Shown here: positions 1-64,000 of the stretch, piece after piece | Layout: every line of letters begins with the position of its first letter | Numbering within the stretch: the stretch's first letter is position 1 | Source: an uncultured Methanoregulaceae archaeon | GTDB lineage: Archaea; Halobacteriota; Methanomicrobia; Methanomicrobiales; Methanospirillaceae | Direction of reading: 5' to 3' | Assembly (NCBI GenBank): GCA_963705255.1 | Contig: OY970061.1 | Span: 512,001-576,000, forward strand | DNA: 64,000 nt | Notes under the pieces: generated by a model | What the model was told of the DNA's origin: nothing | The model's input: the letters and a program-made list of their open reading frames with translations, nothing else | Databases searched by the model: none | Position numbers and translations under genes: made by a program

Positions 1-140
1 GGGACTTCATGTACCGGGGCAGGACCTGCTGGCACCTGCTCGCTGTCAGGATAGCGGAGATCACCGGCACTTTCGAAACCGTAGATAGCTGGTACCAGGA
101 CCAGCTGAAAAATACCTGCGAGCCTGCGAGCAAAACCTAG
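1..140 (+). CDS. 3' part of SWIM zinc-finger protein (truncated by window edge)
   Basis: Frame from nt 3 reads DFMYRGRTCWHLLAV...KT* (SWIM-type DF..RG..CxH motif); TAG at 138-140. Confidence 0.7.
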   Translation, partial: DFMYRGRTCWHLLAVRIAEITGTFETVDSWYQDQLKNTCEPASKT

Positions 141-182
141 ATTAGCGTTCGGCATCAACAGTACAGACGATACGTGTTACTT

Positions 183-2924
183 ATGCTCGAAGAGGAATAC
201 CAGCTCGACTATTTCAAGACCCAGGGGCTGACACGGAAGATCTGCAAAAGCTGCGGTTCGGCGTTCTGGACCCGCGACAGCTCGCGCGAGATCTGCGGGG
301 ACGCCCCCTGCGAGCCCTATACCTTCATCGGCAACCCGGTCTTTGCGCCCCACACCCTCGACAGTATGCGCGAGGCATACCTCTCCTTTTTTGAGAAGCA
401 GGGGCATACCCGGGTGGAACGGTACCCCGTGGTGGCACGCTGGAGGGACGACATTTACCTCACGATCGCGTCCATCGCGGACTTCCAGCCGTTCGTGACC
501 GGCGGCATCGTCCCCCCGCCGGCCAACCCGCTGACCATCTCCCAGCCCTGCATCCGGCTCAACGACCTCGACTCGGTCGGCAGGTCCGGGAGGCACCTGA
601 CCACGTTCGAGATGATGGCGCACCACGCCTTCAACACTCCCACGGAAGAGATCTACTGGAAAGACCGGACCGTCGAACTCTGCGACCAGTTCATCGCGTC
701 CGTCGGCGGGGATATCAACCGGGTGACCTACAAGGAGCACCCGTGGATCGGCGGCGGGAACGCCGGGCCGAGCGTGGAAGTGCTGATCGGCGGGCTCGAG
801 GTGGCGACCCTCGTCTTCATGAGCCTCGGGCGGCAGAAGACCAAGGACCCGGGCTACGAGCTGAACGGCGAGATGTACTACCCGATGAAACTCAGGATCG
901 TGGACACCGGCTACGGCCTCGAGCGGTTCGTCTGGGCATCCAAAGGCTCTCCCACGATCTACGACGCCGTATTCCCCGAGATGGTCAGCAGGGTGATGAG
1001 CTCGGCCGGGCTCAGCCACATGCTCGACAACAAGGACTATACCAAGATCCTTGCCCTCAACGCGAAGTTCGCCGGGCTCATGGACATCTCCGGCACCAAC
1101 CTCTTCAACCTGCGCAAGAAAGTAGCGGCTGCAATCGAAGTCTCCCCGGAAAAACTCGACAAGATGATCACCCCCATCGAGAAGGTGTACGCCGTCGTCG
1201 ACCACACCCGCTGCCTTGCCTATATGCTCGGGGACTGCATCGTGCCCTCGAACGTCAGGGAAGGCTACCTCGCCCGGCTGGTCATCCGCCGGACCCTGCG
1301 CATGATGGCCGAGCTCAAGATTGAAGAGCCCCTTGCCGATCTCATCGAGCAGCAGACCAGGATCATCGGCACCCGGAAGTTCGAGCAGGACCTCGGCGTA
1401 GTCCGCGAGATCGTCGACCGGGAGACAGAGAAGTACGCGTCCACCCTCGAGCGCGGCACCAGGATCGTCCAGAAAGTCGCAAAGACCTACAAGGCAAAGA
1501 GCCAGCGGGTCCCCTTAAGCGAGATCATCACGCTCTACGACTCCCACGGGATCCAGCCGGAGATGATCAAGGATATCGCCGCCAAGGAGGGGGCCGTGGT
1601 CGACCTCCCGGACAACTTCTACTCCATGGTCGCGGACATGCACTCCGGGTCGAAGAAGGAAGCCGAAGAGGACCGGACCGGGAAGTATGCCGAGCGGGTA
1701 CAGGGCCTCCCGCCGACCAGGAAACTCTATTATGAGGAGCCTTCGGAGATCGAGTTCGAGGCCGTCGTGCTCGACTTTTTCGACGGCTATGCGGTGCTCG
1801 ACCAGACCCTCTTCTACCCGGAAGGAGGGGGCCAGCCGGCAGATACCGGGACGCTCGTTTCCGCGGAGAGCATGGTCCGGGCCGACGGGGTCGTCAAGGT
1901 CGGCGAGGTCATCCTCCACCACGTGGGCGGGGGCGTCCTCCAGCGCGGCGACCGGGTGAAGGGGATGGTGGACGAGGAACGGCGCTGGTCGCTGATGCGG
2001 CACCACACGGCTACCCACATCCTCCTCCATGCTGCAAAGGAAGTGCTCGGCGCCCATATCCACCAGGCCGGGGCCCAGAAAGGGAGCGAGTCCTCCCGCG
2101 TGGACCTCCGCCACTTCAAGCACATCACGGCCGACGAACTCCGCCGGATCGAGATCGCGGCAAACCGGATGATCATGGCAGGCCAGCCGGTGGAGATCAC
2201 GGTCGAGGACCGGACGAAAGCCGAACAGAAATACGGGTTCTCCCTCTACCAGGGAGGAGTGCCCCCGGGCAGGACCATCCGTATCGTGAAAGTTGCCGGG
2301 GACGTAGAGGCGTGCGCAGGCACCCACTGCCGGAACACCGGTGAGGTCGGCGTCATCAAGATCATCCGGGTCGAGCACATCCAGGACGGTATCGAACGCA
2401 TCGAGTTTGCGGCCGGCGTTGCCGCCATCTATTATATGCAGCACCTCGAGCAGATCGTTGCATTGGCCGCAGACACCCTCTCCGTGCAGTTCGAGAACCT
2501 GCCGCCAACGGTATCTAGGTTCTTCTCGGAATGGAAAGACCAGAGGAAGGAGATCGAGCGGATGAGCGCAAAACTGGTCGAGCTGGAGATGCAGTCACTG
2601 GTTGCCGAACCGGTCGGCGGCGTATCGGTCGTGGTCAGACGGATCGACCTCCCGCAGAAAGAGCTCTCGGCCATTGCCACCTCCGTTGCGGAAAAAGGCG
2701 GCGTGGCACTCCTCGCCGGTGCCGGGGAGACGGTCCGGGTGGTCCTCGCATCGGGAGACCCCCGGGTGAATGCCGGGGAGATCATCAGCCAGGTCTGCAG
2801 CCTGCTCGGGGGAAAAGGCGGGGGGAAGGCAGCGATGGCCCAGGGTGGCGGGCCGGATGCGAACCAGCTGGACCTCGCACTGAAAGTCGGACGCGAACGC
2901 ATCCTTGCGGCACTGCATGGCTGA
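183..2924 (+). CDS. alaS: Alanine--tRNA ligase (archaeal type)
   Basis: N-terminal CxxC, TIASIADFQP, VDTGYGLER, editing HHTATH and CAGTH, C-terminal GGKGGG...AQGGG. ATG at 183 preferred over GTG at 174. Confidence 0.98.
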   Translation: MLEEEYQLDYFKTQGLTRKICKSCGSAFWTRDSSREICGDAPCEPYTFIGNPVFAPHTLDSMREAYLSFFEKQGHTRVERYPVVARWRDDIYLTIASIADFQPFVTGGIVPPPANPLTISQPCIRLNDLDSVGRSGRHLTTFEMMAHHAFNTPTEEIYWKDRTVELCDQFIASVGGDINRVTYKEHPWIGGGNAGPSVEVLIGGLEVATLVFMSLGRQKTKDPGYELNGEMYYPMKLRIVDTGYGLERFVWASKGSPTIYDAVFPEMVSRVMSSAGLSHMLDNKDYTKILALNAKFAGLMDISGTNLFNLRKKVAAAIEVSPEKLDKMITPIEKVYAVVDHTRCLAYMLGDCIVPSNVREGYLARLVIRRTLRMMAELKIEEPLADLIEQQTRIIGTRKFEQDLGVVREIVDRETEKYASTLERGTRIVQKVAKTYKAKSQRVPLSEIITLYDSHGIQPEMIKDIAAKEGAVVDLPDNFYSMVADMHSGSKKEAEEDRTGKYAERVQGLPPTRKLYYEEPSEIEFEAVVLDFFDGYAVLDQTLFYPEGGGQPADTGTLVSAESMVRADGVVKVGEVILHHVGGGVLQRGDRVKGMVDEERRWSLMRHHTATHILLHAAKEVLGAHIHQAGAQKGSESSRVDLRHFKHITADELRRIEIAANRMIMAGQPVEITVEDRTKAEQKYGFSLYQGGVPPGRTIRIVKVAGDVEACAGTHCRNTGEVGVIKIIRVEHIQDGIERIEFAAGVAAIYYMQHLEQIVALAADTLSVQFENLPPTVSRFFSEWKDQRKEIERMSAKLVELEMQSLVAEPVGGVSVVVRRIDLPQKELSAIATSVAEKGGVALLAGAGETVRVVLASGDPRVNAGEIISQVCSLLGGKGGGKAAMAQGGGPDANQLDLALKVGRERILAALHG

Positions 2925-3516
2925 CCCTGTCCTCGTCCTCGAACCCGGCGACGAACGGGCTCAGAAGATCGCAAAAGCGATGTCCAGCCAGACCGCCGGG
3001 GAGATCCTCCGGCTGCTCGGGGAGGGCCAGAAGAGCCTGACCGACCTTGCCGAACGGCTGGCCCTCCCGATGAACACGGTGAAATACCATGTCGGGAACC
3101 TGCTCGATGCCGGGCTGATCTCGGTCGCCGATACCAGGTACAGCGTAAAAGGGCGGGAAGTGAAGATCTATACCCTCACCAACCGGCTCCTCATTGTCGC
3201 CCCCCGTCAGTCCGATGTCCGCTCGCTGCTGCTGAAATATGCGTCACTGTTCGGTATTGTCGCCGTTGCCTCTCTCACGGTCGCTGTCATCCTGCCCCTG
3301 CTTGAAGAAAACGTGAACGCCCCCGTCATTGCGCCCGCAGCTGCCGGAGTGATGCGGGAGACACCTGCGGTGGCATTGAAAGCGGGCTGGGGGGGGACTG
3401 CCGCCCCGGCTGCCACTGCTGCGATCGATCCGGCACTCGCCTTCTTCCTTGGCGGGGTTCTTGTTATCCTTGTACTGCTCTGCTACGAAGCGTGGCTCTG
3501 GAAGAGACGGGGATGA
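2917..3516 (+). CDS. ArsR-family HTH regulator with two C-terminal transmembrane segments
   Basis: IAKAMSSQTAGEILRLL...YHVGNLLDAGLI...SVKGREVKIY winged HTH followed by two hydrophobic stretches; start overlaps the alaS stop. Confidence 0.85.
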   Translation: MADPVLVLEPGDERAQKIAKAMSSQTAGEILRLLGEGQKSLTDLAERLALPMNTVKYHVGNLLDAGLISVADTRYSVKGREVKIYTLTNRLLIVAPRQSDVRSLLLKYASLFGIVAVASLTVAVILPLLEENVNAPVIAPAAAGVMRETPAVALKAGWGGTAAPAATAAIDPALAFFLGGVLVILVLLCYEAWLWKRRG

Positions 3517-3637
3517 ATGGCAAAGCCTTTCATGACATACCTGAAGGCAGGGCGGGATATATTTTTTAAGCGGGATAAAAAATCCTGTCAGGTACATTTT
3601 TATAAATCTCCCGGGAAATCGTTGGAACACTATTCTA

Positions 3638-4080
3638 ACGCTCTTGGGGGCGACGAACCTCACGGAACGTGAGGTGAGGCGGGAGAAGAACGCGAAGCGT
3701 TCTTCGACTATCTCGAATCCGCAGTCGAAGAATTCTGACGAATTCGGCGAAGCCTGCGGGCTTCTTCTGTCTCAAGTCTGATGACTCTCGACATTCTCCA
3801 ATTAATCCTCGCTGTGTGACGAAGGAACACGAGAAGAGAGCCATAAGGCTCTCTTCGCTGATGCGACGATTAATTCCCCGCCGCTGGGGCATCCCCCATA
3901 ATGTGATAATCACTCAGAAGGCAAGCGAGAAATTCCCAAAGGAAGGGAGGAATAATTGACGGGTCGAAGATTTACTTCGTAAATCTTCTCCTCTTCGAGG
4001 TCTGAAGACCTCTCGGAGATTCAAGGGGACGCGCCCCTTGGGCTGCCTCCCCCTCTGGGGGAGAGAGGGGGTCACCCTCA
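3638..4080 (+). repeat. Palindromic host repeat B carrying five nested two-hairpin mini-elements
   Basis: Matches the reverse complement of the uninterrupted copy 51198-51382 once inserts 3651-3709, 3723-3875 (containing 3746-3793 and 3815-3860) and ~3963-4020 are removed. Confidence 0.9.
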
Positions 4081-4148
4081 CATACATTCCAGAATCTTTT
4101 TCCAGTCTGGTCCTTACCCGGAATCCCGCTTTAGAAAATACATTTGCG

Positions 4149-4976
4149 TTATTTTCCGCGTCTCGCCATGACAGCCAGAAGCAGGCCTGCTACGGTAACA
4201 GCACCGATGACCGGTAAAGGAGAGAGCGGGGACTTGGTCTCCGTAGGCCACGGGGTCGGGACCGTAATGGTGGTCATGGTTTTCTGCACCGGTGCAACGG
4301 TCGTCGGCACAGCGGTTATCACCGCCGTTGCAGGTGCTGCGACCGTGAAGGTAGCCCTCCCGATATATCCGTTTGCATCCGAGAAATCCACCTCATATTC
4401 TCCTGCCGACGTGACGATCACGTTCTGGCTGAACGTTCCCGCACCGGTCCGCATGTCACTGGTGGTCCCGATCCACTGTGGCCCGAACATCCGCCCGTTC
4501 GGGCCGGTGACTTCAATCTCAACGCCTGCAGAGCCTTCTTTTGCTACAGAGCCCGCGATCGTAAGTGCGTTATCAAGGTTCTGGGTCAGGGCCGATGTCA
4601 CCGTGAGATCCCCGGAGCGGTCGATCACCTGGACAAACTGGAGGGTCACCGAATCGGACCGGGCGGTCAATGACCCGGGGACCTGTGCTTCGACCTTGTA
4701 ATTTCCCCCGGGCAGGCCGGTAGTATCGAAAATCGCAGTCTGGTTTTTCTGGTCACCCTGGCTGGTTACGGTCTGGCTACTGACTTCGGTTGCGGTATAC
4801 TGCGTCTGGTACAGGACAACAGTAAATGCGGTTCCAGCCGGGAAGTCCCCGCCAAGAGTACACTGGAGCGGAACACCGGTCTGGACCTTGGGGGGGCAGG
4901 TGAGGTAGACCCCGTAGGCCGATACTGTTCCCACGATGCACATCAGGAACAGTGCGATGAATATGAACCGTTTCAT
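4149..4976 (-). CDS. Secreted/cell-surface protein with Thr/Pro linker and C-terminal TM plus basic tail
   Basis: Signal peptide MKRFIFIALFLMCIVGTVSA, beta-rich body, ends KSPLSPLPVIGAVTVAGLLLAVMARRGK. Confidence 0.8.
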   Translation of the reverse strand: MKRFIFIALFLMCIVGTVSAYGVYLTCPPKVQTGVPLQCTLGGDFPAGTAFTVVLYQTQYTATEVSSQTVTSQGDQKNQTAIFDTTGLPGGNYKVEAQVPGSLTARSDSVTLQFVQVIDRSGDLTVTSALTQNLDNALTIAGSVAKEGSAGVEIEVTGPNGRMFGPQWIGTTSDMRTGAGTFSQNVIVTSAGEYEVDFSDANGYIGRATFTVAAPATAVITAVPTTVAPVQKTMTTITVPTPWPTETKSPLSPLPVIGAVTVAGLLLAVMARRGK

Positions 4977-5146
4977 ACCTACAGGTTCGAATGGCTGAAA
5001 TTAAAATGATATCCCTTGGACTCAAGCGTGAGGATGCAGGAGAACATACCTGCAGGTTATGGGAACAGCCAGCGGACTCCCGGAACATAATCAAAAACTG
5101 AAAGACCGGAAAAGAACGGTACAGGCAGGAAAGGTGCGGCCGCGGA

Positions 5147-5752
5147 TCAGATCATGCCGATGAAATTTTTCAGGATGCGGAGACCCGCGGCCCCGCTTTT
5201 TTCCGGGTGAAACTGGACACCGTACGCATTGCCGTTCCCGACCGATGAAGCGAACCGGCAGATATAGTCCGTGGACGTGAGCGTATACTCCGGCAGGGTA
5301 TCCGCATGGTAGGAATGAACGAAGTACACGTATTCTTCTTTCCCGAGACCGGCAAAGAGCGGGCAGTCGTCCTTCGCGAGGGTGAGCGAGTTCCAGCCCA
5401 TGTGGGGTACCTTGAACCCCGGCACGCGGGGGAACCTTCTGACGCCCCCGGGAATGAGCCCGAGCCCCGCGTGGAGCCCGTGTTCCTCGCTCGTCTCCAT
5501 GAGCATCTGCATGCCAAGGCAGATGCCGAGGAGCGGCACGTCGCGTGCGGCGTTCACCACGGTCGTTTTCAGTTCCCCGAGCTGTTCCATCCCTTCATGG
5601 AATGCCCCGACCCCGGGGAGAACGAGGCCTTCAGCAGCAGCGATCTCTTCTGCACTGCCGGTTATGACCGCATCCGCCCCGGCTTTTTCAAGCCCCCGGA
5701 TAACGCTGCGGAGGTTTCCAAGACCGTAATCAACAATGGCTATCTTCGTCAT
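5147..5752 (-). CDS. hisH: Imidazole glycerol phosphate synthase, glutamine amidotransferase subunit
   Basis: DYGLGNLRSV, LPGVGAF, GICLGMQ, VPHMGWN, YFVHSY, QFHPEKS. Confidence 0.97.
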   Translation of the reverse strand: MTKIAIVDYGLGNLRSVIRGLEKAGADAVITGSAEEIAAAEGLVLPGVGAFHEGMEQLGELKTTVVNAARDVPLLGICLGMQMLMETSEEHGLHAGLGLIPGGVRRFPRVPGFKVPHMGWNSLTLAKDDCPLFAGLGKEEYVYFVHSYHADTLPEYTLTSTDYICRFASSVGNGNAYGVQFHPEKSGAAGLRILKNFIGMI

Positions 5753-6221
5753 CCTCACGTTCCTCCCGGATCCGCCACCGCCCCTCCGGGACCCATGCCG
5801 GCGGGAGTCCCCGGGCCCGCTGCCATTCCGACAGCCGGCGGGGCCGGTCCTCCCGGAGGTCCGGGTATTCCTCTGCGATCATATGGATCAATGCCATATC
5901 GCTTGACGGGCACATGAAACAACCGATCCGGCCGGGGCGGCGCCCGTACGGGATGTTCCAGGGTGCCGAATCCGGCACCTTGTTCAGGAGCGCCAGGTGC
6001 CCCTCCGGAATGAGGGGAACCCCGAAACGCTCTCCGTAGATCCGGTTGATACGCGCCACGTCGGCGGGAAATGCGGGGCGTGCATCTCCCCGGGGGGTCA
6101 ACGGCACCTCGCGGGTCCCTGCGCCGCAGGAGCACCTGCGGGCCAGTACCCGGAGAATGGCAGGTATCGCACCAGCGCAGAAGGATCCTGCCAGGATATG
6201 GGGGGGCATCTCTCTAATCAT
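5730..6221 (-). pseudogene. Internally deleted PAPS-reductase-family (Cys-rich) gene remnant
   Basis: N-terminal-type segment (CSCG...TPRGDARPAF...LLNKVPD) joined directly to C-terminal RIGCFMCPSSD...GRWR; the central several hundred residues appear absent. Confidence 0.65.
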
Positions 6222-6346
6222 ACGTCATGCGGGGTTAAAAAGGGAAGGGGGACGCCGCAGGCTCCCGGACTCCTGACGGCAGGTCAGGTGCGTTGCTGAT
6301 GCGGGAGTATTGATATATACCATTCTTTCCCACTTTACTGGGACGC

Positions 6347-6607
6347 ATGATCGACACATGGCTTGTTGCCGCACTCTGCTTCTCTCTCCTGACATTCGGA
6401 GCGCTCTTCCGGGTGAACCGCGCCAGGACATGGTACGACGGACTTGTAGCGGCAGTCGTTGCCATCACCCTTGCAGCAGGGGCAGGACTCTTCCTGAGTA
6501 TCACGCTGGGAAACCTCCTTGTCCTTGACGGGACCATCATCGCAGCGCTGACGGCCTACATCATCGTCATTGCGCTCGCAAAATTCCCGGGAGGCGATCG
6601 GGAATGA
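6347..6607 (+). CDS. Mrp/Mnh subunit F-like small membrane protein
   Basis: 86 aa, three TM segments, pattern R...T..D.LVA; ATGA overlap with the next gene. Confidence 0.65.
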   Translation: MIDTWLVAALCFSLLTFGALFRVNRARTWYDGLVAAVVAITLAAGAGLFLSITLGNLLVLDGTIIAALTAYIIVIALAKFPGGDRE

Positions 6608-6975
6608 ATCCGGCAGCCGACATTCTCATATGGGTTCTCCTGGTCGCCGGGGTGGGTTTTGCAGCCCTCGGGTTCACCGCCCTTCTGATATTTCCTGATA
6701 TCCGAAGCCGGATGTATACCGCGGTAAGGGCAACCATCATCAGTGCCGGAGCGTCTGCAACCGCCATTATTGTTTTCGGGCTGAATGCCCTGCTCGGGGG
6801 CGGCGGTTACCAGTACCTTACGCTCATCCTGCACACCCTGGTTCTGTTCTGTGTCATCGTAACTGCCAGTCTGGTCATCTCCGGGATAATTCTTGAAAAG
6901 ACCCGTTCCCCGGAATTCTGTACGGCATCCGCCCGCACAGCTCCTGCGGAAACGGATGAAAAAGATACATCCTGA
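6604..6975 (+). CDS. Mrp/Mnh subunit G-like membrane protein
   Basis: G..ALLIFPDIRSRMYT resembles the MrpG G..R.PD.Y.R.H signature; three TM segments. Confidence 0.7.
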   Translation: MNPAADILIWVLLVAGVGFAALGFTALLIFPDIRSRMYTAVRATIISAGASATAIIVFGLNALLGGGGYQYLTLILHTLVLFCVIVTASLVISGIILEKTRSPEFCTASARTAPAETDEKDTS

Positions 6976-7069
6976 AAAAAATTCTGATATCGTCTGTCCT
7001 GCTGAATTTCACGGGAGGAAGAAATTCACGTGAAAAAAGGGCGCCCGGAAGGTCTCCCCCCGGCCGGAA

Positions 7070-7408
7070 TTACTCTTCGGCGGGCGGGGCCTCTTCCGGC
7101 TCCATGAAACAGAGCACCCCGGATATCCCCAGGATGATAACCGCGGGCAGATAGAGGAAGAGCAGGTTGAGCGTCCCTGCGAGCGGGACGGACAGGGTGA
7201 TGAAAATCGCCGAAAAGAGGAGCATCCACCCGGCAAACCGCGTCTCTTTGTTCGCGATTGCGACCCCCATCAGCCCGAGACTTGAGAAGAGTGCGGTCTG
7301 GACCCCGGAGAGGGTCACGTCATGCGATGGTGCAGAAAGTATGACAAAGAGTGCGGTCAGGATCCCAAGGACACTCCCGGTGACCCCCAGTATGAACTGT
7401 CTTTTCAT
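7070..7408 (-). CDS. Small four-TM membrane protein, function unknown
   Basis: MKRQFILGVTGSVLG..., hydrophobic throughout, acidic tail. Confidence 0.7.
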   Translation of the reverse strand: MKRQFILGVTGSVLGILTALFVILSAPSHDVTLSGVQTALFSSLGLMGVAIANKETRFAGWMLLFSAIFITLSVPLAGTLNLLFLYLPAVIILGISGVLCFMEPEEAPPAEE

Positions 7409-7782
7409 GTTTTTTAAAAAGGTGCGGGTGAGGATAAATGTTGCCCTCCGGAAAAATGCGGCCCGCTCACTGCCTGCAAACGACTGGTATGCCCGGAACA
7501 CCTTCAGAATGCGCGTTTTTTTCCAAACGGACGGTCATTTTTGAAATTGCAAATCCTTTGATTTGTTGAGTTTTTTGAAAACCGGGCAAAATTGTAACAA
7601 TTGCGCATTTTCTGATGTATTACTTTGATAATCAGTTTTTTCCTAATATCGCGCCAGTTTTCTTTGGTAAAAGTGGTGGTTTAGTGCAATTCTATGCCTC
7701 AAAATGCCATTGCGACCAAAATATTTATTAATTGATAGATTAAGAGAAAATATAACCCTTTCCGGTAGGAGGTGGAAACCAC

Positions 7783-7860
7783 ATGGCAGCAGCAAAGAAG
7801 GCGGCAAAGAAGCCGGAAGCAAAGAAGCCCGCAAAGAAGGCGGCAGCAAAGAAGAAATAA
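7783..7860 (+). CDS. 25-aa Ala/Lys/Pro-rich histone-H1-like micro-protein (MAAAKKAAKKPEAKKPAKKAAAKKK)
   Basis: GGAGGTG SD at 7768-7774, ATG at 7783, TAA at 7858-7860, AT-rich TATA-like tract near 7718-7735; below the ORF-track size cutoff. Confidence 0.75.
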   Translation: MAAAKKAAKKPEAKKPAKKAAAKKK

Positions 7861-8065
7861 TCTTTGCAGTTATTTTACACATTTTTTCGCAGCGATTTTT
7901 TTCCGGATCTCCAAGAACGGATTCCGGAATGGCTCTTGAAACCCGGCAGATACGCAGTTTTTTCAACAACCGGCGCGTGACGACCAGAACCGGCACGCTA
8001 CCGGATTAAACCGCCCGGGACCTGGCACCCCACCATGAATTTTCCGGCAATAAAAAAATCCCTGG

Positions 8066-9148
8066 TTAACCAACCAGCACCGGATAATCGGTATATCCTC
8101 TCTCCTCACCTTCATAGAACGTTGCAGCATCCTCCTGGTTCAGGGATGCGTGCCTCCGGAACCGCTCGGGAAGATCCGGGTTGGCGAGGAACGGGACGCC
8201 AAACGCGATGAGGTCGGCTCCACCCTCCTCTATTGCCGCTGTTGCACTCTGCCCGTCATATCCCCCGTTGAGCATGAGAGCTCCGCCGAATTTCGCCCGG
8301 ATGACGGAAGCCAGCCGGTTACCGGCTGCCGGGACCGGCGTCCTGCCCCCGAGAGACTCTACCAGGTGGACGTACCCGATACCAATCCTGCCCAGCCCCT
8401 CAACAAGGCAGGAGAAGGTCTCCCGGGGATTTGAATCCGCCATGCCATGGACCAGGAAATGCGGCGAGATCCGGTACCCGACCCGTTTCCCGCCCCAGAC
8501 ACGGGCAACTGCCCCGGCGACCTCGAGCGGGAGGCGTGCCCGGTTCTCTATGCTGCCGCCATAGGTGTCGGTCCGCCGGTTCGAACCGTCCCGCAGGAAC
8601 TGGTCCAGCAGGTAGCCGTTGGCCCCGTGAACCTCGACGCCATCGAAACCCGCAGCCTTCGCATTCACCGCCCCGTCCCGGAACTGGCCGATGATGGAGG
8701 GGATCTCGTCGATCCCGAGTGCACGGGGGACCGGGATCATCTTCTTGGCACCGGACGGCGTGTGGATCTCCTCGCCGACGGGGAGCGCTGAAGGAGCCAA
8801 TGGGAGTGCGCCGCCAAGGAAATCCGGGTGCGACATCCGCCCCACGTGCCAGAGCTGGAGAAAGATCTTCCCACCGGCTCCGTGTACGGCTGCGGTCACT
8901 TCCTTCCAGCCGGCGACCTGCCCCTGCGAGTAGATCCCGGGAGTCCGCTGAAAACCGACACCCATGGGGCTCACCTGGGACCCCTCGGTTATGATGAGCC
9001 CTGCCGATGCCCTCTGCCGGTAATAGGTGACCGAGAGCGGGCCGGGAACATTGCCTTCGAGTGCGCGGCAGCGGGTCATGGGCGCCATGACCATGCGGTT
9101 CGGGAGCGTCAGATCGCCAAGAACATACGGAGAGAACAGGCTCATCAT
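8066..9148 (-). CDS. Old yellow enzyme / NemA-like alkene reductase
   Basis: NRMVMAPMTRCRA, LQLWHVGR, GFDGVEVHGANGYLLDQFL, NRRTDTYGGS, GYTDYP. Confidence 0.93.
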   Translation of the reverse strand: MMSLFSPYVLGDLTLPNRMVMAPMTRCRALEGNVPGPLSVTYYRQRASAGLIITEGSQVSPMGVGFQRTPGIYSQGQVAGWKEVTAAVHGAGGKIFLQLWHVGRMSHPDFLGGALPLAPSALPVGEEIHTPSGAKKMIPVPRALGIDEIPSIIGQFRDGAVNAKAAGFDGVEVHGANGYLLDQFLRDGSNRRTDTYGGSIENRARLPLEVAGAVARVWGGKRVGYRISPHFLVHGMADSNPRETFSCLVEGLGRIGIGYVHLVESLGGRTPVPAAGNRLASVIRAKFGGALMLNGGYDGQSATAAIEEGGADLIAFGVPFLANPDLPERFRRHASLNQEDAATFYEGEERGYTDYPVLVG

Positions 9149-9271
9149 TGCTCCTTTGTGTCGGGAAACGGGTTGCTCCCGACCTTCTCCGGGCAACCCG
9201 GGAATGGCTCCGGTCTCCTGCAGGCCTGAGACTGCGCGGACGGGGTTTTCCCTGTTCCCTTGGAAACGATA

Positions 9272-9802
9272 TCACCTCTGGTATGTGGCAATAGCCTGAC
9301 CCCCGTACTGCACCATGTGGCCTTCCATGGCCTTCATGAGGACATCCAGGTTTGAGCCCGGCGGGATCTCCAGTTTTTTGTCAAGCCCGTACACGTTGAA
9401 ATAGTACGTGTGGACTTCCCCGGGTGGCGGACATGGACCGGTATACCCGATCTCTCCGAACTCGTGCTGCCCCTGGACTGCGTCAAACGGGCGGGTGACC
9501 ACGACCTCTCTGGGAATATTCTCCGGAATAATGTCCCGTGCCGCGATATTCCAGATGATCCAGTGGGTGTACATCCTGTCAGGACCGATGCCGTCCTGCA
9601 GGATGATCGCAAGGTACTCCGAATGGATCCGGTCGATATGGATCTCCGGTGAGATGTTCTCCCCGTCGCAGGTATATCGTTCCGGGAACATCTGGTAATC
9701 GAAACCGGTACTGACAAGCAAATTTTCTGTCTGCTCCTCCGCCATGTATGCCACGACCTGTAAGATTCCTGTCTCTGTGGATGGAGGTGTTGGTATATCC
9801 AT
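9272..9802 (-). CDS. YbhB/YbcL (PEBP) family protein
   Basis: YTCDGENISP, THWIIWNI, YTGPCPPPG.VHTYYF.VYGLD. Start uncertain (9802 or 9745). Confidence 0.88.
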   Translation of the reverse strand: MDIPTPPSTETGILQVVAYMAEEQTENLLVSTGFDYQMFPERYTCDGENISPEIHIDRIHSEYLAIILQDGIGPDRMYTHWIIWNIAARDIIPENIPREVVVTRPFDAVQGQHEFGEIGYTGPCPPPGEVHTYYFNVYGLDKKLEIPPGSNLDVLMKAMEGHMVQYGGQAIATYQR

Positions 9803-9915
9803 GGTGAGAGATAGTCCCATTCCCTGTTTTCAAAAAATGAAAGATAGTATCAGGACCGGATAGTGCAGGGAGGCATATCCGGGAGAGACCCGGGTTCTGT
9901 GAATGTCTCCGGGAA

Positions 9916-12233
9916 TCAATCGTACTTCCGGAACAGCGCCGGGTTCTGCCTCCGGATCCACCAGCGCCGGATCAGGAGGATGGCAACCGCGATGAGGATG
10001 ATAACCGCGATGGCGATCGCGAGGGTCATCAGCGGAAAACCCTCTTCCGGCAGCGGTGCCGGGGCAGGGAGCGGTGATGTGGCTGCCGGGTGAATGAGAT
10101 CCGCTCCCGTTATGACCGGCGTTGCAGGTACGGGAACCGTGGTTACAGCCGGGGATACCATTCCACTCGTTACGGCAGCGTTCGGGGTGTCTCCTGTCGC
10201 GTTCAGCCTGCCTGCAATCGCAAAGTAGCAGAAGCCGGGAGTGGTTGCACCATAGTAGTTCAGGTCTCCTGCGGTGTGATCCAGCCGGGTCGGGAGCTCC
10301 TGCCACCCGTTGTCATGATTCCGGAGCATGACGACATCACCCGGAGCGAGCCCGTGCCCGGCAAGCCACGCACTGCTGACCGTGAACTGGATATCCGCGT
10401 GGTCAACCGAGGATTCCGGGTTGACCCAGTTGAGATCGATGCGCTGGTATCCGGCAACCTCACGCCCGCTGATCTGTAAGGCCGGGCCGGGAGTTACCTG
10501 CTGGACCATGAGCTCTGACTCACCGATATTTATGGACGGGTACAGGGTGACTGACTGCACGCTCACGGTATTCCCGGATGACGGGGGAGCAAACCCGAAG
10601 GTGACCGGGCTTCCCGCCGACGCTGCCTTGCCATAGGCGGTCTGCACCCCTCCCGAGGGGGAACTGCCCGAGTCCATGGGCGAGGGCGTCGGTGGAGGGA
10701 CCACCCTAACGCTGAACGAAGCACTGGTTCCCGGAACGGTGTTTCCCAGCGTATCCATACCGACAAGGCTGACCTGGTAGGTACCAAGGGTCGTCAGGGT
10801 GGTGAACTCGGACCCGAACTCGAAGAGCGAGTTATACCGCGTCGTGCTCCCGGGCGTGAAGTACCGGGAGAGATTGACGTCATGGGACGCGGTGAGGACC
10901 GTTCCGCCGCTTGAATTCGTAATGGTATAGGCGATCTGGGAGGTCCGGTTGCTGATCGAGTAACCAGTAGGGTGCCGAAGTTGTCGTCACGGCCGATGCG
11001 ATCGGCTTCGTGACTCCGAAGACGATGAACTCCTGCCCCTGGGTGATGGTAACGCCACCGGACAGGTCCGTGTAGACCGTCTTTTGCGCGGTATCGTTCG
11101 GGTCATAGAGGTTCTCGTAGCTCGAAGGGGGGATAGAGCGGACCTCGACCCGGGTGAGGGCGAGCCGGTTCGCGCCGGTAAAGGGTGTGATCGCAGACGC
11201 AATGTTCCGGGAGGTTCCGCTCGTGTCTACGTATTTTAAAAAGGGTTCCCCGTTGCTGTAATAGAGGAATGTCGTATTCGGCGAATCCTGAAGGTTGTAC
11301 TTCAGGATCGGGGCCAGTTCGACCGAGTAGGTCTGTACTGGCGGAATTGATGTTGTACAGGAACATCGTGTTATTGGCGACGGCAATGGTATCGAGAACC
11401 GTCCCGCTGAGGTCGTTCACCACCTCGATCCCGTTGTTGGGGTACGCCCGGAAAACGAAATTGGACCAGTTCGACCCGCCATCCGAGAAATAGCCGGGGA
11501 ATGCGTCGAAATACGTCCGGAGGTTGTGCTGGATGGCATAGCTGATGCGGGCATTCTTGTTGTCGGGCGGGCGGTTCGTGCCGAGCGCGGTATTGGTGAT
11601 CCCGAACGTGATGTTCTCGGTGATGTTCTCGCCGTTGAGCGTTCCGGAAAGGCCGGTCACGAGAATCGTGTAATCCCCGGCGGTCAGGTTCTGGAGGGTT
11701 GTCCCGGAACTGTCCTTGTAGGTCGTGTTGTAGGTCTGGGTGACTCCTCCGAGGACAAGCCCTGCATAATACCGGTCCGTCACCACGACTTTGTTGTTGG
11801 GATCGGTGAAGCCGCTCCCGTCCGGGTTGATCACGATATCGGGGACATACCCCCCGCCCACCGTAACGCCGTTGACGAAGGAGAAGTCGAGGCAGCTCCG
11901 GTTCGTGGTTCCGCTCACCGGATCGACATGGCTCTGGATCTGGCGCAGGGGAAGGCCGGTGCAGACGGTCCCGGTGCAGGAGGCTGCAGGGAACAGCCGG
12001 ATCATCACGTCGCCGGGGGTCGCGAGCGGGGAGTTCGGGAAGATACCATAGACATAGAAGTCCCGCATCTCGGCAAAGCTCGTCTCGTTCACGCTCGGCT
12101 GGGTGATGGCGAGATCATTTGCTGCGTGAACTGACGGGATCAGGAAAAAGATGATGAAAACCAGAAAAAACCCGGTGGACGCCTTCACAGAAATCCGGTT
12201 GAGATAGAGAGTGATATATTTTGTGAAATGCAC
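9916..12233 (-). CDS. Large cell-surface protein with PGF-pre-PGF-like domain, split by two indels
   Basis: Signal peptide from GTG at 12233. Three consecutive frames with breaks near 11335 and 10940. C-terminal A.I.FTV...WL...V.MLR....W.ELPT...ATTPGF.YFAI, then TM and RRWWIRRQNPALFRKYD. Confidence 0.75.
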
Positions 12234-12710
12234 TTCCCTCTCGGAACCGGGCTGAGGCGATTCCCGATCGCGGTACGTGCCTTCACGATACGCGGGCAGC
12301 ACCTGTTCCGGTACGGTTGGGGGGGCTGTCTTCGCCCGATAACCTGCTGCTGATGTTTCACCGTGCCTTCACAAGCGAACCGGCGACACTCCCCGCTCAC
12401 GATTCAGAACCCGGGCTTTCACCAGCCCGGTTCAGGACAGGGAGGGTACGATCAGGAAATTCCGGAATACCCGTCAGGATTTTAACCGACATGGATTCCG
12501 GTGCTGTACATCGTGTAAGGTATCCGGTCGCGGCCCGGGAACCATTGCGGTGGAGCCGGACCCTCTCTGATGGGCAGAACAGGAGATAAGGATTTCAGGG
12601 AAAAGCACGTAATCCGGCCCGGTTGTCCCTGACACGGTCCCTCCATGTACTAACGCGGGCGTCCGGGGGAGATTGCAAACTCTTTTCACCCTGCACCCGG
12701 ATTGTGATAT

Positions 12711-14409
12711 ATGCATCCGCCCCCTCCCCTCCCGTCTCTTCCCCGTCGCTCGCCCGGGATCTTTTTTCTTGCCGTTCTCCTCGTCTCCCTCGTGCTCGCC
12801 ACCACCCTGGCACTTCCGGTCTCCGCGCAGGTCACCGGCGGGGGATCGCTCCTCGCGAATGAAGAGCTGACCTCCCGGTACTTCGATGCAATCCGGGACA
12901 ACCCGGCAGAACTCCGGGCGTTTTTTGCGGATATGCCAAAGGGCGGCGACCTCCACACCCACATCAACGGGGCGGTTTACACGGAGACCCTCATCGATCT
13001 CGCCGCTGCCCAGGGTCTCTGCGTCGTTCCCTCCGACGGCACGGTCTTCCCGCCTCCCTGCAGCGGAAGCGGGACGGTGCCGGTCCGGGAGGCGTACCGG
13101 AACGCGACACTCTACCAGAACCTGATCGACTCCTGGTCGCTCCGCGGCTATACTCCGGTCACCATGTCGGCCTACGACAGGTTTTTCCTCGTGGTCTTCC
13201 CTAAGATCGGCCTCATAACGAGGAACGCGAGCCCGGTCCTGAGTGCCGACAGGTCGGAAGCCGCGGTGCAGAACATCCAGTATATGGAGACCATACTCCA
13301 GGTCCGCGATGAGACCGGCCGCGCAAACGCGCTCGCATCCTCTCTCGGCTATGACAGCAATCTCAGCCGGTTCCGGGAGAACCTCCTGGCAGCGGGTCTC
13401 GGGAATATCGCACAGAATGCAACGCTGGCGCTTGCGGATCTCTCCCGCTCCTCGGACGAGGCCCTCCGGTGCGGAACCGCAGGAGCGGATCCCGGCTGCA
13501 ACGTCACGGTCCGGTACCTGTACCAGGCGTCACGCACCCTGCCCAAGGAGAACGTGTTTGCGCAGCTCCTCCTCGGGTTCGAGGTGGTGAACCGCTCCCC
13601 GCTTGCCGTGGGCGTCAATATTGTCGGGGCAGAGGACGATTATACCGCCCGCACCGATTACTCCCTCCACATGGAGATGGTGGGGTACCTCAGGTCCGTC
13701 TATCCCGCCGTGAACGTCACCCTCCATGCGGGCGAACTCGCCCCCGGGCTCGTACCGCCCCGGGATCTCCGGTCCCATATCCGGGAAGCGGTCGTAACCG
13801 CAGGGGCGCAGAGGATCGGGCACGCGGTCGACATCGCCTCCGAGGAAAGGTCATCGGATACGATCCGGCTGATGGCGAGCAGGCATATCGCGGTCGAGGT
13901 CCTGCTGGTCAGCAATGCGGAACTGCTCGGGGTAGAGGGAGGAGCACACCCCTTCCCGCTCTATATCGAGAACGGTGTCCCCGTCGTGCTTGCCACGGAT
14001 GACGAGGGCATCGAGCGGACCGATCTTACGGAGCAGTTCGTGATTGCGGCCGGGAGCTGACCCGGAGGTGACCTACCGCGACCTGAAGCAGTGCGTGAGA
14101 AATAGCCTGGAATATTCATTCCTGCGCGGCGGGAGCCTCTGGGCCGGGACCGGGGAGTATTCGCGGACTGTTTCCCCCTGTTCCGGAGACGTTCCCGGTT
14201 CATCCGACCCGTCGGCGGGATGCAGCGCGTACCTCGGGAGCAATGAAAAAGCCCGGATGCAATGGCAGCTTGAGCGAAATCTTGCGGACTTTGAGGAGCA
14301 AATCGCATCGAACCCTCCGGTACCTACGCAGGCCGGCATGGGCCGGCAGTCATGGCTCCTCCCGGCCATGTACTACCAGGGATCTTTCCACCCGTTCTCT
14401 CTCGTGTAG
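12711..14409 (+). CDS. Secreted adenosine deaminase-family protein, with a +1 indel near 14058
   Basis: Signal peptide; MPKGGDLHTH, TLHAGEL, RIGHA, LATDDEG; continues as PEVTYRDLK..RNSLEYSFL in the next frame. Confidence 0.85.
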
Positions 14410-14550
14410 GAGTCTTCAGTCCGGGCCTGAACCTCAACGCCTTTTAGGTAAGAGAACGCTCCCGGTATCGTTTCAAAAAGTGTTTCAAATTTTGGTTTTC
14501 AGGTAACTGCCTATAAACCCCATCTTCACATGCTTTTGTGGAGATTCAAA

Positions 14551-14976
14551 ATGTCCGCTACAAACAGTCAAGCAACCTGTATCGCAATCAGGACACTACG
14601 GCCGGAACAATTCCACCAGACCGCGGGAGACTTCCTCTCACAGGCCTTCCCGGACAAGGCAGGCACCGGGATGCCGGGCCGGGTTGGCGACCGGTTCCGG
14701 TCGGCCGGGATCGATATCAGCCCTGAGGAATCCAGCGAACTCGATATCTTCGATGAGTTCCTGGCGAGCCATGTGCAGCCGAACCGGATCTGCGATGTCC
14801 AGTGCATGCTGCTCTGGAGCGAATGGGTCCGGACCTTCCGGCGCCGGGCGCCCGGGTTCCCGAACCTGATCCGGGAGAACGAGTTCCGCAGTGTCATCAC
14901 GGACACGTTCGGCATCGAGATCGCGGATGACGGATTCCGGGGTAAAGTGTACCCCGGCATCCGGTTCGTCCCGTGA
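14551..14976 (+). CDS. Hypothetical protein resembling the C-terminal winged helix of D5-like primase/helicases
   Basis: IFDEFLASHV...LLWSEW...ENEFRSVI...G.....RGKVYPGIRF pattern, recognised by eye only. Confidence 0.5.
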   Translation: MSATNSQATCIAIRTLRPEQFHQTAGDFLSQAFPDKAGTGMPGRVGDRFRSAGIDISPEESSELDIFDEFLASHVQPNRICDVQCMLLWSEWVRTFRRRAPGFPNLIRENEFRSVITDTFGIEIADDGFRGKVYPGIRFVP

Positions 14977-15614
14977 CTGCGTTCTCTGACTGCCGGTCCT
15001 GTGCCGTGCCTGTCGAGAGAAAGAGATGAATCCTTTTTAGCAAACAGTTGGACCGGACTAGGTAACAGATAGTTATGTGACACCCCTGGGTCTGGGGGTC
15101 AAGTGGGTTGCAAAGGTCACTATGGTCGGGGGTCTGGGGGGGGTCGGATGGGTACATTCCATCCGGCACGAAACGAGGGTGACCGGGATGATGCCGTCGT
15201 AATTTTCCGCTTTTTCCGGCACGGCTTAGGCTGCGAAAATACAAATGTACCTGCCCGACCCCCCTCTGCTGCATCCGGTTTTTGGGCAAAATTGAACATA
15301 TTTTACACCGTTGTACTGAGAGAATCATGGGCTTGTGGGTGGGAAGGGGTCGGGTGGGGACAAATGGAATCTGCGCCGGGATCGTTGTCCTGGAGCAGTG
15401 GTTTGCACGCAAAAATGACCCGAAGACTAGCTTTGCCGAACTGAATTATCCATTCCATAACAGTATAAAAAATCAGGATTATATGATCGCGTAATATTTT
15501 CTGTCCCTCATAAATCCAATTTAATTTTACATTTTGTGAGGGGCAGAGATTTTTGAATGGATTAAATAAATAAACATACATAATTAGACACTACAAAATG
15601 TCGATCAGTAAATT

Positions 15615-17741
15615 ATGAATTCTATTGAAGGGGAAACGGAATTTGATTTCATAAAAATGGTAAGTGACGCTCAAAAGGAATGCAATGATATTAAAAATAA
15701 ACTGGAAGAAAAAATTAATTCAAAAAATAAACTGGAAATTTTATCAAGGATTTCTCTACTGACACAAACCCGCCCAAATGGAACTTCATACTCAGAATAT
15801 TATGGCACTCTTTCTGACACAGCCTGTATGCCTTTTATTGTTGGATTATCTCTAAAAAAAGAAACAATTTGTGGACTAGAACCCTCTTTTGAAGATATTG
15901 AAGATATTTTGAATTTATTGGATTCATATTTTAATAAATATGGACTTTCATTGCACCCCATTTCAAAAAATTCAGATAACAGAGAGGATATAATATACTC
16001 AGCAAGGATTCATGGATTAATCGGACAAATAAATCCAGAGAAATATCCGTTTCAGATATTAGAATTACTAAGAAAAACATTTGGACATTTGGATGATTAT
16101 TTCAAAAAGAAGTATGGATTTACTGTAAATGATGCAATTTTTTTTGGACAATTGATCGAAGATCATTATGTCAATAATGTGAATCAAAGGAAGAGAGGTG
16201 TTCAAAAAGAAGAATTAAAAGAGGAAGAAAAGAGTCGGATATTTTATTCAAAAATACGAGAAATAATCGAAATATCTCCTGAAAAATTTTGCGAGGACAA
16301 CCACATAGAAGATCCTGAAACATTTGGAAAATATTTATCCACACTCTCTTGCAATTTTGGTGAAGGAAATGAAAAATACGATTCTCCTTTAGATGATAAC
16401 CTCATTTTTAATAAACCGTTGATACACAATAAAGGAAAATACTACTCATTTATTCCATTAGATTTGATCCAAAAATTACCTTCTATTTTTGAAGATTTAT
16501 TATATAAAGAAAAAATTGCAAATTCTAAAAATTGGCAGAGATACAAGGAAACCAAGTCAAAATATACTGAAACCAAAGTTCATGAAGGCATTTCAAAAAT
16601 TTTTCCCGAAAGAGATATTTTTAGAAATTTGTTTTATAAATACAACGGAACTCCGTTTGAAGTTGATCATATTATCCAATATTGTAACAACGTAATCGTT
16701 ATCGAATCAAAATCCGGAAATTTTTCACTTTCCGCAAAAAGAGGCGGATTGGAAAGAATAAAAACAGACCTAAAACGTTTAGTCTGTGATGCACATTCTC
16801 AAGCTTTACGAGTAAAAGATTTTATAATATCTAGAAAAAGTGCAGAATTTAAAGATTCTAGTAAAAATGTGGTTTTAAAGATCGAATATAAGGAAAACGA
16901 TACTAATTTTATTTTGATCAATGTTACCTTGGAGCCTCTTCATAGTTTTTCGAGCAATTTAAAACGTTTAGAAAATTTGGGGATATTTTCAAAATATGAT
17001 TATCCTTGGTCTGTTAGTCTTTTTGAATTGGAAATTATAACAAAATTTTTGAATTCTCCAGCAATTTTTATTCACTATATAGAAAGACGGTTGAAAGCAC
17101 AAGAACAGAATAACTTTTCGACATATGATGAGTTGAGCTTTTTAGGCCTGTATTTAGAGAAAGGGAATTTTGATTTCTCTACAAAAAATGGTAAAAAACT
17201 TGACATGATCTCGCTTAATCCCGAGTTCTTAGCAGATTTTGACAATCATTATCTCCTAGGAAAAGAAGCTCCTCAACTAAAAATTGAAAAAGAAATTAGA
17301 ACAATCATAACCGAACTGGAGAAATTGAGACCAGATAACTTTACAAAAATAACAAATGTCCTATTAGATTTGAATCATGAAAGTAGGACGAATTTCATAA
17401 TGTGTCTAAAAAAAGTTATATCAGATACACAAATTGACGGCAGACGTCATGATTTTAGTTTTGTTGTCGAACCAAAAAAGATTGGGATCACCGTTTTCTC
17501 TCAAGTTGGAAGAGAAAATTTGTTAAACCATCTCGCCTCATTTTGCGAATTGAAAAAATATCAGATTAAATCTGATTCTTGGATAGGATTAGGAATTGAT
17601 ATTTTAGACTCTGATTACTTTGTTAATGAATATTATTTCGATGATGAAAAATGGAGAAAAGAGCCAAGGAAAGAGAAATTGCTAAAGTGGGTTTATGATA
17701 ACAAAATACTCCGACCAAATCCCGACTTTATTTTAAAATAA
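15615..17741 (+). CDS. AT-rich 708-aa protein with NERD-like PD-(D/E)xK nuclease motif
   Basis: FEVDHIIQYCNNVIVIESKS followed by DAHSQALR; markedly AT-rich compared with flanks; ends 40 bp from the tRNA-Gly 3' end. Confidence 0.7.
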   Translation: MNSIEGETEFDFIKMVSDAQKECNDIKNKLEEKINSKNKLEILSRISLLTQTRPNGTSYSEYYGTLSDTACMPFIVGLSLKKETICGLEPSFEDIEDILNLLDSYFNKYGLSLHPISKNSDNREDIIYSARIHGLIGQINPEKYPFQILELLRKTFGHLDDYFKKKYGFTVNDAIFFGQLIEDHYVNNVNQRKRGVQKEELKEEEKSRIFYSKIREIIEISPEKFCEDNHIEDPETFGKYLSTLSCNFGEGNEKYDSPLDDNLIFNKPLIHNKGKYYSFIPLDLIQKLPSIFEDLLYKEKIANSKNWQRYKETKSKYTETKVHEGISKIFPERDIFRNLFYKYNGTPFEVDHIIQYCNNVIVIESKSGNFSLSAKRGGLERIKTDLKRLVCDAHSQALRVKDFIISRKSAEFKDSSKNVVLKIEYKENDTNFILINVTLEPLHSFSSNLKRLENLGIFSKYDYPWSVSLFELEIITKFLNSPAIFIHYIERRLKAQEQNNFSTYDELSFLGLYLEKGNFDFSTKNGKKLDMISLNPEFLADFDNHYLLGKEAPQLKIEKEIRTIITELEKLRPDNFTKITNVLLDLNHESRTNFIMCLKKVISDTQIDGRRHDFSFVVEPKKIGITVFSQVGRENLLNHLASFCELKKYQIKSDSWIGLGIDILDSDYFVNEYYFDDEKWRKEPRKEKLLKWVYDNKILRPNPDFILK

Positions 17742-17781
17742 CGCGACGTCTAGACCATCAAACTTCAAATCAGAAAAAGAA

Positions 17782-17853
17782 TGCGCCGACCGGGACTCGA
17801 ACCCGGGTTTAGGCGTTGGCAACGCCTAGTGATAACCACTACACTATCGGCGC
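17782..17853 (-). tRNA. tRNA-Gly (GCC)
   Basis: Minus strand GCGCCGATAGTGTAGTGGTTATCACTAGGCGTTGCCAACGCCTAAACCCGGGTTCGAGTCCCGGTCGGCGCA: full cloverleaf, anticodon GCC, no intron. Confidence 0.98.
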
Positions 17854-18004
17854 AGTGTGCTCTACAATGTGGGAATTCAAACAATTTAAGTATATCGAAG
17901 GGAAGGACGGCGCTGGATGGGTTCCCGTTCCCTTCCTGCAGACCCGGTGCCACAAGCATTATCTTTTCCACCCCTCTATTAAATGATAACCGAGCCGGTT
18001 TTTT

Positions 18005-18208
18005 ATGTCCGCAATCAAGACAAATGCTGTTTACAAGGATGGCACACTGGTACTGGATGCTCCGATAAACCTGCCGGATCAAACCCGTGTGGAAGTCGTG
18101 ATCCGGAAAAAATTTTCAGCATTCGTCAAAAAATTCGGGGAACCGGAGGCAAAGGCTGATGCCGATCGCCTCCTGGCGAAGAACCGGAGAAGAATCAGGA
18201 ATGGCTGA
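18005..18208 (+). CDS. AF2212/DUF104-like antitoxin
   Basis: AVYKDGTLVLDAPINLPDQTRVEV motif; overlaps the PIN gene start. Confidence 0.8.
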   Translation: MSAIKTNAVYKDGTLVLDAPINLPDQTRVEVVIRKKFSAFVKKFGEPEAKADADRLLAKNRRRIRNG

Positions 18209-18677
18209 TATCTCCTCCTGCGTCGTGGACACATCGGTGATCATCAAGGCACTCTTCTCACCTTCCCGGCGGCATGCGGGAACTACGTATTCCCGTGAGA
18301 TGAAGACGCACAAAACCTGTGTCAACCTGCTTTCCGTACTCGATGAACGGGGAACGGAGTTCTTCCTCCCCCGTTGCGGCATCATCGAAATTGCCGCGGT
18401 ATCGGGCAGGCTTGCAGATCCCCATGGTGCAGAAGAGATCTGTAATGAGATCGAATCCAGTTATACGATCGTCCCTGAGGAACAGATAATAACAACCGCG
18501 AAAATCATCGCGTTGTCTGAAGGATGTCCGGGATTCGACACCTATTTTATTGCCCTTGCGGAACAGGAATCCCTCCCGCTTTTCACTGACGACCTGGGAA
18601 TGCATCGGGTCTGCGAAAGGAGGAATGTATCCTCACGGCTGGTGCGCGAAATGGATCCGGAAATATTTCTTTCCTGA
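18201..18677 (+). CDS. vapC: PIN-domain (VapC-like) toxin
   Basis: VVDTSVIIK, EIAAV, FDTYFIALA, LFTDD acidic PIN motifs. Confidence 0.88.
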   Translation: MADISSCVVDTSVIIKALFSPSRRHAGTTYSREMKTHKTCVNLLSVLDERGTEFFLPRCGIIEIAAVSGRLADPHGAEEICNEIESSYTIVPEEQIITTAKIIALSEGCPGFDTYFIALAEQESLPLFTDDLGMHRVCERRNVSSRLVREMDPEIFLS

Positions 18678-18679
18678 AT

Positions 18680-18783
18680 TCTGTAATTGCCCGGTAGTCT
18701 CTTTTAAGAAACCCGCAAACCAATGCCGCGTTGGCGCGATTCAGAAGAAGCTCAAGAATGATATTGGTATCGACCAGGTACAT
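18680..18783 (-). pseudogene. Truncated PIN toxin (N-terminus only)
   Basis: MYLVDTNIILELLL is a PIN N-terminus; similarity is lost after about 30 codons where it runs into the convergent vapC. Confidence 0.7.
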
Positions 18784-18995
18784 CAGATACGCAACCGGGA
18801 AATGGTATGCTGGAGATCAACGGAAGTCGTTGTTTCTGCAAGGTAGGAGAGCCCGCCTGCCCAATCGAGCTTGAGCGAGCGCCTGCGGCCGGATTTTGCC
18901 CGCTCTGCAAGATGCATAACATACTCGATGACCTCTTCCTGGAGTTCCGGGGGCAACTGCCGGACTATCGGCCCGAGTGAATCGATGGACTGCAT
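18783..18995 (-). CDS. DUF2281-like antitoxin
   Basis: LPPELQEEVIEYV..L and LKLDWAGGL...TSVDLQH; stop overlaps the PIN fragment start. Confidence 0.8.
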   Translation of the reverse strand: MQSIDSLGPIVRQLPPELQEEVIEYVMHLAERAKSGRRRSLKLDWAGGLSYLAETTTSVDLQHTISRLRI

Positions 18996-19148
18996 ACAAT
19001 ACCCTTCCTTGGAACCGGATATCCTGTTTCTTCCTGTTATTGATAGTCCTGTCGGGGTGATAAAAATATCTTCGGATCCAGCCCACAACTGTCAATCCGC
19101 TTCAATTCCAACATCTTAAAGTAACGCAATCGCCCTACCTTATACCAG

Positions 19149-19775
19149 ATGATCCCTCTCTTCGTGGATTGTTCCGGCAGGCGCATCGTGATCTTCGGAG
19201 GGGGGGAGGTGGCCGCACGGAAGGCCGCCTACTTTGCCGGCAAAGCTGACGTGATCGTGGTGAGCCGCTCCTTCTCGGAGAAGTTCGACGGGATGCAGGT
19301 GACACGGCACACCCTCGACATCGGCACGGTCCCCGACGAATGGCTTGCGAATTTCATCCACGGCGCATTCCTGGTCATCGCGGCCTTGTCCGGGACCGGA
19401 CAGAACAACCGGATTGGGGGGCTGTGCAGGAGCAGGGGGATCCTGTTCAACAACGCGGACGGGGAGCCCGGGGACGTGATCCTCCCGGCGGTCAGCGGCG
19501 GCAGCGAATATAGCATCGCGATCAGCACGGACGGGAAGAGCCCGGCGGTGGCCCGCTTCCTCAGGGAGCAGATCGACCGGGGGTTCCCGGCCCTGGATGC
19601 GATGGTCCGGCTGCAGGAGCGGCTGCGGCAGGAACTGAAAACAACCGAACCCGACCAGGCGAAGCGTAACGCCATCCTCAGGGAAGTGCTGGACGACCAC
19701 GCCGTCTGGGAGTCCCTGAAGACAGATCCCGCCCGGGCGTGGGAGACGGTCAGCGGGAGGTACCTCCATGGCTGA
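19149..19775 (+). CDS. sirC: Precorrin-2 dehydrogenase/sirohydrochlorin ferrochelatase (CysG N-terminal type)
   Basis: IFGGGEVAARKA, NNAD, IAISTDGKSPAVAR; directly upstream of hemA. Confidence 0.9.
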   Translation: MIPLFVDCSGRRIVIFGGGEVAARKAAYFAGKADVIVVSRSFSEKFDGMQVTRHTLDIGTVPDEWLANFIHGAFLVIAALSGTGQNNRIGGLCRSRGILFNNADGEPGDVILPAVSGGSEYSIAISTDGKSPAVARFLREQIDRGFPALDAMVRLQERLRQELKTTEPDQAKRNAILREVLDDHAVWESLKTDPARAWETVSGRYLHG

Positions 19776-21042
19776 CCCGGCAGTCCCGCTCGCGATCGCC
19801 GGGGTCAGCCATCACACGGCCAACGTGATGACCCTCGAAGGGTTCCGGTTTGCGGACGAAGCTGAGTTCCTTGCCGCTGCACGCGAACGCTTCCGCGGCG
19901 TCATTCTGCTCCAGACCTGCAACCGGGTGGAGGTGATCGTGGAAGGCGGCCGGGAAGCCCTCGGGGAGTTCCTTCTTTGCCTCGGGCGGAAGGAGTTCTT
20001 CATCCACGACGGCAGCGGTGCCCTCCGCCACCTCTTCGCCCTCGCGTCCGGCATAGACTCGATGATTGTCGGCGAGGACCAGATCATCGGGCAGCTCCGG
20101 ACCGCGCTTACGAATGCGCAGGAAGCCGGCACGGCGAGCAGCCTCCTCGAGACCTGTCTCAACAAGGCGATCCATGTCGGCATCGAGGTGCGGAGGCGGA
20201 CGCTCATCAACCGGGGGGCAGTCTCGGTCGGGTCCGCCGCCGTCCAGCTCGCCGAGGCGGAGATCGGCACGCTTGCCGGCCGGCACATCCTCGTCGTCGG
20301 CAGCGGGGAGATGGGTCTCCTCGTGGCACAGGCGCTTGCGGCCAAGCACCTGACCGCCATGTACGTCGCCAACCGCACGTACGGGCGGGCGGTCATCCTT
20401 GCAAACAAGATCGGCGGGAAAGCCGTGCGGTTTGCCGAACTCTACCATTACATCACCCTCTCTGACGTGGTGATCTCCTGCACCTCCGCCCCCCACCCGG
20501 TCATCCACCGGAAGGAACTCGCCTGCGCCATGAAGGACCGCTGCTGGCCCACCGAGGGCCACCCGCGCCCCCTGATCCTCGTCGACATCGCCCAGCCCCG
20601 GGACGTCGAGGACGGGGCAGGGACCGTGGACGGCGTGCGCCTCTTCACCATCGACGACCTCCGCACGGTCAACGAGCAGGCCATGGGCACCCGCAGGGCC
20701 GAGGCGGAGCGGGCGCACGGGTTCGTGGAGGCGGAGCTCGCAATCTTCCTGCGCCACCTCAACCGGAAGACCGCCGACGACCTCCTCGCCACGCTCCACA
20801 CGTGGGCGGAGACCGTACGGGTGCGGGAGCGTGAACGGGCGATCGCCCGGATGGGCACGGTCGACGCAAAGACCGCCGGGATCGTTGACGACCTCACCCG
20901 GGTGCTCACCAAGAAACTCCTTACGGATGTGACCTTTGCCATCCGCTCGTGTGCCGAGGAAGGCGACCTTGCAGCTGCCGAGGCGCTGGTGAAGGCTATA
21001 ACGCAGGGCGACCGGATCGAAGGGGCCGGTAAGCTGGAGTGA
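19768..21042 (+). CDS. hemA: Glutamyl-tRNA reductase
   Basis: LQTCNRVE, GIDSMIVGEDQIIGQ, GSGEMG, ANRT, DIAQPRDV. Confidence 0.97.
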   Translation: MADPAVPLAIAGVSHHTANVMTLEGFRFADEAEFLAAARERFRGVILLQTCNRVEVIVEGGREALGEFLLCLGRKEFFIHDGSGALRHLFALASGIDSMIVGEDQIIGQLRTALTNAQEAGTASSLLETCLNKAIHVGIEVRRRTLINRGAVSVGSAAVQLAEAEIGTLAGRHILVVGSGEMGLLVAQALAAKHLTAMYVANRTYGRAVILANKIGGKAVRFAELYHYITLSDVVISCTSAPHPVIHRKELACAMKDRCWPTEGHPRPLILVDIAQPRDVEDGAGTVDGVRLFTIDDLRTVNEQAMGTRRAEAERAHGFVEAELAIFLRHLNRKTADDLLATLHTWAETVRVRERERAIARMGTVDAKTAGIVDDLTRVLTKKLLTDVTFAIRSCAEEGDLAAAEALVKAITQGDRIEGAGKLE

Positions 21043-21152
21043 GCTAAGGCATAATGCCGCTCCGGTTCCTTCTCCAGTCAATTGGGAAATTTCCTGTCCG
21101 GATTCGATTTTTGTTGTTTAGATTTGGTGAGGGGATGAGTTCACAAAATGAT

Positions 21153-21320
21153 GTGATGAACGCCGCCGCCCCCGGCGGGGCGCAGTCGAAGAACTCTGAT
21201 GAGTTCTTCTCCAGCCAATCTTTGCTGAAGCAACTATTGTCTCCCCGTGGCGGATCAGTGACGAATAAATTCTGAAAACCTTCCTGCCCCGCCGTGCCTC
21301 GGAGAGGCCCTGAGGCGGGG
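21153..21320 (+). repeat. Bipartite palindromic repeat A with a 59-nt mini-element inserted (21184-21242)
   Basis: Aligns with 57107-57220; the left arm GGGGCGC^CCCCG is split by the insert. Confidence 0.88.
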
Positions 21321-21358
21321 AACCCTCGCTCCTATGAATTTTCCGATCCGGCCTCCAC

Positions 21359-21420
21359 GGTCGAAGAACTCTGATGAGTTCTTCTCCTCCTCGAGGTTCT
21401 GACGAACCTCTTCGGATTCT
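21359..21420 (+). repeat. Stand-alone two-hairpin mini-element abutting the nitroreductase stop codon
   Basis: TCGAAGAACTC-TGAT-GAGTTCTTCTC then TCC-TC-GAGGTTC-TGAC-GAACCTC-TTC-GGA. Confidence 0.85.
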
Positions 21421-22018
21421 AAAAAAAGATCTCCTCCCTCGGCAGCCGCCATTTCGGGTGCTGGGTGTCGGCCGCGTACCCGATCGCGCACAGGACCACC
21501 GGCACGTACTCTTCCGGCAGGAAGAGGACTTCGGCAAAGCCGGCCGGTTCGAAACCCCCCATCGGGCAGGAGTCGAGCCCGAGCGATTTTGCGCCGTTCA
21601 CCGCGTTTGCAAGCGCGATATGGACCTGCTCGCGGGCAAAACCGAGCCGCTGTTCCGGGCTCATGGACCCGATATAGCCCCGTATCATGGCTTCATGCCG
21701 CCGGATATCGTCCTCCGGCATCCCGGTCAGGTCCATGACCTCGAGCACCTTGTCGGCAAGCCGTTCCAGTTCGGTATTGGCGCAGAAGACCAGCAGGTGC
21801 GAGCAGGTGGTGATCTGCGGCTGGTCATGCGCGAACGGGCGCAGCAGTGCCTTGATCTTGGCCCCGGTGACGACCTTGACCTTCCAGGGCTGCAGGTTGA
21901 ACGCCGACGGTGAGTAGCGGATGAGGTCAAGGAGCGCAAACAGTTTCGGTTCCTCCACCATCCTGCCATCGAACTCCTTGGTGGCGTACCGCTGCATCAG
22001 GATATCTTTGAACTCCAT
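21419..22018 (-). CDS. Nitroreductase (NfsB-like)
   Basis: RYATKEFD, SPSAFNLQPWK, GLDSCPMGGF, CAIGY, KWRLP. Confidence 0.92.
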   Translation of the reverse strand: MEFKDILMQRYATKEFDGRMVEEPKLFALLDLIRYSPSAFNLQPWKVKVVTGAKIKALLRPFAHDQPQITTCSHLLVFCANTELERLADKVLEVMDLTGMPEDDIRRHEAMIRGYIGSMSPEQRLGFAREQVHIALANAVNGAKSLGLDSCPMGGFEPAGFAEVLFLPEEYVPVVLCAIGYAADTQHPKWRLPREEIFF

Positions 22019-22089
22019 TCCCGTCCTCTCATGATCTCTCTGATCCTACCTGACCTGTTGGGGTTACCAGATAAAAAATGGTGGCAGGC

Positions 22090-22752
22090 CTACGGGATCT
22101 TCGCGTACGCTTTCTGTGCAAGTGCTGTTACGGTTGCCACGTCTGCCCCGGGGCCGGTCACGCTGATCACTTCAAAGGTGGTCCCGCGGGAGAAGACGAC
22201 CTCCGCGATATCGTCTTTCGCGAGCGTCTCGACATCATGGTTCTCCGGCCCGGAGACAAGCGGGTTCGCATTGGTGGGCTTTACCAGGACCGGGGCACTC
22301 GCTCTGCCGTAAAATCCTGTGCCCTGTCCTCCCGGGACACCGGTACCGATCTCCGTATAATTCAGGTCAGTGTCGGACTGGTCCTGGGTATCAACCATTT
22401 TCACAATATCAGGCATGGTACCCCCGGGATACACAGCGATGGACTGGACGATCACGGTCTGCCTGCCTCCGGCAGGGGGGGTGCTGGACCAGCGCACGAC
22501 ATACCCCCCCTGCCAGCCGAGTTGCCGTGCCAGTGTCCCGACCTCAGAACTGTTTTTTGCCCTGCTCTCGACCAGGGTAAACCCCGGGGCGAGATCCGCC
22601 GGGGTCAGGGCGAGGTCTGCGAGGACCGGTCCTGCAGCGGGAGAGACCGTGGCGGTGACCGGAACCGGGGCCGGTGTACTGTGGGTACAACCAGCGGCCA
22701 GGAGAAGAGAAAAGACAAGAAATACGAGGATCAGGGAGCGCGAAACAACCAT
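22090..22752 (-). CDS. Putative lipoprotein, function unknown
   Basis: Hydrophobic signal ending LLLAAGC; DLALTPADL..GF motif. Confidence 0.75.
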   Translation of the reverse strand: MVVSRSLILVFLVFSLLLAAGCTHSTPAPVPVTATVSPAAGPVLADLALTPADLAPGFTLVESRAKNSSEVGTLARQLGWQGGYVVRWSSTPPAGGRQTVIVQSIAVYPGGTMPDIVKMVDTQDQSDTDLNYTEIGTGVPGGQGTGFYGRASAPVLVKPTNANPLVSGPENHDVETLAKDDIAEVVFSRGTTFEVISVTGPGADVATVTALAQKAYAKIP

Positions 22753-22831
22753 GGTACAGTATCGATGTGACCGGCACAAAAAGGTGTTTGTTTGTGCCGG
22801 ACCGGGCATTCAGCACCTGTCCGCACGCGGA

Positions 22832-23074
22832 TTATTGCTGCCCGGCTTCAGGACCTTTGATGCAGTAGTAGGCTTTCCTGAAGCCCAGCCCCAGAAAGAC
22901 CGGGCAGGCAGGGCAGGCGCAGCCCTTCTTCTCAAAGGTGCACTCAGGGGATTTGCCGGTCAGGCAGAACAGGAGTCCATCGCCGGCCCGCATGCACTCG
23001 TTGTAGGTGGGGCACGGCTCGCACAGGCACTTTCCCCTGTTCTCTTCGGTCATTTTTTTCAGGTCTCCGGTCAT
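22832..23074 (-). CDS. DUF2769-like Cys-rich protein
   Basis: CLCEPCPTY..C, LFC..GKS..C...KGC.C..CPV, YYC. Confidence 0.85.
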   Translation of the reverse strand: MTGDLKKMTEENRGKCLCEPCPTYNECMRAGDGLLFCLTGKSPECTFEKKGCACPACPVFLGLGFRKAYYCIKGPEAGQQ

Positions 23075-23225
23075 CCCATACCCCCATGCCCGTCCCGCCG
23101 GGGCCGGACAGGATCTGTACGTAAATTATCGGACGCTCCCAGATAATACTAGTGCCGCCCCCGGTGCGGGGGACGGGAAAAAGTACGGCAAAAAGAATAA
23201 GAGGGTGGTCTTAAAATTATATTCC

Positions 23226-23955
23226 ATGCCTGCGCCACTTGTCGGAAGAAAGTTCGGTGTCAATATCGTCCCGGTCCCGGACCGTGCCTCCTGCCAGAAG
23301 ATCCGGGTGCTCGGGATCTCGGGGTCGAGCCGCCAGCAGCCGGCGATGAGCAAGTCCGAACGCCTCCTCAAGGCGGCACTTGAGACATGCAGCAGCTACG
23401 GGTGCCAGACCTCGTTCCTGCGCTTAAAGGACCTCAGGATTTATGACTGCGAAGGGAACTATTCAGAAAACCCTTCGTACTGCACCTATCCCTGCCAGAG
23501 CTCGCTTAAGTACCGATGACGACCAGATGCAGGCCGTGTACGATGCCGTCCTGTCCTCCGACATCCTCTTCCTCGCGACCCCGATCCGCTGGAACAACCA
23601 CTCGGCGCTCGTCCAGAAGTTCGTTGAGCGGATGAACTCCATCGAGAACCAGTACTCGTGGTTCGGGAACCGGATGATCCGGGACAAGGTGGCCGGCCTC
23701 ATCATCATCGGGCACGTGGACGGGATCCAGCACGTGGCGGGAAACCTCCTCAACTTCTTCTCGTGGCTCGGGTTCCATATCCCGGAGATTGCGATCGCCT
23801 CATGGGTGGGGGAGAATGACGAGGACACGACCAAGGACTGGGCCCTGATCGAGAACAACCGGTACACCCGGGAAGACCTGCAGAACCTGGTGGCGAGTTC
23901 CATCCGCCTTGCCTGCGCCCTCCGGAGCCACGTAGCGGAAGAGACGGCCGCGTAG
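23226..23955 (+). CDS. Flavodoxin-fold / iron-sulfur flavoprotein-like FMN reductase, with an indel near 23515
   Basis: VLGISGSSR, IYDCEG...CTYPC in one frame; DDQMQAVY...ATPIRW...KFVERM in the next. Confidence 0.8.
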
Positions 23956-24161
23956 TTCACGGGTCGCAACGGGCCTCATGTACGCCGCCCGCCTGCCGGA
24001 GAAGATCGACTGGACTGGCGACAGACCGTTGCAGTCCATGAGCAGAGATGTTTTTCCGGCCCTGACATTCACCGTCCCGCGGGACAGCGATACTGTAATC
24101 ATAAATACGATGGATCTTCAAACTGTACTTACCAGAAAGGAAGCAGGAGTGGCATCAGAGC

Positions 24162-25139
24162 ATGTTTCCCCAGAGACGGATGAGGAGGGCACGGTCACGG
24201 AATATCCAGCCGCTCCTGCGCGAGATCACCCTGACAAAAGATGATCTCGTGGCCCCGCTTTTTGTCGATGAGACGATCGCGGCCCCACGACTTATCGATT
24301 CGATGCCGGGACAGTCCCGGTACCCGGTCAGCGGTATCGGGAGTGCGGCGCAGGAGTTGTGGAAGAAAGGGATCCGGGCGGTACTGCTGTTCGGGGTCCC
24401 GGAGAAGAAAGACCCGGAAGGGCGGTCCGCGTACGAACCGGAAGGGGTAGTCCAGCAGGCTGTCCGGCGGGTGAAGGCAGAGGTCCCGGGCATGGTCGTC
24501 ATCACCGACGTCTGTGCCTGCGAGTACACCGATCACGGGCACTGCGGGATCGTCGGGGAGACCCGCTACGGCCTCGACCTGCTCAACGACCCGTCGCTCG
24601 AACTCATGAACCGGATCGCCCTCAGCCACGCAGAGGCAGGTGCCGACATCGTGGCCCCGTCGTGCATGCTCGACGGCATGGTCGGGTCGATCCGCACGGC
24701 GCTCGACACCGCAGGGTTCGGGGAGGTCCTGATAATGTCCTATTCGACAAAGTTCGCATCGGCCCTGTACGGCCCGTTCCGGGAGGCGGCCGACTCCGGG
24801 TTCGCGTTTGGCGACCGCACCAGCTACCAGATCAGCCCGGCGAACGGCCGCGAGGCGTTCCTCGAGTCCCGGATGGACGCAGAGGAGGGGGCCGACATCC
24901 TGATGGTGAAACCCGCGGGGTTCTACCTCGACGTGCTCTCGGAAGTCGCGACCCTCGGCCTGCCGGTTGCCGCGTACCAGGTGAGCGGCGAATACTCGAT
25001 GATCAAGGGCGCCGCAGCGAACGGGTGGCTGAATGAGAGGGAGACGGTACTCGAGAGCCTGACCTGCATCAAGCGGGCGGGTGCCGACCTGATCATCACG
25101 TACTTTGCAGGCGAGGCCGCCGGGTGGCTCGATGAATAA
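24162..25139 (+). CDS. hemB: Porphobilinogen synthase
   Basis: [40 protein letters not shown]. Confidence 0.97.
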
Positions 25140-26382
25140 GGAGAGCAGCAGCGAGCTCTTCGGGCTTGCAAAGACCCTGATGCCCGGCGGCGTCAGCAGC
25201 CCGGTGAGGGCGATCAAACCCTACCCGTTCTATACAGCAAGGGCCGAAGGTTCCCGCCTGACTGTTGTCGACGGTTACCAGCTCATCGACTGCTGCATGG
25301 CCTACGGCCCGCTCATTCTCGGGCATGCACACCCGCTCGTGAAGAATGCCATCGCGGCCCGGCTCGGGGACGGCTGGCTCTACGGCACGCCCTCGCCACT
25401 CGAACCCGAATTTGCCGGCATGATCACCGCCGACCACCCGGGCATGGAGATGGTGCGGTTCGTCTCGAGCGGTTCGGAAGCGACCATGGCGGCAATCCGG
25501 CTCGCCCGCGGCTTTACCGGAAAGAAGGATATCGTCAAGATCGAAGGCGGGTTCCACGGGGCCCACGACGGGGTGCTGGTCAAAGCCGGTTCAGGTGCCA
25601 CGACCATGGGGGTCCCCGACTCGGCCGGCGTCCTTGCCGACCTCGTCGCCCATACCCTGCAGGTGCCGTACAATGACCCCGGGATGCTGGAATCCGTCCT
25701 TTCCGCTCATGACGATGTTGCAGCGTTCATCCTCGAACCCGTCCTCGGAAACATCGGCCCCGTCCTGCCGGAGGACCACTACCTCCGGGAGGTCCGGGAG
25801 ATCACGAAGGCCCACGACGTGCTCCTCATCTTCGACGAAGTCATCACCGGTTACCGGGTCGGGATCGGCGGAGCCCAGGTGAAGTACGGGGTCAGGCCGG
25901 ACCTCACCACGCTCGGCAAGATCATCGGCGGGGGGCTGCCGATCGGTGCCTTTGGCGGGAGGCGGGAGATCATGGAACTGGTGGCGCCGCAGGGACCGGT
26001 CTACCAGGCAGGGACGTTCTCGGGGAACCCGCTCTCGCTGACCGCGGGCATCGCCACCCTGCGCTACCTCCACAGCCACTCGTCCCTGTACGACAGCCTC
26101 GACCGGAAGACCCGGGCCCTCGGGGAGTCGCTCGGCGAGGGAGGGAGCGGATCCTTTGTCCGGCTCGGCTCGATGTTCAAGTATTTCTTCCGGGCTGAAC
26201 CCCCTCAAAACTACCGGGAAGTGAAGGAATGCGACACCGCGGCATTCGGCATGTTCTGGAAACGGATGCTGGACGACGGCATCTTCCTGCCGCCCTCCCA
26301 GTTCGAGACCAACTTCCTCTCGGCAGCGCACAGCGATCAGGACCTTGCAACCCTCGCACGGGCGTACACACAATGCCGGTAA
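25132..26382 (+). CDS. hemL: Glutamate-1-semialdehyde 2,1-aminomutase
   Basis: [43 protein letters not shown]. Confidence 0.97.
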
Positions 26383-27257
26383 AGATCGGGACCCGGGGCA
26401 GCAAGCTTGCCCTCGTCCAGACAGAGACGGTCATGAAAAAACTGACCGCGCTCGGCATCGAATCGGAAAAAGTGATCGTCAGCACTCAGGGGGATACCTC
26501 CACCCAGGTGCCCCTCCACGAGATCGGCGGGCAGGGGGTTTTTGTCCGGGCCCTTGACGACGCGATCCTTGCCGGGGAGATCGACTGCGCAGTCCACAGC
26601 ATGAAAGACATCCCCGCCTTCCGCCCGAGCGGGCTGGTCACAGCGGCCGTGCTCAAGCGCGACTCCGCGGCCGATTTTCTCGCCCACCGGGGCGCGATCT
26701 CATCCGTGAAGATTGTCGGCACCTCGAGCACCCGCAGGCGCGCCCAGCTCCTCCGCCATGACCCGGATATTGTCACCAAGGACCTCCGCGGGAACGTGGA
26801 CACCCGGATCCGGAAGATGAGCGCCGGCGAGTACGACGCCATCGTCCTTGCCGAGGGCGGGCTGACCCGGCTCGGGATCCGGATCCAGGGCGAGCGGTTT
26901 CCCCCGGAAAAATTCGTCCCGTCGCCCAACCAGGGGACCATTGCGGTCGTGAGCCGGGCCGACCCCTCCTTAATGGAGGTCCTGTCGGCACTCGACCACC
27001 CGCAGACCCGGACGGATGTCGCTATCGAACGGGCGGTCATGGAGCAGCTGGGCGGGGGATGTTTCACGCCGCTCGGCATCTACTGCCGGGCAGGGCACCT
27101 CATAGCAGAGGTTCTCTCGCTGGACGGGCAGCGGACGGAACGGATCGAGACGGATATCAAAACCATCGAACAGGCCCGTGAGCAGGGGCGGCAGCTGCGG
27201 ACGAGGGCACAGGACCTGATCGACGAGGCATACAAAAAACTGGGGGTTCATGCATGA
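26373..27257 (+). CDS. hemC: Hydroxymethylbilane synthase
   Basis: [38 protein letters not shown]. Confidence 0.97.
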
Positions 27258-28012
27258 ATGGTAAAGTGTACCTTGTCGGGTCCGGCCCGGGCGGCGAAGG
27301 GCTCCTCACCCGGCGCGGGCGGCACGTGATCGACATGGCCGATGTCGTGCTCTTCGACCAGCTGCCCGGGGAAGAGATCCTCGCCTCGCTCCCGGCCCGG
27401 GCCGAGAAGATCGACTGCGGCAAGTACGGCGGCAGCCACACGCTCGAGCAGGACGAGATCGAGGCCCTGCTGGTGGACCGGGCACGGAAGGGAAAGGTTG
27501 TGGTCAGGCTCAAGGGCGGCGACCCGTTCCTCTTCGGCCGCGGCGGGGAGGAGATGGAGACGGTCCGCGCCGCCGGGATCCCGGTCGAGATGGTGCCGGG
27601 CATATCGAGCGCCCTCGCCGTCCCGGCATCGGTCGGCATCCCGCTCACCCACCGGAGATATGCCTCGCAGGTGACTATCCTGACCGGCAACGAGGACCCT
27701 GCCAAACCCGGGCCGGCTCTCGACTGGAGACTGCTGGCGGAGAGCCGGGGGACCATCGTCATCCTCATGGGCGTTGCGAACCTTCCGAAGATTGCCGAAG
27801 CGCTGCTGAAGAACCACAAGCCGGCGGAGACCCCGGTCGCCATCATCGAGCGGGGCCTGAGGAGGGACCGGAGAGTAACAACGGGAACCCTTGCGGCCAT
27901 CGCGGAGACAGCACAAGAAGCCGGTGTCAGGCCCCCGGCGGTGATTGTGATCGGCGACGTCGTGAACCTGTACGACCCGGGCCTGCCGGACCTGATCCCT
28001 TACGAGGGTTGA
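27254..28012 (+). CDS. cobA: Uroporphyrinogen-III C-methyltransferase
   Basis: VYLVGSGPG, VVRLKGGDPFLFGRGGEE, PGISSA, GIPLTHR. Confidence 0.95.
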   Translation: MNGKVYLVGSGPGGEGLLTRRGRHVIDMADVVLFDQLPGEEILASLPARAEKIDCGKYGGSHTLEQDEIEALLVDRARKGKVVVRLKGGDPFLFGRGGEEMETVRAAGIPVEMVPGISSALAVPASVGIPLTHRRYASQVTILTGNEDPAKPGPALDWRLLAESRGTIVILMGVANLPKIAEALLKNHKPAETPVAIIERGLRRDRRVTTGTLAAIAETAQEAGVRPPAVIVIGDVVNLYDPGLPDLIPYEG

Positions 28013-28013
28013 G

Positions 28014-28466
28014 ATGAAAGATATGCTTGATATCGTTGCGAAATTTGAGAAGATCCTGTACGGGACGCTCATCCTCATGCTGATGGCCGTCCTTGTCTTT
28101 GCCGTAGTGCAGCTCGCGTGGACCCTGATCACCTCGCTGACCAACTTTTCTCCCGGGCTGCCCGAGAGCTACGGACTGGCGAATGTCCTGGGGGCCTTCC
28201 TCCTGGTGCTGATCGGTATCGAACTGCTGGACACCATGATGGAGTATTTCCGGGAGAATGCCATCCATGTTGAGATCGTCGTGCTCCTTGCGATCATCGC
28301 GATCGCCCGGAAGGTCATCCTCCTCGACCCGGCGGCCACGACCGGCTTCGAGCTGATCGGGATCGGCGTCGTGATCCTCGGGCTCGCGGGGGCCTATTAC
28401 CTGATCAAGAAAGCCGGGTTTACGATCGGAAAGGGCGGGATCGGGAAGCAGGAAAAGCGTGAGTAA
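28014..28466 (+). CDS. PsiE-family membrane protein
   Basis: LLVLIGIELLDT, AIIAIARKVILLD; four TM segments. Confidence 0.85.
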   Translation: MKDMLDIVAKFEKILYGTLILMLMAVLVFAVVQLAWTLITSLTNFSPGLPESYGLANVLGAFLLVLIGIELLDTMMEYFRENAIHVEIVVLLAIIAIARKVILLDPAATTGFELIGIGVVILGLAGAYYLIKKAGFTIGKGGIGKQEKRE

Positions 28467-29941
28467 CAGGATGACAATTTCCTTTTTGATGAATTTTTTC
28501 CATTCCCGGACTAATTCAGAAAACTCCAATCCGGCAACTAACAGTCGCAGCCAGATCAAGACTGAAGCCCGCCCCCGTCCTTTCACACGGACCAGCACGG
28601 AAAACTTCAACCGGACCCCGCTCAAAATGTTTTCCACCGCCATCCGGATTGCGATCGAACATCGTTTCCCGATCAATCAAACCATGGTTAAAAATTTTCA
28701 ACCGAGCTTTGATTGAACAATTTTCAGCAGACCCTGCTTGAAAAATATTCATCAGCCCTCTCATTGGAAAATATCACTCACCTCCTCCTCCTCCCCAGCC
28801 CGGGCTCACGGCGATATGCGATGAGAAAAATATCTCGATCAGGCCCCTAAAACAGGGGGTTCTTTTCGTTTCAGCCTGCCGGGGGTCGATCCGGGGCTGA
28901 AATCGGCCGCTGGAACGCTGCTAAATACGTCCTCAATTCTCCGACGTGGAAATAAGAAAAATCCGGGAATTATTCCCCCATTTTCGCGAATTATTGCCTC
29001 TCCGGGATCTGTGCCAGCAGTACAGGAAGAAAGTCTCCGACGGAGAAGTGCAAATTGGAGAGAGCTGGTCCTCAAGGTCCCGGATAATATCTCCCATGGT
29101 TCCCGACATCAACCTACCCACTGCCAGAAAACCACCCTCAGGCAATGCTCTCCAGAGTAGAACCCCTGTACTCAGGCGGCAGCCCGGACCTGCAATCCTG
29201 CCGAAAAATAACTGCCTGGAATGACCCCTTTTTGCCAAACGGAGCCCGATTCGAAAGGTCGGATTTTTGATAGTCGCGTTTTTTTGCGAATTACAACACA
29301 TCGTTTTCAAGATACGTCCGTTTCGTCGTCCTTTCGTCTGTTTGAGGGGTATTTCAGCCTCTAAAAAACGTCTAATTGTTGCCTTTTGTGTACCAGGGAA
29401 CCGGAATCCTGGAGATCAGGTCGCGAAATGAAATGGCAGGGGGTGGGAAGATCTCCACGATCTTGCCGTCGTCTCCTGGAGGAGTGACGAGGTAACGATA
29501 AACCTTGCCGAGCTGAAGAAGCGTGTGAGGTGGGTGACCCGCTGGCCTCCGTCTCCAAAAATTTTTCAAAATCCCTGGACCCGCATTGAAAGTATTTGAG
29601 AGTCCCATACCAGTCTTCAAAAATTTTCCGGACTCTTCAATCATTCATCAAGATTTTTTCCGCTCTGAAAAATTTCTCTAAAACAAATTATTTCCGAAAA
29701 TTTTCCCGGCTCAAAAAAAAATTCCCGCCGCCAACCTGTCAGATCCCCCGGACGACGTACCGGGAGCCGGGGCCCGCTCCCGCCACACCTGCCCGGGCGG
29801 CATCACCCGCCGGCCTCTCCCCAGGAGACCCGTCGGGCAGAGGCATTTAAGAATATTCATCATATCAGAAGGAAAATACTCCCCACTCATGCCCCCGTCT
29901 GTACTGTCTGGCGGGGTAACACCGGGGCGGAGTGTGATACC

Positions 29942-31634
29942 ATGTATACGCTCGACATCAGAACCCTTTTTGTGACGCTCTTTCTCGTCAATGTCGTCCT
30001 CACGCTGATGCTCTTTGTCTTCTGGAGGTCCCAGAAGACTCATGACGGGTTCAGGACATGGATGCTCTCCCTGCTGGTCACCACCTGCGGGTATTTTCTG
30101 TACCTGATCAGTGGGTCCCTGGCTGTTCAGCTCTACTCAACGGTGGCAAATCTTTTGATCGTGCTGTCGGTCATGATGCGGCTTGACAGCACCAGGAGAT
30201 ATTTCCGGTCAAGAGCGCTCCCCCGGATCATGTACGCCACCCTGATACCGGCCGCCCTCCTCTTACTCTGGTTTACGTACCGTGTCGATTCGGTTGTCAT
30301 GCGTGGCGTGATCATCGGGCTGCTCATCGTTCCCTCGTTCCTCGCGACCTCCTTCATCGCGGTACGGGCCAGGGAACCGGAGACGCGGTTGCTCAGGTAC
30401 AGCTTCGCTTCAGCCCTCATGGTCACGGCCCTCCTCTGGACCGCGATAACCGTCATCGCGATCGTCACCCCCGGGGACCACTCGCTCCTGGGCCCGGATC
30501 CCATAAACCCGATCTTCTTTATCGTCACGATCCTGATGGATATCGTCTCCACGGGATCCTTCCTGATGCTCAATATGGCCCGCTCCCAGACCGAGCTCCG
30601 GAAGAGCGAGGAGGGGTACCGGAACCTTGCGGACAACCTCCCCGATTATATCCTCGTACACGACGGGGAGTCCATCCGGTACGCCAACCCGGGCAGCGGC
30701 CCGGCTCACGGGATCGTCCGGAGAAACCCTTGCGGGAAGATCGATCTCTTCGTTCATGACCGCTGCGAGTGCTGAGGCTTTCCGGGCGTTCACCAGTGCA
30801 ATCCGCAACGGGGAATCCCCCTCACCGCTCGGTGGGATCGATATCCGGCTCGGGGACGGCACTATCAGGCACTGCCTGATCAAGACCGTCCGGATCGAAG
30901 ATGTGGGGATGCCGGCATTCTTGTCCGTGATCACCGATATCACCGAGCGGAAGGCAGCAGAGGATGCACTCTCCCGGTTGAATAAGAAGCTCACGATCCT
31001 CTCATCGATAACCCGGCACGACATCAAGAACCAGCTCATGGCCCTCTCGACCTATCTCGAGCTCTCGGGAGAAAGTCTCGGCAACGTTCCCGCCGCATCG
31101 GGGTATCTCAGAACGGGGATGGAGATTGCCCGGACGATGGGGCAGCAGATCGATTTCACCAAAGTCTATGAGGATATGGGAACGACAGCCCCTGCCTGGC
31201 AGAACATCAGTGCAAGTGTCCGGCGGGCAGTTGCCGCCCTGCCCATGCGGGATGTACGGGTGGAGGTCGACCGGTCGGATCTTGAAATTTATGCCGATCC
31301 CCTGTTCGAAAAGATCTTTTATAATCTGATCGACAATGCCCTGAAATACGGCGGCGGGGCAATGACGACCATCCGCATATCCTCAAATGAAACGGGCGGG
31401 GGACTCGTGGTTGCCTGCGAGGACGACGGGGTCGGCATTCCGGGCGGGGACAAGCAGCACCTCTTCGAGCGGGGCTACGGGAAACATACCGGCCTCGGCC
31501 TCTTCCTCTCCCGCGAGATCCTCTCGATCACCGCTATCGCCATCGCCGAGACCGGTGAGCCGGGAAGAGGGGCCCGCTTCGAGATCCTGGTGCCGAAGGA
31601 CCACTACCGGGTGATACCGGATACGGGTAAATAA
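29942..31634 (+). CDS. 7-TM PAS-domain sensor histidine kinase, with an indel near 30690
   Basis: Seven hydrophobic helices, PAS, DITERK, ITRHDIKNQL, NLIDNALKYG, EDDGVGI, TGLGLFL. Confidence 0.88.
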
Positions 31635-31729
31635 TGCGCCGGGTTCCCGGGCAGGGGAACGAACCACGCTTCTTCTGGTGCACATTTTGCAATGAACCTG
31701 CCCGGCCCCCGGCCACGCCGGCCCCGATC

Positions 31730-33196
31730 CTATCCCAGAAACTTCCGGATGTTTGCTGCCTGCAGGATCATTGGCTGGAGATCGTTGTTCCGGTTATCGT
31801 GAAGCGCCTGGAGAATTGAATTCGTGACCAGCCGGTGCACATCATGTACCTCATCTCCGCAGATCCGTTCTGCTGCTTTCTTCATGGACGATGAAAGGAA
31901 CGGCGAGTCCGGATTCATGTACCGGATCGCATCGAGAAGATCCCGGTCAAAATTCACGTACACTTCACGCACGAACGCAAGGTCATCACGGTCAAGCGCT
32001 GACAATCCCAGAATCTCGGGGGGAACACCGATCGAGTACATGGCAGCAGTAAAGGTGATCGCCCGGGGCAGCGTGACACCGCCGGTACTCCGGGTATAGC
32101 CGAACAGGCCGATGTGGAGTTTGCGCTTGCGCCGGCCCGGTATATGGGCTGCAACCCGGTTGACGATGTCCGTGAGCGGGAGGAGTTCGTTGATGTAGGC
32201 CTGCGTGTATTTCCCGATGATCTCACAGCACCGTTTTTCATCAATGGCCGCCGGTGCGACAACCTCGCGCTGTTCAAGCTGCCTGACTGCAGTCCGCACC
32301 GCATCCAGCGGATAGTCATACTTGAATGCGGACTGGATGGTGAAGGTATGTGCCGAAGGATACTCGGCGCTGACCCGGTCTACGGTATCCGGCCGGAGGT
32401 TGCCCCTGAACGGTGCAGACCCGACCCCGATGATCGGGAAGACCGGGGTGCCAGTCCGCTCCTGCAGGGCGTTCAGGTTAAAGAGAGTGATCTTGTTGAG
32501 CAGGACTGCGCTGACAAGCCCGTAGTTCATGGCCGGATCCGAGCGGGCAAGAAAGACCCGCTGGTAGGGGAGCTGCTTGTCGAGCAGGTACCGCCGTACC
32601 GTTGTGTGGGCACCGAGCATGCTCTTCTGGTCTTCGAATAACGGGATCACGTTGATATGCCGGGGTCCAAACGTCCCGATCCAGTCGGCGATGGTGGTAT
32701 CCCTTCCGCCGAGCCGTTTGTACTGCTTGCCGATCACAAAATCCGCGTAATACTGGTAGATGTTGTCGATGGCGGTATGGGAATCGGTCATCGGCAGGAT
32801 GACTTCAAAGATAGGCGCAATATCTTCCTTATAGAAGAGTTTTGCACTGTCGAAAGAGCGGGGGATGCTTTCCAGAGTCTCGAGCAGGATCTTTGCCTCG
32901 GCCTTCTCCACCTGCGGGTTTGGCACACGGAGGGTAAGGAAGATATCCTGTCCCAGTTTTTTTTCTGAAAAGAACGGGAAATAGGTGGTCAGGAGTTTCT
33001 TGACAACGAAGTTGTCCACTTCCTTTCCTTCGCAGTCCCACATCTGCTCCCGGCAGTTGAGGTGCGAGTAGACATAATATGCCTCCCTGACCTCATCCTC
33101 GCCACCGAGCTCGGACGATTCTGCAAAAAAAGGCACGTGGACGTTGTCCGGGTGCTGGGTGCTCATGCATTTGGGGATCCTGGGCAACTCATCCAT
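31730..33196 (-). CDS. ppcA: Archaeal-type phosphoenolpyruvate carboxylase
   Basis: MSTQHPDN, QMWDCEGK, VIPLFE, ARSDPAMNYG, GSAPFRG, LPRAI. Confidence 0.95.
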   Translation of the reverse strand: MDELPRIPKCMSTQHPDNVHVPFFAESSELGGEDEVREAYYVYSHLNCREQMWDCEGKEVDNFVVKKLLTTYFPFFSEKKLGQDIFLTLRVPNPQVEKAEAKILLETLESIPRSFDSAKLFYKEDIAPIFEVILPMTDSHTAIDNIYQYYADFVIGKQYKRLGGRDTTIADWIGTFGPRHINVIPLFEDQKSMLGAHTTVRRYLLDKQLPYQRVFLARSDPAMNYGLVSAVLLNKITLFNLNALQERTGTPVFPIIGVGSAPFRGNLRPDTVDRVSAEYPSAHTFTIQSAFKYDYPLDAVRTAVRQLEQREVVAPAAIDEKRCCEIIGKYTQAYINELLPLTDIVNRVAAHIPGRRKRKLHIGLFGYTRSTGGVTLPRAITFTAAMYSIGVPPEILGLSALDRDDLAFVREVYVNFDRDLLDAIRYMNPDSPFLSSSMKKAAERICGDEVHDVHRLVTNSILQALHDNRNNDLQPMILQAANIRKFLG

Positions 33197-33442
33197 GGGA
33201 TTCACCGGCGCCGTGCTTTCCGGTCGGACGTCTATAACCTGTTATCGTCAACCATATTTATTTTTGAGGTTGACAAACTCCGGAATTCACAACCCGGGCC
33301 GGCACCTGCTCTCCTCACCGGCTCTTGCCAAACGCCCCACTCTCACCGGCCAACGGCTGCACCATCGCGCAAGAACCGGCCCGGCATCAGGGCCACTGGC
33401 AGATTCACCCTATGAGCTGCAATCCCATCCTGGTATAATCGC

Positions 33443-33804
33443 TCACTTCCGCGCTTCTTCGCTCTTAAGGATCTGTCGGATCTCGGTTTTCAGGTCAGGC
33501 AGTTTGTTTGTAGCGTTATCCCAGAGGATCGTATATTTGATCCCGAAATAGACATGGGTGAGGACGTCGCGGAACCCGGCAATCTTTTTCCAGTCCGTAT
33601 TGGGATACCGCTCCTTGAGATCGTCCGGGAGTTTTTCATCGCTTCCCCAATAACCTGAAAATTCCTGATAACGGCATCCCGGCGTCGGCGGTCATGAGAA
33701 AATTCTTCGAATGAGATCCCGCTTGTATCCTCTTCGATATTGCCGATTGATTCGAGGATATCGTCAAGGTACTGGAGCACGGTCCTACGTATAGACGACC
33801 TCAC
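33443..33804 (-). CDS. HepT/DUF86 HEPN ribonuclease toxin, with an indel in an A-run near 33635
   Basis: YLDDILESI, DAVIRNFQVIGEA, then in the shifted frame WKKIAGFRDVLTHVYFG (RX4HXY). Confidence 0.82.
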
Positions 33805-34070
33805 TGAGGATGTAGGGTTTAAGCCGTTTCTTGATTGCACCTTTCATGATGAGATCGACATTGCGCCCGAACAGGTCTTCGAGATAGAACTTGCAATCCA
33901 TATAGTTTATCGAAAGTCTCCTCTCCTTCCCGGAACGTTACGAGAACGTCAACGTCACTTTCCGGCCGCGCCTCTCCCCGTATAAATGAACCAAAGATGC
34001 CAATTGTTGCAATCCCGAACCGTTTCTTCAGTTCCGGTTCGTGCTGACGGAGGAGTTTAAGAACATCCAT
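33785..34070 (-). CDS. MntA-like minimal nucleotidyltransferase antitoxin, with an indel near 33905
   Basis: IFGSFIRGE...SDVDVLV; continues YMDCKFYLEDLFGRNVDL...KPYILSEV in the next frame. Confidence 0.82.
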
Positions 34071-34375
34071 AAATTTTCTGTACGTGAGAGTTTGTGTGTT
34101 TCTGATATTAATGCATTGACGGTTTTGGGCTTTATCCCGAAGCTAATTCTTATCCCCCGATGGCTATAGCATGAGGAGAGCCCACTCATACCATAACGGC
34201 CAGCCTCTGCCCGGAATTTTTCAACCAGACCTTGCAGGAAAAATTTTAACCGATCCCCAGACCCCGGCCTGAAAAAGACGCGAATGAAAGTCTCCTGGAT
34301 TGTATGAACGGCTGCTGAAAATGCCTGGCTTTTCAGACCATTGTAACCGGTCATGCGGTGGAAAAGCGGGTCTGG

Positions 34376-35632
34376 TCAGGGCGGATGATCGCCAGCCCCC
34401 CACCGTTTCCGGATCCCCTGCGCCGCCAGGTACCCGGTCGAGAACGCGACCTGCAGGTTGTAGCCTCCGGTATCCCCGTCGATGTCCAGCACTTCGCCGG
34501 CAAAAAACAGCCCGGGCACGATGGTCGATTCCATGGTCTTCTGGTTAACGCCCTCCAGCGCAACGCCGCCGCGGGTGGCCATCGCGACGGAATATTCTCC
34601 GAGCGCGGCAACCGTCAGCGGGAATTCCGTGCAGTTCGTGACTAGTTTCGATCGCTGCGCTGCCGGGAAGTGGGAGCATTTGAGGTCATCCGGGATGCCG
34701 GACAAGACCAGCAGTTTTTTGTTGAGGCGCTCCGGGATCGGGTACGCGGCAAGGATGGTCCGGACCTGCCAGCCGGGGTTCTCCTGCACGCGCTTAGCAA
34801 GGTCAGCGGCAAACTCCTCGCGTCTCATGGCGCCCACAAACGAGAGCCGGATACCATCCCCTGCCCGGATATCCCGCGATGCATCCAGGATGCCAGGGCC
34901 GGAAAGGCCAAGGTGCGTGAAGAGGAGATCCCCGGAATAATCCGCAACTTTCTTCCCGTCCCTCCAGACCGAGAACGGAAGGGACTCAAACGAGATGCCG
35001 GAGAGCGCTGCAAACGGGAAGTTGCCGATCTTCAGCGGGGCGAGTGCCGGTGCGGTCTCCGTCAGCGGCTGGCCAAGTGCTGCAGCGAAGCGGTACCCGT
35101 CACCGGTCGAGCCGGTCAGCGGATAGGACCTACCGCCGGTGGTAATGACGACTGCGCCGGCACGGTATAAGGTTGTGCCGGTCTGTACGATAAACCCCTC
35201 CTGGTCCTGCACTATCTCCTCAACCTGCTCCGCACACCTCAGTTCCACGCCCCGCTTCCCGCATTCCCGTACGAGGATCGAGAGGACGTCCGCCGAGGCG
35301 CGGGTCTCCGGGAACACTTTCCCGTCCTCACCGGCCGCCATCCCAAGGCCGCGCTCAGAAAAGAAACGGACGAGGTCGTCGTTGGTAAAACCATGGAGGG
35401 CCGGCTTGAGGAACCTGCCGTTCTTCCCGTAGTGCGATAGAAATTCAGCAACCGTGCCGGTATGAGTGATGTTGCACTGCCCCGACCCGGTGAGCAGGAG
35501 CTTGGCGCCCGGCATCGCATTTTTTTCCAGGAGCACGACCCGGCGGCCCGGCACGGCAGCATGGACTGCACAGAAGAGCCCGGCCGGCCCGCCCCCGATC
35601 ACCACGGCATCGGACTGTTCGATCGCGATCAC
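34376..35632 (-). CDS. HI0933/BaiN-family flavoprotein
   Basis: GGGPAG, KLLLTGSGQCNIT, TGSTGDGY, LFTH.GLSGP, GDTGGYNLQ.AFSTG. Confidence 0.93.
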   Translation of the reverse strand: MIAIEQSDAVVIGGGPAGLFCAVHAAVPGRRVVLLEKNAMPGAKLLLTGSGQCNITHTGTVAEFLSHYGKNGRFLKPALHGFTNDDLVRFFSERGLGMAAGEDGKVFPETRASADVLSILVRECGKRGVELRCAEQVEEIVQDQEGFIVQTGTTLYRAGAVVITTGGRSYPLTGSTGDGYRFAAALGQPLTETAPALAPLKIGNFPFAALSGISFESLPFSVWRDGKKVADYSGDLLFTHLGLSGPGILDASRDIRAGDGIRLSFVGAMRREEFAADLAKRVQENPGWQVRTILAAYPIPERLNKKLLVLSGIPDDLKCSHFPAAQRSKLVTNCTEFPLTVAALGEYSVAMATRGGVALEGVNQKTMESTIVPGLFFAGEVLDIDGDTGGYNLQVAFSTGYLAAQGIRKRWGAGDHPP

Positions 35633-35718
35633 TTCCCGGATACCGTAGGTTGCCCGGGTTTAGATAGATCGTCCCAGGGCCCGGCGCCGGGGAATCGCCT
35701 CACTATCCGGCAGGATTC

Positions 35719-36076
35719 ATGAGGGCGACCCCCTCTCTCAGGTCGCAGAACTCTGACGAGTTCTTCTCCAGTCTGCTCTTCCCTTCGGGAACAGCAGTCT
35801 CCCTAGAGGGGGGAGGCATCCCAAAGGGAGCGCCCCCTTGACCCCCTCCTATTATTCATCCAGTTCTCTGAAAATTTCTCACTAACCTTCTGAGTGATTA
35901 TCGCGCTGTGGGGGATGCCACAGCGGCGGGGAATTAACCGTCGCATCAGCGAGGGTTAATTGGAGAAGAATTCATCAGAATTCTTCGACTGCGAAGGCGA
36001 CAGCATTCGAAGAACCCTCCGGGTTCTTCTCAAGCCTGTTCTTCCCTTCGGGAACAGCAGTCTCCCCCAAGAGCGT
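35719..36076 (-). repeat. Host repeat B with three mini-elements (35740-35800, 35932-35990, 36005-36063)
   Basis: Collinear with 51198-51382 after the inserts are removed. Confidence 0.9.
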
Positions 36077-36134
36077 CTTTTTTTATCTCTTCAAAGCAGG
36101 AAAAACAAAAAAAACCGAAAACTAAAAAACCAAT

Positions 36135-36416
36135 TTATGCGTGATGGCTTTTTGCTCGCTTGCGCAGGGCCTCGGCATAGTGGTGGCGGAGTTCTGCGGT
36201 CTCCTCTGCAGTAAAATCTTTCTTTTTTGTGGCGTGGAGGTGCTTTTCCATCTGTTTTACGATATGCTCGGCCTCGTGGTAATCCTCGACCTCGAGATAC
36301 GCGGGTGCCCTGGCAACCTCATGCGCATGCCCGCAGAGCGGACAGAGTTTCCAGCGCTGGAAACGGTCCACGTAGGAGAACGTCCTGCATCCCGGGCAGC
36401 GGATGATGAGGTACAT
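36135..36416 (-). CDS. DUF1922-like zinc-ribbon protein
   Basis: MYLIIRCPGC...LCPLCG. Confidence 0.75.
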   Translation of the reverse strand: MYLIIRCPGCRTFSYVDRFQRWKLCPLCGHAHEVARAPAYLEVEDYHEAEHIVKQMEKHLHATKKKDFTAEETAELRHHYAEALRKRAKSHHA

Positions 36417-36560
36417 GGTAATCAGGTGATGGGTGCTATCCTCATAAAAATATATCGGCGGACGGTTAAAACGTTTCACCGGATTTCTCCCGGTTATATG
36501 ACGGATGCCCCAAAAACCCGGAGCATACAAGGCCCTGTCTTCGTGCAGGGTATACCGTGG

Positions 36561-37412
36561 CTACCGGTCACACTGGTGATGCCAGCCCCCGGCGGATTTT
36601 TTCGGCATTTTCGGCAACAGCCGCGCCACAATGGCAGCAAGGATGAAGAAACAGATGGTAACAAGGACAATTGACCCGCCCGGGGCGAGGTTATACATGA
36701 ATGACAGCTGTAACCCGGCAAAGACCGAGAAGACCGCGGTACCGCAGGCAGCGAGTACGGTCCGCTTGAACGGCATCTTCAGTTGTATCATCGCAGATGC
36801 CGGGATTACGATCAGGCTTGACACCAGGAGAACACCCACCAGCCGCATCGCAACGACCACGGTCAGACCGGTCAGTATGGTGAAGACAAGTTCCAGTGCC
36901 GGCACCGGCAGTCCTGAAACTCTGGCGAACTCCGCATCGACCGTGATCCCTACCCATTCCTTCCAGAACAACAATAAAATACCGATGACTATCACCCCGA
37001 GACCTGCCGCAAGGTAGATATCTGTCTGGTTTATACCGAGGATTGTCCCGAAAAGAAAGGAGAGGACGTCGACGGCCACATTCTGCGTGATGCTTACGAG
37101 GATGATCCCGATTGCGAGCCCTGCTGCAAACAGGATCGCGATTGCTGCATCCGAGGCCACCCGTAATTTACCGAGCGCGTGGATACCCAGTGCCCCGAGC
37201 ACCACCCCGGCAACGGCCGTGTATAACGGGTAAATTCCCGTGAATAACCCGAAGGCGATCCCGCCAAAGGCTACATGGCTCAGCCCGTCTGCGATGAGTG
37301 AGAGTCTCCGGAGGACGAGGAACACCCCGAGGCTCGAACAGGTGACTGCGACGATCAGCCCCCCTGTCAGGGCGCGGACTCCGAACTGGTAGGCTAAAAA
37401 TTCAAGGACCAT
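36561..37412 (-). CDS. znuB: Zn/Mn ABC transporter permease
   Basis: LIADGLSHVAFGG, FLFGTI, VGVLLVSSLIVIP. Confidence 0.9.
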   Translation of the reverse strand: MVLEFLAYQFGVRALTGGLIVAVTCSSLGVFLVLRRLSLIADGLSHVAFGGIAFGLFTGIYPLYTAVAGVVLGALGIHALGKLRVASDAAIAILFAAGLAIGIILVSITQNVAVDVLSFLFGTILGINQTDIYLAAGLGVIVIGILLLFWKEWVGITVDAEFARVSGLPVPALELVFTILTGLTVVVAMRLVGVLLVSSLIVIPASAMIQLKMPFKRTVLAACGTAVFSVFAGLQLSFMYNLAPGGSIVLVTICFFILAAIVARLLPKMPKKSAGGWHHQCDR

Positions 37413-37421
37413 GGTCTGATC

Positions 37422-38183
37422 TCAGGTGCTTCTGCCTGCCTCTATCATCAGGTTCCACAGGCCTTCCGCGTTGAGGTTCGCAGCGGGGCCGTCGTAGATC
37501 ACCTTCCGTTGCAGGAATATGACCCGTTCGACATGCGCTGCCAGGTCAGGCAGGTCGTGCAGGATCATCAGGACGGTGATCCGGTGCGCTTTGTTCAGGT
37601 GAGTGACCAGTTTATAGAACTCCTGCTTGCTCTGGGCATCGACACCGTTCGTGGGTTCGTCGAGGGCGATGATATGGGGCCTGCCGACAAGTGCGCGGGC
37701 GATCAGGGTTCTCTGCTGCTGGCCGCCGGAAAGGTCTGAAAACAACTCGTGCTGCACATTTTCAAGACCCGCTTCTGCGATTGCATTGCCGACAGCCCTC
37801 TTACTGTCGGAATTCATGCGCCTGAACAGTCCTACCTGGCCGAACGTTCCCATCTCGACGACTTCCCGGGCAGTAACCGGAAATTGTTCCTGCCTGATGA
37901 CCGGGTTCTGGGGGACATAGCCGATGCAGGGCCTGCAGGGGGTCATGCCCTCGCATTCATCGATATGGCAGGTGAATGCAACGGTTCCCTTGTCGGGCTT
38001 CAGGAGGCCGACCATGATCTTCATGAGGGTGGATTTCCCCGAGCCGTTCGGCCCGGCAATTCCCACGAGCTCTTCCTGCCGGATCGAGAGTGATACATCT
38101 TCGAGGACGGTGTTTGCCCCGTACGCAAACCAGACATTGTCCAGGGTGAGACAGACCTGCTCACCTTCATGGGTCACTGGCAT
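37422..38183 (-). CDS. znuC: Zn/Mn ABC transporter ATPase
   Basis: GPNGSGKST, IGYVPQ, LSGGQQQR, LDEPT. Confidence 0.9.
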   Translation of the reverse strand: MPVTHEGEQVCLTLDNVWFAYGANTVLEDVSLSIRQEELVGIAGPNGSGKSTLMKIMVGLLKPDKGTVAFTCHIDECEGMTPCRPCIGYVPQNPVIRQEQFPVTAREVVEMGTFGQVGLFRRMNSDSKRAVGNAIAEAGLENVQHELFSDLSGGQQQRTLIARALVGRPHIIALDEPTNGVDAQSKQEFYKLVTHLNKAHRITVLMILHDLPDLAAHVERVIFLQRKVIYDGPAANLNAEGLWNLMIEAGRST

Positions 38184-39208
38184 ACCATCGCTTTTTTCAT
38201 TTCCTGCAGGTTGTTCTCCATGATCGCCACGTAATCGGTATCCTCCGGCGTCAGGGGGCCCGAAGGGAGTACCTCCATTGTGGTGAACGCATACAAGGGA
38301 AGATTGAGTTCGGCAGATACGGATTTACTCAGGTCTTCAGCTTCATCCGGTTCCGCGAGGACTCCTCTTGCATTGTGTGCCTTTGCCTCACTGACGATGG
38401 CCGCCATCTGCTGAATGGATGGTTCCGCGTCGGGACTCATCCCGGCAATGGAGATCGGTGTCAGGTTGTACGCCGCCGCAGTATAGTCAAGGAAGGCGTG
38501 CGAGCTCAGGAACGTCCTGGTGGTGCAGTTCGAAAACCCTGCCTTGTAGTCGGAGTCGAGCTGTTTCAGCCGTTTTTCAAATGCTGCAGCATTATTCTGG
38601 TAATCGGTCGCATTTTCCGGGTCTGCTTCTGATAGTTGTTGGGCTACGTAGGGTACATAATACTCTGCCAGCTGCGGCGATAACCAGAGATGCGGGTCCT
38701 GGGTCAGGTTCGGGAAGTCCGCGTACCGGCTCTTCATCTGGTCATAGACAGGTCCCGGGATGGCATCGGCGAAGGTCACGAGTTGTATATCAGGGTTTGT
38801 CGAATCTGCAAGGGTTGCTGCCCAGGGTTCGAGGAACGGACCGTCATAGAAGAAGATCTTCCCGTTTTTCAGAGCTACTGCATCGTCCGGTGTCGGCTCA
38901 TAATCATGGGGATCGGCGCCGGGCGGGAGTATCTGGGTGATGGTGATATGATCCCCGCCAACGGGTGCGACGAGGAGCGTGAACGGGCGGAACGAGGTGA
39001 TTACCGGTAATCCGTTTCCTGAACCGGTAGCCTGGGCTGATCCTGGGACGCCGGTAGTGGATTGACCGCCGGGCGCATTCTTTGCGGGAGTGGCACCCGG
39101 TTGAATAGATCCCTGCGAGCTGCTCGTGCAGCCGGTTGCTGCAGCGAGCACAAGAATGATTACCAGGGCCGCGATCGGCAGAATCGATTTATATTGTCTT
39201 TGTACCAT
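38174..39208 (-). CDS. znuA: Zn/Mn ABC transporter substrate-binding lipoprotein
   Basis: Lipobox ATGC, DPHDYEPTP, DPHLWLSP, HAFLDY. Confidence 0.9.
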   Translation of the reverse strand: MVQRQYKSILPIAALVIILVLAAATGCTSSSQGSIQPGATPAKNAPGGQSTTGVPGSAQATGSGNGLPVITSFRPFTLLVAPVGGDHITITQILPPGADPHDYEPTPDDAVALKNGKIFFYDGPFLEPWAATLADSTNPDIQLVTFADAIPGPVYDQMKSRYADFPNLTQDPHLWLSPQLAEYYVPYVAQQLSEADPENATDYQNNAAAFEKRLKQLDSDYKAGFSNCTTRTFLSSHAFLDYTAAAYNLTPISIAGMSPDAEPSIQQMAAIVSEAKAHNARGVLAEPDEAEDLSKSVSAELNLPLYAFTTMEVLPSGPLTPEDTDYVAIMENNLQEMKKAMVCQ

Positions 39209-39287
39209 CCGGACCACAATCCATCGCTTGACACCCGTCTCTTTTCTGCAAATCTGCTTCGCCGGGTGTCCATATAAAAGTTGTGAG

Positions 39288-39309
39288 AATTTTGGACAGT
39301 TCCCAAATT
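39288..39309. promoter_or_regulatory. Candidate operator (imperfect palindrome) next to the znuA TATA box
   Basis: AATTTTGGACAGTTCCCAAATT; minus-strand TTTTATAT at 39272-39279; related copy at 39895-39916. Confidence 0.5.
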
Positions 39310-39441
39310 TTTCTTTCATGTTCTTTCCGGGCCGGCCAAAAACGCATCCGAAGGAATTTTTCAGAATGCCCACCTGCGGCTGCCCGGAGAGAGCGGGTGC
39401 AATCGATACCGCCGGAACAAAGGTTCAGGTTCCCGGCCTTA

Positions 39442-39864
39442 TTACCTGAGGCAGCCGTCATCATGCGTTATATCCCCGCAGACACCCTGGTTCGGATGTC
39501 CCATGGCCCTGCACATCCGGTCTATGGCATCCTTCGAGACGAAACTCTCGAACCTCGAGACCTCACGGCAGGCCTGTTCATGCGAAAGACCAAAATGCGT
39601 CAGCGCCAGCGCGAGAATCCTGTGTCTTTTGATCAGGAATTCTGCCGTGATCTTTCCTTTCTCCGAGAGCGATACCCCGTAATACGGTGTGTAAACCAGA
39701 AGCCCCTCACCGGCAAGTTCGACAATGGTTTTTGTAATGGTTGAAGGGTCCACGCCAAAACCGGCGGCCAGGTCATTCGTCTTCACAGGACTGTTCTTCC
39801 CGTTCATGAATTTGATATATTCGACTTTCTTTGGCGAAAGTTCAAGCCCGGTATCCCCGCTCAT
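39442..39864 (-). CDS. DtxR/MntR-family metal-dependent regulator
   Basis: EYIK, VDPSTITK, YTPYYGVSL, KRHRIL, FESFVS, MGHP..GVCG. Confidence 0.88.
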   Translation of the reverse strand: MSGDTGLELSPKKVEYIKFMNGKNSPVKTNDLAAGFGVDPSTITKTIVELAGEGLLVYTPYYGVSLSEKGKITAEFLIKRHRILALALTHFGLSHEQACREVSRFESFVSKDAIDRMCRAMGHPNQGVCGDITHDDGCLR

Positions 39865-40076
39865 GGGTACAATGTTCATGGGTAAACCAAAAAATGTTTG
39901 TAATCAGTCCAAAAATATCCGGGGATCAGATTTGCTTGAATGCCGTGATAATGAATTCACTTCGTGCCCGGGCATCGCGCAGGTCAGGTATCTCCGGTTG
40001 GAGTAAAAAAGGCAGAGGCACGGATGCGCTGAGTGGGAAGAAAAGGCTTTGGAGAAATCATAGGTTTTCATCTTAG

Positions 40077-40371
40077 ACGCTCTGAGGGCTACGGCATCTG
40101 ATCCCTCCCCGCTGCTTAGGCATCCCCCATAGAGAGATAGTCCCTTAAAAGGTTAGTGAAAATCCTGCCGAAAATGGGGTCGCAGATTTACTTTGTAAAT
40201 CTTCTCCTCTTCGAGGTCTGAAGACCTCTCAGAGATTCAAGGGGATGCTCCCCCTGCGTTGCCCCCCTTCTGGGGGCAGACTGATGTTCCCGAAGGGAAA
40301 TCGCGGAAGGTTGTCTCTCTTTTACCATTGCGATGAACGCCGCCGCCCCCGACGGGGCGCCCCCGCGGCGG
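40077..40371 (+). repeat. Host repeat B (mini-element 40179-40236, remnant 40278-40299) followed by the left arm of repeat A (40330-40371)
   Basis: Similarity to 3638-4080 and 57107-57148. Confidence 0.85.
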
Positions 40372-40472
40372 TTTTTATACGGTTATATTTGAAAAAACGA
40401 ATGGTAAAATTCACTTTCATTCTGCGTAATACAGATTATTAAATACAGGGATTAAGAATAGTCCATTGAGAT

Positions 40473-41096
40473 ATGGATTTGTCGATAAAAGACCGTAAAA
40501 AATTATGGAGCGCGGCTTCCGGAATATGTTCCTATCATCATAATGGCGAAAATTGTGAAAAAAAACTATTTGCAGCGAATGGAATGGTTGATACCAACCT
40601 AGGTGAAGAGTGCCATATTGTCGGTGAAAGACCCGGCGCTGCAAGATATCTAGAAAATTTTGCTGAAAAAGAGACTTCCGACAATGCAATTGTCCTATGC
40701 AAAATACATCATAAAATTGTTGATGATAATCCCGATGAATATACGGTGGACGTCCTTAAAAGAATGAAAGAGGAGCATGAACGCACAATCTCCGAAAGAT
40801 TAGCAAATCGAGAAATTGTACCATTTATATTAAATGATTGTCAGATCTTGCTTAAAGTTGATAAAGCGGAAGAAGATGTAATAGGATTAGATGTTCAGAG
40901 ACCCGCAATACTTTCGAATGTTGGTGTAAGGGTCCAAGTAGGTGAAGCCAAGACCGCAATTGGAATGAAGGTTTCAGGAGGACTTACTGTAACAATGGGT
41001 TATTGTGAAAATTGTAAAAGATATTTTAGTAAATCCTTTTCAGGTCAACAAGATACGCAAATTAAAGAATGCCCTTCCTGTCATCGACCTGTATAA
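40473..41096 (+). CDS. AT-rich HNH endonuclease with C-terminal zinc ribbon
   Basis: LWSAASGICS..C, GEECHIV, NAIVLCKIHHKIVD, MKEEHE; C-terminal CENC...CPSC. Confidence 0.88.
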   Translation: MDLSIKDRKKLWSAASGICSYHHNGENCEKKLFAANGMVDTNLGEECHIVGERPGAARYLENFAEKETSDNAIVLCKIHHKIVDDNPDEYTVDVLKRMKEEHERTISERLANREIVPFILNDCQILLKVDKAEEDVIGLDVQRPAILSNVGVRVQVGEAKTAIGMKVSGGLTVTMGYCENCKRYFSKSFSGQQDTQIKECPSCHRPV

Positions 41097-41140
41097 AACC
41101 TTCCTGCCCCGCCGTGCCTCGGAGAGGCCCTGAGGCGGGG
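41095..41140 (+). repeat. Right arm of repeat A, overlapping the HNH stop codon
   Basis: 46 nt identical to 21275-21320. Confidence 0.9.
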
Positions 41141-41301
41141 GCCTCCCCTATCAGAATTTTCATAATTTTTTGTGGAATTATCCATCTTTTTCGTTTCAAC
41201 CGAACATGGTGAAGAAACTGGATCGTCCCAGCCGGTACAAGTGGACCTCCACGCTCAATCCGAAACCGCTATATCGGGCGATCATTCATAGAGATGTGAC
41301 T

Positions 41302-42054
41302 ATGGAACACATACAGGTCATGGGTGTGCAGGGACTGCCGCTCATCCATGCGGGCGATAACATTGCAGCAATGATCTGCGAACGCGTGCCGGTGCGGGAC
41401 AACGATATCCTCTGCATCGCATCGACCATCTATTCCAAGGCCCGGGGGTACACAAAACTGCTCTCCGCCATCACCCCTTCAGAGCGGGCCGTGCGGCTGG
41501 GGAACCTGAACGGCGAGGACCCGCGTTTTGTCCAGGCCGTGCTGGACGCGTCCACGGACGTCATCATGGAGCACCCCTTCATCCTCTCCGAACTCGCGTT
41601 CGGGCATGTCGGCGTGAGAGCCGGAGTGGACCAGTCCAATATCGAGGACGGCATGGTCATCTTCCTCCCTCCGGACCCCATGAAATCGGCAGACGAAGTA
41701 CGGGCTGAAATCCGTTCGATCGCCAATGCGGATACCGGCGTGATCATCACCGATACCTGCGGGAGGTCATTCCGCCGCGGCCAGACCGGCAACGCCATCG
41801 GGTGGAGCGGTTTTCCGGCAATCCGGGACTTCCGTGGCGACACAGACCTGTTCGGGCACGTGCTCAAGATCACCGAGGAGGCGGTCGTGGACGAGATCGC
41901 CGGGTTCGCCAACTTCGTGATGGGGGAGAGCAACAATGGTGTCCCCGCAGTCGTCTTCCGCAACTGCCCGAAGTGGACCGGTCACGACAGCCTGTATTTT
42001 ACGAACAACGAGGATATCACAAAACGCGTGCTGAAAAAAGAGTGGGGTCAGTAG
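41302..42054 (+). CDS. cofE: Coenzyme F420-0:L-glutamate ligase
   Basis: AGVDQSN, VIITDTCGRSFRRG, DFRGDTDLFG, AVVDEIA, GE...GVP. Confidence 0.93.
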   Translation: MEHIQVMGVQGLPLIHAGDNIAAMICERVPVRDNDILCIASTIYSKARGYTKLLSAITPSERAVRLGNLNGEDPRFVQAVLDASTDVIMEHPFILSELAFGHVGVRAGVDQSNIEDGMVIFLPPDPMKSADEVRAEIRSIANADTGVIITDTCGRSFRRGQTGNAIGWSGFPAIRDFRGDTDLFGHVLKITEEAVVDEIAGFANFVMGESNNGVPAVVFRNCPKWTGHDSLYFTNNEDITKRVLKKEWGQ

Positions 42055-42206
42055 ACGATATTCAGGATGAGGATGAAGATGCCGAACGCCGCGGCGACGG
42101 CCATGACGGTAATGGGGCTGATATGGACAGCCCGCCGGTCCTCGCTCTCATAGTAGTTGACGAGACCTGCTGAGGAGAGTAATCTCCCGCCTTGCTTCTT
42201 TGCCAT
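42048..42206 (-). CDS. secG: Preprotein translocase Sec61-beta subunit (52 aa)
   Basis: MAKKQGGRLLSSAGLVNYYESEDRRAVHISP plus one TM segment; below the ORF-track cutoff. Confidence 0.92.
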   Translation of the reverse strand: MAKKQGGRLLSSAGLVNYYESEDRRAVHISPITVMAVAAAFGIFILILNIVY

Positions 42207-42251
42207 GCAAATATATTTCATTTCTCGATATATAAAGGAGAGTTACGCCGT

Positions 42252-43292
42252 ATGAAAAAGACGCAGCAGCAGGTGTCCGGACTGGCACTGGTCGGGGAGG
42301 ATCTCTTACCCTCGCGGGTGGATATTTTTATCGAGGACGGGACCATCACGGCGGTCGAGGAGAACCGGAACGTCCCGGAAGTCTGGGTCTGCCCGGCATT
42401 TTTCAATGCCCATACGCACCTTGGCGATACCATCGCCATGGACTGTGGTGCCGGGGGAGATCTTGCCGCGCTGGTCACACCGCCCGACGGGCTGAAGCAC
42501 CGGTTGCTGGCGGCCGCCACGCGGGACGATCTCGTTGCCGGGATGCGGTCCAGTATCCGCGGGATGATTGCCGGGGGGACCGCCGGGTGTGCGGATTTCC
42601 GGGAAGGCGGCACCGGGGGGGTTGCGGCCCTGCGCGAATCCGTCCGGGGGCTCCCGTTCCGGACCTGTATTTTCGGGCGCGGCGGCGGGGAGACGGTTGC
42701 CGAGGGGCTGGGGATCAGCAGCGCCAGGGATGTACCCGACACGGAACATCTCGTGGCAGAAGCACGCCGGGCCGGGAAGAAAGTGGCGTTCCATGCAGGT
42801 GAACGGGACAAGGACGATGTGGACCTGGCGCTCTCGTTCGACCCGGACCTCATCATCCATGCGACCCATGCGACGAAAGGCCAGCTCCGGCAGTGCGCTG
42901 AAAGAGGGATCCCTGTCGTTGTCTGTCCCCGCTCCAACTGGACGCTCAGGGTTGCATCCTCATGCCGGCACCCCCCGCTTGCCCTGATGGAGGAACTCGG
43001 CTGCAGGATCTATCTCGGTACCGACAACGTGATGTTCGTAGCCCCGGATATGCCGTCCGAACTGTCGTTTGCCTCAACGGTCTACGGTCTGGAGCCGTCT
43101 TGCCTGCTCCGGGCTGCGATCCGTGGTTCCGAGATGACCGGCTCACCGTTTTTTATCCGGGCAGGGGCGAGGGCGAACCTCGTAGTCATCGATCCCACGC
43201 GGTCGTCCCTCCGCTTCTCGCGCGATCCGCTCGCTTCACTGGTGAAACGGGTGGATTTTGCCGTTTTCGGCAATAACGTTTTTAATTCGTAA
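42252..43292 (+). CDS. Metal-dependent amidohydrolase
   Basis: FNAHTHLGD, FHAGE, IIHATH, CPRSN, LGTDN. Confidence 0.88.
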   Translation: MKKTQQQVSGLALVGEDLLPSRVDIFIEDGTITAVEENRNVPEVWVCPAFFNAHTHLGDTIAMDCGAGGDLAALVTPPDGLKHRLLAAATRDDLVAGMRSSIRGMIAGGTAGCADFREGGTGGVAALRESVRGLPFRTCIFGRGGGETVAEGLGISSARDVPDTEHLVAEARRAGKKVAFHAGERDKDDVDLALSFDPDLIIHATHATKGQLRQCAERGIPVVVCPRSNWTLRVASSCRHPPLALMEELGCRIYLGTDNVMFVAPDMPSELSFASTVYGLEPSCLLRAAIRGSEMTGSPFFIRAGARANLVVIDPTRSSLRFSRDPLASLVKRVDFAVFGNNVFNS

Positions 43293-43330
43293 ATCCAATA
43301 AAAGAGGCATGTTTGTTTTTGGTGATACCG

Positions 43331-43759
43331 GTGTTTACTAATATCCTAGTCGCACTGGACGGCTCGGAGGCAGGCCAGCGCGCATTTACCCGTGCCACAG
43401 AGTCTGCAAAGGCCGGGAACGCACAGATCCATGCCGCATATGTTGTGGAGACCGGCCTCTTCGCATCCCTCCCCACGGACAATACCGTGGAACTGATGTA
43501 CAATGTCCTCCAGAAAGAGGGCGAATCCGTCCTGGCGAACGCAAAAGCCGAAACAAAGGATGACGGCCTGGCACTCACCACGCACCTGAAATTCGGTCAT
43601 GCCGGCAATGAGGTCGTGACCCTTGCAGAAAAGATAAAGGCCGACCTTATCGTGGTCGGCTCCCACGGCAAGAGCCAGACCGACCGGTTGCTCATCGGGA
43701 GTGCCAGCATGTTTGTCGTCACCCACAGCAAGGTTTCGACCCTGGTGGTGAGATCATAA
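43331..43759 (+). CDS. Universal stress protein
   Basis: NILVALDGS, DLIVVGSHG, LLIGS. Confidence 0.92.
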   Translation: MFTNILVALDGSEAGQRAFTRATESAKAGNAQIHAAYVVETGLFASLPTDNTVELMYNVLQKEGESVLANAKAETKDDGLALTTHLKFGHAGNEVVTLAEKIKADLIVVGSHGKSQTDRLLIGSASMFVVTHSKVSTLVVRS

Positions 43760-43764
43760 CAGAC

Positions 43765-44614
43765 ATGATTGTAAGGAACTACATGACATCCGACGTGGTC
43801 CACGTCGAGATCCCGGGGAACCGCGACGATGTCCTGAAGATACTCAAGCGGACGGGGATCTCCGGTGTCCCGGTCATCAAGAACAGGAAGATCGTCGGGA
43901 TCATCACGAGGAAAGATCTGCTCCGCAAACCCGAGGAGACCCAGCTCGGCCTGCTGATGACGGCAAAGCCGGTCGTCATCGAACCTGATATGGAGATCCG
44001 GGAAGCAGCACGCCTCCTGGTCACCCGCCGCATCCGGCGCCTTCCCGTCGTAGAAGACGGGATCCTCATCGGCCTCCTCTCGGTTGCCGATGTCATCCAT
44101 GCCCTCGCCCAGCTCAAGGTCAAGGACGAGATCAAGGAGAACTATACCAGCAGGACCTTTGCGCTCTGGGAAGAGACCCCCCTCCCGGTGGTCGGGCGCG
44201 TCATGGAGATCTCAGGCGTGGATGCCATCCCGATTCTCGACGCAGAGAACAGGCTGCAGGGCATGATATCCGAGCGCGACCTGATCAGGAACTCGTCCAT
44301 CGAGGACTCGGTCGGGGTGAGCGATTTCTCGAACGGCACTGACGACGATGAATGGACCTGGGAGAGCATCCGGGACAACCATACCATCAGCTTCGGCATC
44401 TCCAAGGTGCAGCTCCCCAACCGCCCGGTCAAACTCGCGATGGTCAGGAACGTCGTATCCGTGCCGGCGAATGCCGAAGTGAGCGAGTGCGCCCTCAAGA
44501 TGCGCAGATCAAGGGTCGACCAGCTGCCCGGTCGTGAACGGCGACAAGAAGCTTGTCGGCATGTTGTATGACCGGGAGCTCATCCGGGCATTCTGCCGAG
44601 AAGATCCGGAATAA
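43765..44614 (+). CDS. CBS-domain protein, with an extra C near 44528
   Basis: Four CBS repeats; removing one base restores LPVVNGDKKLVGMLYDRELIR...*. Confidence 0.88.
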
Positions 44615-44697
44615 CAACCTTTAAATTTCCCGATATCATCTAATACTTTAAGCGCTTTTAATAATTTCTGGCGTTCATTTGTTTTTACGGTGTTACT

Positions 44698-45339
44698 ATG
44701 CCTGAACAGTTACAGGAGTCCATGAAGGGGACAACAACCATCGGCATCGTCTTTGCCGGAGGAGTAATCCTCGCAACCGAGAAGAGGGCGACCATGGGCT
44801 ACATGATCGCCAGCAAGAAGGCGAAAAAGGTATACCGGGTCGCAGACCGGATCGGCATGACAACCGCTGGCGGTGTCGGCGATGCCCAGCAGCTCGCACG
44901 CATCCTGACCGTAGAATGCAGCCTCTACCAGATCCGCAGGTCCCGCCCGATCACGGTCGGCGCGACGGCCACGCTGCTCTCGAATTACCTCAACCAGAAC
45001 CGCTACTTCCCGTATTACGTCCAGCTCCTCGTCGGCGGTATCGATGAGAACGGTCCGAGCGTCTACTCGGTCGATGCGATGGGCGGGGCCACGAAGGAAG
45101 AAGAGATCGTAGCCACCGGTTCCGGTTCTCCCATGGCATACGGTGTGCTCGAGGACCGGTTCCGCCCCGGCATGACCGAGGACGAAGCCATCGACCTCGC
45201 CATCCGCGGGCTGAAGTCCGCCATGAAACGGGATGCAGGGTCCGGGGAAGGGATCCATGTCGTAGTGATAACAAAAGAGAAGTATCAGGAGCTCGGCGAG
45301 GATGACCTCAAGAAGTATCTGGCGAAAACTCCTGCATAA
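44698..45339 (+). CDS. psmB: Proteasome beta subunit
   Basis: KGTTTIG propeptide junction, GGVGDAQ, TGSGS, RDAGSG. Confidence 0.97.
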   Translation: MPEQLQESMKGTTTIGIVFAGGVILATEKRATMGYMIASKKAKKVYRVADRIGMTTAGGVGDAQQLARILTVECSLYQIRRSRPITVGATATLLSNYLNQNRYFPYYVQLLVGGIDENGPSVYSVDAMGGATKEEEIVATGSGSPMAYGVLEDRFRPGMTEDEAIDLAIRGLKSAMKRDAGSGEGIHVVVITKEKYQELGEDDLKKYLAKTPA

Positions 45340-45361
45340 CTTTTTTTAGGACGACTTTTTT

Positions 45362-47272
45362 ATGCAAATTGAAGAACGACTCAAAGAGCTCAAAGACAAG
45401 ATCAACGATAAGGTGCCCCGCGGCATCACGGTAACCCAGGTCGAGTTCGAAGGACCCGAGCTCGTGATCTATACTGACGACCCGAAACGGTTTGCCGATG
45501 AGGCGGACTTAATCAAGATCCTGGCCCGCGACCTGCGCAAGCGGATCGTGGTACGGCCGACGATCCTCGAGGACCCGGAAAAGGCGTACAATGATATCAG
45601 GTCTGTCGTGCCGGAGACAGCCGGGATCACCGATATTTTTTTCGATGCCGATACCGGGGAAGTCCTCATCGAGGCGGAAAAACCCGGCGTGGTCATCGGC
45701 AAGAACGGCAGCACGCTCCGGGAGATAACCAAGCATATCGGGTGGACCCCCAAGGTGGTCCGCACTCCCCCTATCGAGAGCACCACGGTCAAGCAGGTGA
45801 GGCAGTACCTCCGTTCTGTCAATGAAGATCGCAAACAGTTCCTGCGCACCATCGGCCGCAGGATCCACCGCGACATCCCCGGGAAGGAAGAGACCGGGAC
45901 CAAGAAGGACCAGTGGGCACGGGTCACCATGCTGGGCTGCTGCCGGGAAGTCGGCCGCGCAGCGTTCCTCCTCTCGACCCCGGACAGCAAGGTGCTGATC
46001 GATTGCGGGGAGAAACCCGACAATTCCAACGGGACCCCGTACCTGTATGTCCCTGAAATTCACCCGCTCGCCCAGCTGGATGCGGTCGTCCTCACGCATG
46101 CCCACCTCGATCACTGTGCGCTCATTCCCCTCCTGTACAAATACGGCTACGAGGGCCCGGTCTACGCAACCCCCCCCACGCGCGACCTCTCGGCGATGCT
46201 CCAGCTCGATTACCTCGATGTCATCCACAAGGAAGACCGGAAAGTTCCCTACTCCTCGAACGAGGTCAAGACCTACATCCGCCACTCCATCACGCTCAAT
46301 TACGGCAGCGTGACCGATATTGCGCCGGACATCAAGCTCACGTTCCACAATGCCGGCCACATCCTCGGCTCGGCGATCGCCCATTTCCATCTCGGCGACG
46401 GCCTGTACAACATCGCGTTCACCGGCGATTTCAACTACAGCAAGAGCCGGCTCTTCAACCCGGCCATCAACCAGTTCCCCCGTCTCGAGGCGCTCTTCAT
46501 GGAAAGTACCTACGGCGGGTCCAACGACTTCCAGCAGGCGCGATCGGATGCCGAGGCCCGGCTCTACGAGACCATCAATGCGGTCCTCCAGCGGGGCGGC
46601 AAGGTGATCGTTCCTGCCTTCTCAGTCGGGCGTTCCCAGGAAGTCATGCTGGCCCTCGAAGAGGGAATGCGCCTTGACAAGATCCCGAAGGTGAAGATCT
46701 ACCTTGACGGCATGATCCGCGAGGCGACCGCCATCCACACGACCTACCCGGAATACCTGAATACCGAGCTCCGCAACCTGATCTTCCGCGAGGGCATGAA
46801 CCCGTTCCTTGCCGAGTGCTTCCAGCAGGTGGACAGCCAGGAGCTCCGCGAGAAAGTGATGGCGGGCGAACCCTGCGTCATCATCTCGACGAGCGGTATG
46901 CTCAACGGCGGGCCGGTCATGGAGTACCTGCTGACGCTCGCCCAGGACGAGAAGAATGCGCTCGTCTTCGTCGGCTACCAAGCCGACGGTACCCTGGGGC
47001 GCCGGATCCAGAAAGGCTGGCGGGAGGTGCCTCTCGGGCGGAAGGGGACCATCACCATCAACCTCGAGATCGTCACGGTAGACGGGTTCTCCGGCCATTC
47101 CGACCGGCGCCAGCTGATGAACTATGTCGGGCAGGTCCAGCCGCGCCCGGAGAAGATATTCTGCATCCATGGCGACGAGAACAATACCATCGACCTTGCC
47201 AGTTCGATCTACAAGCGCTACCATATCGAGACCCACTCCCCCATGAACCTCGAGACCTACCGCATGGTTTGA
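45362..47272 (+). CDS. fttA: KH/beta-CASP ribonuclease aCPSF1 (transcription termination factor FttA)
   Basis: Two KH domains, THAHLDH, AGHILGS, FSGHSD, HGD; adjacent to psmB. Confidence 0.95.
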   Translation: MQIEERLKELKDKINDKVPRGITVTQVEFEGPELVIYTDDPKRFADEADLIKILARDLRKRIVVRPTILEDPEKAYNDIRSVVPETAGITDIFFDADTGEVLIEAEKPGVVIGKNGSTLREITKHIGWTPKVVRTPPIESTTVKQVRQYLRSVNEDRKQFLRTIGRRIHRDIPGKEETGTKKDQWARVTMLGCCREVGRAAFLLSTPDSKVLIDCGEKPDNSNGTPYLYVPEIHPLAQLDAVVLTHAHLDHCALIPLLYKYGYEGPVYATPPTRDLSAMLQLDYLDVIHKEDRKVPYSSNEVKTYIRHSITLNYGSVTDIAPDIKLTFHNAGHILGSAIAHFHLGDGLYNIAFTGDFNYSKSRLFNPAINQFPRLEALFMESTYGGSNDFQQARSDAEARLYETINAVLQRGGKVIVPAFSVGRSQEVMLALEEGMRLDKIPKVKIYLDGMIREATAIHTTYPEYLNTELRNLIFREGMNPFLAECFQQVDSQELREKVMAGEPCVIISTSGMLNGGPVMEYLLTLAQDEKNALVFVGYQADGTLGRRIQKGWREVPLGRKGTITINLEIVTVDGFSGHSDRRQLMNYVGQVQPRPEKIFCIHGDENNTIDLASSIYKRYHIETHSPMNLETYRMV

Positions 47273-47276
47273 ACCG

Positions 47277-48332
47277 ATGAGAACCGAGGTCACGCTCTTT
47301 TTCGGGATATTTACCGTGATGGCGTTGTCCAATGCCATTGTCCCGGTCCTCCCCTCATTTTCAAATACATCGTCGTGGCAGGGTGCGATCTACTCCGCGT
47401 ACTTCCTCGGCGCCGTCCTCAGCACGCTGCCGTCCGGGATCCTCTCGGACCGGTTCGGGCGGGTCCGGATGATGCGGGCCGGGTTCTTACTCACGATCGC
47501 GAGCGGCTTCCTCCTCTCGGTCACGACTGCCGAAGTGCCGGCCCTCGCGGCCCGGCTCATCGAAGGGATCGGGGCCGGGCTCTTTGTTGTCCCGGCGCTG
47601 TCCGTGGTCAATGCCGGGGAGGACCACAAGAAGATGAGCGGCTACTTCATGGCCCTGCTCAACGGGGGCCTCGTCATCGGCCTCGTCGGCCCCGGGCTCC
47701 TCGCCACCGCGACCGGCCAGCCGGCCGCCGGGATCATCCTCTTCACCCTGCTCGCGCTCGTCCCGGCCGGCGCGAGCCTCTTCCTCCGGGAACCGCCGGC
47801 AGCTCCCGCCACCCACGGGGATCTCCCGGCTTTCATCGCCCTCGTGAAGGAGTACCGCTGGATCTGGTACTCGTCCATCGTCCTGATCGGGATCACCGGG
47901 GTCGTTACGTCCCTGTACCCGAAGTTCAGCGGGGCACCGCCCGACCTCCTCGGCCTCTGGATCGCGGGCATGAGCATCGCGACCATCCTCGCGGTCCTCG
48001 CCGTCTCCCGGTTCCGCTTCGATGAGATCCTCGCGATCCGGGTCTCCGCCATCCTGATGATGGGCGGCGTCGCTATCTCGTTCATCTCCCCGGCCGGGTT
48101 CCTCGTGCTCGGGGTCGTGGCCGGAATCGTCATGATCGCCCAGATGGCATTCCTCGCACGCGTCCGCGAGCACCAGGGGACCGCGATGGGCCTCTTCACC
48201 ACCGCCAGCTACCTCGGGATGGCGGTGCTGCCGTTTATCGCCGGGGTTGTTGCTGATATGGCCGGGTTTTTTGTGGCGTTTTCTGTCACTGCTATTATGG
48301 CGGCAACGGTGGTGGCGGTGGTGAGGGGGTAG
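47277..48332 (+). CDS. MFS transporter
   Basis: GILSDRFGR motif A, about 12 TM segments. Confidence 0.88.
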   Translation: MRTEVTLFFGIFTVMALSNAIVPVLPSFSNTSSWQGAIYSAYFLGAVLSTLPSGILSDRFGRVRMMRAGFLLTIASGFLLSVTTAEVPALAARLIEGIGAGLFVVPALSVVNAGEDHKKMSGYFMALLNGGLVIGLVGPGLLATATGQPAAGIILFTLLALVPAGASLFLREPPAAPATHGDLPAFIALVKEYRWIWYSSIVLIGITGVVTSLYPKFSGAPPDLLGLWIAGMSIATILAVLAVSRFRFDEILAIRVSAILMMGGVAISFISPAGFLVLGVVAGIVMIAQMAFLARVREHQGTAMGLFTTASYLGMAVLPFIAGVVADMAGFFVAFSVTAIMAATVVAVVRG

Positions 48333-48521
48333 TTCTGTTTTGAAATTCATGCCAGGTACCTGGAGTACCCGAACCTCACCGGGACGTCCGAATCTTGTGC
48401 ATGAGTCCCCGTGCGATGCCGGGAGCGCCATGCTCGTATGTTCATGAAGAGAATTTAATACGCGACCGTACAAAGATCTCATCTGAACCGCCAGAAAAAA
48501 ATGCCCGGGAGGAAGAGAACA

Positions 48522-48782
48522 ATGATCCTGCAATATATTGAAAAAGCCCTTGCCCATGCGCGGTACGAGATCATCAAGGATGATGAACCCTATTACGGGG
48601 AAATCCGGGAACTCGCCGGCGTCTATGCGACCGGGAAGACCCTTGAAGAATGCCGGGCTAACCTGGTGGAAGTGATCGATGGCTGGATCGTCGTCCGGCT
48701 GCGGCGGGGACTTCCCATTCCCCCGATAGACAATTGCACGATCGAGGAAGTCGTAAGGCTTGATCAGAGTGCCCGGGCATAA
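48522..48782 (+). CDS. hicB: HicB-family antitoxin
   Basis: YYGEIRELAGVYATGKTLEEC..NL.EV...W....L..GLPIP. Confidence 0.85.
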   Translation: MILQYIEKALAHARYEIIKDDEPYYGEIRELAGVYATGKTLEECRANLVEVIDGWIVVRLRRGLPIPPIDNCTIEEVVRLDQSARA

Positions 48783-48880
48783 ACTTATTCCGGTCTCGTG
48801 GACGGATCTCGTCCGCAGGCTGAAGTTTTTTGGTTTTGACGGTCCTTTCCAGGGAGGGAAACACCCGTTACATCCCGTTA
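48769..48880 (+). pseudogene. Truncated HicA toxin
   Basis: GTG start overlapping hicB: PGHKLIPVSWTDLVRRLKFFGFDGPFQGGKHP, then similarity is lost. Confidence 0.7.
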
Positions 48881-49467
48881 TCGATGCGTTCGGATTTCAC
48901 GTCGGATAAAAGAGAGTTTTCCAGCCAGATTCCATAAGTATATCTCCCCATCCCACAGGTCCTTTGGCGTTTGAGGGTGCTATAGCCCTCGGATTCGTGT
49001 TTCTCTGGAGATGAATGTAGATCCGTGATGATCTGCCGGACCCCCTCTTCATGCAAATCCACCAGGAGTTTCGTGCTAAACAAGGGGTTATCGGATCCCA
49101 ATCCGGGCACGATACGGGGCCCGTTTCCCGGAAATGTCCAAACGGAGCCCTATACAAGCCCGGATACGGAAGGTTGTAACCTCCGGAAAAGTGGGTTCCG
49201 GAGGAGCTGTTTCAAACGTTGGTTGGAGAGATTCCGGTTGAATATTTCTGGAGGTCCGATGCAGAAATTTTTTGCCGGTCCGTGAAAATAATTTCCGGAA
49301 ATTTTCTGGGAAGATTTTTGAAAAATTTAAAAAAAAATTTCTTAAAAAAAATTCTGAAAAAGATTCTGAAATTTTTTTTATACGTTTCAAAAAATTTTTA
49401 AAAATGTTTTCTACGAAATTGTCCGATCCGAAACCATAATGGAGATACAGGAACAACAACGTGTATC

Positions 49468-49653
49468 ATGACTGCACAGGCCGCATCCCGGTCGCCGAAA
49501 GATCACCCGGCAAAGAAGGCGGGAAGATCCAAAACGAAAGGAGAGGATCGGAAAGACGGCCTTTATGCAGTAGCGGAGCATTCCCTCTCCGGATTTCTTG
49601 ACAGCGAGCCTGATATCTATACGGTAGCAGACATCAAAGTGCGGTACCGATGA
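49468..49653 (+). CDS. Small antitoxin-like protein
   Basis: AEHSLSGFLDSEPDIYT..DIK; ATGA overlap with the toxin. Confidence 0.7.
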   Translation: MTAQAASRSPKDHPAKKAGRSKTKGEDRKDGLYAVAEHSLSGFLDSEPDIYTVADIKVRYR

Positions 49654-49979
49654 AAGCGAAGATCGTCCTGATCCATTTTCCCTTCACGGACCTGAGCACT
49701 CTCAAACTGCGGCCGGCGCTTGTTATTTACGAAAGCGATCAGGATGTTGTTGCGGCATTTATCTCTTCCAGAGTCCCGATGCACATGGCCGACTCTGATC
49801 TTCTCATACCGGCCGATGATCCTTCGTTCCCCGGTACAGGTCTCAAGAGGACGTCAGTAATAAAATTCGATAAAGTCGCAACCGTTTCAAAGGATCTCAT
49901 TGAAGGAGAGATCGGGGCGATTGATGATCGCCTTGCCGATCAGTGCAATGCGATCATGAGCCGGGTTTTTGTCCTCTGA
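49650..49979 (+). CDS. PemK/MazF-family toxin
   Basis: IVLIHFPFTDLS..KLRPALV, FISS, GLKRTSVIK.DK..T. Confidence 0.88.
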   Translation: MKAKIVLIHFPFTDLSTLKLRPALVIYESDQDVVAAFISSRVPMHMADSDLLIPADDPSFPGTGLKRTSVIKFDKVATVSKDLIEGEIGAIDDRLADQCNAIMSRVFVL

Positions 49980-50101
49980 TGTGGAGATGTTCTCCTCCGC
50001 CGATCTGCAAGTTGCAAAATATACCGGACCCGGTCAGCCCCTGCAAGATAAAACTGATAATCAATACATTCATCTGCGATCAAGGGGAATTTCGTCATAA
50101 T

Positions 50102-51085
50102 ATGCAGACCAAGGCACTCATACTGGTTCTCATCCTTGCCCTCCTGTTCATTCCTGTCGTCCACGGCGAGGACGCCAACGACTGGTACACGTACGGACAG
50201 AATGCCCTCACGGTCGGGAACTATACCCTCGCTCTCACGGATTTCAATAACGCTCTTTCCGTCAGCGCGAACTTTGCATCCGCAATGTCCGGCGAGGCAG
50301 TTGCCCTGAACGGGCTGGGAAATTATACCGGTGCAATCCCGTGGGCAGAAGAGGCGCTGACCTACCGGCCGTCTGACCCGATTGCGCTGAATGCGCGGGC
50401 CTTTGCCCTCTACAAACTCGGGCGGTATAATGACTCAGTCGCCGCATACAATACGCTGCTTGCCGTCCAGAACAACAACAAGGACGCCTATTGCAACCAG
50501 GGGTATGCCTATACATTTATGAACCAGTCTGACAATGCGATCTCCTCGTTCAAGCAGTGCCTGGTACTGGACCCCGCCAACGTCGAAATCTGGAACCAGG
50601 TGGGCCTTGCCTATATGAGTCTCGGCGCGTACGATCAGGCACTTGCAGAATTCAACCAGGCGACAAGCCTGACAATAAAGAATGCCACGTACTGGAACAA
50701 CAAGGGGCTTGCTTACAAAGCCCTCGGCAAGCCGGCGGACGCGCTGACATGTTTCCAGACAGCACTGGGGATCGACCCGAACTTTGCCGATGCGCAGAAC
50801 AACGCGCAGTCCGTGACGGGCATGCTGCAGAATTTCAACATTACCGGCACCATCACCCCGGTACCCACCATCAGCCGTATCGGGACGTTGTATACGACCG
50901 CAGCACCCACGCCGCAACCAACCACGGCCATCACTGCGGCACCGTCCGCCGGAATCACCACTCAGATCCCTGCAACTGCCACCCCCGTCCCAACGAGAAC
51001 AACCTACACGCCGCTCACGCCACTTCCGGCGCTCGGCGCTCTGGCGGCGGCCGGCGGGATTATGCTTGCGCTGAAGAGAAGGTAA
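50102..51085 (+). CDS. Secreted TPR protein with Thr/Pro linker and C-terminal TM anchor
   Basis: Signal peptide, about six TPRs, ends TTYTPLTPLPALGALAAAGGIMLALKRR. Confidence 0.88.
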   Translation: MQTKALILVLILALLFIPVVHGEDANDWYTYGQNALTVGNYTLALTDFNNALSVSANFASAMSGEAVALNGLGNYTGAIPWAEEALTYRPSDPIALNARAFALYKLGRYNDSVAAYNTLLAVQNNNKDAYCNQGYAYTFMNQSDNAISSFKQCLVLDPANVEIWNQVGLAYMSLGAYDQALAEFNQATSLTIKNATYWNNKGLAYKALGKPADALTCFQTALGIDPNFADAQNNAQSVTGMLQNFNITGTITPVPTISRIGTLYTTAAPTPQPTTAITAAPSAGITTQIPATATPVPTRTTYTPLTPLPALGALAAAGGIMLALKRR

Positions 51086-51197
51086 TTTTTTGCGTGCAGT
51101 AATTCCCGGCTTTTTTCCGTTAGAAAATTTCCGTTTTATTTTTCTCTCTGCAGAAAACCTGTCAGTGTCCATTTTTTGTAAACCACTTGAAAAGGCT

Positions 51198-51401
51198 ATG
51201 AGGGTGACCCCCTCTCTCCCCCAGAGGGGGAGGCAGCCCAAGGGGCGCATCCCCTTGACCCCCATCTATTATTCCTCCCGTTTCTGAGAATTTCTCGCTA
51301 ACCTTCTGAGTGACTATCCTATCATGGGGGATGCCCAAGCGGCGGGGGCGGAGGCAACGATTGCCGTAGCCCCCAAGAGCGTGAGAGGCCCTGAGGCGGG
51401 G
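51198..51401 (-). repeat. Uninterrupted 185-bp host repeat B (51198-51382) fused to a partial right arm of repeat A
   Basis: Chain of hairpins; serves as the empty-site reference for the other copies. Confidence 0.9.
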
Positions 51402-51548
51402 GAACCTCACAGATATTGATTATTCTTACGATTTTCAGGGTTCCGGTGTGAACATAATTGGTTCATGACTGTTTCAAGAACCAATTTTTTTTATTGTGCA
51501 CAGTTACCGGGCTTCCCCAACGGGGCTGAAACTTTCGGGTTGTGAAAA

Positions 51549-52727
51549 TCAGTCCTCTTTCCCGGCATATGCGCGCATAACGCCCTGGTAGACGGCCGAT
51601 GCCTTCTCGAGCGATTCGATCGTAACCCGCTCGTTCGTCGCGTGGAGCGTGGAGATCTCGCCGGGCCCATATTCAATGACGCGGAACCCGGCACGCCGCA
51701 GGTGCCGGGCATCGCTTGCTGCCCACTGGAAGATGGGAAAGACCGGGCCGCCAAAGACCCGTTCCACTTCATTGCAGGTAATGGTAACAAGCGGGCTTCC
51801 GGGTTCTGTTACCGATGGCTCATGGGTCTCCAGCGATGAGATCTTCCCGTTCGGGGCATGGTCGGCAATCCCTGCAACGACCTCCGGGATCGAACATCCC
51901 CACGGGATCCTCATCTCGAGCTCAAGGCTGCAGTGCTGCGCGACCACGTTGGATTTTTCACCGCCGCTGATGGTCCCCGGGTTGAAGGTCAGTTTTTTCA
52001 GGATATCGCTCACACCCGCGATCCTGAACTCATCCCCGAGCACCTCCGATGACCGTGTGATGATCCCTTTGAGCTCGTCGCTGACCGGGTATTCCCGTTC
52101 GTGCAACACTTTCACATAGTCGAGAAGAGCGACGGCTTCCATGATTGCGCTCACGCCGACCGCGGGATAGAGCGACCCGTGGGCCGGCGTCCCCTGGAAT
52201 TGTATATCCATCCGGCAGAGCCCTTTCTGCCCGATACACGGGTAGCGGGCCGGTGCCGTTTCCGCGATCAGGCAGTCGCACGGGCTGATCCATCTCCTGG
52301 CAAGGAGGAGCTGTATGCCATGCTCCCCGCCGGTCTCCTCATCGCAGACAAAGACGAGCGCAGCGGGAACTTCGGCACCGGTATCTGCAATGGCTTTGCA
52401 TGCGGCAAGGATCGCTGCACAACCGCCTTTCATGTCCGTAGCGCCACGGCCCCAGACGACCCCGTCCTCTATTGTCCCGGAGAACGGAGCATGAGTCCAG
52501 CCCTCGTCCAATGCCGGCACGACGTCCACATGACCGCAGAACATAAGACGGTCGCCCGGTTTCCGGGACACGAGGTTGCACATGCCGCCCGTATCTTCCG
52601 ACACGTCTGACCGTATGCCAAGACCCTCAAGGAACACGCGGATATACTCGATGATCCCGTCTGTCCGCCCGGGTGGGTTCTCGCTCCTGATTGCGACGAG
52701 GTCCGAACAGATCCGGCTGACATGCAT
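51549..52727 (-). CDS. M20 ArgE/DapE-family deacylase
   Basis: GHVDVVP, GRGATDMKGG, DEETGG, AHGS, HATNE. Confidence 0.92.
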   Translation of the reverse strand: MHVSRICSDLVAIRSENPPGRTDGIIEYIRVFLEGLGIRSDVSEDTGGMCNLVSRKPGDRLMFCGHVDVVPALDEGWTHAPFSGTIEDGVVWGRGATDMKGGCAAILAACKAIADTGAEVPAALVFVCDEETGGEHGIQLLLARRWISPCDCLIAETAPARYPCIGQKGLCRMDIQFQGTPAHGSLYPAVGVSAIMEAVALLDYVKVLHEREYPVSDELKGIITRSSEVLGDEFRIAGVSDILKKLTFNPGTISGGEKSNVVAQHCSLELEMRIPWGCSIPEVVAGIADHAPNGKISSLETHEPSVTEPGSPLVTITCNEVERVFGGPVFPIFQWAASDARHLRRAGFRVIEYGPGEISTLHATNERVTIESLEKASAVYQGVMRAYAGKED

Positions 52728-52746
52728 GACGGCGGCTCCGGTCTCC

Positions 52747-53247
52747 TTACCGCGAACAATAGGTCCTGAAAAGCGCGGCGAGCGAGGCGTCTTCGTACAG
52801 GCTTTTTAAGAACTCAGGCTCAAAAAATTCGTCGATGATAGCGTAAAAAAAGTCTGCAGGGATCGGGTTCCTGCTGTCCGGGTCGAGAACGATCCGGAAA
52901 CTCCGGTAGGACGCCGGGTCTTCGGTATCATAGATCATCTGCCAGAGCGATGGGAGCGACGTGAATTTCTCCGGGTGGTTTTCGCGGAGCCAGTTGACAA
53001 AGCCCGGGAACCTGGCCCGGTCGCCTTTCTTCTCTTCGTCAATCCTCCAGCGCAGGTACTCGCCGCCCATGATATTTTTTGGGGAGGCAAAGTTATAGGA
53101 ATAGATCCCTGCAGTATAATCGATATGGGCGAGGGCATCGATGAAATAGAAATAGAGGACCTTGTCGAACCCGGCCGTATCCTGGAGGATCAGGGACTTT
53201 TCATACAGGTAATCGAGGACCGTCAGATATTCGTTCTCATCCTTCAT
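52747..53247 (-). CDS. Hypothetical protein
   Basis: Clean ORF with protein-like composition, co-oriented with the M20 gene. Confidence 0.7.
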   Translation of the reverse strand: MKDENEYLTVLDYLYEKSLILQDTAGFDKVLYFYFIDALAHIDYTAGIYSYNFASPKNIMGGEYLRWRIDEEKKGDRARFPGFVNWLRENHPEKFTSLPSLWQMIYDTEDPASYRSFRIVLDPDSRNPIPADFFYAIIDEFFEPEFLKSLYEDASLAALFRTYCSR

Positions 53248-53301
53248 ATCCACAGGTTCGTTATGGCATTGTAAATATATTGTCGTTTCAGTGAATGACG
53301 G

Positions 53302-53360
53302 ACGCTCTTGGGGGCACGCGAGCGTGCCCCCGCCGCTGTGGCATCCCCATGGAGCGATAG
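53302..53360 (+). repeat. Partial (left end) host repeat B
   Basis: ACGCTCTTGGGGGC-ACGC-GA-GCGT-GCCCCCGCCGCTGTGGCATCCCC. Confidence 0.8.
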
Positions 53361-53576
53361 TGCCGTATTACCGGAAAGATTGAATGGGATTTCACCTTTA
53401 GTCTTGTAATGTTACGGGCAAGGCAAGCAGGGACAGAATTTATGGTCTGCTGATATTGTTTCCATCGCAATGAGCCCCGTCCCCCATCGGGGGACTGGCG
53501 GCGCAAGAGGGGGGCGACTACACAAATATAATTTTTTGGAGCCGCTTTTTCTAAAACTATTTTGCACGAACAGCCT

Positions 53577-54455
53577 TCACCGGTAAAACGGCACCCGGTC
53601 TGCCACGGCCTTCCGGAACAGCGCTTCAAGTTCCGCGCCATGTTTTCCCCGGATATCGATGTGGTTGTCCGTACGCATGAGGCAGGGCTTGAGTTTTCCA
53701 TCGGAAGTAACCCTGAGTCTGGTGCAGTATGCGCAGAACTCGGTATTGTGGACCGGGCGCACGACCTCGACCTCGGCCCCGTCAAGACAGTATTTTTTCC
53801 GGTGGTGCATACGGCGGGTCACAATCTGTTTTGATCGCGATGCGAGGGAGCGTTCAACGCCGTTCAGGTCCCCATGGTGATCGCACTCGTTGAAGTTCAT
53901 CAGTTCGATCAGCTGGAGGATAAGGTTCCGGTTGCCGCGGACGAAGGCGAGGAAATCATCGACCTCCTGGTCGTTGATGCCTTCGAGCAGGACCATGTTG
54001 ATCTTCACGGGGGTCAGTCCCGCCTTGAGGGCAGCAGTTATCCCGTTGAAGACATCGGACAGCCGGTCAATACCGGTGATCTTCTTGTAGGTGTCCGGGT
54101 TCAGGCTGTCAAGACTGACGTTCACCCGCCTGAGGCCCGCATCTTTGAGGTCCTGTGCCAGACCCGAAAGGAGCGTGCCGTTCGTGGTCAGGGAAGATTC
54201 CATGCCCGGTGGCACGGACCGGATTATCTCCAGGAGATCGGGGCGGAGGAGTGGTTCGCCGCCGGTGAACTTGACGCTGCGGATCGCGAATTTTGCGGCG
54301 ACCCGCAGGATCTCGGCAATTTCCGGAGCAGACAACTGGTCTTTTGATCCTTTTTCACCCTCGCGGTGACAGTAGATGCAGGAGAGGTTGCACTGCTTGG
54401 TGAGGCTGATCCGGATATTGGTCACCGGGCGGTCGTAGGAATCCTTGAGAACCAT
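53577..54455 (-). CDS. moaA: GTP 3',8-cyclase
   Basis: CNLSCIYCH, FTGGEPLLR, FCAYCTRLRVTSDGKLKPCL. Confidence 0.95.
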   Translation of the reverse strand: MVLKDSYDRPVTNIRISLTKQCNLSCIYCHREGEKGSKDQLSAPEIAEILRVAAKFAIRSVKFTGGEPLLRPDLLEIIRSVPPGMESSLTTNGTLLSGLAQDLKDAGLRRVNVSLDSLNPDTYKKITGIDRLSDVFNGITAALKAGLTPVKINMVLLEGINDQEVDDFLAFVRGNRNLILQLIELMNFNECDHHGDLNGVERSLASRSKQIVTRRMHHRKKYCLDGAEVEVVRPVHNTEFCAYCTRLRVTSDGKLKPCLMRTDNHIDIRGKHGAELEALFRKAVADRVPFYR

Positions 54456-54465
54456 TTTGTACTGT

Positions 54466-55047
54466 TCATCCTGTGAAATTTTTTGCGACTATGTAAAGTT
54501 CAGTGCTTCCTTTCCGGGTCGATCGGGTAATGCAGGTCTTGACAGAATAAAAGTGTTCCTTGGTCATGGCATAGAGCTCGGGAAAGTCCGTTCCCTGGAA
54601 AGACTTGACGACAAAATTTCCTCCCTGTTTCAGGACCCTGCAGGCGAAGTTGAGGGCCTGTTCGTCGAGTTCGATGATCCGTGCCTGGTCGTAACTTTTA
54701 TGCCCGGAGAGCCTGGGTGCCGCATCGCAGAGGACGACATTGACCACCCCGAGCAGGGACCGCACTTTTTCCAGCACCTCGGGGTCATTCAGGTCGCCCT
54801 CGATCGTCTCGACCCCTTCAAGGGCGGCAATCGGGTTGAGATCGATGCCCACGACCCGGGCCTGCGTCAGCGTACGCTCTACCTGGAGCCAGCTCCCCGG
54901 GGCAGCCCCGAGGTCGACGATATTGTCATCCGCCCGGATCACGGAAAATTTCTGCTGGATCTCCGTCAGCTTGTATGCGGCCCGGGAGCGGTACCCCTCG
55001 TGTTTCGCCCGCAGGTAGGTCTTGTCATAACCCCATTGTGAACCCAT
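54466..55047 (-). CDS. rlmE: 23S rRNA 2'-O-methyltransferase RlmE
   Basis: YRSRAAYKL, DLGAAPGSW, CDAAP, VVKSFQG, STELY. Confidence 0.93.
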   Translation of the reverse strand: MGSQWGYDKTYLRAKHEGYRSRAAYKLTEIQQKFSVIRADDNIVDLGAAPGSWLQVERTLTQARVVGIDLNPIAALEGVETIEGDLNDPEVLEKVRSLLGVVNVVLCDAAPRLSGHKSYDQARIIELDEQALNFACRVLKQGGNFVVKSFQGTDFPELYAMTKEHFYSVKTCITRSTRKGSTELYIVAKNFTG

Positions 55048-55145
55048 TATCCGGATCGTTCCCCTCAAATTCCGGGTAAAACCCAAAACGCTATAATTAA
55101 AGTATGACGATATACTGTATAAGAGATTGTGTTAAGGGGTAAGCG

Positions 55146-55889
55146 ATGTTAAAAGCAACGATCGACACAGACATATTCAGGGAAGCTATCGAAGCGATCT
55201 CGGCTCTCATCCCTGAGTGCCGGCTGCATACGGATGAGGCCGGCATCTCCACGCGGGCGGTCGATACCGCCAATGTGGCGATGATCGGACTGACTCTCAA
55301 GAAGGAAGCATTCGATTCGTACAAGGCAACGAAGAGCCAGCTCGGTATTGACCTGATGAAGATGAAGAACATCTTCGGCATGTCCGGAAAGGGCGACCTC
55401 ATCAGCATCGAGATGGCTGACAATGCCCAGAAGATGTCGGTCTCGGTGCACGGCTACCACTATTCGATCACGCTCCTCGACACCAATACCATCCGGAAAG
55501 ACCCGAACCCTCCCACCATCAACCTGCCGGGCAAGATCGTGATCAAAGGCGAAGACCTGAACAATGCGATGAAGGCCGCGGCAGTGATCTCCGACAAGAT
55601 CGCGCTCGGGATCAACCCGAAGGACCAGACCTTCTACCTTGTGGCCGAAGGGGATACCGACCACATCCGGCGGGAATTCTCCAAGGACGAGCTCGTATCG
55701 CTCACCCCGGTTGAAGCCCGTTCGCTCTTCTCCCTCGATTACCTGAAAGACATGGGGAAGGTCATGAGCAAGGCGGCGGAAGTCGAGATTTACCTGGGCG
55801 TCGACCACCCGGTCAGGTTCTCGTTCGATATTGCGGGTGGCAACGGGCATGTCGAGTACCTCCTCGCACCCCGGATAGAGGCTGACTGA
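55146..55889 (+). CDS. pcn: DNA polymerase sliding clamp PCNA
   Basis: RAVDTANVAM, SLFSLDYL, YLLAPRIE. Confidence 0.97.
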   Translation: MLKATIDTDIFREAIEAISALIPECRLHTDEAGISTRAVDTANVAMIGLTLKKEAFDSYKATKSQLGIDLMKMKNIFGMSGKGDLISIEMADNAQKMSVSVHGYHYSITLLDTNTIRKDPNPPTINLPGKIVIKGEDLNNAMKAAAVISDKIALGINPKDQTFYLVAEGDTDHIRREFSKDELVSLTPVEARSLFSLDYLKDMGKVMSKAAEVEIYLGVDHPVRFSFDIAGGNGHVEYLLAPRIEAD

Positions 55890-57010
55890 TGGACTACAGC
55901 CCATCGGCAAAGGAACTTTCCCATTTCCCCTTTTTAAAAAAAGCCCAGGACCATGTCAAGAACTCTTTCCCTCCGATCGATGTGCTGTTGGCCGGAAAGA
56001 AAGGGGCGTTCCTGACCGACCTTGCCGTGAAGCGAATCAATCAGGCCCTCTCCTCAAAAAAGACCATCGTTGCGCATTTCCAGAACCATGACGATGACGA
56101 GATTGCAGGGTATGTTCTTTCCCGGATCCTTGTCTCCTGCATCAACGACAAACAGCTGTTCGACCGCCTCACCCGGTACGAAGCTGAGCGTGCCTACTAT
56201 TTTCTCAATTCCGAGACCGGATCTGAGAGCGAGAGGGGCTGGAACGAGAACACGGTTCTCGATGAAGACAATAACAGCCGGATACTCGCTTACCTGGCAC
56301 GGGAGTTCCGGATCGACATAACAAAGGACCGGATGCCCCTTGCAGATTATGTTGAGATAGTATCCCCGCTCCACGAGGCCCGGTTCAAACTGGTAAACCG
56401 CCGGGTGGAGAACGGGCAGGTGGAGATCCGGAAGGAGGAACTGCTCGAACTGCTCCGCGAAAGGATCCGTGTCATCCTCCGGCGGGATCTTCCCTATAAA
56501 GTCCCGAAGAAGATCTGTGAACAGCTCGGGCCGGTCGCGGAACACATAAAGAAAAAGTACCAGGAGCAGATGCTCCGCCAGTTCGGCACGATTGAGGAGA
56601 GCGCGTTCCCCCCCTGCATGCAGGCCCTCATGGCAGCCCTCACGTCCGGGACAAACCTGACCCATGCCGGCAGGTTCTCCCTGACGACCTTCCTGCATAC
56701 GATCGGCATGGATGTCAGCGGCATCGCCCGGCTCTACGCCCGCTCACCGGACTTCGACCTGGAGAAGACCATGTACCAGGTGGAACACATTACCGGGCGG
56801 GGCGGTTCCGGCACCGAATATACCGCGCCCGCCTGCGCCGCGATGCGTACCACCGGGCTCTGTGTCCACCGGGACCCCCTCTGCGAACGGGTTGCCCACC
56901 CCCTGAGTTATTACACGGTGAAGAAGAAGGATCAGAAAGTGAAAGGGAAGAAGGGCGACGAGAAGAAGGAAGAAAAGCAGGAAGAGAAAACGCCGACATC
57001 GTCCACGTGA
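55889..57010 (+). CDS. priL: DNA primase large subunit
   Basis: FPPCM, NLTHAGRF, PDFD..KT.YQVEHI, Y..PAC..M...GLC, HPLSYY. Confidence 0.95.
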   Translation: MDYSPSAKELSHFPFLKKAQDHVKNSFPPIDVLLAGKKGAFLTDLAVKRINQALSSKKTIVAHFQNHDDDEIAGYVLSRILVSCINDKQLFDRLTRYEAERAYYFLNSETGSESERGWNENTVLDEDNNSRILAYLAREFRIDITKDRMPLADYVEIVSPLHEARFKLVNRRVENGQVEIRKEELLELLRERIRVILRRDLPYKVPKKICEQLGPVAEHIKKKYQEQMLRQFGTIEESAFPPCMQALMAALTSGTNLTHAGRFSLTTFLHTIGMDVSGIARLYARSPDFDLEKTMYQVEHITGRGGSGTEYTAPACAAMRTTGLCVHRDPLCERVAHPLSYYTVKKKDQKVKGKKGDEKKEEKQEEKTPTSST

Positions 57011-57106
57011 TCCTTCTTCAGGTCAGGAGATTTCAATTATTCTGCTGCAATCCCGAAAAAACATTTGGATATGGTTTATGGGGGTTGAGACCCCCATTCC
57101 CCCTTC

Positions 57107-57220
57107 GCGATGAACGCCGCCGCCCCCGGCGGGGCGCCCCCGCGGCGGGTTGATTGCCTGTTTTCTAAAATATGATCGGTAATTTGCCCCGCCGTGCCCC
57201 GTAAGGGGCCCTGAGGCGGG
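57107..57220 (+). repeat. Uninterrupted bipartite repeat A (left arm 57107-57148, 36-bp spacer, right arm 57185-57220)
   Basis: Both GC-rich hairpin arms recur at 21153-21320 and at 40330-40371 / 41095-41140. Confidence 0.88.
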
Positions 57221-57325
57221 AGTCCTCACATAGTTTCAGATTTAAGATAGTAGTCGCTACCGTTTCGGATAATTCAAAAATAGACGGGTGGAACTTATCC
57301 CCCCCGGAAAAATTATGAAGTCGTA

Positions 57326-57532
57326 TCAGGTAATCTTCTCGTTGACCAGGTATCCTGCGCCGGAGAGGAAGACGATGAAGATGACGATTGCCGCAAGGTA
57401 GGCAAAACTTGCGACCTGTTCAAGGGGTAGCGCCAGGACAAGGGCGAATGCCATGGGCAGAACGGCAAGCAGTACGATCAGCAGGATAAAAGCGATCACG
57501 CCGATGATCACGTCAAGAAGTCGCGCGTCCAT
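57326..57532 (-). CDS. Small two-TM membrane protein
   Basis: 68 aa, hydrophobic. Confidence 0.7.
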   Translation of the reverse strand: MDARLLDVIIGVIAFILLIVLLAVLPMAFALVLALPLEQVASFAYLAAIVIFIVFLSGAGYLVNEKIT

Positions 57533-57629
57533 TCATAGCATTTTCGACACGGGAGAATATAGGTTTATCCAATATGCAGAGGACGACCTCCCGTTAACCT
57601 CATGACCCCCGGCTCCAAACCATCTGCTT

Positions 57630-58181
57630 ATGGAACGAACCGGAGCTGTTGCACTTCTCGCACGGTATGTCCATGATAAAAATCTCACCCGGCACTGCCT
57701 TGCCACCGGTGCCGTGATGAAGAAAGCCGCGGAATTCCTGTCGGAAGACGCTGTGACATGGGAAACGATCGGGATCCTCCACGATATCGACTTTGAGCTC
57801 GTCGGCGGCGACATGGGCCGCCACGGTACTGAAGGAGCCGGGATCCTGGTCCGTGAGGGTATCGACAGAGAACTGGCGGAAATCATACAACGCCACAACC
57901 ACTTCATCTATCGCGGGACGTACGAACGCCCCGTCGAGATCGTGCTGCAGGCAGCGGACAGCGTCTCCGGGCTGGTGTTTGCGTGCGCTCTCGTAAAAGG
58001 CGGGAAGATCTCCGACGTCACCCCGAAGACCGTAGGAAAAAAGATGAAAGATAAAGGGTTTGCGGCCGGGTGCGACCGGGACCGGATCGGGCTCATCCGG
58101 GCAGTGATGGATCCCGTAGTCTTCTACGAGCTGGCAATACAGGGGCTCAGGGAGATCCGTTCAGAACTTGACCTTACGTAA
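57630..58181 (+). CDS. HDIG-domain metal-dependent phosphohydrolase
   Basis: HCLA, ILHDIDFE, H, HN, AADS, FAAGCDR. Confidence 0.9.
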   Translation: MERTGAVALLARYVHDKNLTRHCLATGAVMKKAAEFLSEDAVTWETIGILHDIDFELVGGDMGRHGTEGAGILVREGIDRELAEIIQRHNHFIYRGTYERPVEIVLQAADSVSGLVFACALVKGGKISDVTPKTVGKKMKDKGFAAGCDRDRIGLIRAVMDPVVFYELAIQGLREIRSELDLT

Positions 58182-58228
58182 AACCAACCGGGAGGTTTAA
58201 TTGCCCACCCGGTAACCTCTGGAATGGT

Positions 58229-58774
58229 ATGAACAACCCGGCACAGGAACGAAACGACGTCATGGACCGGCTGGCACAAGCAGTTGCCCTGCTTGAAGGG
58301 TCACTGGACCGCCGCCTCATCCCTGAACACGGTCTCCCGCTCGGGTACGCCATCAGGGGTGCGCGGGACAGCCACGGTGTTGCGGCCGTGCAGGGGGGGA
58401 TCGTGGCCGGAGAGACAAAACCCCGTGCCGCAGGCCCCTGCGGGTTCGGCATGGATGACGGGATCGCGGGAATTATCCTGACTGCAATGAAGTTCGACCC
58501 GCTGATGCGGAGTGCAGCGTCGGTCCAGTTCACCGGGCGGGCGCGTGCGGTGCTGGAGGATGACCTGTTCCTCGAATGCGTTACCGGTGATCCCAGACAG
58601 GTATCTGAGGGAATCAGCACGATGGACTGGGGTGTCGCCTCCTGCTGCAGGGATGGCGTACCGGACGTGATATTCAGGCCGGGTGCGGGGGGAAACGTAT
58701 CCCGAATCCTTCTTTTCGGCGAGGATCCGGTCGGCGTTGCAAACAATATCATTATCTGCTCAAACCGCATTTAA
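58229..58774 (+). CDS. ThiN-family (thiamine-phosphate synthase-like) domain protein
   Basis: LIPE.G..LGYA, VAAVQGGI, MKFDP.MRSA, VPDVI, LFGEDP. Confidence 0.82.
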   Translation: MNNPAQERNDVMDRLAQAVALLEGSLDRRLIPEHGLPLGYAIRGARDSHGVAAVQGGIVAGETKPRAAGPCGFGMDDGIAGIILTAMKFDPLMRSAASVQFTGRARAVLEDDLFLECVTGDPRQVSEGISTMDWGVASCCRDGVPDVIFRPGAGGNVSRILLFGEDPVGVANNIIICSNRI

Positions 58775-58800
58775 AATATAGAATTCTTGAGGAATTGTAC

Positions 58801-58992
58801 ATGGGAATCAAGCCGTCATATATCAAAACGCTCGGTAACGAACTTGTGGCGAAACAGCGCGACAAATTCTCGAATAACTTCGAAGAGAACAAGCAGCAGC
58901 TCGGTACTTCCGCAGTCATCGGGAGCAAGCGTGTCCGGAACCGCGTCGCCGGATACATTACAAGAAAAATAAATACCAAAAGACGCTCATAA
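58801..58992 (+). CDS. rps17e: 30S ribosomal protein S17e
   Basis: MGIKPSYIK...FEENK...SKRVRNRVAGYITR. Confidence 0.96.
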   Translation: MGIKPSYIKTLGNELVAKQRDKFSNNFEENKQQLGTSAVIGSKRVRNRVAGYITRKINTKRRS

Positions 58993-59000
58993 CCCTATTC

Positions 59001-59966
59001 ATGTTTGAAGGCGTCCTTCCGGCAATCATTACCCCTTTTAAAAGAAACCCTTCCATGAGCCTTGACATCCAGGGCCTTGACCGCAACATTGGGTTTCTCC
59101 TCTCCCGTGGCATCCACGGGATTGTTCCCTGCGGATCGACTGGTGAATCTGCGACTCTTACCTTTGAAGAGCACGAAAAGGTCATTGAGCTCACGGTCGG
59201 GAAGGTCAACGGAAAGATCCCGGTGCTCGCCGGTACCGGTTCCAACAACACTGCCGAGGCAGTGCGACTGACGAAGGCCGCGAAGGACATCGGTGCGGAC
59301 GGGGTGCTCGTCATCAGTCCGTACTACAACAAGCCGAACCGGGCAGGTCTCATCAAGCACTACACGAAACTTGCGGACCTTGACATCCCGGTGGTCGTGT
59401 ACAACGTTCCGGGGAGGACCGGCCAGAACCTTGAGCCGGATCTCATCGCAGAACTGGCGCAGCACCCCAACATCGTCGGTGTCAAGGAAGCGAGCGGCAA
59501 TATCGGGCAGATCTCGCGGATCCTCGAAGAGACGCAGGATGAGGATTTTGCGGTCATATCCGGTGACGACAATATCACGCTGCCGATAATTGCGCTCGGC
59601 GGATCCGGTGTCATCTCGGTTGCGGCCAACGTCGATCCTGCACGGATGGTCGCGATGTACGAGGCCATGAAATGCGGCGACTACCAGAAGGCGCTGGTGC
59701 TCCACTATGCCCTCTCCCCCCTGTTCCGCTCCATGTTCATCGATACCAACCCGATCCCGGTGAAGAAGGCGGTGGAACTGATCGGCCTAGCAGGCGGCCC
59801 GGTGCGTCTCCCGCTCGACGAACTTGATGAGAAAAAGACCGAGCAGCTGAAGAAGGTTCTCGCCACCGTCCCTGCAAAGGCGGCGGCAAAGGCAAAGCCG
59901 GCTGCGAAGAGACCGGTGAAGAGAGCAGCGCCAAAAGCAAAACCCGCCCAGAAACGCACCCGGTGA
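59001..59966 (+). CDS. dapA: 4-hydroxy-tetrahydrodipicolinate synthase with Ala/Lys/Pro tail
   Basis: GSTGES, PYYNKP, YNVPGRTG, GVKEASG, TNPIPVK. Confidence 0.97.
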   Translation: MFEGVLPAIITPFKRNPSMSLDIQGLDRNIGFLLSRGIHGIVPCGSTGESATLTFEEHEKVIELTVGKVNGKIPVLAGTGSNNTAEAVRLTKAAKDIGADGVLVISPYYNKPNRAGLIKHYTKLADLDIPVVVYNVPGRTGQNLEPDLIAELAQHPNIVGVKEASGNIGQISRILEETQDEDFAVISGDDNITLPIIALGGSGVISVAANVDPARMVAMYEAMKCGDYQKALVLHYALSPLFRSMFIDTNPIPVKKAVELIGLAGGPVRLPLDELDEKKTEQLKKVLATVPAKAAAKAKPAAKRPVKRAAPKAKPAQKRTR

Positions 59967-59973
59967 GCGGCTT

Positions 59974-60738
59974 ATGGCAAGAGTCGTCGTGTGCGGCGCC
60001 TTCGGGCGCATGGGCCAGACCATCGGCCGGATGGTCAACGAGTCGAAGGACCTCGAGCTCGTCGGGGGTATCAACCTGAAGCCCGGATCGTTCTTCGGGG
60101 TGGAGATCGTTGAGGCGAAGGACGCCGAGGCGCTCCTGAAGAGGACGAAGGCCGAGGTGCTGATCGACTTCACGGTCGCCAGCGCCGCTGTCGGGAACGT
60201 GAAGATGGCGGCCCGCAACAACTGTGCCCTCATTGTCGGCACCACCGGTATCACCGCGGAGCAGCGGGCCGAGATGGAGAAGGCAATCCAAGGTCATGTC
60301 CCGGCGGTCATCTCCAGCAACTTCTCGATTGGCGTCAATATCTTCTTGAAGCTGGTACGGGAATCGGCAAAGCTCCTCAGGGACTATGACATCGAGGTGA
60401 TCGAAGCCCACCACCGGAACAAGAAGGACGCCCCGAGCGGCACGGCAAAGACGATCCTGCAGATCCTCGACGAGGAAGCCGGCCAGCGCAAAAAGATGTA
60501 CGGCCGGGAAGGGATGACCGAACGGCAGAACGAGATCGGCGTCCACGTGATCCGCGGTGGGGATATTGTCGGGGACCACAAGGTCATGTTCTCGAAGAAC
60601 TTCGAGACTATCGAACTTTCGCACCGGGCCTATGACCGGTCGGTCTTTGCCAGCGGTGCCCTTACCGCGGCACGCTGGGTTGTCGGGAAGAGACCCGGTA
60701 TCTATGGCATGAGCGATGTGCTCGGGTTGAGGAAATAA
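59974..60738 (+). CDS. dapB: 4-hydroxy-tetrahydrodipicolinate reductase
   Basis: GAFGRMG, IDFT, GTTG, EAHHRNKKDAPSGTA. Confidence 0.97.
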   Translation: MARVVVCGAFGRMGQTIGRMVNESKDLELVGGINLKPGSFFGVEIVEAKDAEALLKRTKAEVLIDFTVASAAVGNVKMAARNNCALIVGTTGITAEQRAEMEKAIQGHVPAVISSNFSIGVNIFLKLVRESAKLLRDYDIEVIEAHHRNKKDAPSGTAKTILQILDEEAGQRKKMYGREGMTERQNEIGVHVIRGGDIVGDHKVMFSKNFETIELSHRAYDRSVFASGALTAARWVVGKRPGIYGMSDVLGLRK

Positions 60739-60842
60739 TCGCCCCTTTTTAAAAATGCCGATTGAATAATTTGCATAAATTCCGGTTTTGTTGAAACCTT
60801 TTTCTGATCATTTGCTTATACTATTCTGCTGCGGTTAGGAGT

Positions 60843-61117
60843 GTGACCCCCTCTCTCAAATCGAAGAACACTCCGGGTTCGATCGAAGACCTGCGGTCTT
60901 CTCCTGTCTCAAGTCTGATGACTTTCGACATTCTCCAGCCTACTCTTCCCTTCGGGAACAGCAGTCTCCCCAGAGGGGGAGGCAACGCAAGGGGAGCGTC
61001 CCCTTGACCCCCCTTTTTTCGGCAGGATTTTCACTAACCTTCTGAGGGACTATCTCTATATGGGGGCTGCCCAAGCGGCGGGGGCGGAAGCATGAAGTGC
61101 TGGAGCCCCCAAGAGCG
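60843..61117 (-). repeat. Host repeat B with a mini-element (60858-60967) itself interrupted by another (60881-60930)
   Basis: Collinear with 51198-51382 and 35719-36076. Confidence 0.88.
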
Positions 61118-61343
61118 ACTTCTAGTTTCCTTGAGGATTTCAGCATTTTTGCCTGAACTCCATTTCCGGTTATTCTGTATCGCGATCGTTCCGCGGTTAA
61201 GTCAGATTACCTACCATGTTATTTCGCTTTTTGATTCTCGTAATCTCTGCTTACGCTGCCGAAAAACACAGTTCGGTTTTGTATATGCCATATCGAAACC
61301 TATTTTTTGTCTTTTGAGAAACATATACGATGGAGTGAATGAG

Positions 61344-61517
61344 TTGGTAGCGGTCGTTGACAACGATAAGTGTACCGGATGTGAAACCTGCGTGAGCGAA
61401 TGTCCCGCATCGGCAATCGCCCTCGATAATGACAAGGCAAAAGTTGACAAGGAGATGTGCGTTGACTGCCAGACCTGTGTCGATATCTGCCCCTCTGAAG
61501 CCATAACCGTGGAGTGA
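61344..61517 (+). CDS. 2x[4Fe-4S] ferredoxin, copy 1
   Basis: CTGCETCVSECP / CVDCQTCVDICP; TTG start after GGAGTGA (GTG at 61335 is an alternative). Confidence 0.92.
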   Translation: MVAVVDNDKCTGCETCVSECPASAIALDNDKAKVDKEMCVDCQTCVDICPSEAITVE

Positions 61518-61522
61518 ATGAA

Positions 61523-61696
61523 TTGGTAGCTGTTGTTGACACCGATAAGTGTACCGGATGCGAGACCTGCGTGAGCGAATGTCCCGCATCGGCAATCGCC
61601 ATGGAGAATGACAAGGCGAAAGTGGACAAGGACATGTGCGTCGACTGCCAGACCTGTGTCGACGCCTGTCCGTCAGAAGCAATCCATATGGAATAA
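61523..61696 (+). CDS. 2x[4Fe-4S] ferredoxin, copy 2
   Basis: Near-identical tandem paralogue; TTG at 61523 or GTG at 61514. Confidence 0.92.
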   Translation: MVAVVDTDKCTGCETCVSECPASAIAMENDKAKVDKDMCVDCQTCVDACPSEAIHME

Positions 61697-61890
61697 GGCT
61701 GGAATACCTCCGGCACTCTTTTTGATGTAATTCAGTCCTGACTCACTTTTCGGGAATCCGTGATAGGAAGCAGTGCGTCCCGCATGATAATTATAAAAAA
61801 CAACGTTTTTATCATCATAAGTGAAATGGGATTTTACAACCCGCCATCATTTCAAACGGGGAAGAACACACTAGACAGGACCTGACACCT

Positions 61891-62909
61891 ATGATCAATG
61901 TTGGAGTGCTCGGTGCAACGGGCGCGGTTGGTCAGCGATTTGTTGAACTTTTAGCGGATCACCCCTGGTTCAAACTTACAACGCTTGCCGCTTCCGGACG
62001 CAGTGCGGGAAAACCTTACGGGAAGATCGTCAAATGGCGCCTTGATACGCCGTTTCCTGAGACCATCGGAAAACTCAAAGTCGTCCCGACTTCGCCCAAG
62101 GCCATGAAGGGTGTCGACCTTGTCTTCTCCGCCCTTCCCGCAGAGATTGCAACGGATGTCGAGACCGAGTTTGCCGACGCGGGCATCGGGGTCTGCAGCA
62201 ACGCAAGTTCCCACAGGATGGAACCGGCCATTCCCCTCGTGGTACCGGAAGTGAACCCGGAACACCTCGGCCTCATCGACGTCCAGCGCGATGCCGGCAG
62301 GGATGGGTTCATCGTTACCAACCCGAACTGTTCCACCATCGTGATGGTGGCAGCCCTCGCACCCCTCCGCACATTCAGGTTTACGGACGTCCGGGTCGCG
62401 ACCATGCAGGCTATATCCGGGGCAGGGTTTGAAGGAGTTGCGGCGATGGCCATCTGCGACAACGTCATCCCGTACATCGGCAAGGAAGAAGAGAAGATGG
62501 AGACCGAGGCGCTCAAGATCATGGGGACCCTGAAGGGGAAGAAGGTGACCAACGCGCCATTCAAAGTCAGCGCCAGTTGCCACCGCGTACCGGTGATCGA
62601 CGGACATACCATGGCCGTCTGGGTGGATATCAAGGAACCCGTGGAAAAACTCAAAAAAGCGTTCCAGAACTATAAACCGCCGATCAGGGGGCTCCCGACA
62701 CAACCGGCGGAATCCGTGCATTTCTTCGATGAAGAACCCGACCGGCCCAGCCACGCCTCGACCGGATGCGGGGGAAAGGAATGACGGTCTCGGTGGGCCG
62801 GCTCCGTGAAGGTGTCCGGTTCGTGGCGATGGGGCATAACACCATCCGCGGCGCCGCCGGGGCAAGTGTACTGAACGCAGAACTGATCACAAAGAAGAAG
62901 TATCTCTAA
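61891..62909 (+). CDS. asd: Aspartate-semialdehyde dehydrogenase, one C missing near 62746
   Basis: [30 protein letters not shown]; shifted frame gives QPRLDR...[16 protein letters not shown]. Confidence 0.93.
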
Positions 62910-62926
62910 AAAAGGGATGGGAACCT

Positions 62927-63208
62927 ATGCAGCAGCTGAAAGAGAACACAGTATTCGTCGGAAATAAACCGGTCATGAACTACGTCCTTGCCGTAGTCAC
63001 TCAGTTCAACAATGGTGCAGACGAGGTGGCGATCAAGGCACGGGGCAAGGCAATATCCCGTGCTGTCGATACCGCAGAGATCGCCCTGAACCGCTTCCTT
63101 GATGGAGTAACAAAGAAGGAGATCGTGACGTCGACCGAGATCATAGATACCGACTCCGGAAAGACCAATGTCTCGTCGATTGAGATAGTCCTTGCCAACA
63201 ACAAATGA
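62927..63208 (+). CDS. albA: DNA/RNA-binding protein Alba
   Basis: [30 protein letters not shown]. Confidence 0.96.
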
Positions 63209-63329
63209 TTTTTTTCACGGTCATCTGATATCTTCAGGGATTCCTGAATGACCTGCTGGGGTGATCATGTCCCTCGATCCGGGAACATACCCAAAACAAT
63301 TTAAATTGAATTCACGAATTTATTATGCC

Positions 63330-63809
63330 ATGCGAGCCCGTGCGGTCGCGCTTCTTATCCTGATATCTGTCTGCATAGTGGCTCCTGCTTTTGCGGCAAA
63401 TGAAGACCGGTACAGTTACATTACGGTTGAAGATGTCCAGATCCAGCTGGATAACGGGACCGCTCTGATTCACGTGAACTATACGGTCGATGAAGGGACC
63501 CGTTTCATATTCTTCTTATTCGGTAAACAGGATCTCAAGAACAAACTGCTCAAGATCCTCAATTATGATGACGCCCAGATGATACGTATCGACCTGAATA
63601 GTGCTGAATTTTCGGTGAACAATGCGTCGTTCTCATATGGAAACGGGATTTACTGGTATCCGTCGCATGATTTCAACGTGGTCATCCCCACCCTTACCGT
63701 CAAATCACCCCAGGTGACAAGAAATCTCACCATGGTGAATCAGTTCCCCGGTGGAATGGGATATTTTGCCCATGAAGGGATACCCCTGAATGTCTCGGGA
63801 TTGAAATAA
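63330..63809 (+). CDS. Secreted hypothetical protein
   Basis: Signal peptide MRARAVALLILISVCIVAPAFA; beta-rich body. Confidence 0.7.
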   Translation: MRARAVALLILISVCIVAPAFAANEDRYSYITVEDVQIQLDNGTALIHVNYTVDEGTRFIFFLFGKQDLKNKLLKILNYDDAQMIRIDLNSAEFSVNNASFSYGNGIYWYPSHDFNVVIPTLTVKSPQVTRNLTMVNQFPGGMGYFAHEGIPLNVSGLK

Positions 63810-64000
63810 GATCTTTTAGAATCTTACCTCCATGGCGATCGTGGAACTTTTTCTTAACCGGCTACTGTCTTAACCGGATACAGGCGCGCAGGGGGTGTTA
63901 CCGGGAGAATTTCCGGGAGCGTCGGATATATTCCGTGGCTGTTGTGTCGTGCACAACGGAGTTTTGTGCATGCCGGGTGGCGGGTTACAGGGATCCCTGA

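Follow-up and report, generated by a model that had tools for sequence, protein, structure and literature searches.

IS200/IS605 elements and their gene-less derivatives (PATEs) insert seamlessly, in a fixed orientation and without target duplication; they carry subterminal hairpins, and their substrate is likely a single strand. Integron attC sites are also inserted without duplication, and what is conserved in them is the folded single-strand structure, not the sequence. REP, BIME and REPIN repeats, together with RAYT, are short intergenic palindromes with a 5' tag, mosaic clusters, a bias toward gene 3' ends and lineage-specific expansion. REPs inside small palindromic targets have been reported (PMC3733652); in that article the word "archaea" is confined to the reference list. 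Ssn GIY-YIG nucleases read single-stranded DNA at Ssn-related motifs (NTS/SRM, of the CGTC-tagged REP superfamily), for which the loop sequence is unimportant, and SRM repeats expand massively in some lineages (PMC11893778; "archaea" is absent from its main text).

Here we describe a real, recently active, REP-like mobile family in Methanoregulaceae, for which searches for the known moving enzymes turned up no candidate, from a 64,000-nucleotide stretch of an uncultured member (the window; GCA_963705255.1, OY970061.1:512001-576000) and its source genome, G000. The units share with REP/BIME/REPIN the general features listed above. They differ from REP/REPIN in that the tag is RGTC instead of GTAG or CGTC, two hairpins form a fixed pair whose internal loops are TC/TC (GA/GA), the units live in an archaeon, and RAYT (Y1 HUH) was found in 0/11 element-bearing genomes. 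As in IS200/IS605 PATEs, insertion is oriented, without duplication and 3' of a short specific sequence; unlike in PATEs, no TnpA acting in trans and no ends shared with a full-length IS were found, and the whole element spans 50-62 nt, with no room for a guide tetranucleotide. With the Ssn system, as described in PMC11893778, the units have in common a GTC directly 5' of a hairpin, an orientated repeat and lineage expansion. The SRM pattern given there (HGTCWY...) needs A or T after GTC, however, where the units, compared by reading, have G, and no co-occurring, repeat-flanked small single-domain GIY-YIG gene was found here. Unlike integron attC sites, the units come without cassettes or gene arrays, and their right flank does not repeat the first bases of the element as it would after attC crossovers.

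Architecture and covariation of the two-hairpin unit

Each unit consists of two homologous hairpin modules in the order (R)G, TC, hairpin 1, TC, C, hairpin 2; its end coincides with the final paired base of hairpin 2. The outer stem of hairpin 1, GAAGA/TCTTC, is fixed and its inner stem is free, with 42 distinct versions in a set pre-filtered for a stable hairpin. Hairpin 2 comprises a lower stem, a TC/TC internal loop, an upper stem and a T-first loop, and T-first tetraloops are present in both hairpins. Among 104 distinct units, this simple lower stem, internal loop and upper stem shape of hairpin 2 is found in 73; TC occupies the 5' side of the internal loop 42 times and the 3' side 39 times. 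The tag before TCGAAGA has G at position -1 in 58/104 units and, at position -2, A in 51 and G in 34. The conserved RGTC tag, like the TC/TC loops, is suggestive of a protein that reads the unit.

Conservation of structure over a variable sequence, which the sequence-only reading had claimed for these very small, non-autonomous elements without target duplication, is supported by covariation. In an independent alignment (54 hits from the window and 788 kb of a relative) that was fitted to the covariance model and so favours it, 95.8% of cells were paired vs 74.0% in shuffles (0/500 as high) and 50-61% with slid partners. Changes on both sides were seen at 13/17 pairs, covering both hairpins. 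The suggested check for a prior Rfam family returned no match: the window at gathering score matched tRNA alone, 20 units gave zero matches at E<=1, and positions 35600-36200 gave a single chance-level hit (E 0.43).

Copies in the window

About 14 copies had been listed in the window by the sequence-only reading, and all 14 features are present in the sequence. Covariance model R1 matched 9/13 full copies at E<=0.001; the copy at 36005, the outer units at 3723 and 60858 and the small unit at 3815 were found by regular expression or reading. In the features below and hereafter, ^ marks an insertion point.

3648..3710, minus strand: two-hairpin unit with ACGC inner stem, in the right-hand site of a MITE core, then CCCCAAGAGCG (R1, 40.2 bits)
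3723..3875, plus strand: older unit split by two nested insertions (intact paralogue 35931-35991; chain 515634-516080)
3746..3793, plus strand: degenerate unit nested in the 3' arm of the 3723 hairpin 1, GAATTC^...^TTCTCC (R1 3741-3796, 40.3 bits)
3815..3860, minus strand: small unit lying inside the hairpin-2 loop of the unit at 3723 (reading; same composite in other genome copies)
3961..4020, plus strand: TTTAC-subtype unit, GGG^...^TCAAGGGG, in reverse orientation to the C run (R1, 59.6 bits)
21183..21242, plus strand: unit within a "host B" repeat at GGGGCGC^CCCC (empty copy 57107-57150; R1, 39.8 bits)
21358..21419, plus strand: unit adjoining a rearrangement breakpoint, with no larger repeat recognised around it (R1, 56.7 bits)
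35740..35800, plus strand: unit in the loop of the MITE CCCCCTCT...AGAGGGGG palindrome, C^CCCC (orthologous site empty in G041/L007)
35931..35991, minus strand: unit, then CCCCGCCGC; the G041 orthologue is a different variant (R1, 39.5 bits)
36005..36063, plus strand: unit preceding CCCCCAAGAGCG, one extra C; the G041 site holds a different unit type (reading and comparison)
40177..40236, plus strand: TTTAC-subtype unit (R1, 52.8 bits)
40278..40299, minus strand: hairpin-2 remnant (reading)
51194..51382, plus strand: TIR-MITE copy core, every site empty, an "empty copy" of the earlier reading (sequence comparison)
57107..57230, plus strand: empty "host B" repeat (sequence comparison)
60858..60967, plus strand: unit at a C^CCCC site, with a nested unit inside (sequence comparison)
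60880..60933, plus strand: nested unit at GGGTTC^...^TTCTCC of the outer (60858) hairpin 1 (R1, 62.7 bits)

The larger host repeat, from which the sequence-only reading had drawn its "empty copies", proves to be an ordinary TIR-MITE with ends GCTCTGTAGAAAT and a 9-bp duplication, and that reading had missed that hitch-hiking on it accounts for much of the local copy number. The set of features that marks TIR-MITEs (TIRs, 9-bp duplication, presence or absence between close genomes) belongs in the window to this host repeat; the two-hairpin units, by contrast, have neither terminal inverted repeats nor target duplications. Of 29 paralogous MITE cores, 12 carry an insertion at one and the same C^CCCC bond, and 9 show no interruption. 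The MITE is active: over 400 kb, G000 and G041, a relative of ~96% identity, differ in its presence at no fewer than 6 sites. Some copies are recombinants in which the left flank comes from one site and the right flank from a different one. Hitch-hiking on this MITE thus explains some of the copies and partly confounds the target preference; 22/170 hairpin-1 copies in the genome lie inside 21 cleanly bounded MITEs, a count that excludes degenerate MITEs. Many of the 61 genomes of the genus that were searched also contain the right half of the "host B" repeat.

Insertion sites and filled/empty polymorphism

Precise insertion between the first and second C of a C5 run had been proposed for the family as a whole. 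It is exact, and without duplication, at the four host positions named, with one additional C at the junction of the 36005 copy, but it is not universal: CCCC follows 19/104 distinct units and TCCC 8/104, and a C run follows only about one-third. TTC^TTCTCC and ^TCCCCC serve as alternative targets. The end of hairpin 2 adjoins a pyrimidine or C run (CCCC, TCCCCC or TTCTCC) in one orientation, and the TTTAC subtype (3963, 40179) is reversed relative to the C run. Read on the G-rich strand, the element comes after GGGG(A) or GGAGAA in most clean events, but not in the TTTAC subtype or in three events whose flanks differ. Insertions often lie in or beside other palindromes, inside the TIR-MITE or in a sister hairpin 1. 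Nested insertions use one bond in the 3' arm of hairpin 1 (...TTC^TTCTC), at which different variants have entered about 8 different recipient stems, as judged by reading. Left-side junctions share 0-1 nt with their flanks.

Polymorphism between strains, which the sequence-only reading had anticipated, was seen at orthologous sites between G000 and G041, where 628 kb of aligned sequence yielded filled/empty pairs with exact junctions and zero duplications. One pair involves a 50-nt unit at GGCATTC^TTCTC in an older hairpin 1; another involves 51- and 54-nt units on the two sides of a small palindrome, TCCCCC...GGGGGA, and in both the hairpin-2 end meets TCCCCC as read on the unit's own strand. 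A 62-nt unit is present in G041 alone, and a unit of ~55 nt plus a 36-nt solo hairpin 1 in G000 alone. At the 35.7-kb locus, a site filled in the window is empty in both G041 and L007, which are themselves filled at two sites that are empty in the window.

Abundance and distribution

The pattern TCGAAGA-N6-20-TCTTCTC occurs 170 times in the genome vs once for the reversed pattern, and the covariance model yields at least 152 hits. As with REP/REPIN, the copies are extragenic and often clustered: the 170 hairpin-1 copies form 107 clusters, and 161 lie outside crude gene calls, in both orientations relative to genes. They are biased to the 3' ends of genes, with 57 copies in convergent vs 23 in divergent gaps of equal total length. 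The GC skew is flat, and the orientation of the copies shows no clear preference by replichore. The distribution is patchy and lineage-specific; five genus members hold 170, 178, 164, 116 and 101 copies, and most others 0-7. Two further genera share the design, as does, weakly, another family. Several genomes contain tandem strings of near-identical units, with zero genes between the units.

Search for a moving enzyme

A Y1/HUH enzyme (TnpA or RAYT) had been put forward as a candidate mover. A six-frame search for Y1_Tnp (PF01797) returned no hit in the 11 element-bearing genomes (G000, G019, G002, G022, G038, G139, G078, G053, G059, G183 and G041), whereas the same search was positive in 6/14 control genomes. 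Within the genus, Y1 genes are anticorrelated with the elements: they are found only in element-poor genomes (G001, G006, G016, G023 and G054, with 3, 3, 4, 1 and 5 pattern matches, respectively; weak hit in G051). An IS110-family mover, also suggested, found no counterpart either, the DEDD transposase domain (PF01548) not being found in G000, the one genome covered. The only two TnpB-like ORFs are truncated and do not adjoin elements, and with filters off R1 had no hit at either locus at E<=1 in a run that also included two other loci.

The sole RT is restricted to G000. A small GIY-YIG gene (152 aa) is present in G000, G001 and G016 only and not in other rich genomes, G001 and G016 being element-poor; the ORF is flanked by weak R1 hits only. 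A long GIY-YIG frame, presumably a UvrC-like gene, is common to 5/5 genomes searched. IS110 (within G000), an Ssn-type GIY-YIG and the RT each fail as mover. No recurrent gene was found among the neighbours of isolated copies.

Strand asymmetry and proposed mechanism

The complementary G-rich strand folds better in 99/104 distinct units with DNA parameters and in 87/104 with RNA parameters. On this strand the TC/TC loops become tandem G.A pairs, and 36/48 triloops, TNC on the opposite strand, read GNA. A wobble-pair test for the active strand gave 23 vs 12 for whole units and 9 vs 10 for hairpin 1. The greater stability of the G-rich strand points to a single-strand, hairpin-read mechanism like that of REP and IS200/IS605.

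We give an even chance to the reading that the units are non-autonomous 50-62-nt two-hairpin mobile DNA, inserted seamlessly in one orientation and moved in trans by way of a folded single strand. The substrate would be the folded complementary G-rich single strand, on which the element would lie directly 3' of a purine run, and movement would be by cut-and-paste or copy-in of a single strand recognised through its hairpins, after the manner of IS200/IS605 and REP/REPIN. We infer a single-strand intermediate, the active strand and a dedicated enzyme, which would act in trans and be none of the known ones. The mover may be carried on an extrachromosomal element, or it could be a conserved host protein, because the GAAGA/TCTTC signature is kept across two Methanomicrobiales families. 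A speculative lead is an uncharacterised multi-copy family of 167-aa proteins whose gene leaders are hot spots for the units.

Discussion

Fixed orientation beside a short motif without target duplication, hairpins at both ends and a conserved tag directly 5' of a palindrome would all suit ordinary PATEs of IS200/IS605 descent, or REP/REPINs, mobilised by a Y1 HUH transposase (TnpA or RAYT) resident in the genome, and the two truncated TnpB-like ORFs show that IS200/IS605-type elements were once present. This origin is nevertheless quite improbable, given that Y1_Tnp was not found in the 11 element-bearing genomes, that Y1-positive members of the genus hold 1-5 matches, and that hairpin 2, which begins within 0-4 nt of the junction, leaves these short elements no space for IS608-type guides. 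A structured RNA motif (leader, stabiliser or small RNA), kept by RNA selection and duplicated, would account for the strong covariation, the T-first tetraloops of both hairpins and the bias toward gene 3' ends. Units that stand in sense 11-40 nt before the start codon in 4/6 paralogues of the 167-aa family would also fit an RNA role; the homologues in G139 and G078 have units just upstream, and in G174 the upstream distance is ~400 nt. Yet the units take both orientations relative to neighbouring genes, are interrupted by nested sisters, come and go between ~96%-identical genomes and match no Rfam family, and the strand on which they fold better lies antisense to the leader copies. Element-poor genomes, moreover, have the 167-aa gene family without units, keeping only an upstream small hairpin in its leaders. 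We regard an RNA motif that is not mobile DNA as unlikely.

It is also unlikely that the units have no mobility of their own and are modules of TIR-MITEs or composite repeats, spread by MITE transposition, recombination and gene conversion. The activity of the MITE, the recombinant copies with mixed flanks and the swapped variants at orthologous sites speak for such spread, but few copies lie inside cleanly bounded MITEs, single-unit differences between G000 and G041 fall, with exact junctions, outside recognised MITEs and inside other units, and the same hairpin-1 bond has received different inserts in the ~8 recipient variants. As a by-product of replication, a nearby unit could be copied where template switching or snap-back synthesis occurs at a C/G run or palindrome. 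This route would require no dedicated enzyme, in keeping with the failure to find one, with targets that are homopolymer runs and palindromes and with the tandem near-identical units of several genomes. We judge it very improbable in view of the 0-1 nt shared at left junctions, the identical ends at unrelated sites, the tag and internal loops that suggest a protein reader, and the limitation of the expansion to certain lineages.

The preferred reading, of mobile DNA moved in trans through a folded single strand, could be taken a step further, to a novel archaeal form of hairpin-read, single-strand transposition in which units consisting solely of two G.A-bracketed hairpins are excised and inserted on the 3' side of purine runs by an enzyme with no relation to Y1/HUH, IS110 or Ssn; this we advance tentatively, as a possibility that is somewhat doubtful.

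Anatomy and copy number of the hairpin units

All the copies listed in the sequence-only reading are present in the window (G000:C1:512001-576000), as are both repeats that it took to be empty; the genome itself is a single contig of 2.60 Mb with 54.6% G+C. A unit opens with a variable stretch of two or three bases, in most cases AG or GG, and continues with TC, hairpin 1, TC, usually a C, and then hairpin 2, the last paired base of which marks the unit boundary. Hairpin 1 has a fixed outer stem (GAAGA/TCTTC) and, inside it, 2-5 bp of freely varying stem. Across the genome, the pattern TCGAAGA-N6-20-TCTTCTC gives 92+78 matches and its reversal 0+1, and a looser regular expression gives 220, of which 174 have a stable hairpin, leaving 170 copies after merging. 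Because MAFFT alone misaligns hairpin 2, the seed of the covariance model was reduced to 13 units. The scan with this model, proposed on the strength of the window alone, recovers at least 152 matches in the whole genome at E<=0.01, and 54 in a set combining the window with 788 kb of a relative. No Rfam match was found for the units.

The inner stem of hairpin 1 occurs in 42 different versions, with Watson-Crick pairs at positions 1-4 in more than 95% of copies, in a set pre-filtered for a stable hairpin. In the 54-match alignment, which is fitted to the model and biased towards it, 95.8% of 790 cells are paired, compared with 74.0% after shuffling (0 of 500 shuffles reach the observed value) and 50-61% for slid partners. 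Both sides vary in 13 of 17 pairs, with a covariation score of 0.446 versus 0.114, figures likewise biased by the fit of the alignment to the model. Hairpin 2 takes the simple two-stem shape already described for it in 73 of 104 distinct units; its internal loops carry TC on the 5' side in 42 and on the 3' side in 39, and its loops start with T, among them TGAT (17), TGAC (7), and TTC (7). Hairpin 1 shares this design, with TC...TC bracketing its stem and closure by the preceding G and the following C. Because the design is common to both, hairpins 1 and 2 look like copies of one module, as judged from their sequences.

Other hairpin families occur beside the units. At genome positions 360068-360500, seven tandem 59-nt repeats have a hairpin-1-like start and a different fold, and a true unit at 360481 ends the array. 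Further hairpin-module families nest with units at genome positions 867004-867523 and 2071723-2071955 and at G041:C1:108392-108446 (G041 is a relative of about 96% identity). One nesting variant family has the first hairpin GAAGG-TC-GGC...GCC-TC-CCTTC, and an unrelated nesting hairpin pair comprises AGAGGGA...TCCCTCT and GCTTCATCC...GGATGAAGC.

Units insert at exact bonds without target duplication

The sequence-only reading placed insertion at C|CCCC, mostly without duplication. When filled copies are compared with empty ones at this junction, the maximal left-hand and right-hand matches together equal the empty sequence exactly, with neither duplication nor ambiguity. The junction at host B, a second larger repeat with a unit insertion site, is likewise exact and free of duplication relative to the empty copy, and the copy at 36005 does carry the one extra C ascribed to it. 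The C^CCCC rule is exact where it applies but does not extend genome-wide, since CCCC directly follows hairpin 2 in only 19 of 104 distinct units; TCCC follows in 8 of 104, and C stands at +2/+3/+4 in 56/49/58 of 104, all counts that hitch-hiking confounds. Clean events have CCCC, TCCCCC, TTCTCC, or CCC as the right flank, three other events have ATTTCC, AACTGA, and CTCACA, and no left-flank consensus is seen. The TTTAC subtype is inverted relative to its C run and probably represents a single old event passively spread by the larger repeat that hosts it, a MITE.

To compare filled and empty sites between genomes, we aligned G041:C1:1-400000, which is collinear with G000 (the studied genome) at 1.669-2.111 Mb with about 96% identity, and a further 368 kb, giving 628 kb aligned. 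Single-unit differences were found, and none of them in the 628 kb has a target duplication.

Differences between the studied genome (G000) and its relative (G041)
50-nt unit, G000, within the hairpin 1 3' arm of an older unit at GGCATTC|TTCTC in the G000/G041 alignment
Two units of 51 and 54 nt, G000, flanking a small TCCCCC...GGGGGA palindrome; G041 has the palindrome only
62-nt inverted unit, G041 only, between two tandem units
Unit of about 55 nt, G000 only
36-nt solo hairpin 1, G000 only
Nested unit, missing from the G041 counterpart

The 51- and 54-nt units each have the hairpin-2 end facing TCCCCC on their own strand. The elements have clearly been active recently between near-identical genomes. 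At the 35.7-kb locus of the window, the C|CCCC site is filled in the window and empty in G041, a further sequence (L007) reading identically; two others show the reverse, empty in the window but filled in G041/L007, and the remaining two hold different variants there. Because these different variants sit between nearly identical flanks, the locus points to replacement or conversion besides insertion. When contigs of four metagenome runs were compared with 20 kb, some ended at units and others showed short-sided joints at repeats; one joint resembles an empty host-B site, and it is not assignable to the locus studied here.

Units also enter one another. In a scan for split hairpin 1 combined with sequence reading, nested sisters enter directly after ...TTC and before TTCTC, and the inserts are differing variants. 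By reading, the recipients have about eight inner stems (ACTC, ACGC, ACCC, ACAC, ATTC, ATCTGG, AATGCC, and AC). Because one bond is occupied in some eight recipient stems by different variants, the nesting is difficult to account for unless insertion is site-selective. It also fixes the polarity, the recipient hairpin having been whole before the insertion.

The two genomes also differ on a larger scale. A segment of about 15 kb is inverted or translocated between G000 and G041, with breakpoints in element clusters (window 21348, 36472-36526, and 40033-40120). In place of an 845-bp segment (window 33364-34208), G041 has 3 bp.

Host repeats and genomic placement

The repeat at window 51194-51382, earlier read as an empty copy, is the core of a classical MITE family that has ends GCTCTGTAGAAAT and duplicates 9 bp of its target. 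The genome holds 21 cleanly bounded copies, and G000 and G041 differ in the presence of the MITE in at least six places in 400 kb. BLAST finds 29 MITE cores, nine of them uninterrupted. In 12 of the 29, one or more units occupy the identical C|CCCC bond, which falls within the loop formed by the palindrome CCCCCTCT...AGAGGGGG; in other cores, units occupy three or four additional sites. With units carried at such shared sites, part of the unit copy number is due to hitch-hiking with the MITE; the 21 clean MITEs, degenerate ones left out, hold only 22 of the 170 hairpin-1 copies. Recombinant MITEs joining the left flank of one unit to the right flank of another are found in both G000 and G041. 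One pair of MITE ends, 1.3 kb apart at genome positions 2259977-2261308, encloses ORFs of 264 and 277 aa.

The right half of host B (CCCCGCCGTGC...GGCCCTGAGGCGGGG; window 21243-21328 and 57180-57230) is present in many of 61 genus genomes, including element-poor ones. Its identity reaches 100% over 53 nt across genus genomes, and it could represent either a repeat of far greater age or a functional motif.

By the calls of a crude purpose-made gene caller, which make 74.7% of the genome coding, 161 of 170 hairpin-1 copies are outside genes. Of these, 57 lie in convergent, 23 in divergent, and 81 in tandem-gene gaps, the convergent and divergent gaps having about equal total lengths. No orientation preference relative to genes was seen (17/20 and 27/17), and in a replichore test the GC skew was flat and the orientation counts carried no information.

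The complementary strand and IS200/IS605-like geometry

Complementing the TC/TC loops of the units gives GA/GA, a motif known for stable tandem sheared G.A pairing, and turns the TNC triloops (36 of 48) into GNA closed by C-G. The complementary strand is the more stable in 99 of 104 distinct units with DNA parameters (mean -15.2 vs -13.7 kcal/mol; the motif is shared, and the trials are not independent) and in 87 of 104 with RNA parameters, again for units that are not independent. Wobble-pair asymmetry between the strands of the units gave no active-strand signal. Read on the complementary strand, GGGG(A) or GGAGAA stands immediately 5' of the element. IS200/IS605 elements insert directly 3' of a short target sequence, and the position of the units on the G-rich strand matches that geometry.

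Distribution across genomes

By the hairpin-1 pattern, five genomes are element-rich (G000, 170; G019, 178; G041, 164; G053, 116; G059, 101), two are intermediate (G002, 33; G022, 27), and most other pattern-searched genus members have 0-7. Among complete genus genomes, G139 has at least 33 strong model matches and G020 none. We also scanned 141 genomes of the order with the model (E<=1e-6, best 39 or fewer candidates per genome). Matches occur in 3 of 10 other members of the genus and in one genome from each of two additional genera in the family, with 16 and 5 matches. A genus belonging to another family has 1-2 matches apiece in 8 of its 25 genomes, and its units share the design; under the same limits, the remaining genomes have none.

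A 167-aa protein family with units in its leaders

Apart from one 167-aa protein family, no gene was found to be regularly flanked by units; this family is the only outcome among unit-flanked genes in G139 and G078. Of the 61 genus genomes, 56 were found to carry it, most of them in several copies, and its 1304 relatives are all unnamed.

Genes for the 167-aa protein (two of seven copies)
Genome 2059538-2060041
Genome 2469243-2469746

The protein has no Pfam match and no PDB sequence match, and its Atlas score is only 0.75. Its AlphaFold model is confident (pLDDT 90); Foldseek returns no match at E<=0.001, and the best VIA-align Z of 7.4 (KA1/TBP-like and other alpha-beta folds) is within the stated background of that tool.

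In G000, sense units lie 11-40 nt before the start codon in four of six full-length paralogs. Units are also upstream of homologs in G139 and G078, and about 400 nt upstream in G174, from the other family. Their presence in these leaders bears on the rival view that the units are a structured RNA motif kept by selection rather than mobile DNA. Genes for the 167-aa protein in the element-poor G020, G054, and G072 have leaders free of units, and in most of the leaders examined a small conserved hairpin precedes the ribosome-binding site; the G000 units occupy the interval between that hairpin and that site. Because element-poor genomes keep gene and hairpin without units, and G000 units lie in that interval, the leader is a hot spot for insertion and not the origin of the elements. 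No public RNA reads are listed for the studied genome.

Candidate movers

The mechanism first proposed, movement by a TnpA/RAYT HUH or IS110-type enzyme, is plausible in kind but, judged by the genomes searched, wrong as to the enzyme. Y1_Tnp (PF01797) has no match in any of 11 element-bearing genomes (G000, G019, G002, G022, G038, G139, G078, G053, G059, G183, and G041). The 61-genome genus sample yields six matches, five over the family cut-off (G001, G006, G016, G023, and G054) and a weak one in G051; those five genomes have 1-5 unit pattern matches each, so that carriers in the genus are element-poor. IS110 was not found in G000, the single genome searched for it.

Other genes considered as movers
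Genome 2543266-2544018, truncated TnpB-like ORF
Genome 2035084-2035863, truncated TnpB-like ORF
Genome 315964-317547, reverse transcriptase, 528 aa
Genome 2432625-2433083, GIY-YIG protein, 152 aa, in an AT-rich stretch

The two TnpB-like ORFs do not adjoin units, and a third TnpB match is TFIIB. The reverse transcriptase is unique to G000 among 61 genus members. In the Ssn system, a GTC directly before a hairpin is required by a GIY-YIG nuclease to cut single-stranded DNA (PMC11893778). The units likewise have GTC before hairpin 1, but, judged by reading, hairpin 1 fails the published SRM pattern (PMC11893778). The sole small GIY-YIG gene, found only in G000, G001, and G016, does not co-occur with the elements. 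The proteins that G000 encodes in several copies comprise metabolic ones and a single DDE transposase pair, and the genes found between closely spaced element clusters belong to housekeeping functions or toxin-antitoxin systems. In eight other genomes, the neighbors of isolated copies have no gene family in common.

Discussion

To our knowledge, REP-like hairpin repeats and their movers have been a bacterial story. The sequence-only observation is confirmed: the units form a genuine family of REP-like mini-elements, recently active in an archaeon, with unusually clear insertion anatomy and without a known mover having been found. Very small in size, they insert at selected sites in a set orientation and enter one another. 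Our literature searches (Methanomicrobiales repeats, Methanoregula MITE, and methanogen REP) turned up no account of comparable elements from methanogens, and two papers on REP and Ssn repeats do not treat archaea (PMC3733652, PMC11893778).

Each of the known enzymes of comparable systems is either not found or anticorrelated with the elements. Because the elements are active and site-selective yet these enzymes were not found or are anticorrelated, the system offers tractable access to a new activity that processes DNA hairpins. Rearrangement breakpoints are marked by the elements as well, and gene leaders are remodelled by them, which makes them relevant to the genome evolution of peatland methanogens.

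Follow-up and report, generated by a model that had tools for sequence, protein, structure and literature searches.

Hairpin doublets nested within the core of a MITE in a Methanoregula genome

The spacer between two convergent genes of a Methanoregula genome holds repeats inserted into repeats that themselves lie in a repeat, and the question raised by this locus is what the layers are and how they came to be stacked. The window, i.e., the whole stretch of DNA that was analysed, is 64,000 nucleotides long and corresponds to positions 512,001-576,000 of the source genome (designated G000; G000:C1:512001-576000), which is a single contig of 2,600,650 bp with 54.6% GC. The stack occupies window positions 3638-4080 (443 bp) in a spacer of 632 bp between ORF 2905-3516 (+) and ORF 4149-4976 (-). 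The upstream ORF 2905-3516 codes for an HTH protein with relatives in Methanoregula MAGs; the closest of them, with 94% amino-acid identity, is on locus L001 of genome G001, a relative at about 95% ANI (90-98% identity across the 274 kb of its aligned contig C4). A preliminary description of the locus, made from the letters alone, had read a host of about 185 bp between convergent genes, expanded by five modules in both orientations. The convergent setting, the host core (basal e.g. at window 51199-51383), and the five modules, three forward and two reverse, are all borne out. The limits of 3638-4080 are right for the core, but the element itself extends further, to TIR-bearing but degenerate ends near 3604 and 4140. 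Its parts are as follows.

3604..3637, + strand: host MITE left end, where a degenerate TIR lies at about 3606-3620 (by-eye comparison with intact copies).
3638..3650, + strand: left anchor of the host (..GCTCTTGGGGG); the left variable site is framed by the G5/C5 stem, of which this anchor is the 5' arm.
3651..3709, - strand: two-hairpin doublet filling the host left site; one hairpin is GA-footed (GAGAAG..CTTCGA) and the other has a GAA loop.
3723..3875, + strand: level-1 doublet, with hairpin H1a at 3725-3745 + 3794-3796 and hairpin H2a at 3800-3814 + 3861-3875.
3746..3793, + strand: insert 1, a D1-type doublet of 48 bp (variable H1 and conserved 26-nt H2).
3815..3860, - strand: insert 2, a reverse unit in the H2a loop, with TCGCTG at 3809-3814 and 3855-3860.
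3876..3963, + strand: host backbone of the long 'type b' (the B-C distance of 122 equals type b, 66-69, plus a 57-bp unit).
3964..4020, + strand: D2-type doublet at the host site GGG^TCAAGGGG, a unit seen in 6/22 scorable host copies and with both backbone types.
4021..4080, + strand: host 3' core, with a CAAGGGG..CCCCTTG hairpin and a C5..G5 terminal hairpin.
4081..4140, + strand: host MITE right end (inferred boundary), where a degenerate TIR lies at about 4123-4137.

An inverted repeat (I1) pairs 3562-3576 with 4123-4137. The stretch at window 3562-3600, AAAAAATCCTGTCAGG, is similar to the inner part of the host right end in reversed orientation, and may be a relic of an earlier opposite copy such as that present in G001.

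All five modules are doublets of 46-59 bp, in each of which a first hairpin, footed by GAAG/CTTC (TCGAAG..CTTCTCC), precedes a second one; the doublet types D1 to D5 are labels coined here and set by the second hairpin. When both inserts are removed, the level-1 doublet 3723-3875 becomes a 59-mer that agrees at 56 of 59 positions with the reverse complement of 35932-35990, and one of the differences is compensatory, in a pair of the second stem. The doublet is uninterrupted also at G000 1417431-1417537 and 1902823-1902930. Insert 1 interrupts the 3' arm of H1a at GAATTC^TTCTCC and has left no duplication there; its borders are exact to the base, with four uninterrupted paralogous sites and microhomology of 0. 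Insert 2 lies in the loop of the second hairpin, where the six nucleotides TCGCTG stand at both borders, and four empty sites were found for it; it recurs at the identical place at G000 1162752-1162791 and 853054-853093, and also in G001:C13 and in genome G061. The doublet 3651-3709 has near-identical copies at G000 1206718-1206772, 254292-254346, and 1902823-1902930. It differs from the variant at 36005-36063 that occupies the same place beside GCTCTTGGGGG; the two share one two-hairpin plan, and their second hairpins are unrelated. The splitting of the level-1 doublet at both points and the two variants at one host site, all drawn in the preliminary description, are borne out.

The stack is not a chance arrangement, since searching the genome with 3600-4120 by short-word BLAST returned 108 HSPs, with blocks each repeated 3 to 27 times, and since 242 GAAG..CTTC hairpins are present in G000 compared with 0-91 for 11 control feet. 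Collapse or chimeric joining of repeats during assembly might be suspected in a region that consists entirely of repeats and whose 443 bp lie complete in no single public contig. However, contigs of run X1, which is possibly the source sample, tile the stack at 3416-3680, 3651-3823 (0 differences), 3794-4079, and 4053-4260, and a contig of run X3 covers 3664-3833, so that each nested junction is bridged by contigs of two runs with 0-1 differences. Near-identical composites are also present in two other genomes, and an assembly artefact is considered highly improbable. Joints skipping 3746-3793 in four runs may belong to paralogues and are not assignable to the stack locus.

The outermost layer is a MITE with full copies of about 250-280 bp, and the stack is the core of one such TIR-bearing element. 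Its core was located via a central anchor in 32 copies in the 2.6-Mb genome, with anchor A present in 22 of the 32. The TIR consensus GGCTCTGTAGAAATC occurs 35+36 times in G000 at no more than two mismatches and forms 17 inward pairs spanning 157-576 bp; no pairs longer than 576 bp were found in G000. Presence and absence in unique DNA are clean for a stretch of 281 bp in G000 only (e1) and for another of 276 bp in G001 only (e3), and in these two cases a clear target duplication was not apparent. The DDE_Tnp_1 gene is represented in G000 by two fragments only. Genome G022 carries, in at least two copies (L135 1064-2069 and L137 ~1057-2059), an IS about 1 kb long whose DDE_Tnp_1 ORF lies between ends that match the host TIR; in L135 the target is duplicated over 8 bp, AAACAATC. 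Judging by its ends, this IS is likely the autonomous partner of the host MITE family, and its intact form is absent from G000. It is the TIRs, the presence and absence in unique DNA, and the matching DDE-type IS in G022 that together identify the host as a MITE.

Host copies differ from each other in what fills their variable sites. The left site (A-B) has its basal 24 nt in 11 of 22 scorable copies and other states in the remaining 11/22, the 227 nt of the stack being the largest. A 57-bp D2 is present at site B-C in 6 of 22 scorable copies, and a D3 of about 53 bp at site C-D in 6/32. The loop of the terminal hairpin (D-E) is empty in 16/32 copies, holds D4 in 7/32 and D4 with a nested D1 in 6/32, and is larger in 3/32. 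In the stack, both 3'-core sites are empty and basal (C-D = 4, D-E = 9). Backbone type (a or b) and presence of D2 occur in all four combinations, with 10, 6, 3, and 3 of the 22 scorable copies, and among the 22 copies of D4, 20 are located on the 5' side of a C-run within a host.

Several further observations concern the host family and its neighbours. Two 'mini-hosts' (G000 968078 and 2353921) have one D4 unit directly between both host ends, and look like the product expected of a deletion between D4 copies at the left and right host sites. The host copy at window 35773-36078 carries D4 at both of these sites, and the TIR pairs of 157-181 bp fit the mini-hosts in size. An ORF of 207 aa at window 40473-41096 (+) is flanked by the halves of a second MITE family, 'B' (40330-40372 and 41098-41150; anchors CCGCCGTGCCTC / GGAGAGGCC), and upstream of this ORF, at window 40100-40300, there is a partial copy of host A with a D2 unit. 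A stretch of 1,945 bp at G000 504943-506887 is the sole long repeated stretch in the 14-mer repeat map.

The doublets are discrete units with defined ends. Canonical flanks are present on 144 of the 242 footed hairpins, and these 144 have 92 distinct sequences, so their stems vary yet stay paired. No strand bias of the 144 was seen along the chromosome, the cumulative GC skew of which peaks near 80 kb and is lowest near 2.23 Mb. Repeated DNA, defined as 14-mers seen at least three times (a 12-mer mask covered 73% of the genome and was too lenient), is found in at least one flank window of 117/144 canonical hairpins, compared with 26% of random non-coding positions; non-coding DNA was delimited here by crude gene calls (longest ORFs of at least 100 aa). 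Both flanks are repeated in 64/144 (5% of random non-coding positions), one flank in 53/144 (21%), and neither in 27/144 (74%); this strong association is descriptive only, as copies are not independent and composites propagate as units. For the latter reason, the enrichment over other C5 sites that the preliminary description proposed to look for would also be of low statistical power. C-run or TTCTTCTCC sites outside repeats are mostly within genes.

Stems that remain paired despite sequence change (92 distinct sequences in 144, and the compensatory pair in the level-1 doublet) could also be those of a structured RNA family or of a terminator between convergent genes, in which the apparent insertions would be selected helix extensions. 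The position of the stack between convergent genes suits such a role, and so does its folding: in comparison with shuffled sequences, the single-stranded DNA fold has z = -7.6, and outer stems are intact around inserts, the H2a outer stem still enclosing insert 2 in the predicted MFE structure. The same z of -7.6 was nevertheless obtained on each strand, so both strands fold equally well, and Rfam gave no match at E<=1 in 3500-4200, the sole match in the window at gathering score being a tRNA. An RNA role is made improbable also by the TIR-bearing copies that appear and vanish in unique DNA, by units placed in unrelated contexts and in tandem arrays, and by the spacers orthologous to window 3517-4148 (L001 4628-5003 in G001, and L002 4600-5260), which hold the MITE family in the opposite orientation and with different modules. 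In the alignment of G000 with G001, similarity is lost about 12 nt past one stop codon and resumes within the last codons of ORF 4149-4976; the spacer at the stack locus has been replaced in full. Inserts of the BHB-intron kind were considered separately and rejected, as by eye the junction sequence cannot form the 4-bp central helix of that motif.

What is chiefly new is how precise the nesting is: it takes place at one phosphodiester and in a fixed polarity. Footed hairpins whose 3' arm stops short, with a new doublet starting directly after, were scanned for in the genome. In 15 of the 16 interrupted hairpins, the 3' arm is broken exactly 3 nt short of its end (NTC^TTCTCC), and the sixteenth looks like a chance match. 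The 15 breaks at -3 fall on 11 distinct target hairpins, and the mirror-image configuration at -3 has 0 occurrences. The 26-nt H2 of D1 is exact in 11 copies in G000 and within two mismatches in 16, and all D1 copies inspected (12 listed, 3 checked, and insert 1) lie within another unit. An all-against-all comparison of 294 repeat regions gave 4-9 empty sites for each D1 junction, with microhomology of 0, and recovered both inserts of the stack, the second as 3815-3854/3860; insert 2 and many other events have 4-11 nt of junction microhomology. The 5' flank NTC holds for D1-type events, and across the unit types the flank varies (TTC, GGG, GCA, CTC). Triple nests of doublets were found at G000 2430528-2430660, at G000 1694143-1694330 in unique DNA, in G022 (L114), and in G061 (L122).

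The nesting is not confined to the source genome. Of 108 genomes of the genus, 16 carry D1, the reversed control pattern having 0 matches, and the exact 26-mer is common to several species. Among 20 loci fetched from six other species, 11 have the same nesting by eye, five of them confirmed by script; the other nine comprise four of a variant that differs in its 3' flank, two tandem arrays, and three unclear loci. These counts rest on by-eye reading, as a relaxed script double-counts and misses ambiguous cases. D1-type units also form perfect head-to-tail arrays: one at L115 161-334 (G022:C14) has a period of 55 and 3.2 copies at 100%, and another at L140 ~95-295 (G001:C8:113990-114195) has a period of 73 and 3 copies. 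In both arrays, the junctions coincide with the unit borders and with the insertion borders, and such arrays may have been left by intermediates of a rolling-circle or multimer kind.

A two-hairpin unit of 45-49 bp without the GA foot (AGAGGGA..TCCCTCT followed by a second hairpin) was also observed at G000 867106-867151, 794473-794521, 1694178-1694223, and 2055627-2055671. It recurs exactly at the D1 3' junction, before TTCTCC, which indicates that the insertion point is re-used.

The preliminary description regarded the repeat hairpins as safe landing sites. Landing in the hairpins of resident repeats is supported, but 'safe' is not, since what the data contain is target specificity (15/16): the precision and polarity of D1, together with a site of its own for each unit type, argue for targeting rather than tolerance. 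The same observations bear on a different origin of the nests, namely recombination only, in which gene conversion or template switching at stalled hairpins would act among paralogous hairpins with no dedicated transposition. Shared GAAG/CTTC feet and TCTTCTCC linkers would then have allowed a few ancient insertions to be copied into similar hairpins, and the 4-11 nt of microhomology at many junctions speak for this origin. The D1 junctions, which have no microhomology and 4-9 empty sites each, are harder to account for in this way, and so is a single phosphodiester used in 11 different target hairpins with a single polarity; the foot is palindromic, so recombination should yield both polarities, and only one is seen. 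Perfect head-to-tail arrays whose unit borders are the insertion borders, and an exact 26-mer common to several species, also speak against it.

The doublets, units with defined borders that keep to the rule of site and polarity, turn over within about 5% divergence. The host copy at window 35739-36078 differs from its G001 ortholog by three whole modules at exact borders, with D4 in G000 only and D3 and D2 in G001 only. Near G000 606300, G001 has an extra doublet at ATC^TTCTCC in a hairpin that is intact in G000, and a 121-bp insertion (e4) at CTTC^TTCTCC in G000 is absent from G001. These differences between orthologs are not polarisable and could be gene conversion from paralogues.

Intermediate states of the stack, which the preliminary description had proposed to look for, were found among paralogues in G000 and in G001, and the full composite in G061. 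Both left-site doublets without any inserts are present at G000 1902823-1902930, and insert 2 only at G000 1162701-1162874. The cassette in G001:C13 is about 97% identical over 3640-3745 and 3794-3880 and has insert 2 and D2; insert 1 is absent from it, leaving a seamless GAATTC|TTCTCC. The full composite with both inserts is present in G061, a third species. From these states, insert 1 is the latest addition. The earlier expectation that insertion order can be read from the nesting thus applies to the sequence of host, doublet, and inserts; it fails for the two inserts relative to each other, for which the order of 2 before 1 comes from the intermediates. Nesting alone falls short of the full order because whole cassettes move between host copies. 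The G001:C13 copy is orthologous by its flanks to G000 254030-254376, the cassette of which differs; its own cassette resembles a non-orthologous G000 copy more than that ortholog, and its backbone type differs from that of the stack. These mismatches indicate that cassettes are exchanged between host copies, and the stack therefore need not have arisen in place.

Such exchange between non-orthologous hosts makes recombination a contributor, and it speaks for recombination only, together with the four combinations of backbone and module, the independent assortment of the two hairpins (at the D2 site, one H2 is found with three different H1), the mini-hosts with their resemblance to a deletion between two D4 copies, and a transposase that was not found. 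Weighed against the D1 junctions, recombination as the sole source of the nests is judged rather unlikely.

We favour, with some confidence, the explanation of the stack as layered selfish non-coding DNA that arose by transposition-like integration of doublets into the hairpins of a MITE. Layer 0 is the MITE of about 250-280 bp, which has four fixed sites in its GC-rich internal hairpins. These are filled by a superfamily of doublets of 46-60 bp with the plan TCGAAG-stem-loop-stem-CTTCTCC and then a type-specific second hairpin, integrating without target duplication, in one polarity, and at type-specific points. D1 would enter the 3' arm of the first hairpin of another doublet, exactly 3 nt from its end, and the other doublet types would enter loops or stem junctions of the MITE hairpins; repeated rounds of integration would then lead to the nested form. 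The order at the stack would be host, the two left-site doublets, insert 2, and insert 1, with a part of these steps perhaps completed elsewhere and brought in by cassette exchange. The movement itself would be a strand-specific, hairpin-recognising cut-and-join in the style of ssDNA transposition, performed by a putative enzyme. It is read from sequence comparison, in which neither a de novo event nor a circle or excision product was seen; the lack of strand bias along the chromosome, the junction microhomology of insert 2 and many other events, and the exchange of cassettes also count against it.

Two sources of such an enzyme were looked at, and no candidate for the mobilising enzyme of the doublets was found among Y1 and TnpB-like loci. 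The Y1 domain PF01797 has 0 matches in G000 and is present in 5 of 108 genomes of the genus, none of them among the 16 holders of D1. The three TnpB-like loci of G000 have no similarity to any repeat region, and TnpB loci were for this reason rejected as a source of doublets. Integron-like recombination at the hairpin foot was likewise rejected, as it would keep both hairpins intact and the target hairpin here is truncated. As a tentative and speculative extension, an undescribed Methanoregula system may be proposed, in which a putative enzyme of neither the Y1/RAYT nor the DDE nor the TnpB kind would cut a GA-footed hairpin and join a 50-bp unit to it. One strand would be recognised and cut 3 nt inside the 3' arm. 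The perfect head-to-tail arrays hint that the unit would perhaps derive from an intermediate that is a circle or arises by rolling-circle replication, and which target is chosen would depend on the second hairpin. With units joined into GA-footed hairpins, the elements would parasitise each other's hairpins and so build nested stacks.

Known systems of small repeats resemble the doublets in part. Elements derived from IS200/IS605 (PATE-type) have subterminal hairpins at both ends and no TSD, and their polar insertion is next to a short fixed sequence. The doublets are like them in having hairpins at both ends, polar insertion, and, for D1, no TSD; they are unlike them in that TnpA (Y1) is missing, the 5' flank varies by unit type, and the units are only about 50 bp long. 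Pneumococcal BOX elements are built in a modular way from short hairpin-forming boxes in a fixed A-Bn-C order. This modular build is shared by the doublets and the fixed order is not, and we know of no nesting rule of the doublet kind for BOX. MITEs can derive from DDE insertion sequences, and nested MITEs are known. The host layer agrees with DDE-derived MITEs in its TIRs, its size below 600 bp, the lack of an ORF, its polymorphism, and the autonomous IS in a relative. In contrast, the nested doublets have neither TIRs nor duplication and follow a rule of hairpin position rather than a staggered cut. Prokaryotic MITEs in general are covered by a review (PMC3184786).

Hairpins as targets have been described for REP sequences, which are reported to be highly selective targets of ISPpu9/10, ISPa11, ISPsy8, and IS1397 (Tobes and Pareja 2006, PMC1525189). 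Both cases have repeat hairpins as selective landing sites of other mobile DNA; the invaders of REPs are full IS with their own transposase, whereas the doublets are non-coding units of 46-60 bp that target themselves and are nested to three deep. The REP tag is GTAG, unlike the doublet foot GAAG/CTTC. To our knowledge, RAYT/Y1 is the only enzyme family that moves REP-like hairpins, and small repeats of archaea have been little studied. REP, BIME, and REPIN elements of proteobacteria are moved by RAYT (Y1 HUH) transposases and (PMC3333891, PMC3116915) are like the doublets in being abundant short intergenic hairpins with paired stems and sequence drift, in forming mosaics in both orientations, and in having strand-polar units without target duplication. 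The doublets differ from them by their archaeal host, their foot, and insertion into each other's stems; a doublet is made of two different tandem hairpins in one polarity and not of two inverted REPs, and unlike in the REPIN-RAYT system, a Y1 gene was found in 0/16 D1-holding genomes.

A search of the literature on Methanoregula combined with repeat, MITE, or hairpin gave nothing relevant; one paper names Methanoregula only for its IS content (PMC13343696). New here are the verification of the three-level stack, the -3 polarity rule, its recurrence across species, the intermediates, the exchange of cassettes, and the IS partner of the host.

From one close relative to another, entire spacers are replaced by stacks of this kind, which will mislead both assembly and scans for RNA structure. 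Together with their intermediates in relatives, they are a readable record of insertion order and cassette exchange. HUH enzymes, IS110, and integron integrases are examples of enzymes that were turned into genome-engineering tools. A unit of about 50 bp that is joined with single-bond precision and fixed polarity, in genomes without Y1, points to a candidate hairpin-specific DNA-joining activity.

Follow-up and report, generated by a model that had tools for sequence, protein, structure and literature searches.

We found that an AT-rich gene for an HNH nuclease lies between the two arms of a dispersed intergenic hairpin repeat in a methanogen genome (G000; other G-numbers denote genomes of the same genus, and L-numbers related loci or contigs), within a window, that is the whole stretch of DNA analysed, of 64,000 nucleotides. 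The reading that we favour, and to which we give about an even chance of being correct, is that single foreign genes land in the middle of this repeat and are sometimes carried by it, and that the HNH gene is such a passenger, which entered it once. Extra DNA would collect in the hypervariable AT-rich stretch between a left (L) and a right (R) hairpin, so that rare copies may come to hold a whole foreign unit, be it one accessory gene of AT-rich composition, an insertion sequence or modules of other repeats. In the case of the HNH gene, this unit would comprise its own promoter region and the open reading frame of a stand-alone Cap5-type HNH nuclease. This gene appears to have entered a spacer a single time, and the whole L-HNH-R block would later have reached, in a related lineage, a second locus that is not homologous to the first. 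Homologous recombination might be the simplest route for this move: the arms of the incoming block would pair with a short copy already present and thus act as portable homology; alternatively, the element could have been mobilised in trans by an enzyme. The hairpins, for their part, may benefit the cargo, e.g. as terminators or insulators.

The anatomy of the HNH-bearing copy (Table 1) agrees with what a sequence-only reading of the window had described, namely an HNH open reading frame enclosed by the same arms in the same order and orientation as in the short copies. The interior between the arms measures 723-733 bp at 34-41% GC, as against 54.6% for the genome, in keeping with the AT-rich interior of about 720 bp with one HNH frame and a leader that had been noticed, and the stop codon overlaps by 2 nt, as claimed, a 46-nt stretch that matches positions 21275-21320 at 100% identity. 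The L arm is likewise 100% identical over 45-52 nt to G000 copies at 244970, 782657 and 1646096. An arm distance of 31-36 bp had been given for the two short copies in the window; it proved to be 37 bp in the canonical one, and for the other the range is right only if counted from the end of L, because a further module is nested in its L hairpin.

Table 1. Features of the HNH-bearing repeat copy and of two short copies in the window
Feature	Position	Strand	Description
Short repeat copy	21153..21320	+	57-bp hairpin module (GAAGAACTCTGATGAGTTCTTC...) nested in L hairpin tip; 32-bp spacer
Repeat B, dispersed, unrelated to the element, directly 5' of it	40045..40300	+	At least 8 other G000 copies, 81-92% identity
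A-type left outer module remnant, ggttgtctctcttttaccattgc	40300..40331	+	From comparison of the 110 nt 5' of all La motif matches
L arm, GC-rich nested hairpin	40332..40372	+	Outer stem CCGCCGC/GCGGCGG, inner stem GCCCC/GGGGC; folded
AT-rich cargo leader	40373..40472	+	T-run/TATA-like TTTTTATA directly after L arm
HNH nuclease open reading frame	40473..41096	+	207 aa; TAA at 41094-41096
R arm with AAAACCTTCC lead-in	41095..41141	+	Outer stem CCCCGCC/GGCGGGG, internal loop GU/CCUGA, inner stem GCCUC/GAGGC
Degenerate right outer module, ctatcagaattttcataatttt...	41142..41205	+	From comparison of the 110 nt 3' of all Rb motif matches
Canonical short copy	57109..57220	+	B-type upstream hairpin, L arm, 37-bp spacer, R arm; folded

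Homology of the leader to HNH loci that have no arms (L015 and L016) begins at 40422 and 40429, respectively, which assigns the stretch from 40422 onwards to the gene unit; this stretch is probably the promoter of the HNH gene, and TTTTTATA and ATTATTAAATA may be the boxes that drive the cargo. About 14 copies have the A-type left outer module ahead of the L arm, and in the window copy the inner part of this module, tattattcagatatca, is missing; the right outer module is related to a module of about 70 nt (55-70 nt) that lies 3' of R in many copies. Repeat B adjoins L/R arms at none of its other copies in G000 (at least eight). The surrounding genes are mntR, a ZnuA-type gene and cofE, and the open reading frames of 37.5-43.5 kb include no recombinase gene. 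Searched with Rfam at gathering thresholds, the whole window gave a single tRNA, with no match at the arms. A C/D-box or K-turn RNA (GATGA...CTGA) was considered by eye and rejected, the internal loop of R (GU/CCUGA) having no second K-turn G-A pair.

The two arms are conserved, GC-rich hairpin modules, and they belong to a repeat family of the genus Methanoregula that is non-coding and mosaic in build. The L 18-mer is present in 100 of 108 genomes of this genus, with 0-129 copies per genome, compared with 0-1 matches per genome for the same 18-mer read backwards, so that the repeat is not due to chance. Outside the genus its distribution is patchy (64 of 301 genomes drawn from the order), and only a few genomes there, from two other genera, have multiple copies. 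G000 itself holds 39 La, 28 Lb, 38 Ra and 67 Rb motif matches, which form about 35 same-strand clusters of 83-390 bp with L before R. Only the HNH copy (808 bp) exceeds this range as a single element, and it is the sole gene-sized one in this genome; the two clusters above 1 kb each consist of two separate elements with ordinary host genes between them. Additional hairpin modules occur within the tips of L and R, and the outer stems are retained. Among 33 parsed unique copies of the R inner stem, compensatory pairs are seen at pair 4 (U-A in 14 versus C-G in 17) and pair 2 (C-G in 30 versus G-C in 2); the fold z-scores of single arms (-1.5, -0.7 and -2.0) are unremarkable. The orientation of the element to host genes is not fixed, as the gaps that hold it, judged against crudely called genes (n=32), are convergent in 12 cases, divergent in 10 and tandem in 10. 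The reverse complement of the right module precedes the left side in some copies, for instance at G000 622311-622363; in many others the left module is a different one, and BLAST of the right module recovers only 8 copies in G000. We found no insertion sequence with the ends of the repeat, and a search for Y1 transposases (PF01797) gave no match in G000, which is 89.5% complete, and matches in 6 of 14 control genomes.

Across the genus, the middle between L and R is usually 11-100 bp long, AT-rich and hypervariable. Long interiors were seen six times among about 425 L arms examined in 17 genomes, five of them gene-bearing, which corresponds to about 1% of the arms. For this survey, L and R patterns were searched separately in 16 genomes and the resulting rows partly paired by eye; the survey covers the rows listed, with 36 rows of one search and 29 rows of another outside them. 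Besides the HNH gene of G000, the long interiors hold an AT-rich ORFan of 384 aa with multiple membrane spans (G004), an AT-rich, degenerate zinc-ribbon membrane frame (G031), an AT-rich transglutaminase-like gene in reverse orientation that keeps the canonical spacer halves on both sides (G046), an insertion sequence with a DDE transposase (DDE_Tnp_1, E 2e-14; G091) and a non-coding mosaic (G085). The catalogue of paired arms proposed in the sequence-only reading thus yields unrelated AT-rich genes, an insertion sequence and a mosaic, and not always the HNH gene. Unrelated interiors in the same position support the part of that reading which took the repeat for a landing or capture site. Its analogy with integron cassettes fails, given that there is no nearby recombinase and no cassette array, that cargo is rare and that cargo families also occur without arms. 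Several further candidates for long pairs or cargo were discarded: G010 C7 and 40 regions of G035 proved short or diverged, L192 is a host gene between two elements, and in L191 a toxin-antitoxin pair follows an L arm that has no R partner.

Could AT-rich single-gene islands simply land anywhere between genes, some of them between the hairpins of an abundant repeat whose arms play no role? We regard such a coincidence as unlikely. G000 contains 256 AT-rich islands of at least 450 bp (219 of them of 450-1600 bp), and if these were random non-coding insertions, about 0.5 event per genome would be expected in an L-R spacer, so that a single co-occurrence is not improbable. All four cargo gene families checked are also found as arm-less AT-rich islands (the HNH gene in L015 and L016, the G004 ORFan in G046 and G100, and the G031 frame in G089), and both the low share of filled arms and the one reverse-oriented cargo would fit chance landings. 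Four cargos come from genomes with 5-15 arms, and cargo number does not scale with copy number: the roughly 89 L arms examined in G035 and the 70 listed for G007 gave none. Against coincidence stand the six differing interiors, all of them in the spacer, although the survey sees only insertions that leave both arms intact and therefore favours the spacer by construction. In addition, collinear look-alikes of the block leader plus the 3' end of the HNH gene occur in 2 of 63 short spacers, as opposed to none of 63 in the reverse-complement control.

A further argument against independent chance landings, which would not yield such a pattern, is the reappearance of the L-HNH-R arrangement with homologous junctions at a second locus. 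Contig L096 aligns to window positions 40327-41141 at 85% identity, with both arms, leader and trailer included, and a 25-bp indel in the leader. Its flanks match G000 at 1631270-1634097 and 1636856-1639718, between which G000 carries 2.76 kb of other genes and no arms; the block, with shared junctions, hence occupies a second, non-homologous locus. Two copies of it are known in all. Their outer left modules differ (A-type in the G000 block, B-type in that of L096), and conservation of the arms is too high for a crossover to be mapped within them. The HNH genes of the two copies differ with a dS of 0.31 and a dN/dS of 0.23, indicating purifying selection. It had further been suggested to check whether the interval between mntR and cofE is empty in sister genomes, and a 14-kb contig of 96-97% identity indeed joins 39967 to 41258 with 224 other letters, which identifies a sister strain without the whole 1.29-kb block, repeat B included. 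Judged by this absence from so similar a contig, the block is recent and dispensable. Joints from 40371 to 41095-41120, considered as excision products, are paralogous short copies with spacers of their own.

A wider version of the favoured landing-place reading, possible in our view but unlikely, is that the L/R pair constitutes a single-gene carrier of Methanoregula. Units of promoter and open reading frame would be copied into other repeat copies within and between genomes, with the arms as portable recombination sites for the host machinery or for a hairpin-recognising enzyme, and the HNH nuclease may accelerate its spread through cleavage of empty copies. Such a carrier would represent an archaeal counterpart of the integron, dispersed and without a recombinase.

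Rather improbable, in our assessment, is a homing mechanism, in which the HNH nuclease would cut the empty spacer of the repeat family or a subfamily and repair from the occupied copy would spread the gene, comparable to free-standing homing endonucleases. Several observations would suit it: a nuclease cargo interrupts a conserved multi-copy sequence, the block moved with its arms, two spacers carry possible remnants, the gene is under purifying selection, and short copies that share the L-arm variant and have a TTCAAC spacer of 12 nt resemble exact empty sites. Occupancy, however, is 1 in about 35 G000 copies and the closest empty copies are intact; the remaining cargos are not nucleases, the HNH domain is most closely related to CBASS effector nucleases, which are non-specific, and the family resides elsewhere in defence or mobile neighbourhoods without such repeats.

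The sequence-only reading had also offered the HNH copy as the gene-bearing parent of the short copies. In this scheme L-HNH-R would be the full-length autonomous element, the HNH protein its mobilising enzyme and the short copies MITE-like deletion derivatives, which we consider very improbable. The presence of the block, bounded by the arms, at two loci and the collinear look-alikes in 2 of 63 spacers lend the idea some support. As the parent of the whole repeat family, though, the block is largely refuted by its distribution: the repeat is found in 100 of 108 genomes with up to 129 copies, while relatives of the HNH gene are seen in 6 of the 108, and only G000 and contig L096 have the gene between arms; G034 and G035 have no HNH match despite their 126-129 L arms. 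On these grounds the HNH gene is not the engine of the repeat family. Moreover, unrelated cargos take the same position, the remnant-bearing spacers begin with ATCCGTGAC or ATCAATTAC and not with the TTTTTATAC of the block, and we know of no transposase that consists of an HNH protein only.

We see only a very small chance that L and R are single-stranded-hairpin sites of a site-specific recombinase that captures and releases single genes in the functional manner of attC, since a shared pair of hairpins around unrelated single genes that have minimal flanks, maintenance of the hairpins by compensatory change and an HNH cargo that ends exactly at its stop codon are set against a window copy that adjoins no recombinase, a G000 genome without Y1 transposase, the absence of cassette arrays and the great rarity of cargo, cargos that bring their own probable promoter regions, one interior that is an ordinary insertion sequence and another that keeps both spacer halves, like a plain insertion. 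The repeat shares with integron cassettes single genes with minimal flanks beside an imperfect palindrome whose structure is conserved more than its sequence; it differs in having no integrase, attI or arrays, in its two different hairpins, one on each side, and in the roughly 1% of sites that are filled.

The case belongs to two known kinds, repeats as insertion targets and cargo-carrying MITE-like elements. Intergenic hairpin repeats of the REP/BIME type are insertion targets, for example of IS1397 in BIMEs of E. coli. Like these, the present repeat consists of dispersed, GC-rich, imperfect palindromes in intergenic positions that form module mosaics and have mobile DNA between them, here the insertion sequence in G091. 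Unlike these, it has an archaeal host and two different hairpins in one fixed order and orientation, its interiors include single non-transposase genes, and one gene-bearing block was copied to a second locus. It also differs from REP/RAYT (REPIN) systems and IS200/IS605 derivatives in that no RAYT/Y1 transposase was found in G000.

Mobile insertion cassettes such as MIC231 of Bacillus cereus (Chen et al. 1999, cited in PMC6199540) have the inverted repeats of a known insertion sequence as their ends and are moved in trans. The present element resembles them and MITEs with passenger genes in being short and non-autonomous, with conserved ends around a passenger, no transposase and gene-less copies scattered in the same genome. 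Its arms, in contrast, are two different hairpins in direct order and not inverted copies of each other, and no cognate transposase, defined termini or target-site duplications were found for it. In the minimal mobile elements of Neisseria (Saunders and Snyder 2002), as defined in PMC3787668, a slot with conserved flanks is occupied by differing single genes or small gene sets, whose exchange takes place by homologous recombination with no element-encoded enzyme, and an exchange of this type is the route that we favour for the L-HNH-R block. The flanks in Neisseria are unique conserved genes at one chromosomal site, whereas here they would be 40-46-nt arms of a dispersed repeat, so that cargo could enter any copy.

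A full-text literature search found no paper on such repeats in Methanoregula or on HNH genes inside REP-type repeats, and intergenic hairpin repeats of archaea are scarcely described so far. Our data indicate that the middle of such a repeat can be the end point of foreign single genes and of an insertion sequence, and that a block of gene plus arms is able to turn up again at a different locus. Should the arms indeed serve as portable homology, dispersed repeats could provide a simple, enzyme-free means of spreading small accessory and defence genes in methanogens, which would help to explain the many AT-rich orphan genes in their GC-rich genomes.

The passenger itself is a member of the HNH (beta-beta-alpha-Me) nuclease superfamily by motif, profile and fold, and its gene is single-copy in G000. 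Residues 1-113 form a Cap5-type HNH domain, in which H48, N71, H79 and H80 are invariant among 31 family members, and residues 118-207 a beta-rich domain with a CxxC...CxxC zinc ribbon. The protein matches SAVED_HNH in PADLOC (E 5.8e-20) and, among PDB profiles, 9om4_A 'HNH endonuclease' (5.1e-23) and Cap5 7rwm (2.6e-16); Pfam gave no family for the HNH region at E 0.1 or better. The AlphaFold2 model (pLDDT 82.8) has Cap5 8fmf as its best Foldseek match (1.9e-6), with nothing found beyond the HNH part, and for the C-terminal domain the ESM Atlas gave no usable match and Pfam only sub-threshold zinc-ribbon matches. With the Cap5 (HNH-SAVED) effectors of CBASS (PDB 7rwm, 7rwk and 8fmf) the protein thus shares the HNH domain by profile and predicted fold. 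It differs from them in having no SAVED sensor, no cyclase gene beside it and a beta-rich zinc-ribbon domain without match as its C-terminal 90 residues; an assignment as a CBASS Cap5 effector was rejected on account of its length of 207 aa, the restriction of the matches to residues 1-113 and the lack of a SAVED domain and of a CD-NTase neighbour. No constant partner gene emerged among 55 neighbouring open reading frames at 25 loci of the family. Its homologues lie in defence and mobile-gene neighbourhoods of many phyla, next to restriction-modification, TIR, PIN, OLD-type ATPase, integrase and insertion-sequence genes, and our analysis defines them as a small, unstudied nuclease family in which a zinc-ribbon beta domain is joined to a Cap5-type HNH domain.

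We found that the HNH nuclease gene between mntR and cofE occupies the interior of a dispersed non-coding repeat whose two GC-rich hairpins, the L and R arms, enclose quite different contents in other Methanoregula genomes. The sequence-only reading had left two explanations, a landing site for single genes or a gene-bearing parent with short deletion derivatives, and had proposed that unrelated genes between paired arms would favour the first and a constant HNH gene the second; six differing interiors favour the landing site. These were obtained from the source genome (G000) and 16 further genomes of the genus, in which L and R matches were listed, then paired by script for G035 and by eye for the other genomes, and candidate regions were fetched. 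About 425 L arms with listed matches or fetched regions were covered, a figure that leaves out about 11 unmatched G035 arms and two further sets of 36 and 29 matches, and six of them adjoin long interiors (see table). The cargo ORF of G031 (L167 593-660) lacks its own stop codon ahead of the R arm, crosses the hairpin's 5' half and terminates at the TGA of the conserved CCTGAGG. In G046 the two halves of the canonical spacer persist, one on either side of the cargo. Arm-less AT-rich single-gene islands were also found for relatives of the HNH gene and of the cargos in G004 and G031. No cargo was present in the 40 regions fetched from G035, where R arms are short, diverged or absent. Arrays of a ~40-nt GATTGAAAAA-type unit, together with an inverted TTGCTCTGTAGAAA / TTTCTACAGAGCAAAA pair, border the insertion sequence of G091 (L196 360-2250, minus strand).

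Features of the repeat family and contents of long interiors (window coordinates unless prefixed by a genome or locus)
Feature	Location	Size or content	Strand or orientation
L arm, HNH copy	40332-40372		
R arm with AAAACCTTCC lead-in, HNH copy	41095-41141		
Single ORF between arms	40473-41096	207 aa	
Short copy	57109-57220	spacer 37 bp	
Short copy	21153-21320	spacer 32 bp; 57-bp nested module in L hairpin	
Right module, ~70 nt	G000 70021-69936		minus
Right module, reverse complement at left side	G000 622311-622363		
Module X	L015 3710-3769; L168 1160-1215; G000 71847-71902, 135693-135747, 1104733-1104783		
G000 interior		HNH nuclease gene, 207 aa	same as arms
G004 interior		1.3 kb, AT-rich, 384-aa multi-span ORFan, no Pfam family	same as arms
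G031 interior		~880 bp, degenerate zinc-ribbon/membrane ORF	same as arms
G046 interior		1.0 kb, GC 24-38%, 282-aa transglutaminase-like gene	reverse to arms
G091 interior		1.6 kb, insertion sequence with DDE_Tnp_1 transposase	same as arms
G085 interior		~700 bp, non-coding mosaic of other repeat modules	not applicable

The window (G000:C1:512001-576000) belongs to a 2.60-Mb single-contig genome, and the arm positions first read around the HNH ORF were borne out, as was the overlap of its TAA, by 2 bases, with a 46-nt stretch identical to 21275-21320. For the short copy ending there, the close spacing of the arms held, and the module nested in the L hairpin had gone unnoticed. The interior of the HNH copy measures 723-733 bp at 34-41% GC, against 54.6% genome-wide. 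The mntR-cofE interval, which the same reading had suggested checking in sister genomes, differs in one strain: in run X5, a 14-kb contig with 96-97% identity across mntR and cofE links 39967 to 41258 via 224 other letters, and that strain therefore lacks both arms, the HNH gene and repeat B. The latter is a separate repeat of ~250 bp (40045-40300) immediately upstream of the HNH-bearing element, with at least eight further G000 copies at 81-92% identity, none adjoining L/R arms. Other joints from the same comparison are paralogous short copies. The alignment of cofE from 18 genomes of the genus begins only at 41261; a worn short L-R copy lies upstream of cofE in G017, and an L arm in G013 and G014.

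The HNH-bearing block was also found at a second locus. A related metagenome contig (L096) aligns to window 40327-41141 at 85%, covering both arms, leader (with a 25-bp indel) and trailer, and both blocks therefore derive from one insertion event. The flanks of L096 match G000 1631270-1634097 (86%) and 1636856-1639718 (92%), between which G000 carries 2.76 kb of other genes and no arms, namely a PIN/AbrB-type toxin-antitoxin pair and an AT-rich 481-aa ORF (1634100-1636850); the block thus resides at two non-homologous loci. The gap, a variable hot spot, is bounded by a GH18-like gene and scpA. The L096 HNH frame is disrupted by a 1-bp deletion, and the module left of the L arm is A-type in G000 and B-type in L096. 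We favour movement of the block by recombination between arms: those of an incoming block would recombine with a resident short copy, which would also account for the differing outer modules. Of 63 short spacers, two from G000 resemble the block interior more closely than all 200 shuffles (reverse complement, 0 of 63), and do so collinearly, at 1022250 with the leader (interior 35-62) and at 870553 with the last codons of HNH (interior 675-694). This resemblance hints at decayed HNH-bearing copies, but next to the L arm these spacers do not carry the bases found in the present block.

The block may instead have been mobilised in trans, a route that we favour less than recombination between arms. 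Any single case could be coincidence, an AT-rich island having landed between arms by chance: such islands (<42% GC over at least 450 bp) number 256 in G000 and total 267 kb, ~10% of its length, 219 being of single-gene size (450-1600 bp), the survey detects only insertions sparing both arms, and cargo number does not rise with repeat copy number. Chance nevertheless does not account for the recurrence of the block, with shared junctions, at another locus. The proposed analogy with integron cassettes is not supported, as there is no recombinase near the window copy, no Y1 transposase in G000 and no cassette array, cargo occupies only ~1% of the copies listed or fetched, and the G091 interior is simply an insertion sequence. 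Distribution rules out the HNH gene as the engine of the family: of 108 genomes in the genus, 100 have the L arm and six have HNH relatives, which lie between arms only in G000.

REP/BIME repeats are targets for insertion sequences, and the L/R repeat is likewise one. Mobile insertion cassettes offer a working parallel to L-HNH-R (PMC6199540), and the minimal mobile elements of Neisseria resemble the spread proposed for the block (PMC3787668). We assign the L/R element to none of these three systems, since their defining enzymes or ends are missing or only putative. A full-text literature search returned no paper describing such Methanoregula repeats, and nothing about HNH genes located within REP-type repeats.

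G000 has just one copy of the HNH gene and its DNA. A Pfam search of the 207-aa protein gave nothing above threshold; PADLOC models of CBASS effector nucleases match residues 5-110 (SAVED_HNH, 5.8e-20), a 31-member family profile retrieves the solved structures of HNH endonuclease 9om4_A (5.1e-23) and Cap5 7rwm (2.6e-16), and the structure nearest to the AlphaFold2 model (pLDDT 82.8) is Cap5 8fmf (1.9e-6). H48, N71, H79 and H80 are invariant across the family. A beta-rich domain with CxxC...CxxC, for which the searches gave no match, spans residues 118-207. Compared with the L096 copy, dN/dS is 0.23 (dS 0.31), which shows that selection has acted on the gene. A large protein collection contains only 13 clusters of full-length relatives, distributed among Methanoregula, Dehalococcoidia, Acidobacteriota, Micrarchaeota, Planctomycetota and Patescibacteria; their neighbours include restriction-modification, TIR, PIN, OLD-type ATPase, Fic, integrase, serine-recombinase and IS110 genes, and none of the neighbouring genes compared is a constant partner. 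G013 has, within L010 3650-4350, an arm-less 145-bp 3' fragment of the gene directly after a small-antitoxin and GNAT-toxin-like gene pair.

The repeat family itself is a mosaic of modules. Four arm cores have 39, 28, 38 and 67 matches in the whole of G000, and some 35 clusters carry L before R on one strand over 83-390 bp; the HNH copy (808 bp) is the sole longer single element, two clusters above 1 kb being element pairs with host genes in between. Longer forms hold extra hairpin modules inside the L and R hairpin tips, with outer stems preserved. Among 33 parsed unique copies, the R inner stem has compensatory changes (pair 4, U-A in 14 versus C-G in 17; pair 2, C-G in 30 versus G-C in 2; pair 3, one U-A), and the outer stems are nearly invariant and hence uninformative either way. 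Left of the arms lies an 'A-type' module in ~14 copies and a 'B-type' hairpin (gggggttgagaccccc...ataccccc) in others; many copies have, 3' of the R arm, the ~70-nt right module (cgattttcatggttccggagtgaac...gttcatgtccgtttctccagag), whose reverse complement is the left end of some. Together the two form a long, terminal-inverted-repeat-like bracket around L...R.

An L 18-mer, searched with at most one mismatch, reaches 0-129 copies per genome in the genus, against about none for the reversed control, and is present in 64 of 301 genomes drawn from the order, where it is multi-copy only in Methanoregula and a few genomes of two other genera. Arm variants specific to one genome dominate in G007 (GGGACG in L, GGCAGGG in R) and G005 (CCACAG), as does CCCAC in a genus of another family; their paired positions co-change, but not to Watson-Crick pairs. 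Short hairpins whose loop reads CTGATGA or CTGAAGA (GAAGAACTCTGATGAGTTCTTC and similar) form a further set of modules, seen at 21181-21237, 21357-21420 and 40200-40240, nested in L and R hairpin tips or free-standing beside hairpins; their CUGAUGA is hammerhead- or C-box-core-like, and an Rfam search gave no match. Module X (...cgcaaaacgcctagtcgggttttgcg...), another hairpin of the same mosaic family, lies 90 bp downstream of an arm-less HNH gene in G046 and inside L-R spacers of G085 and G035.
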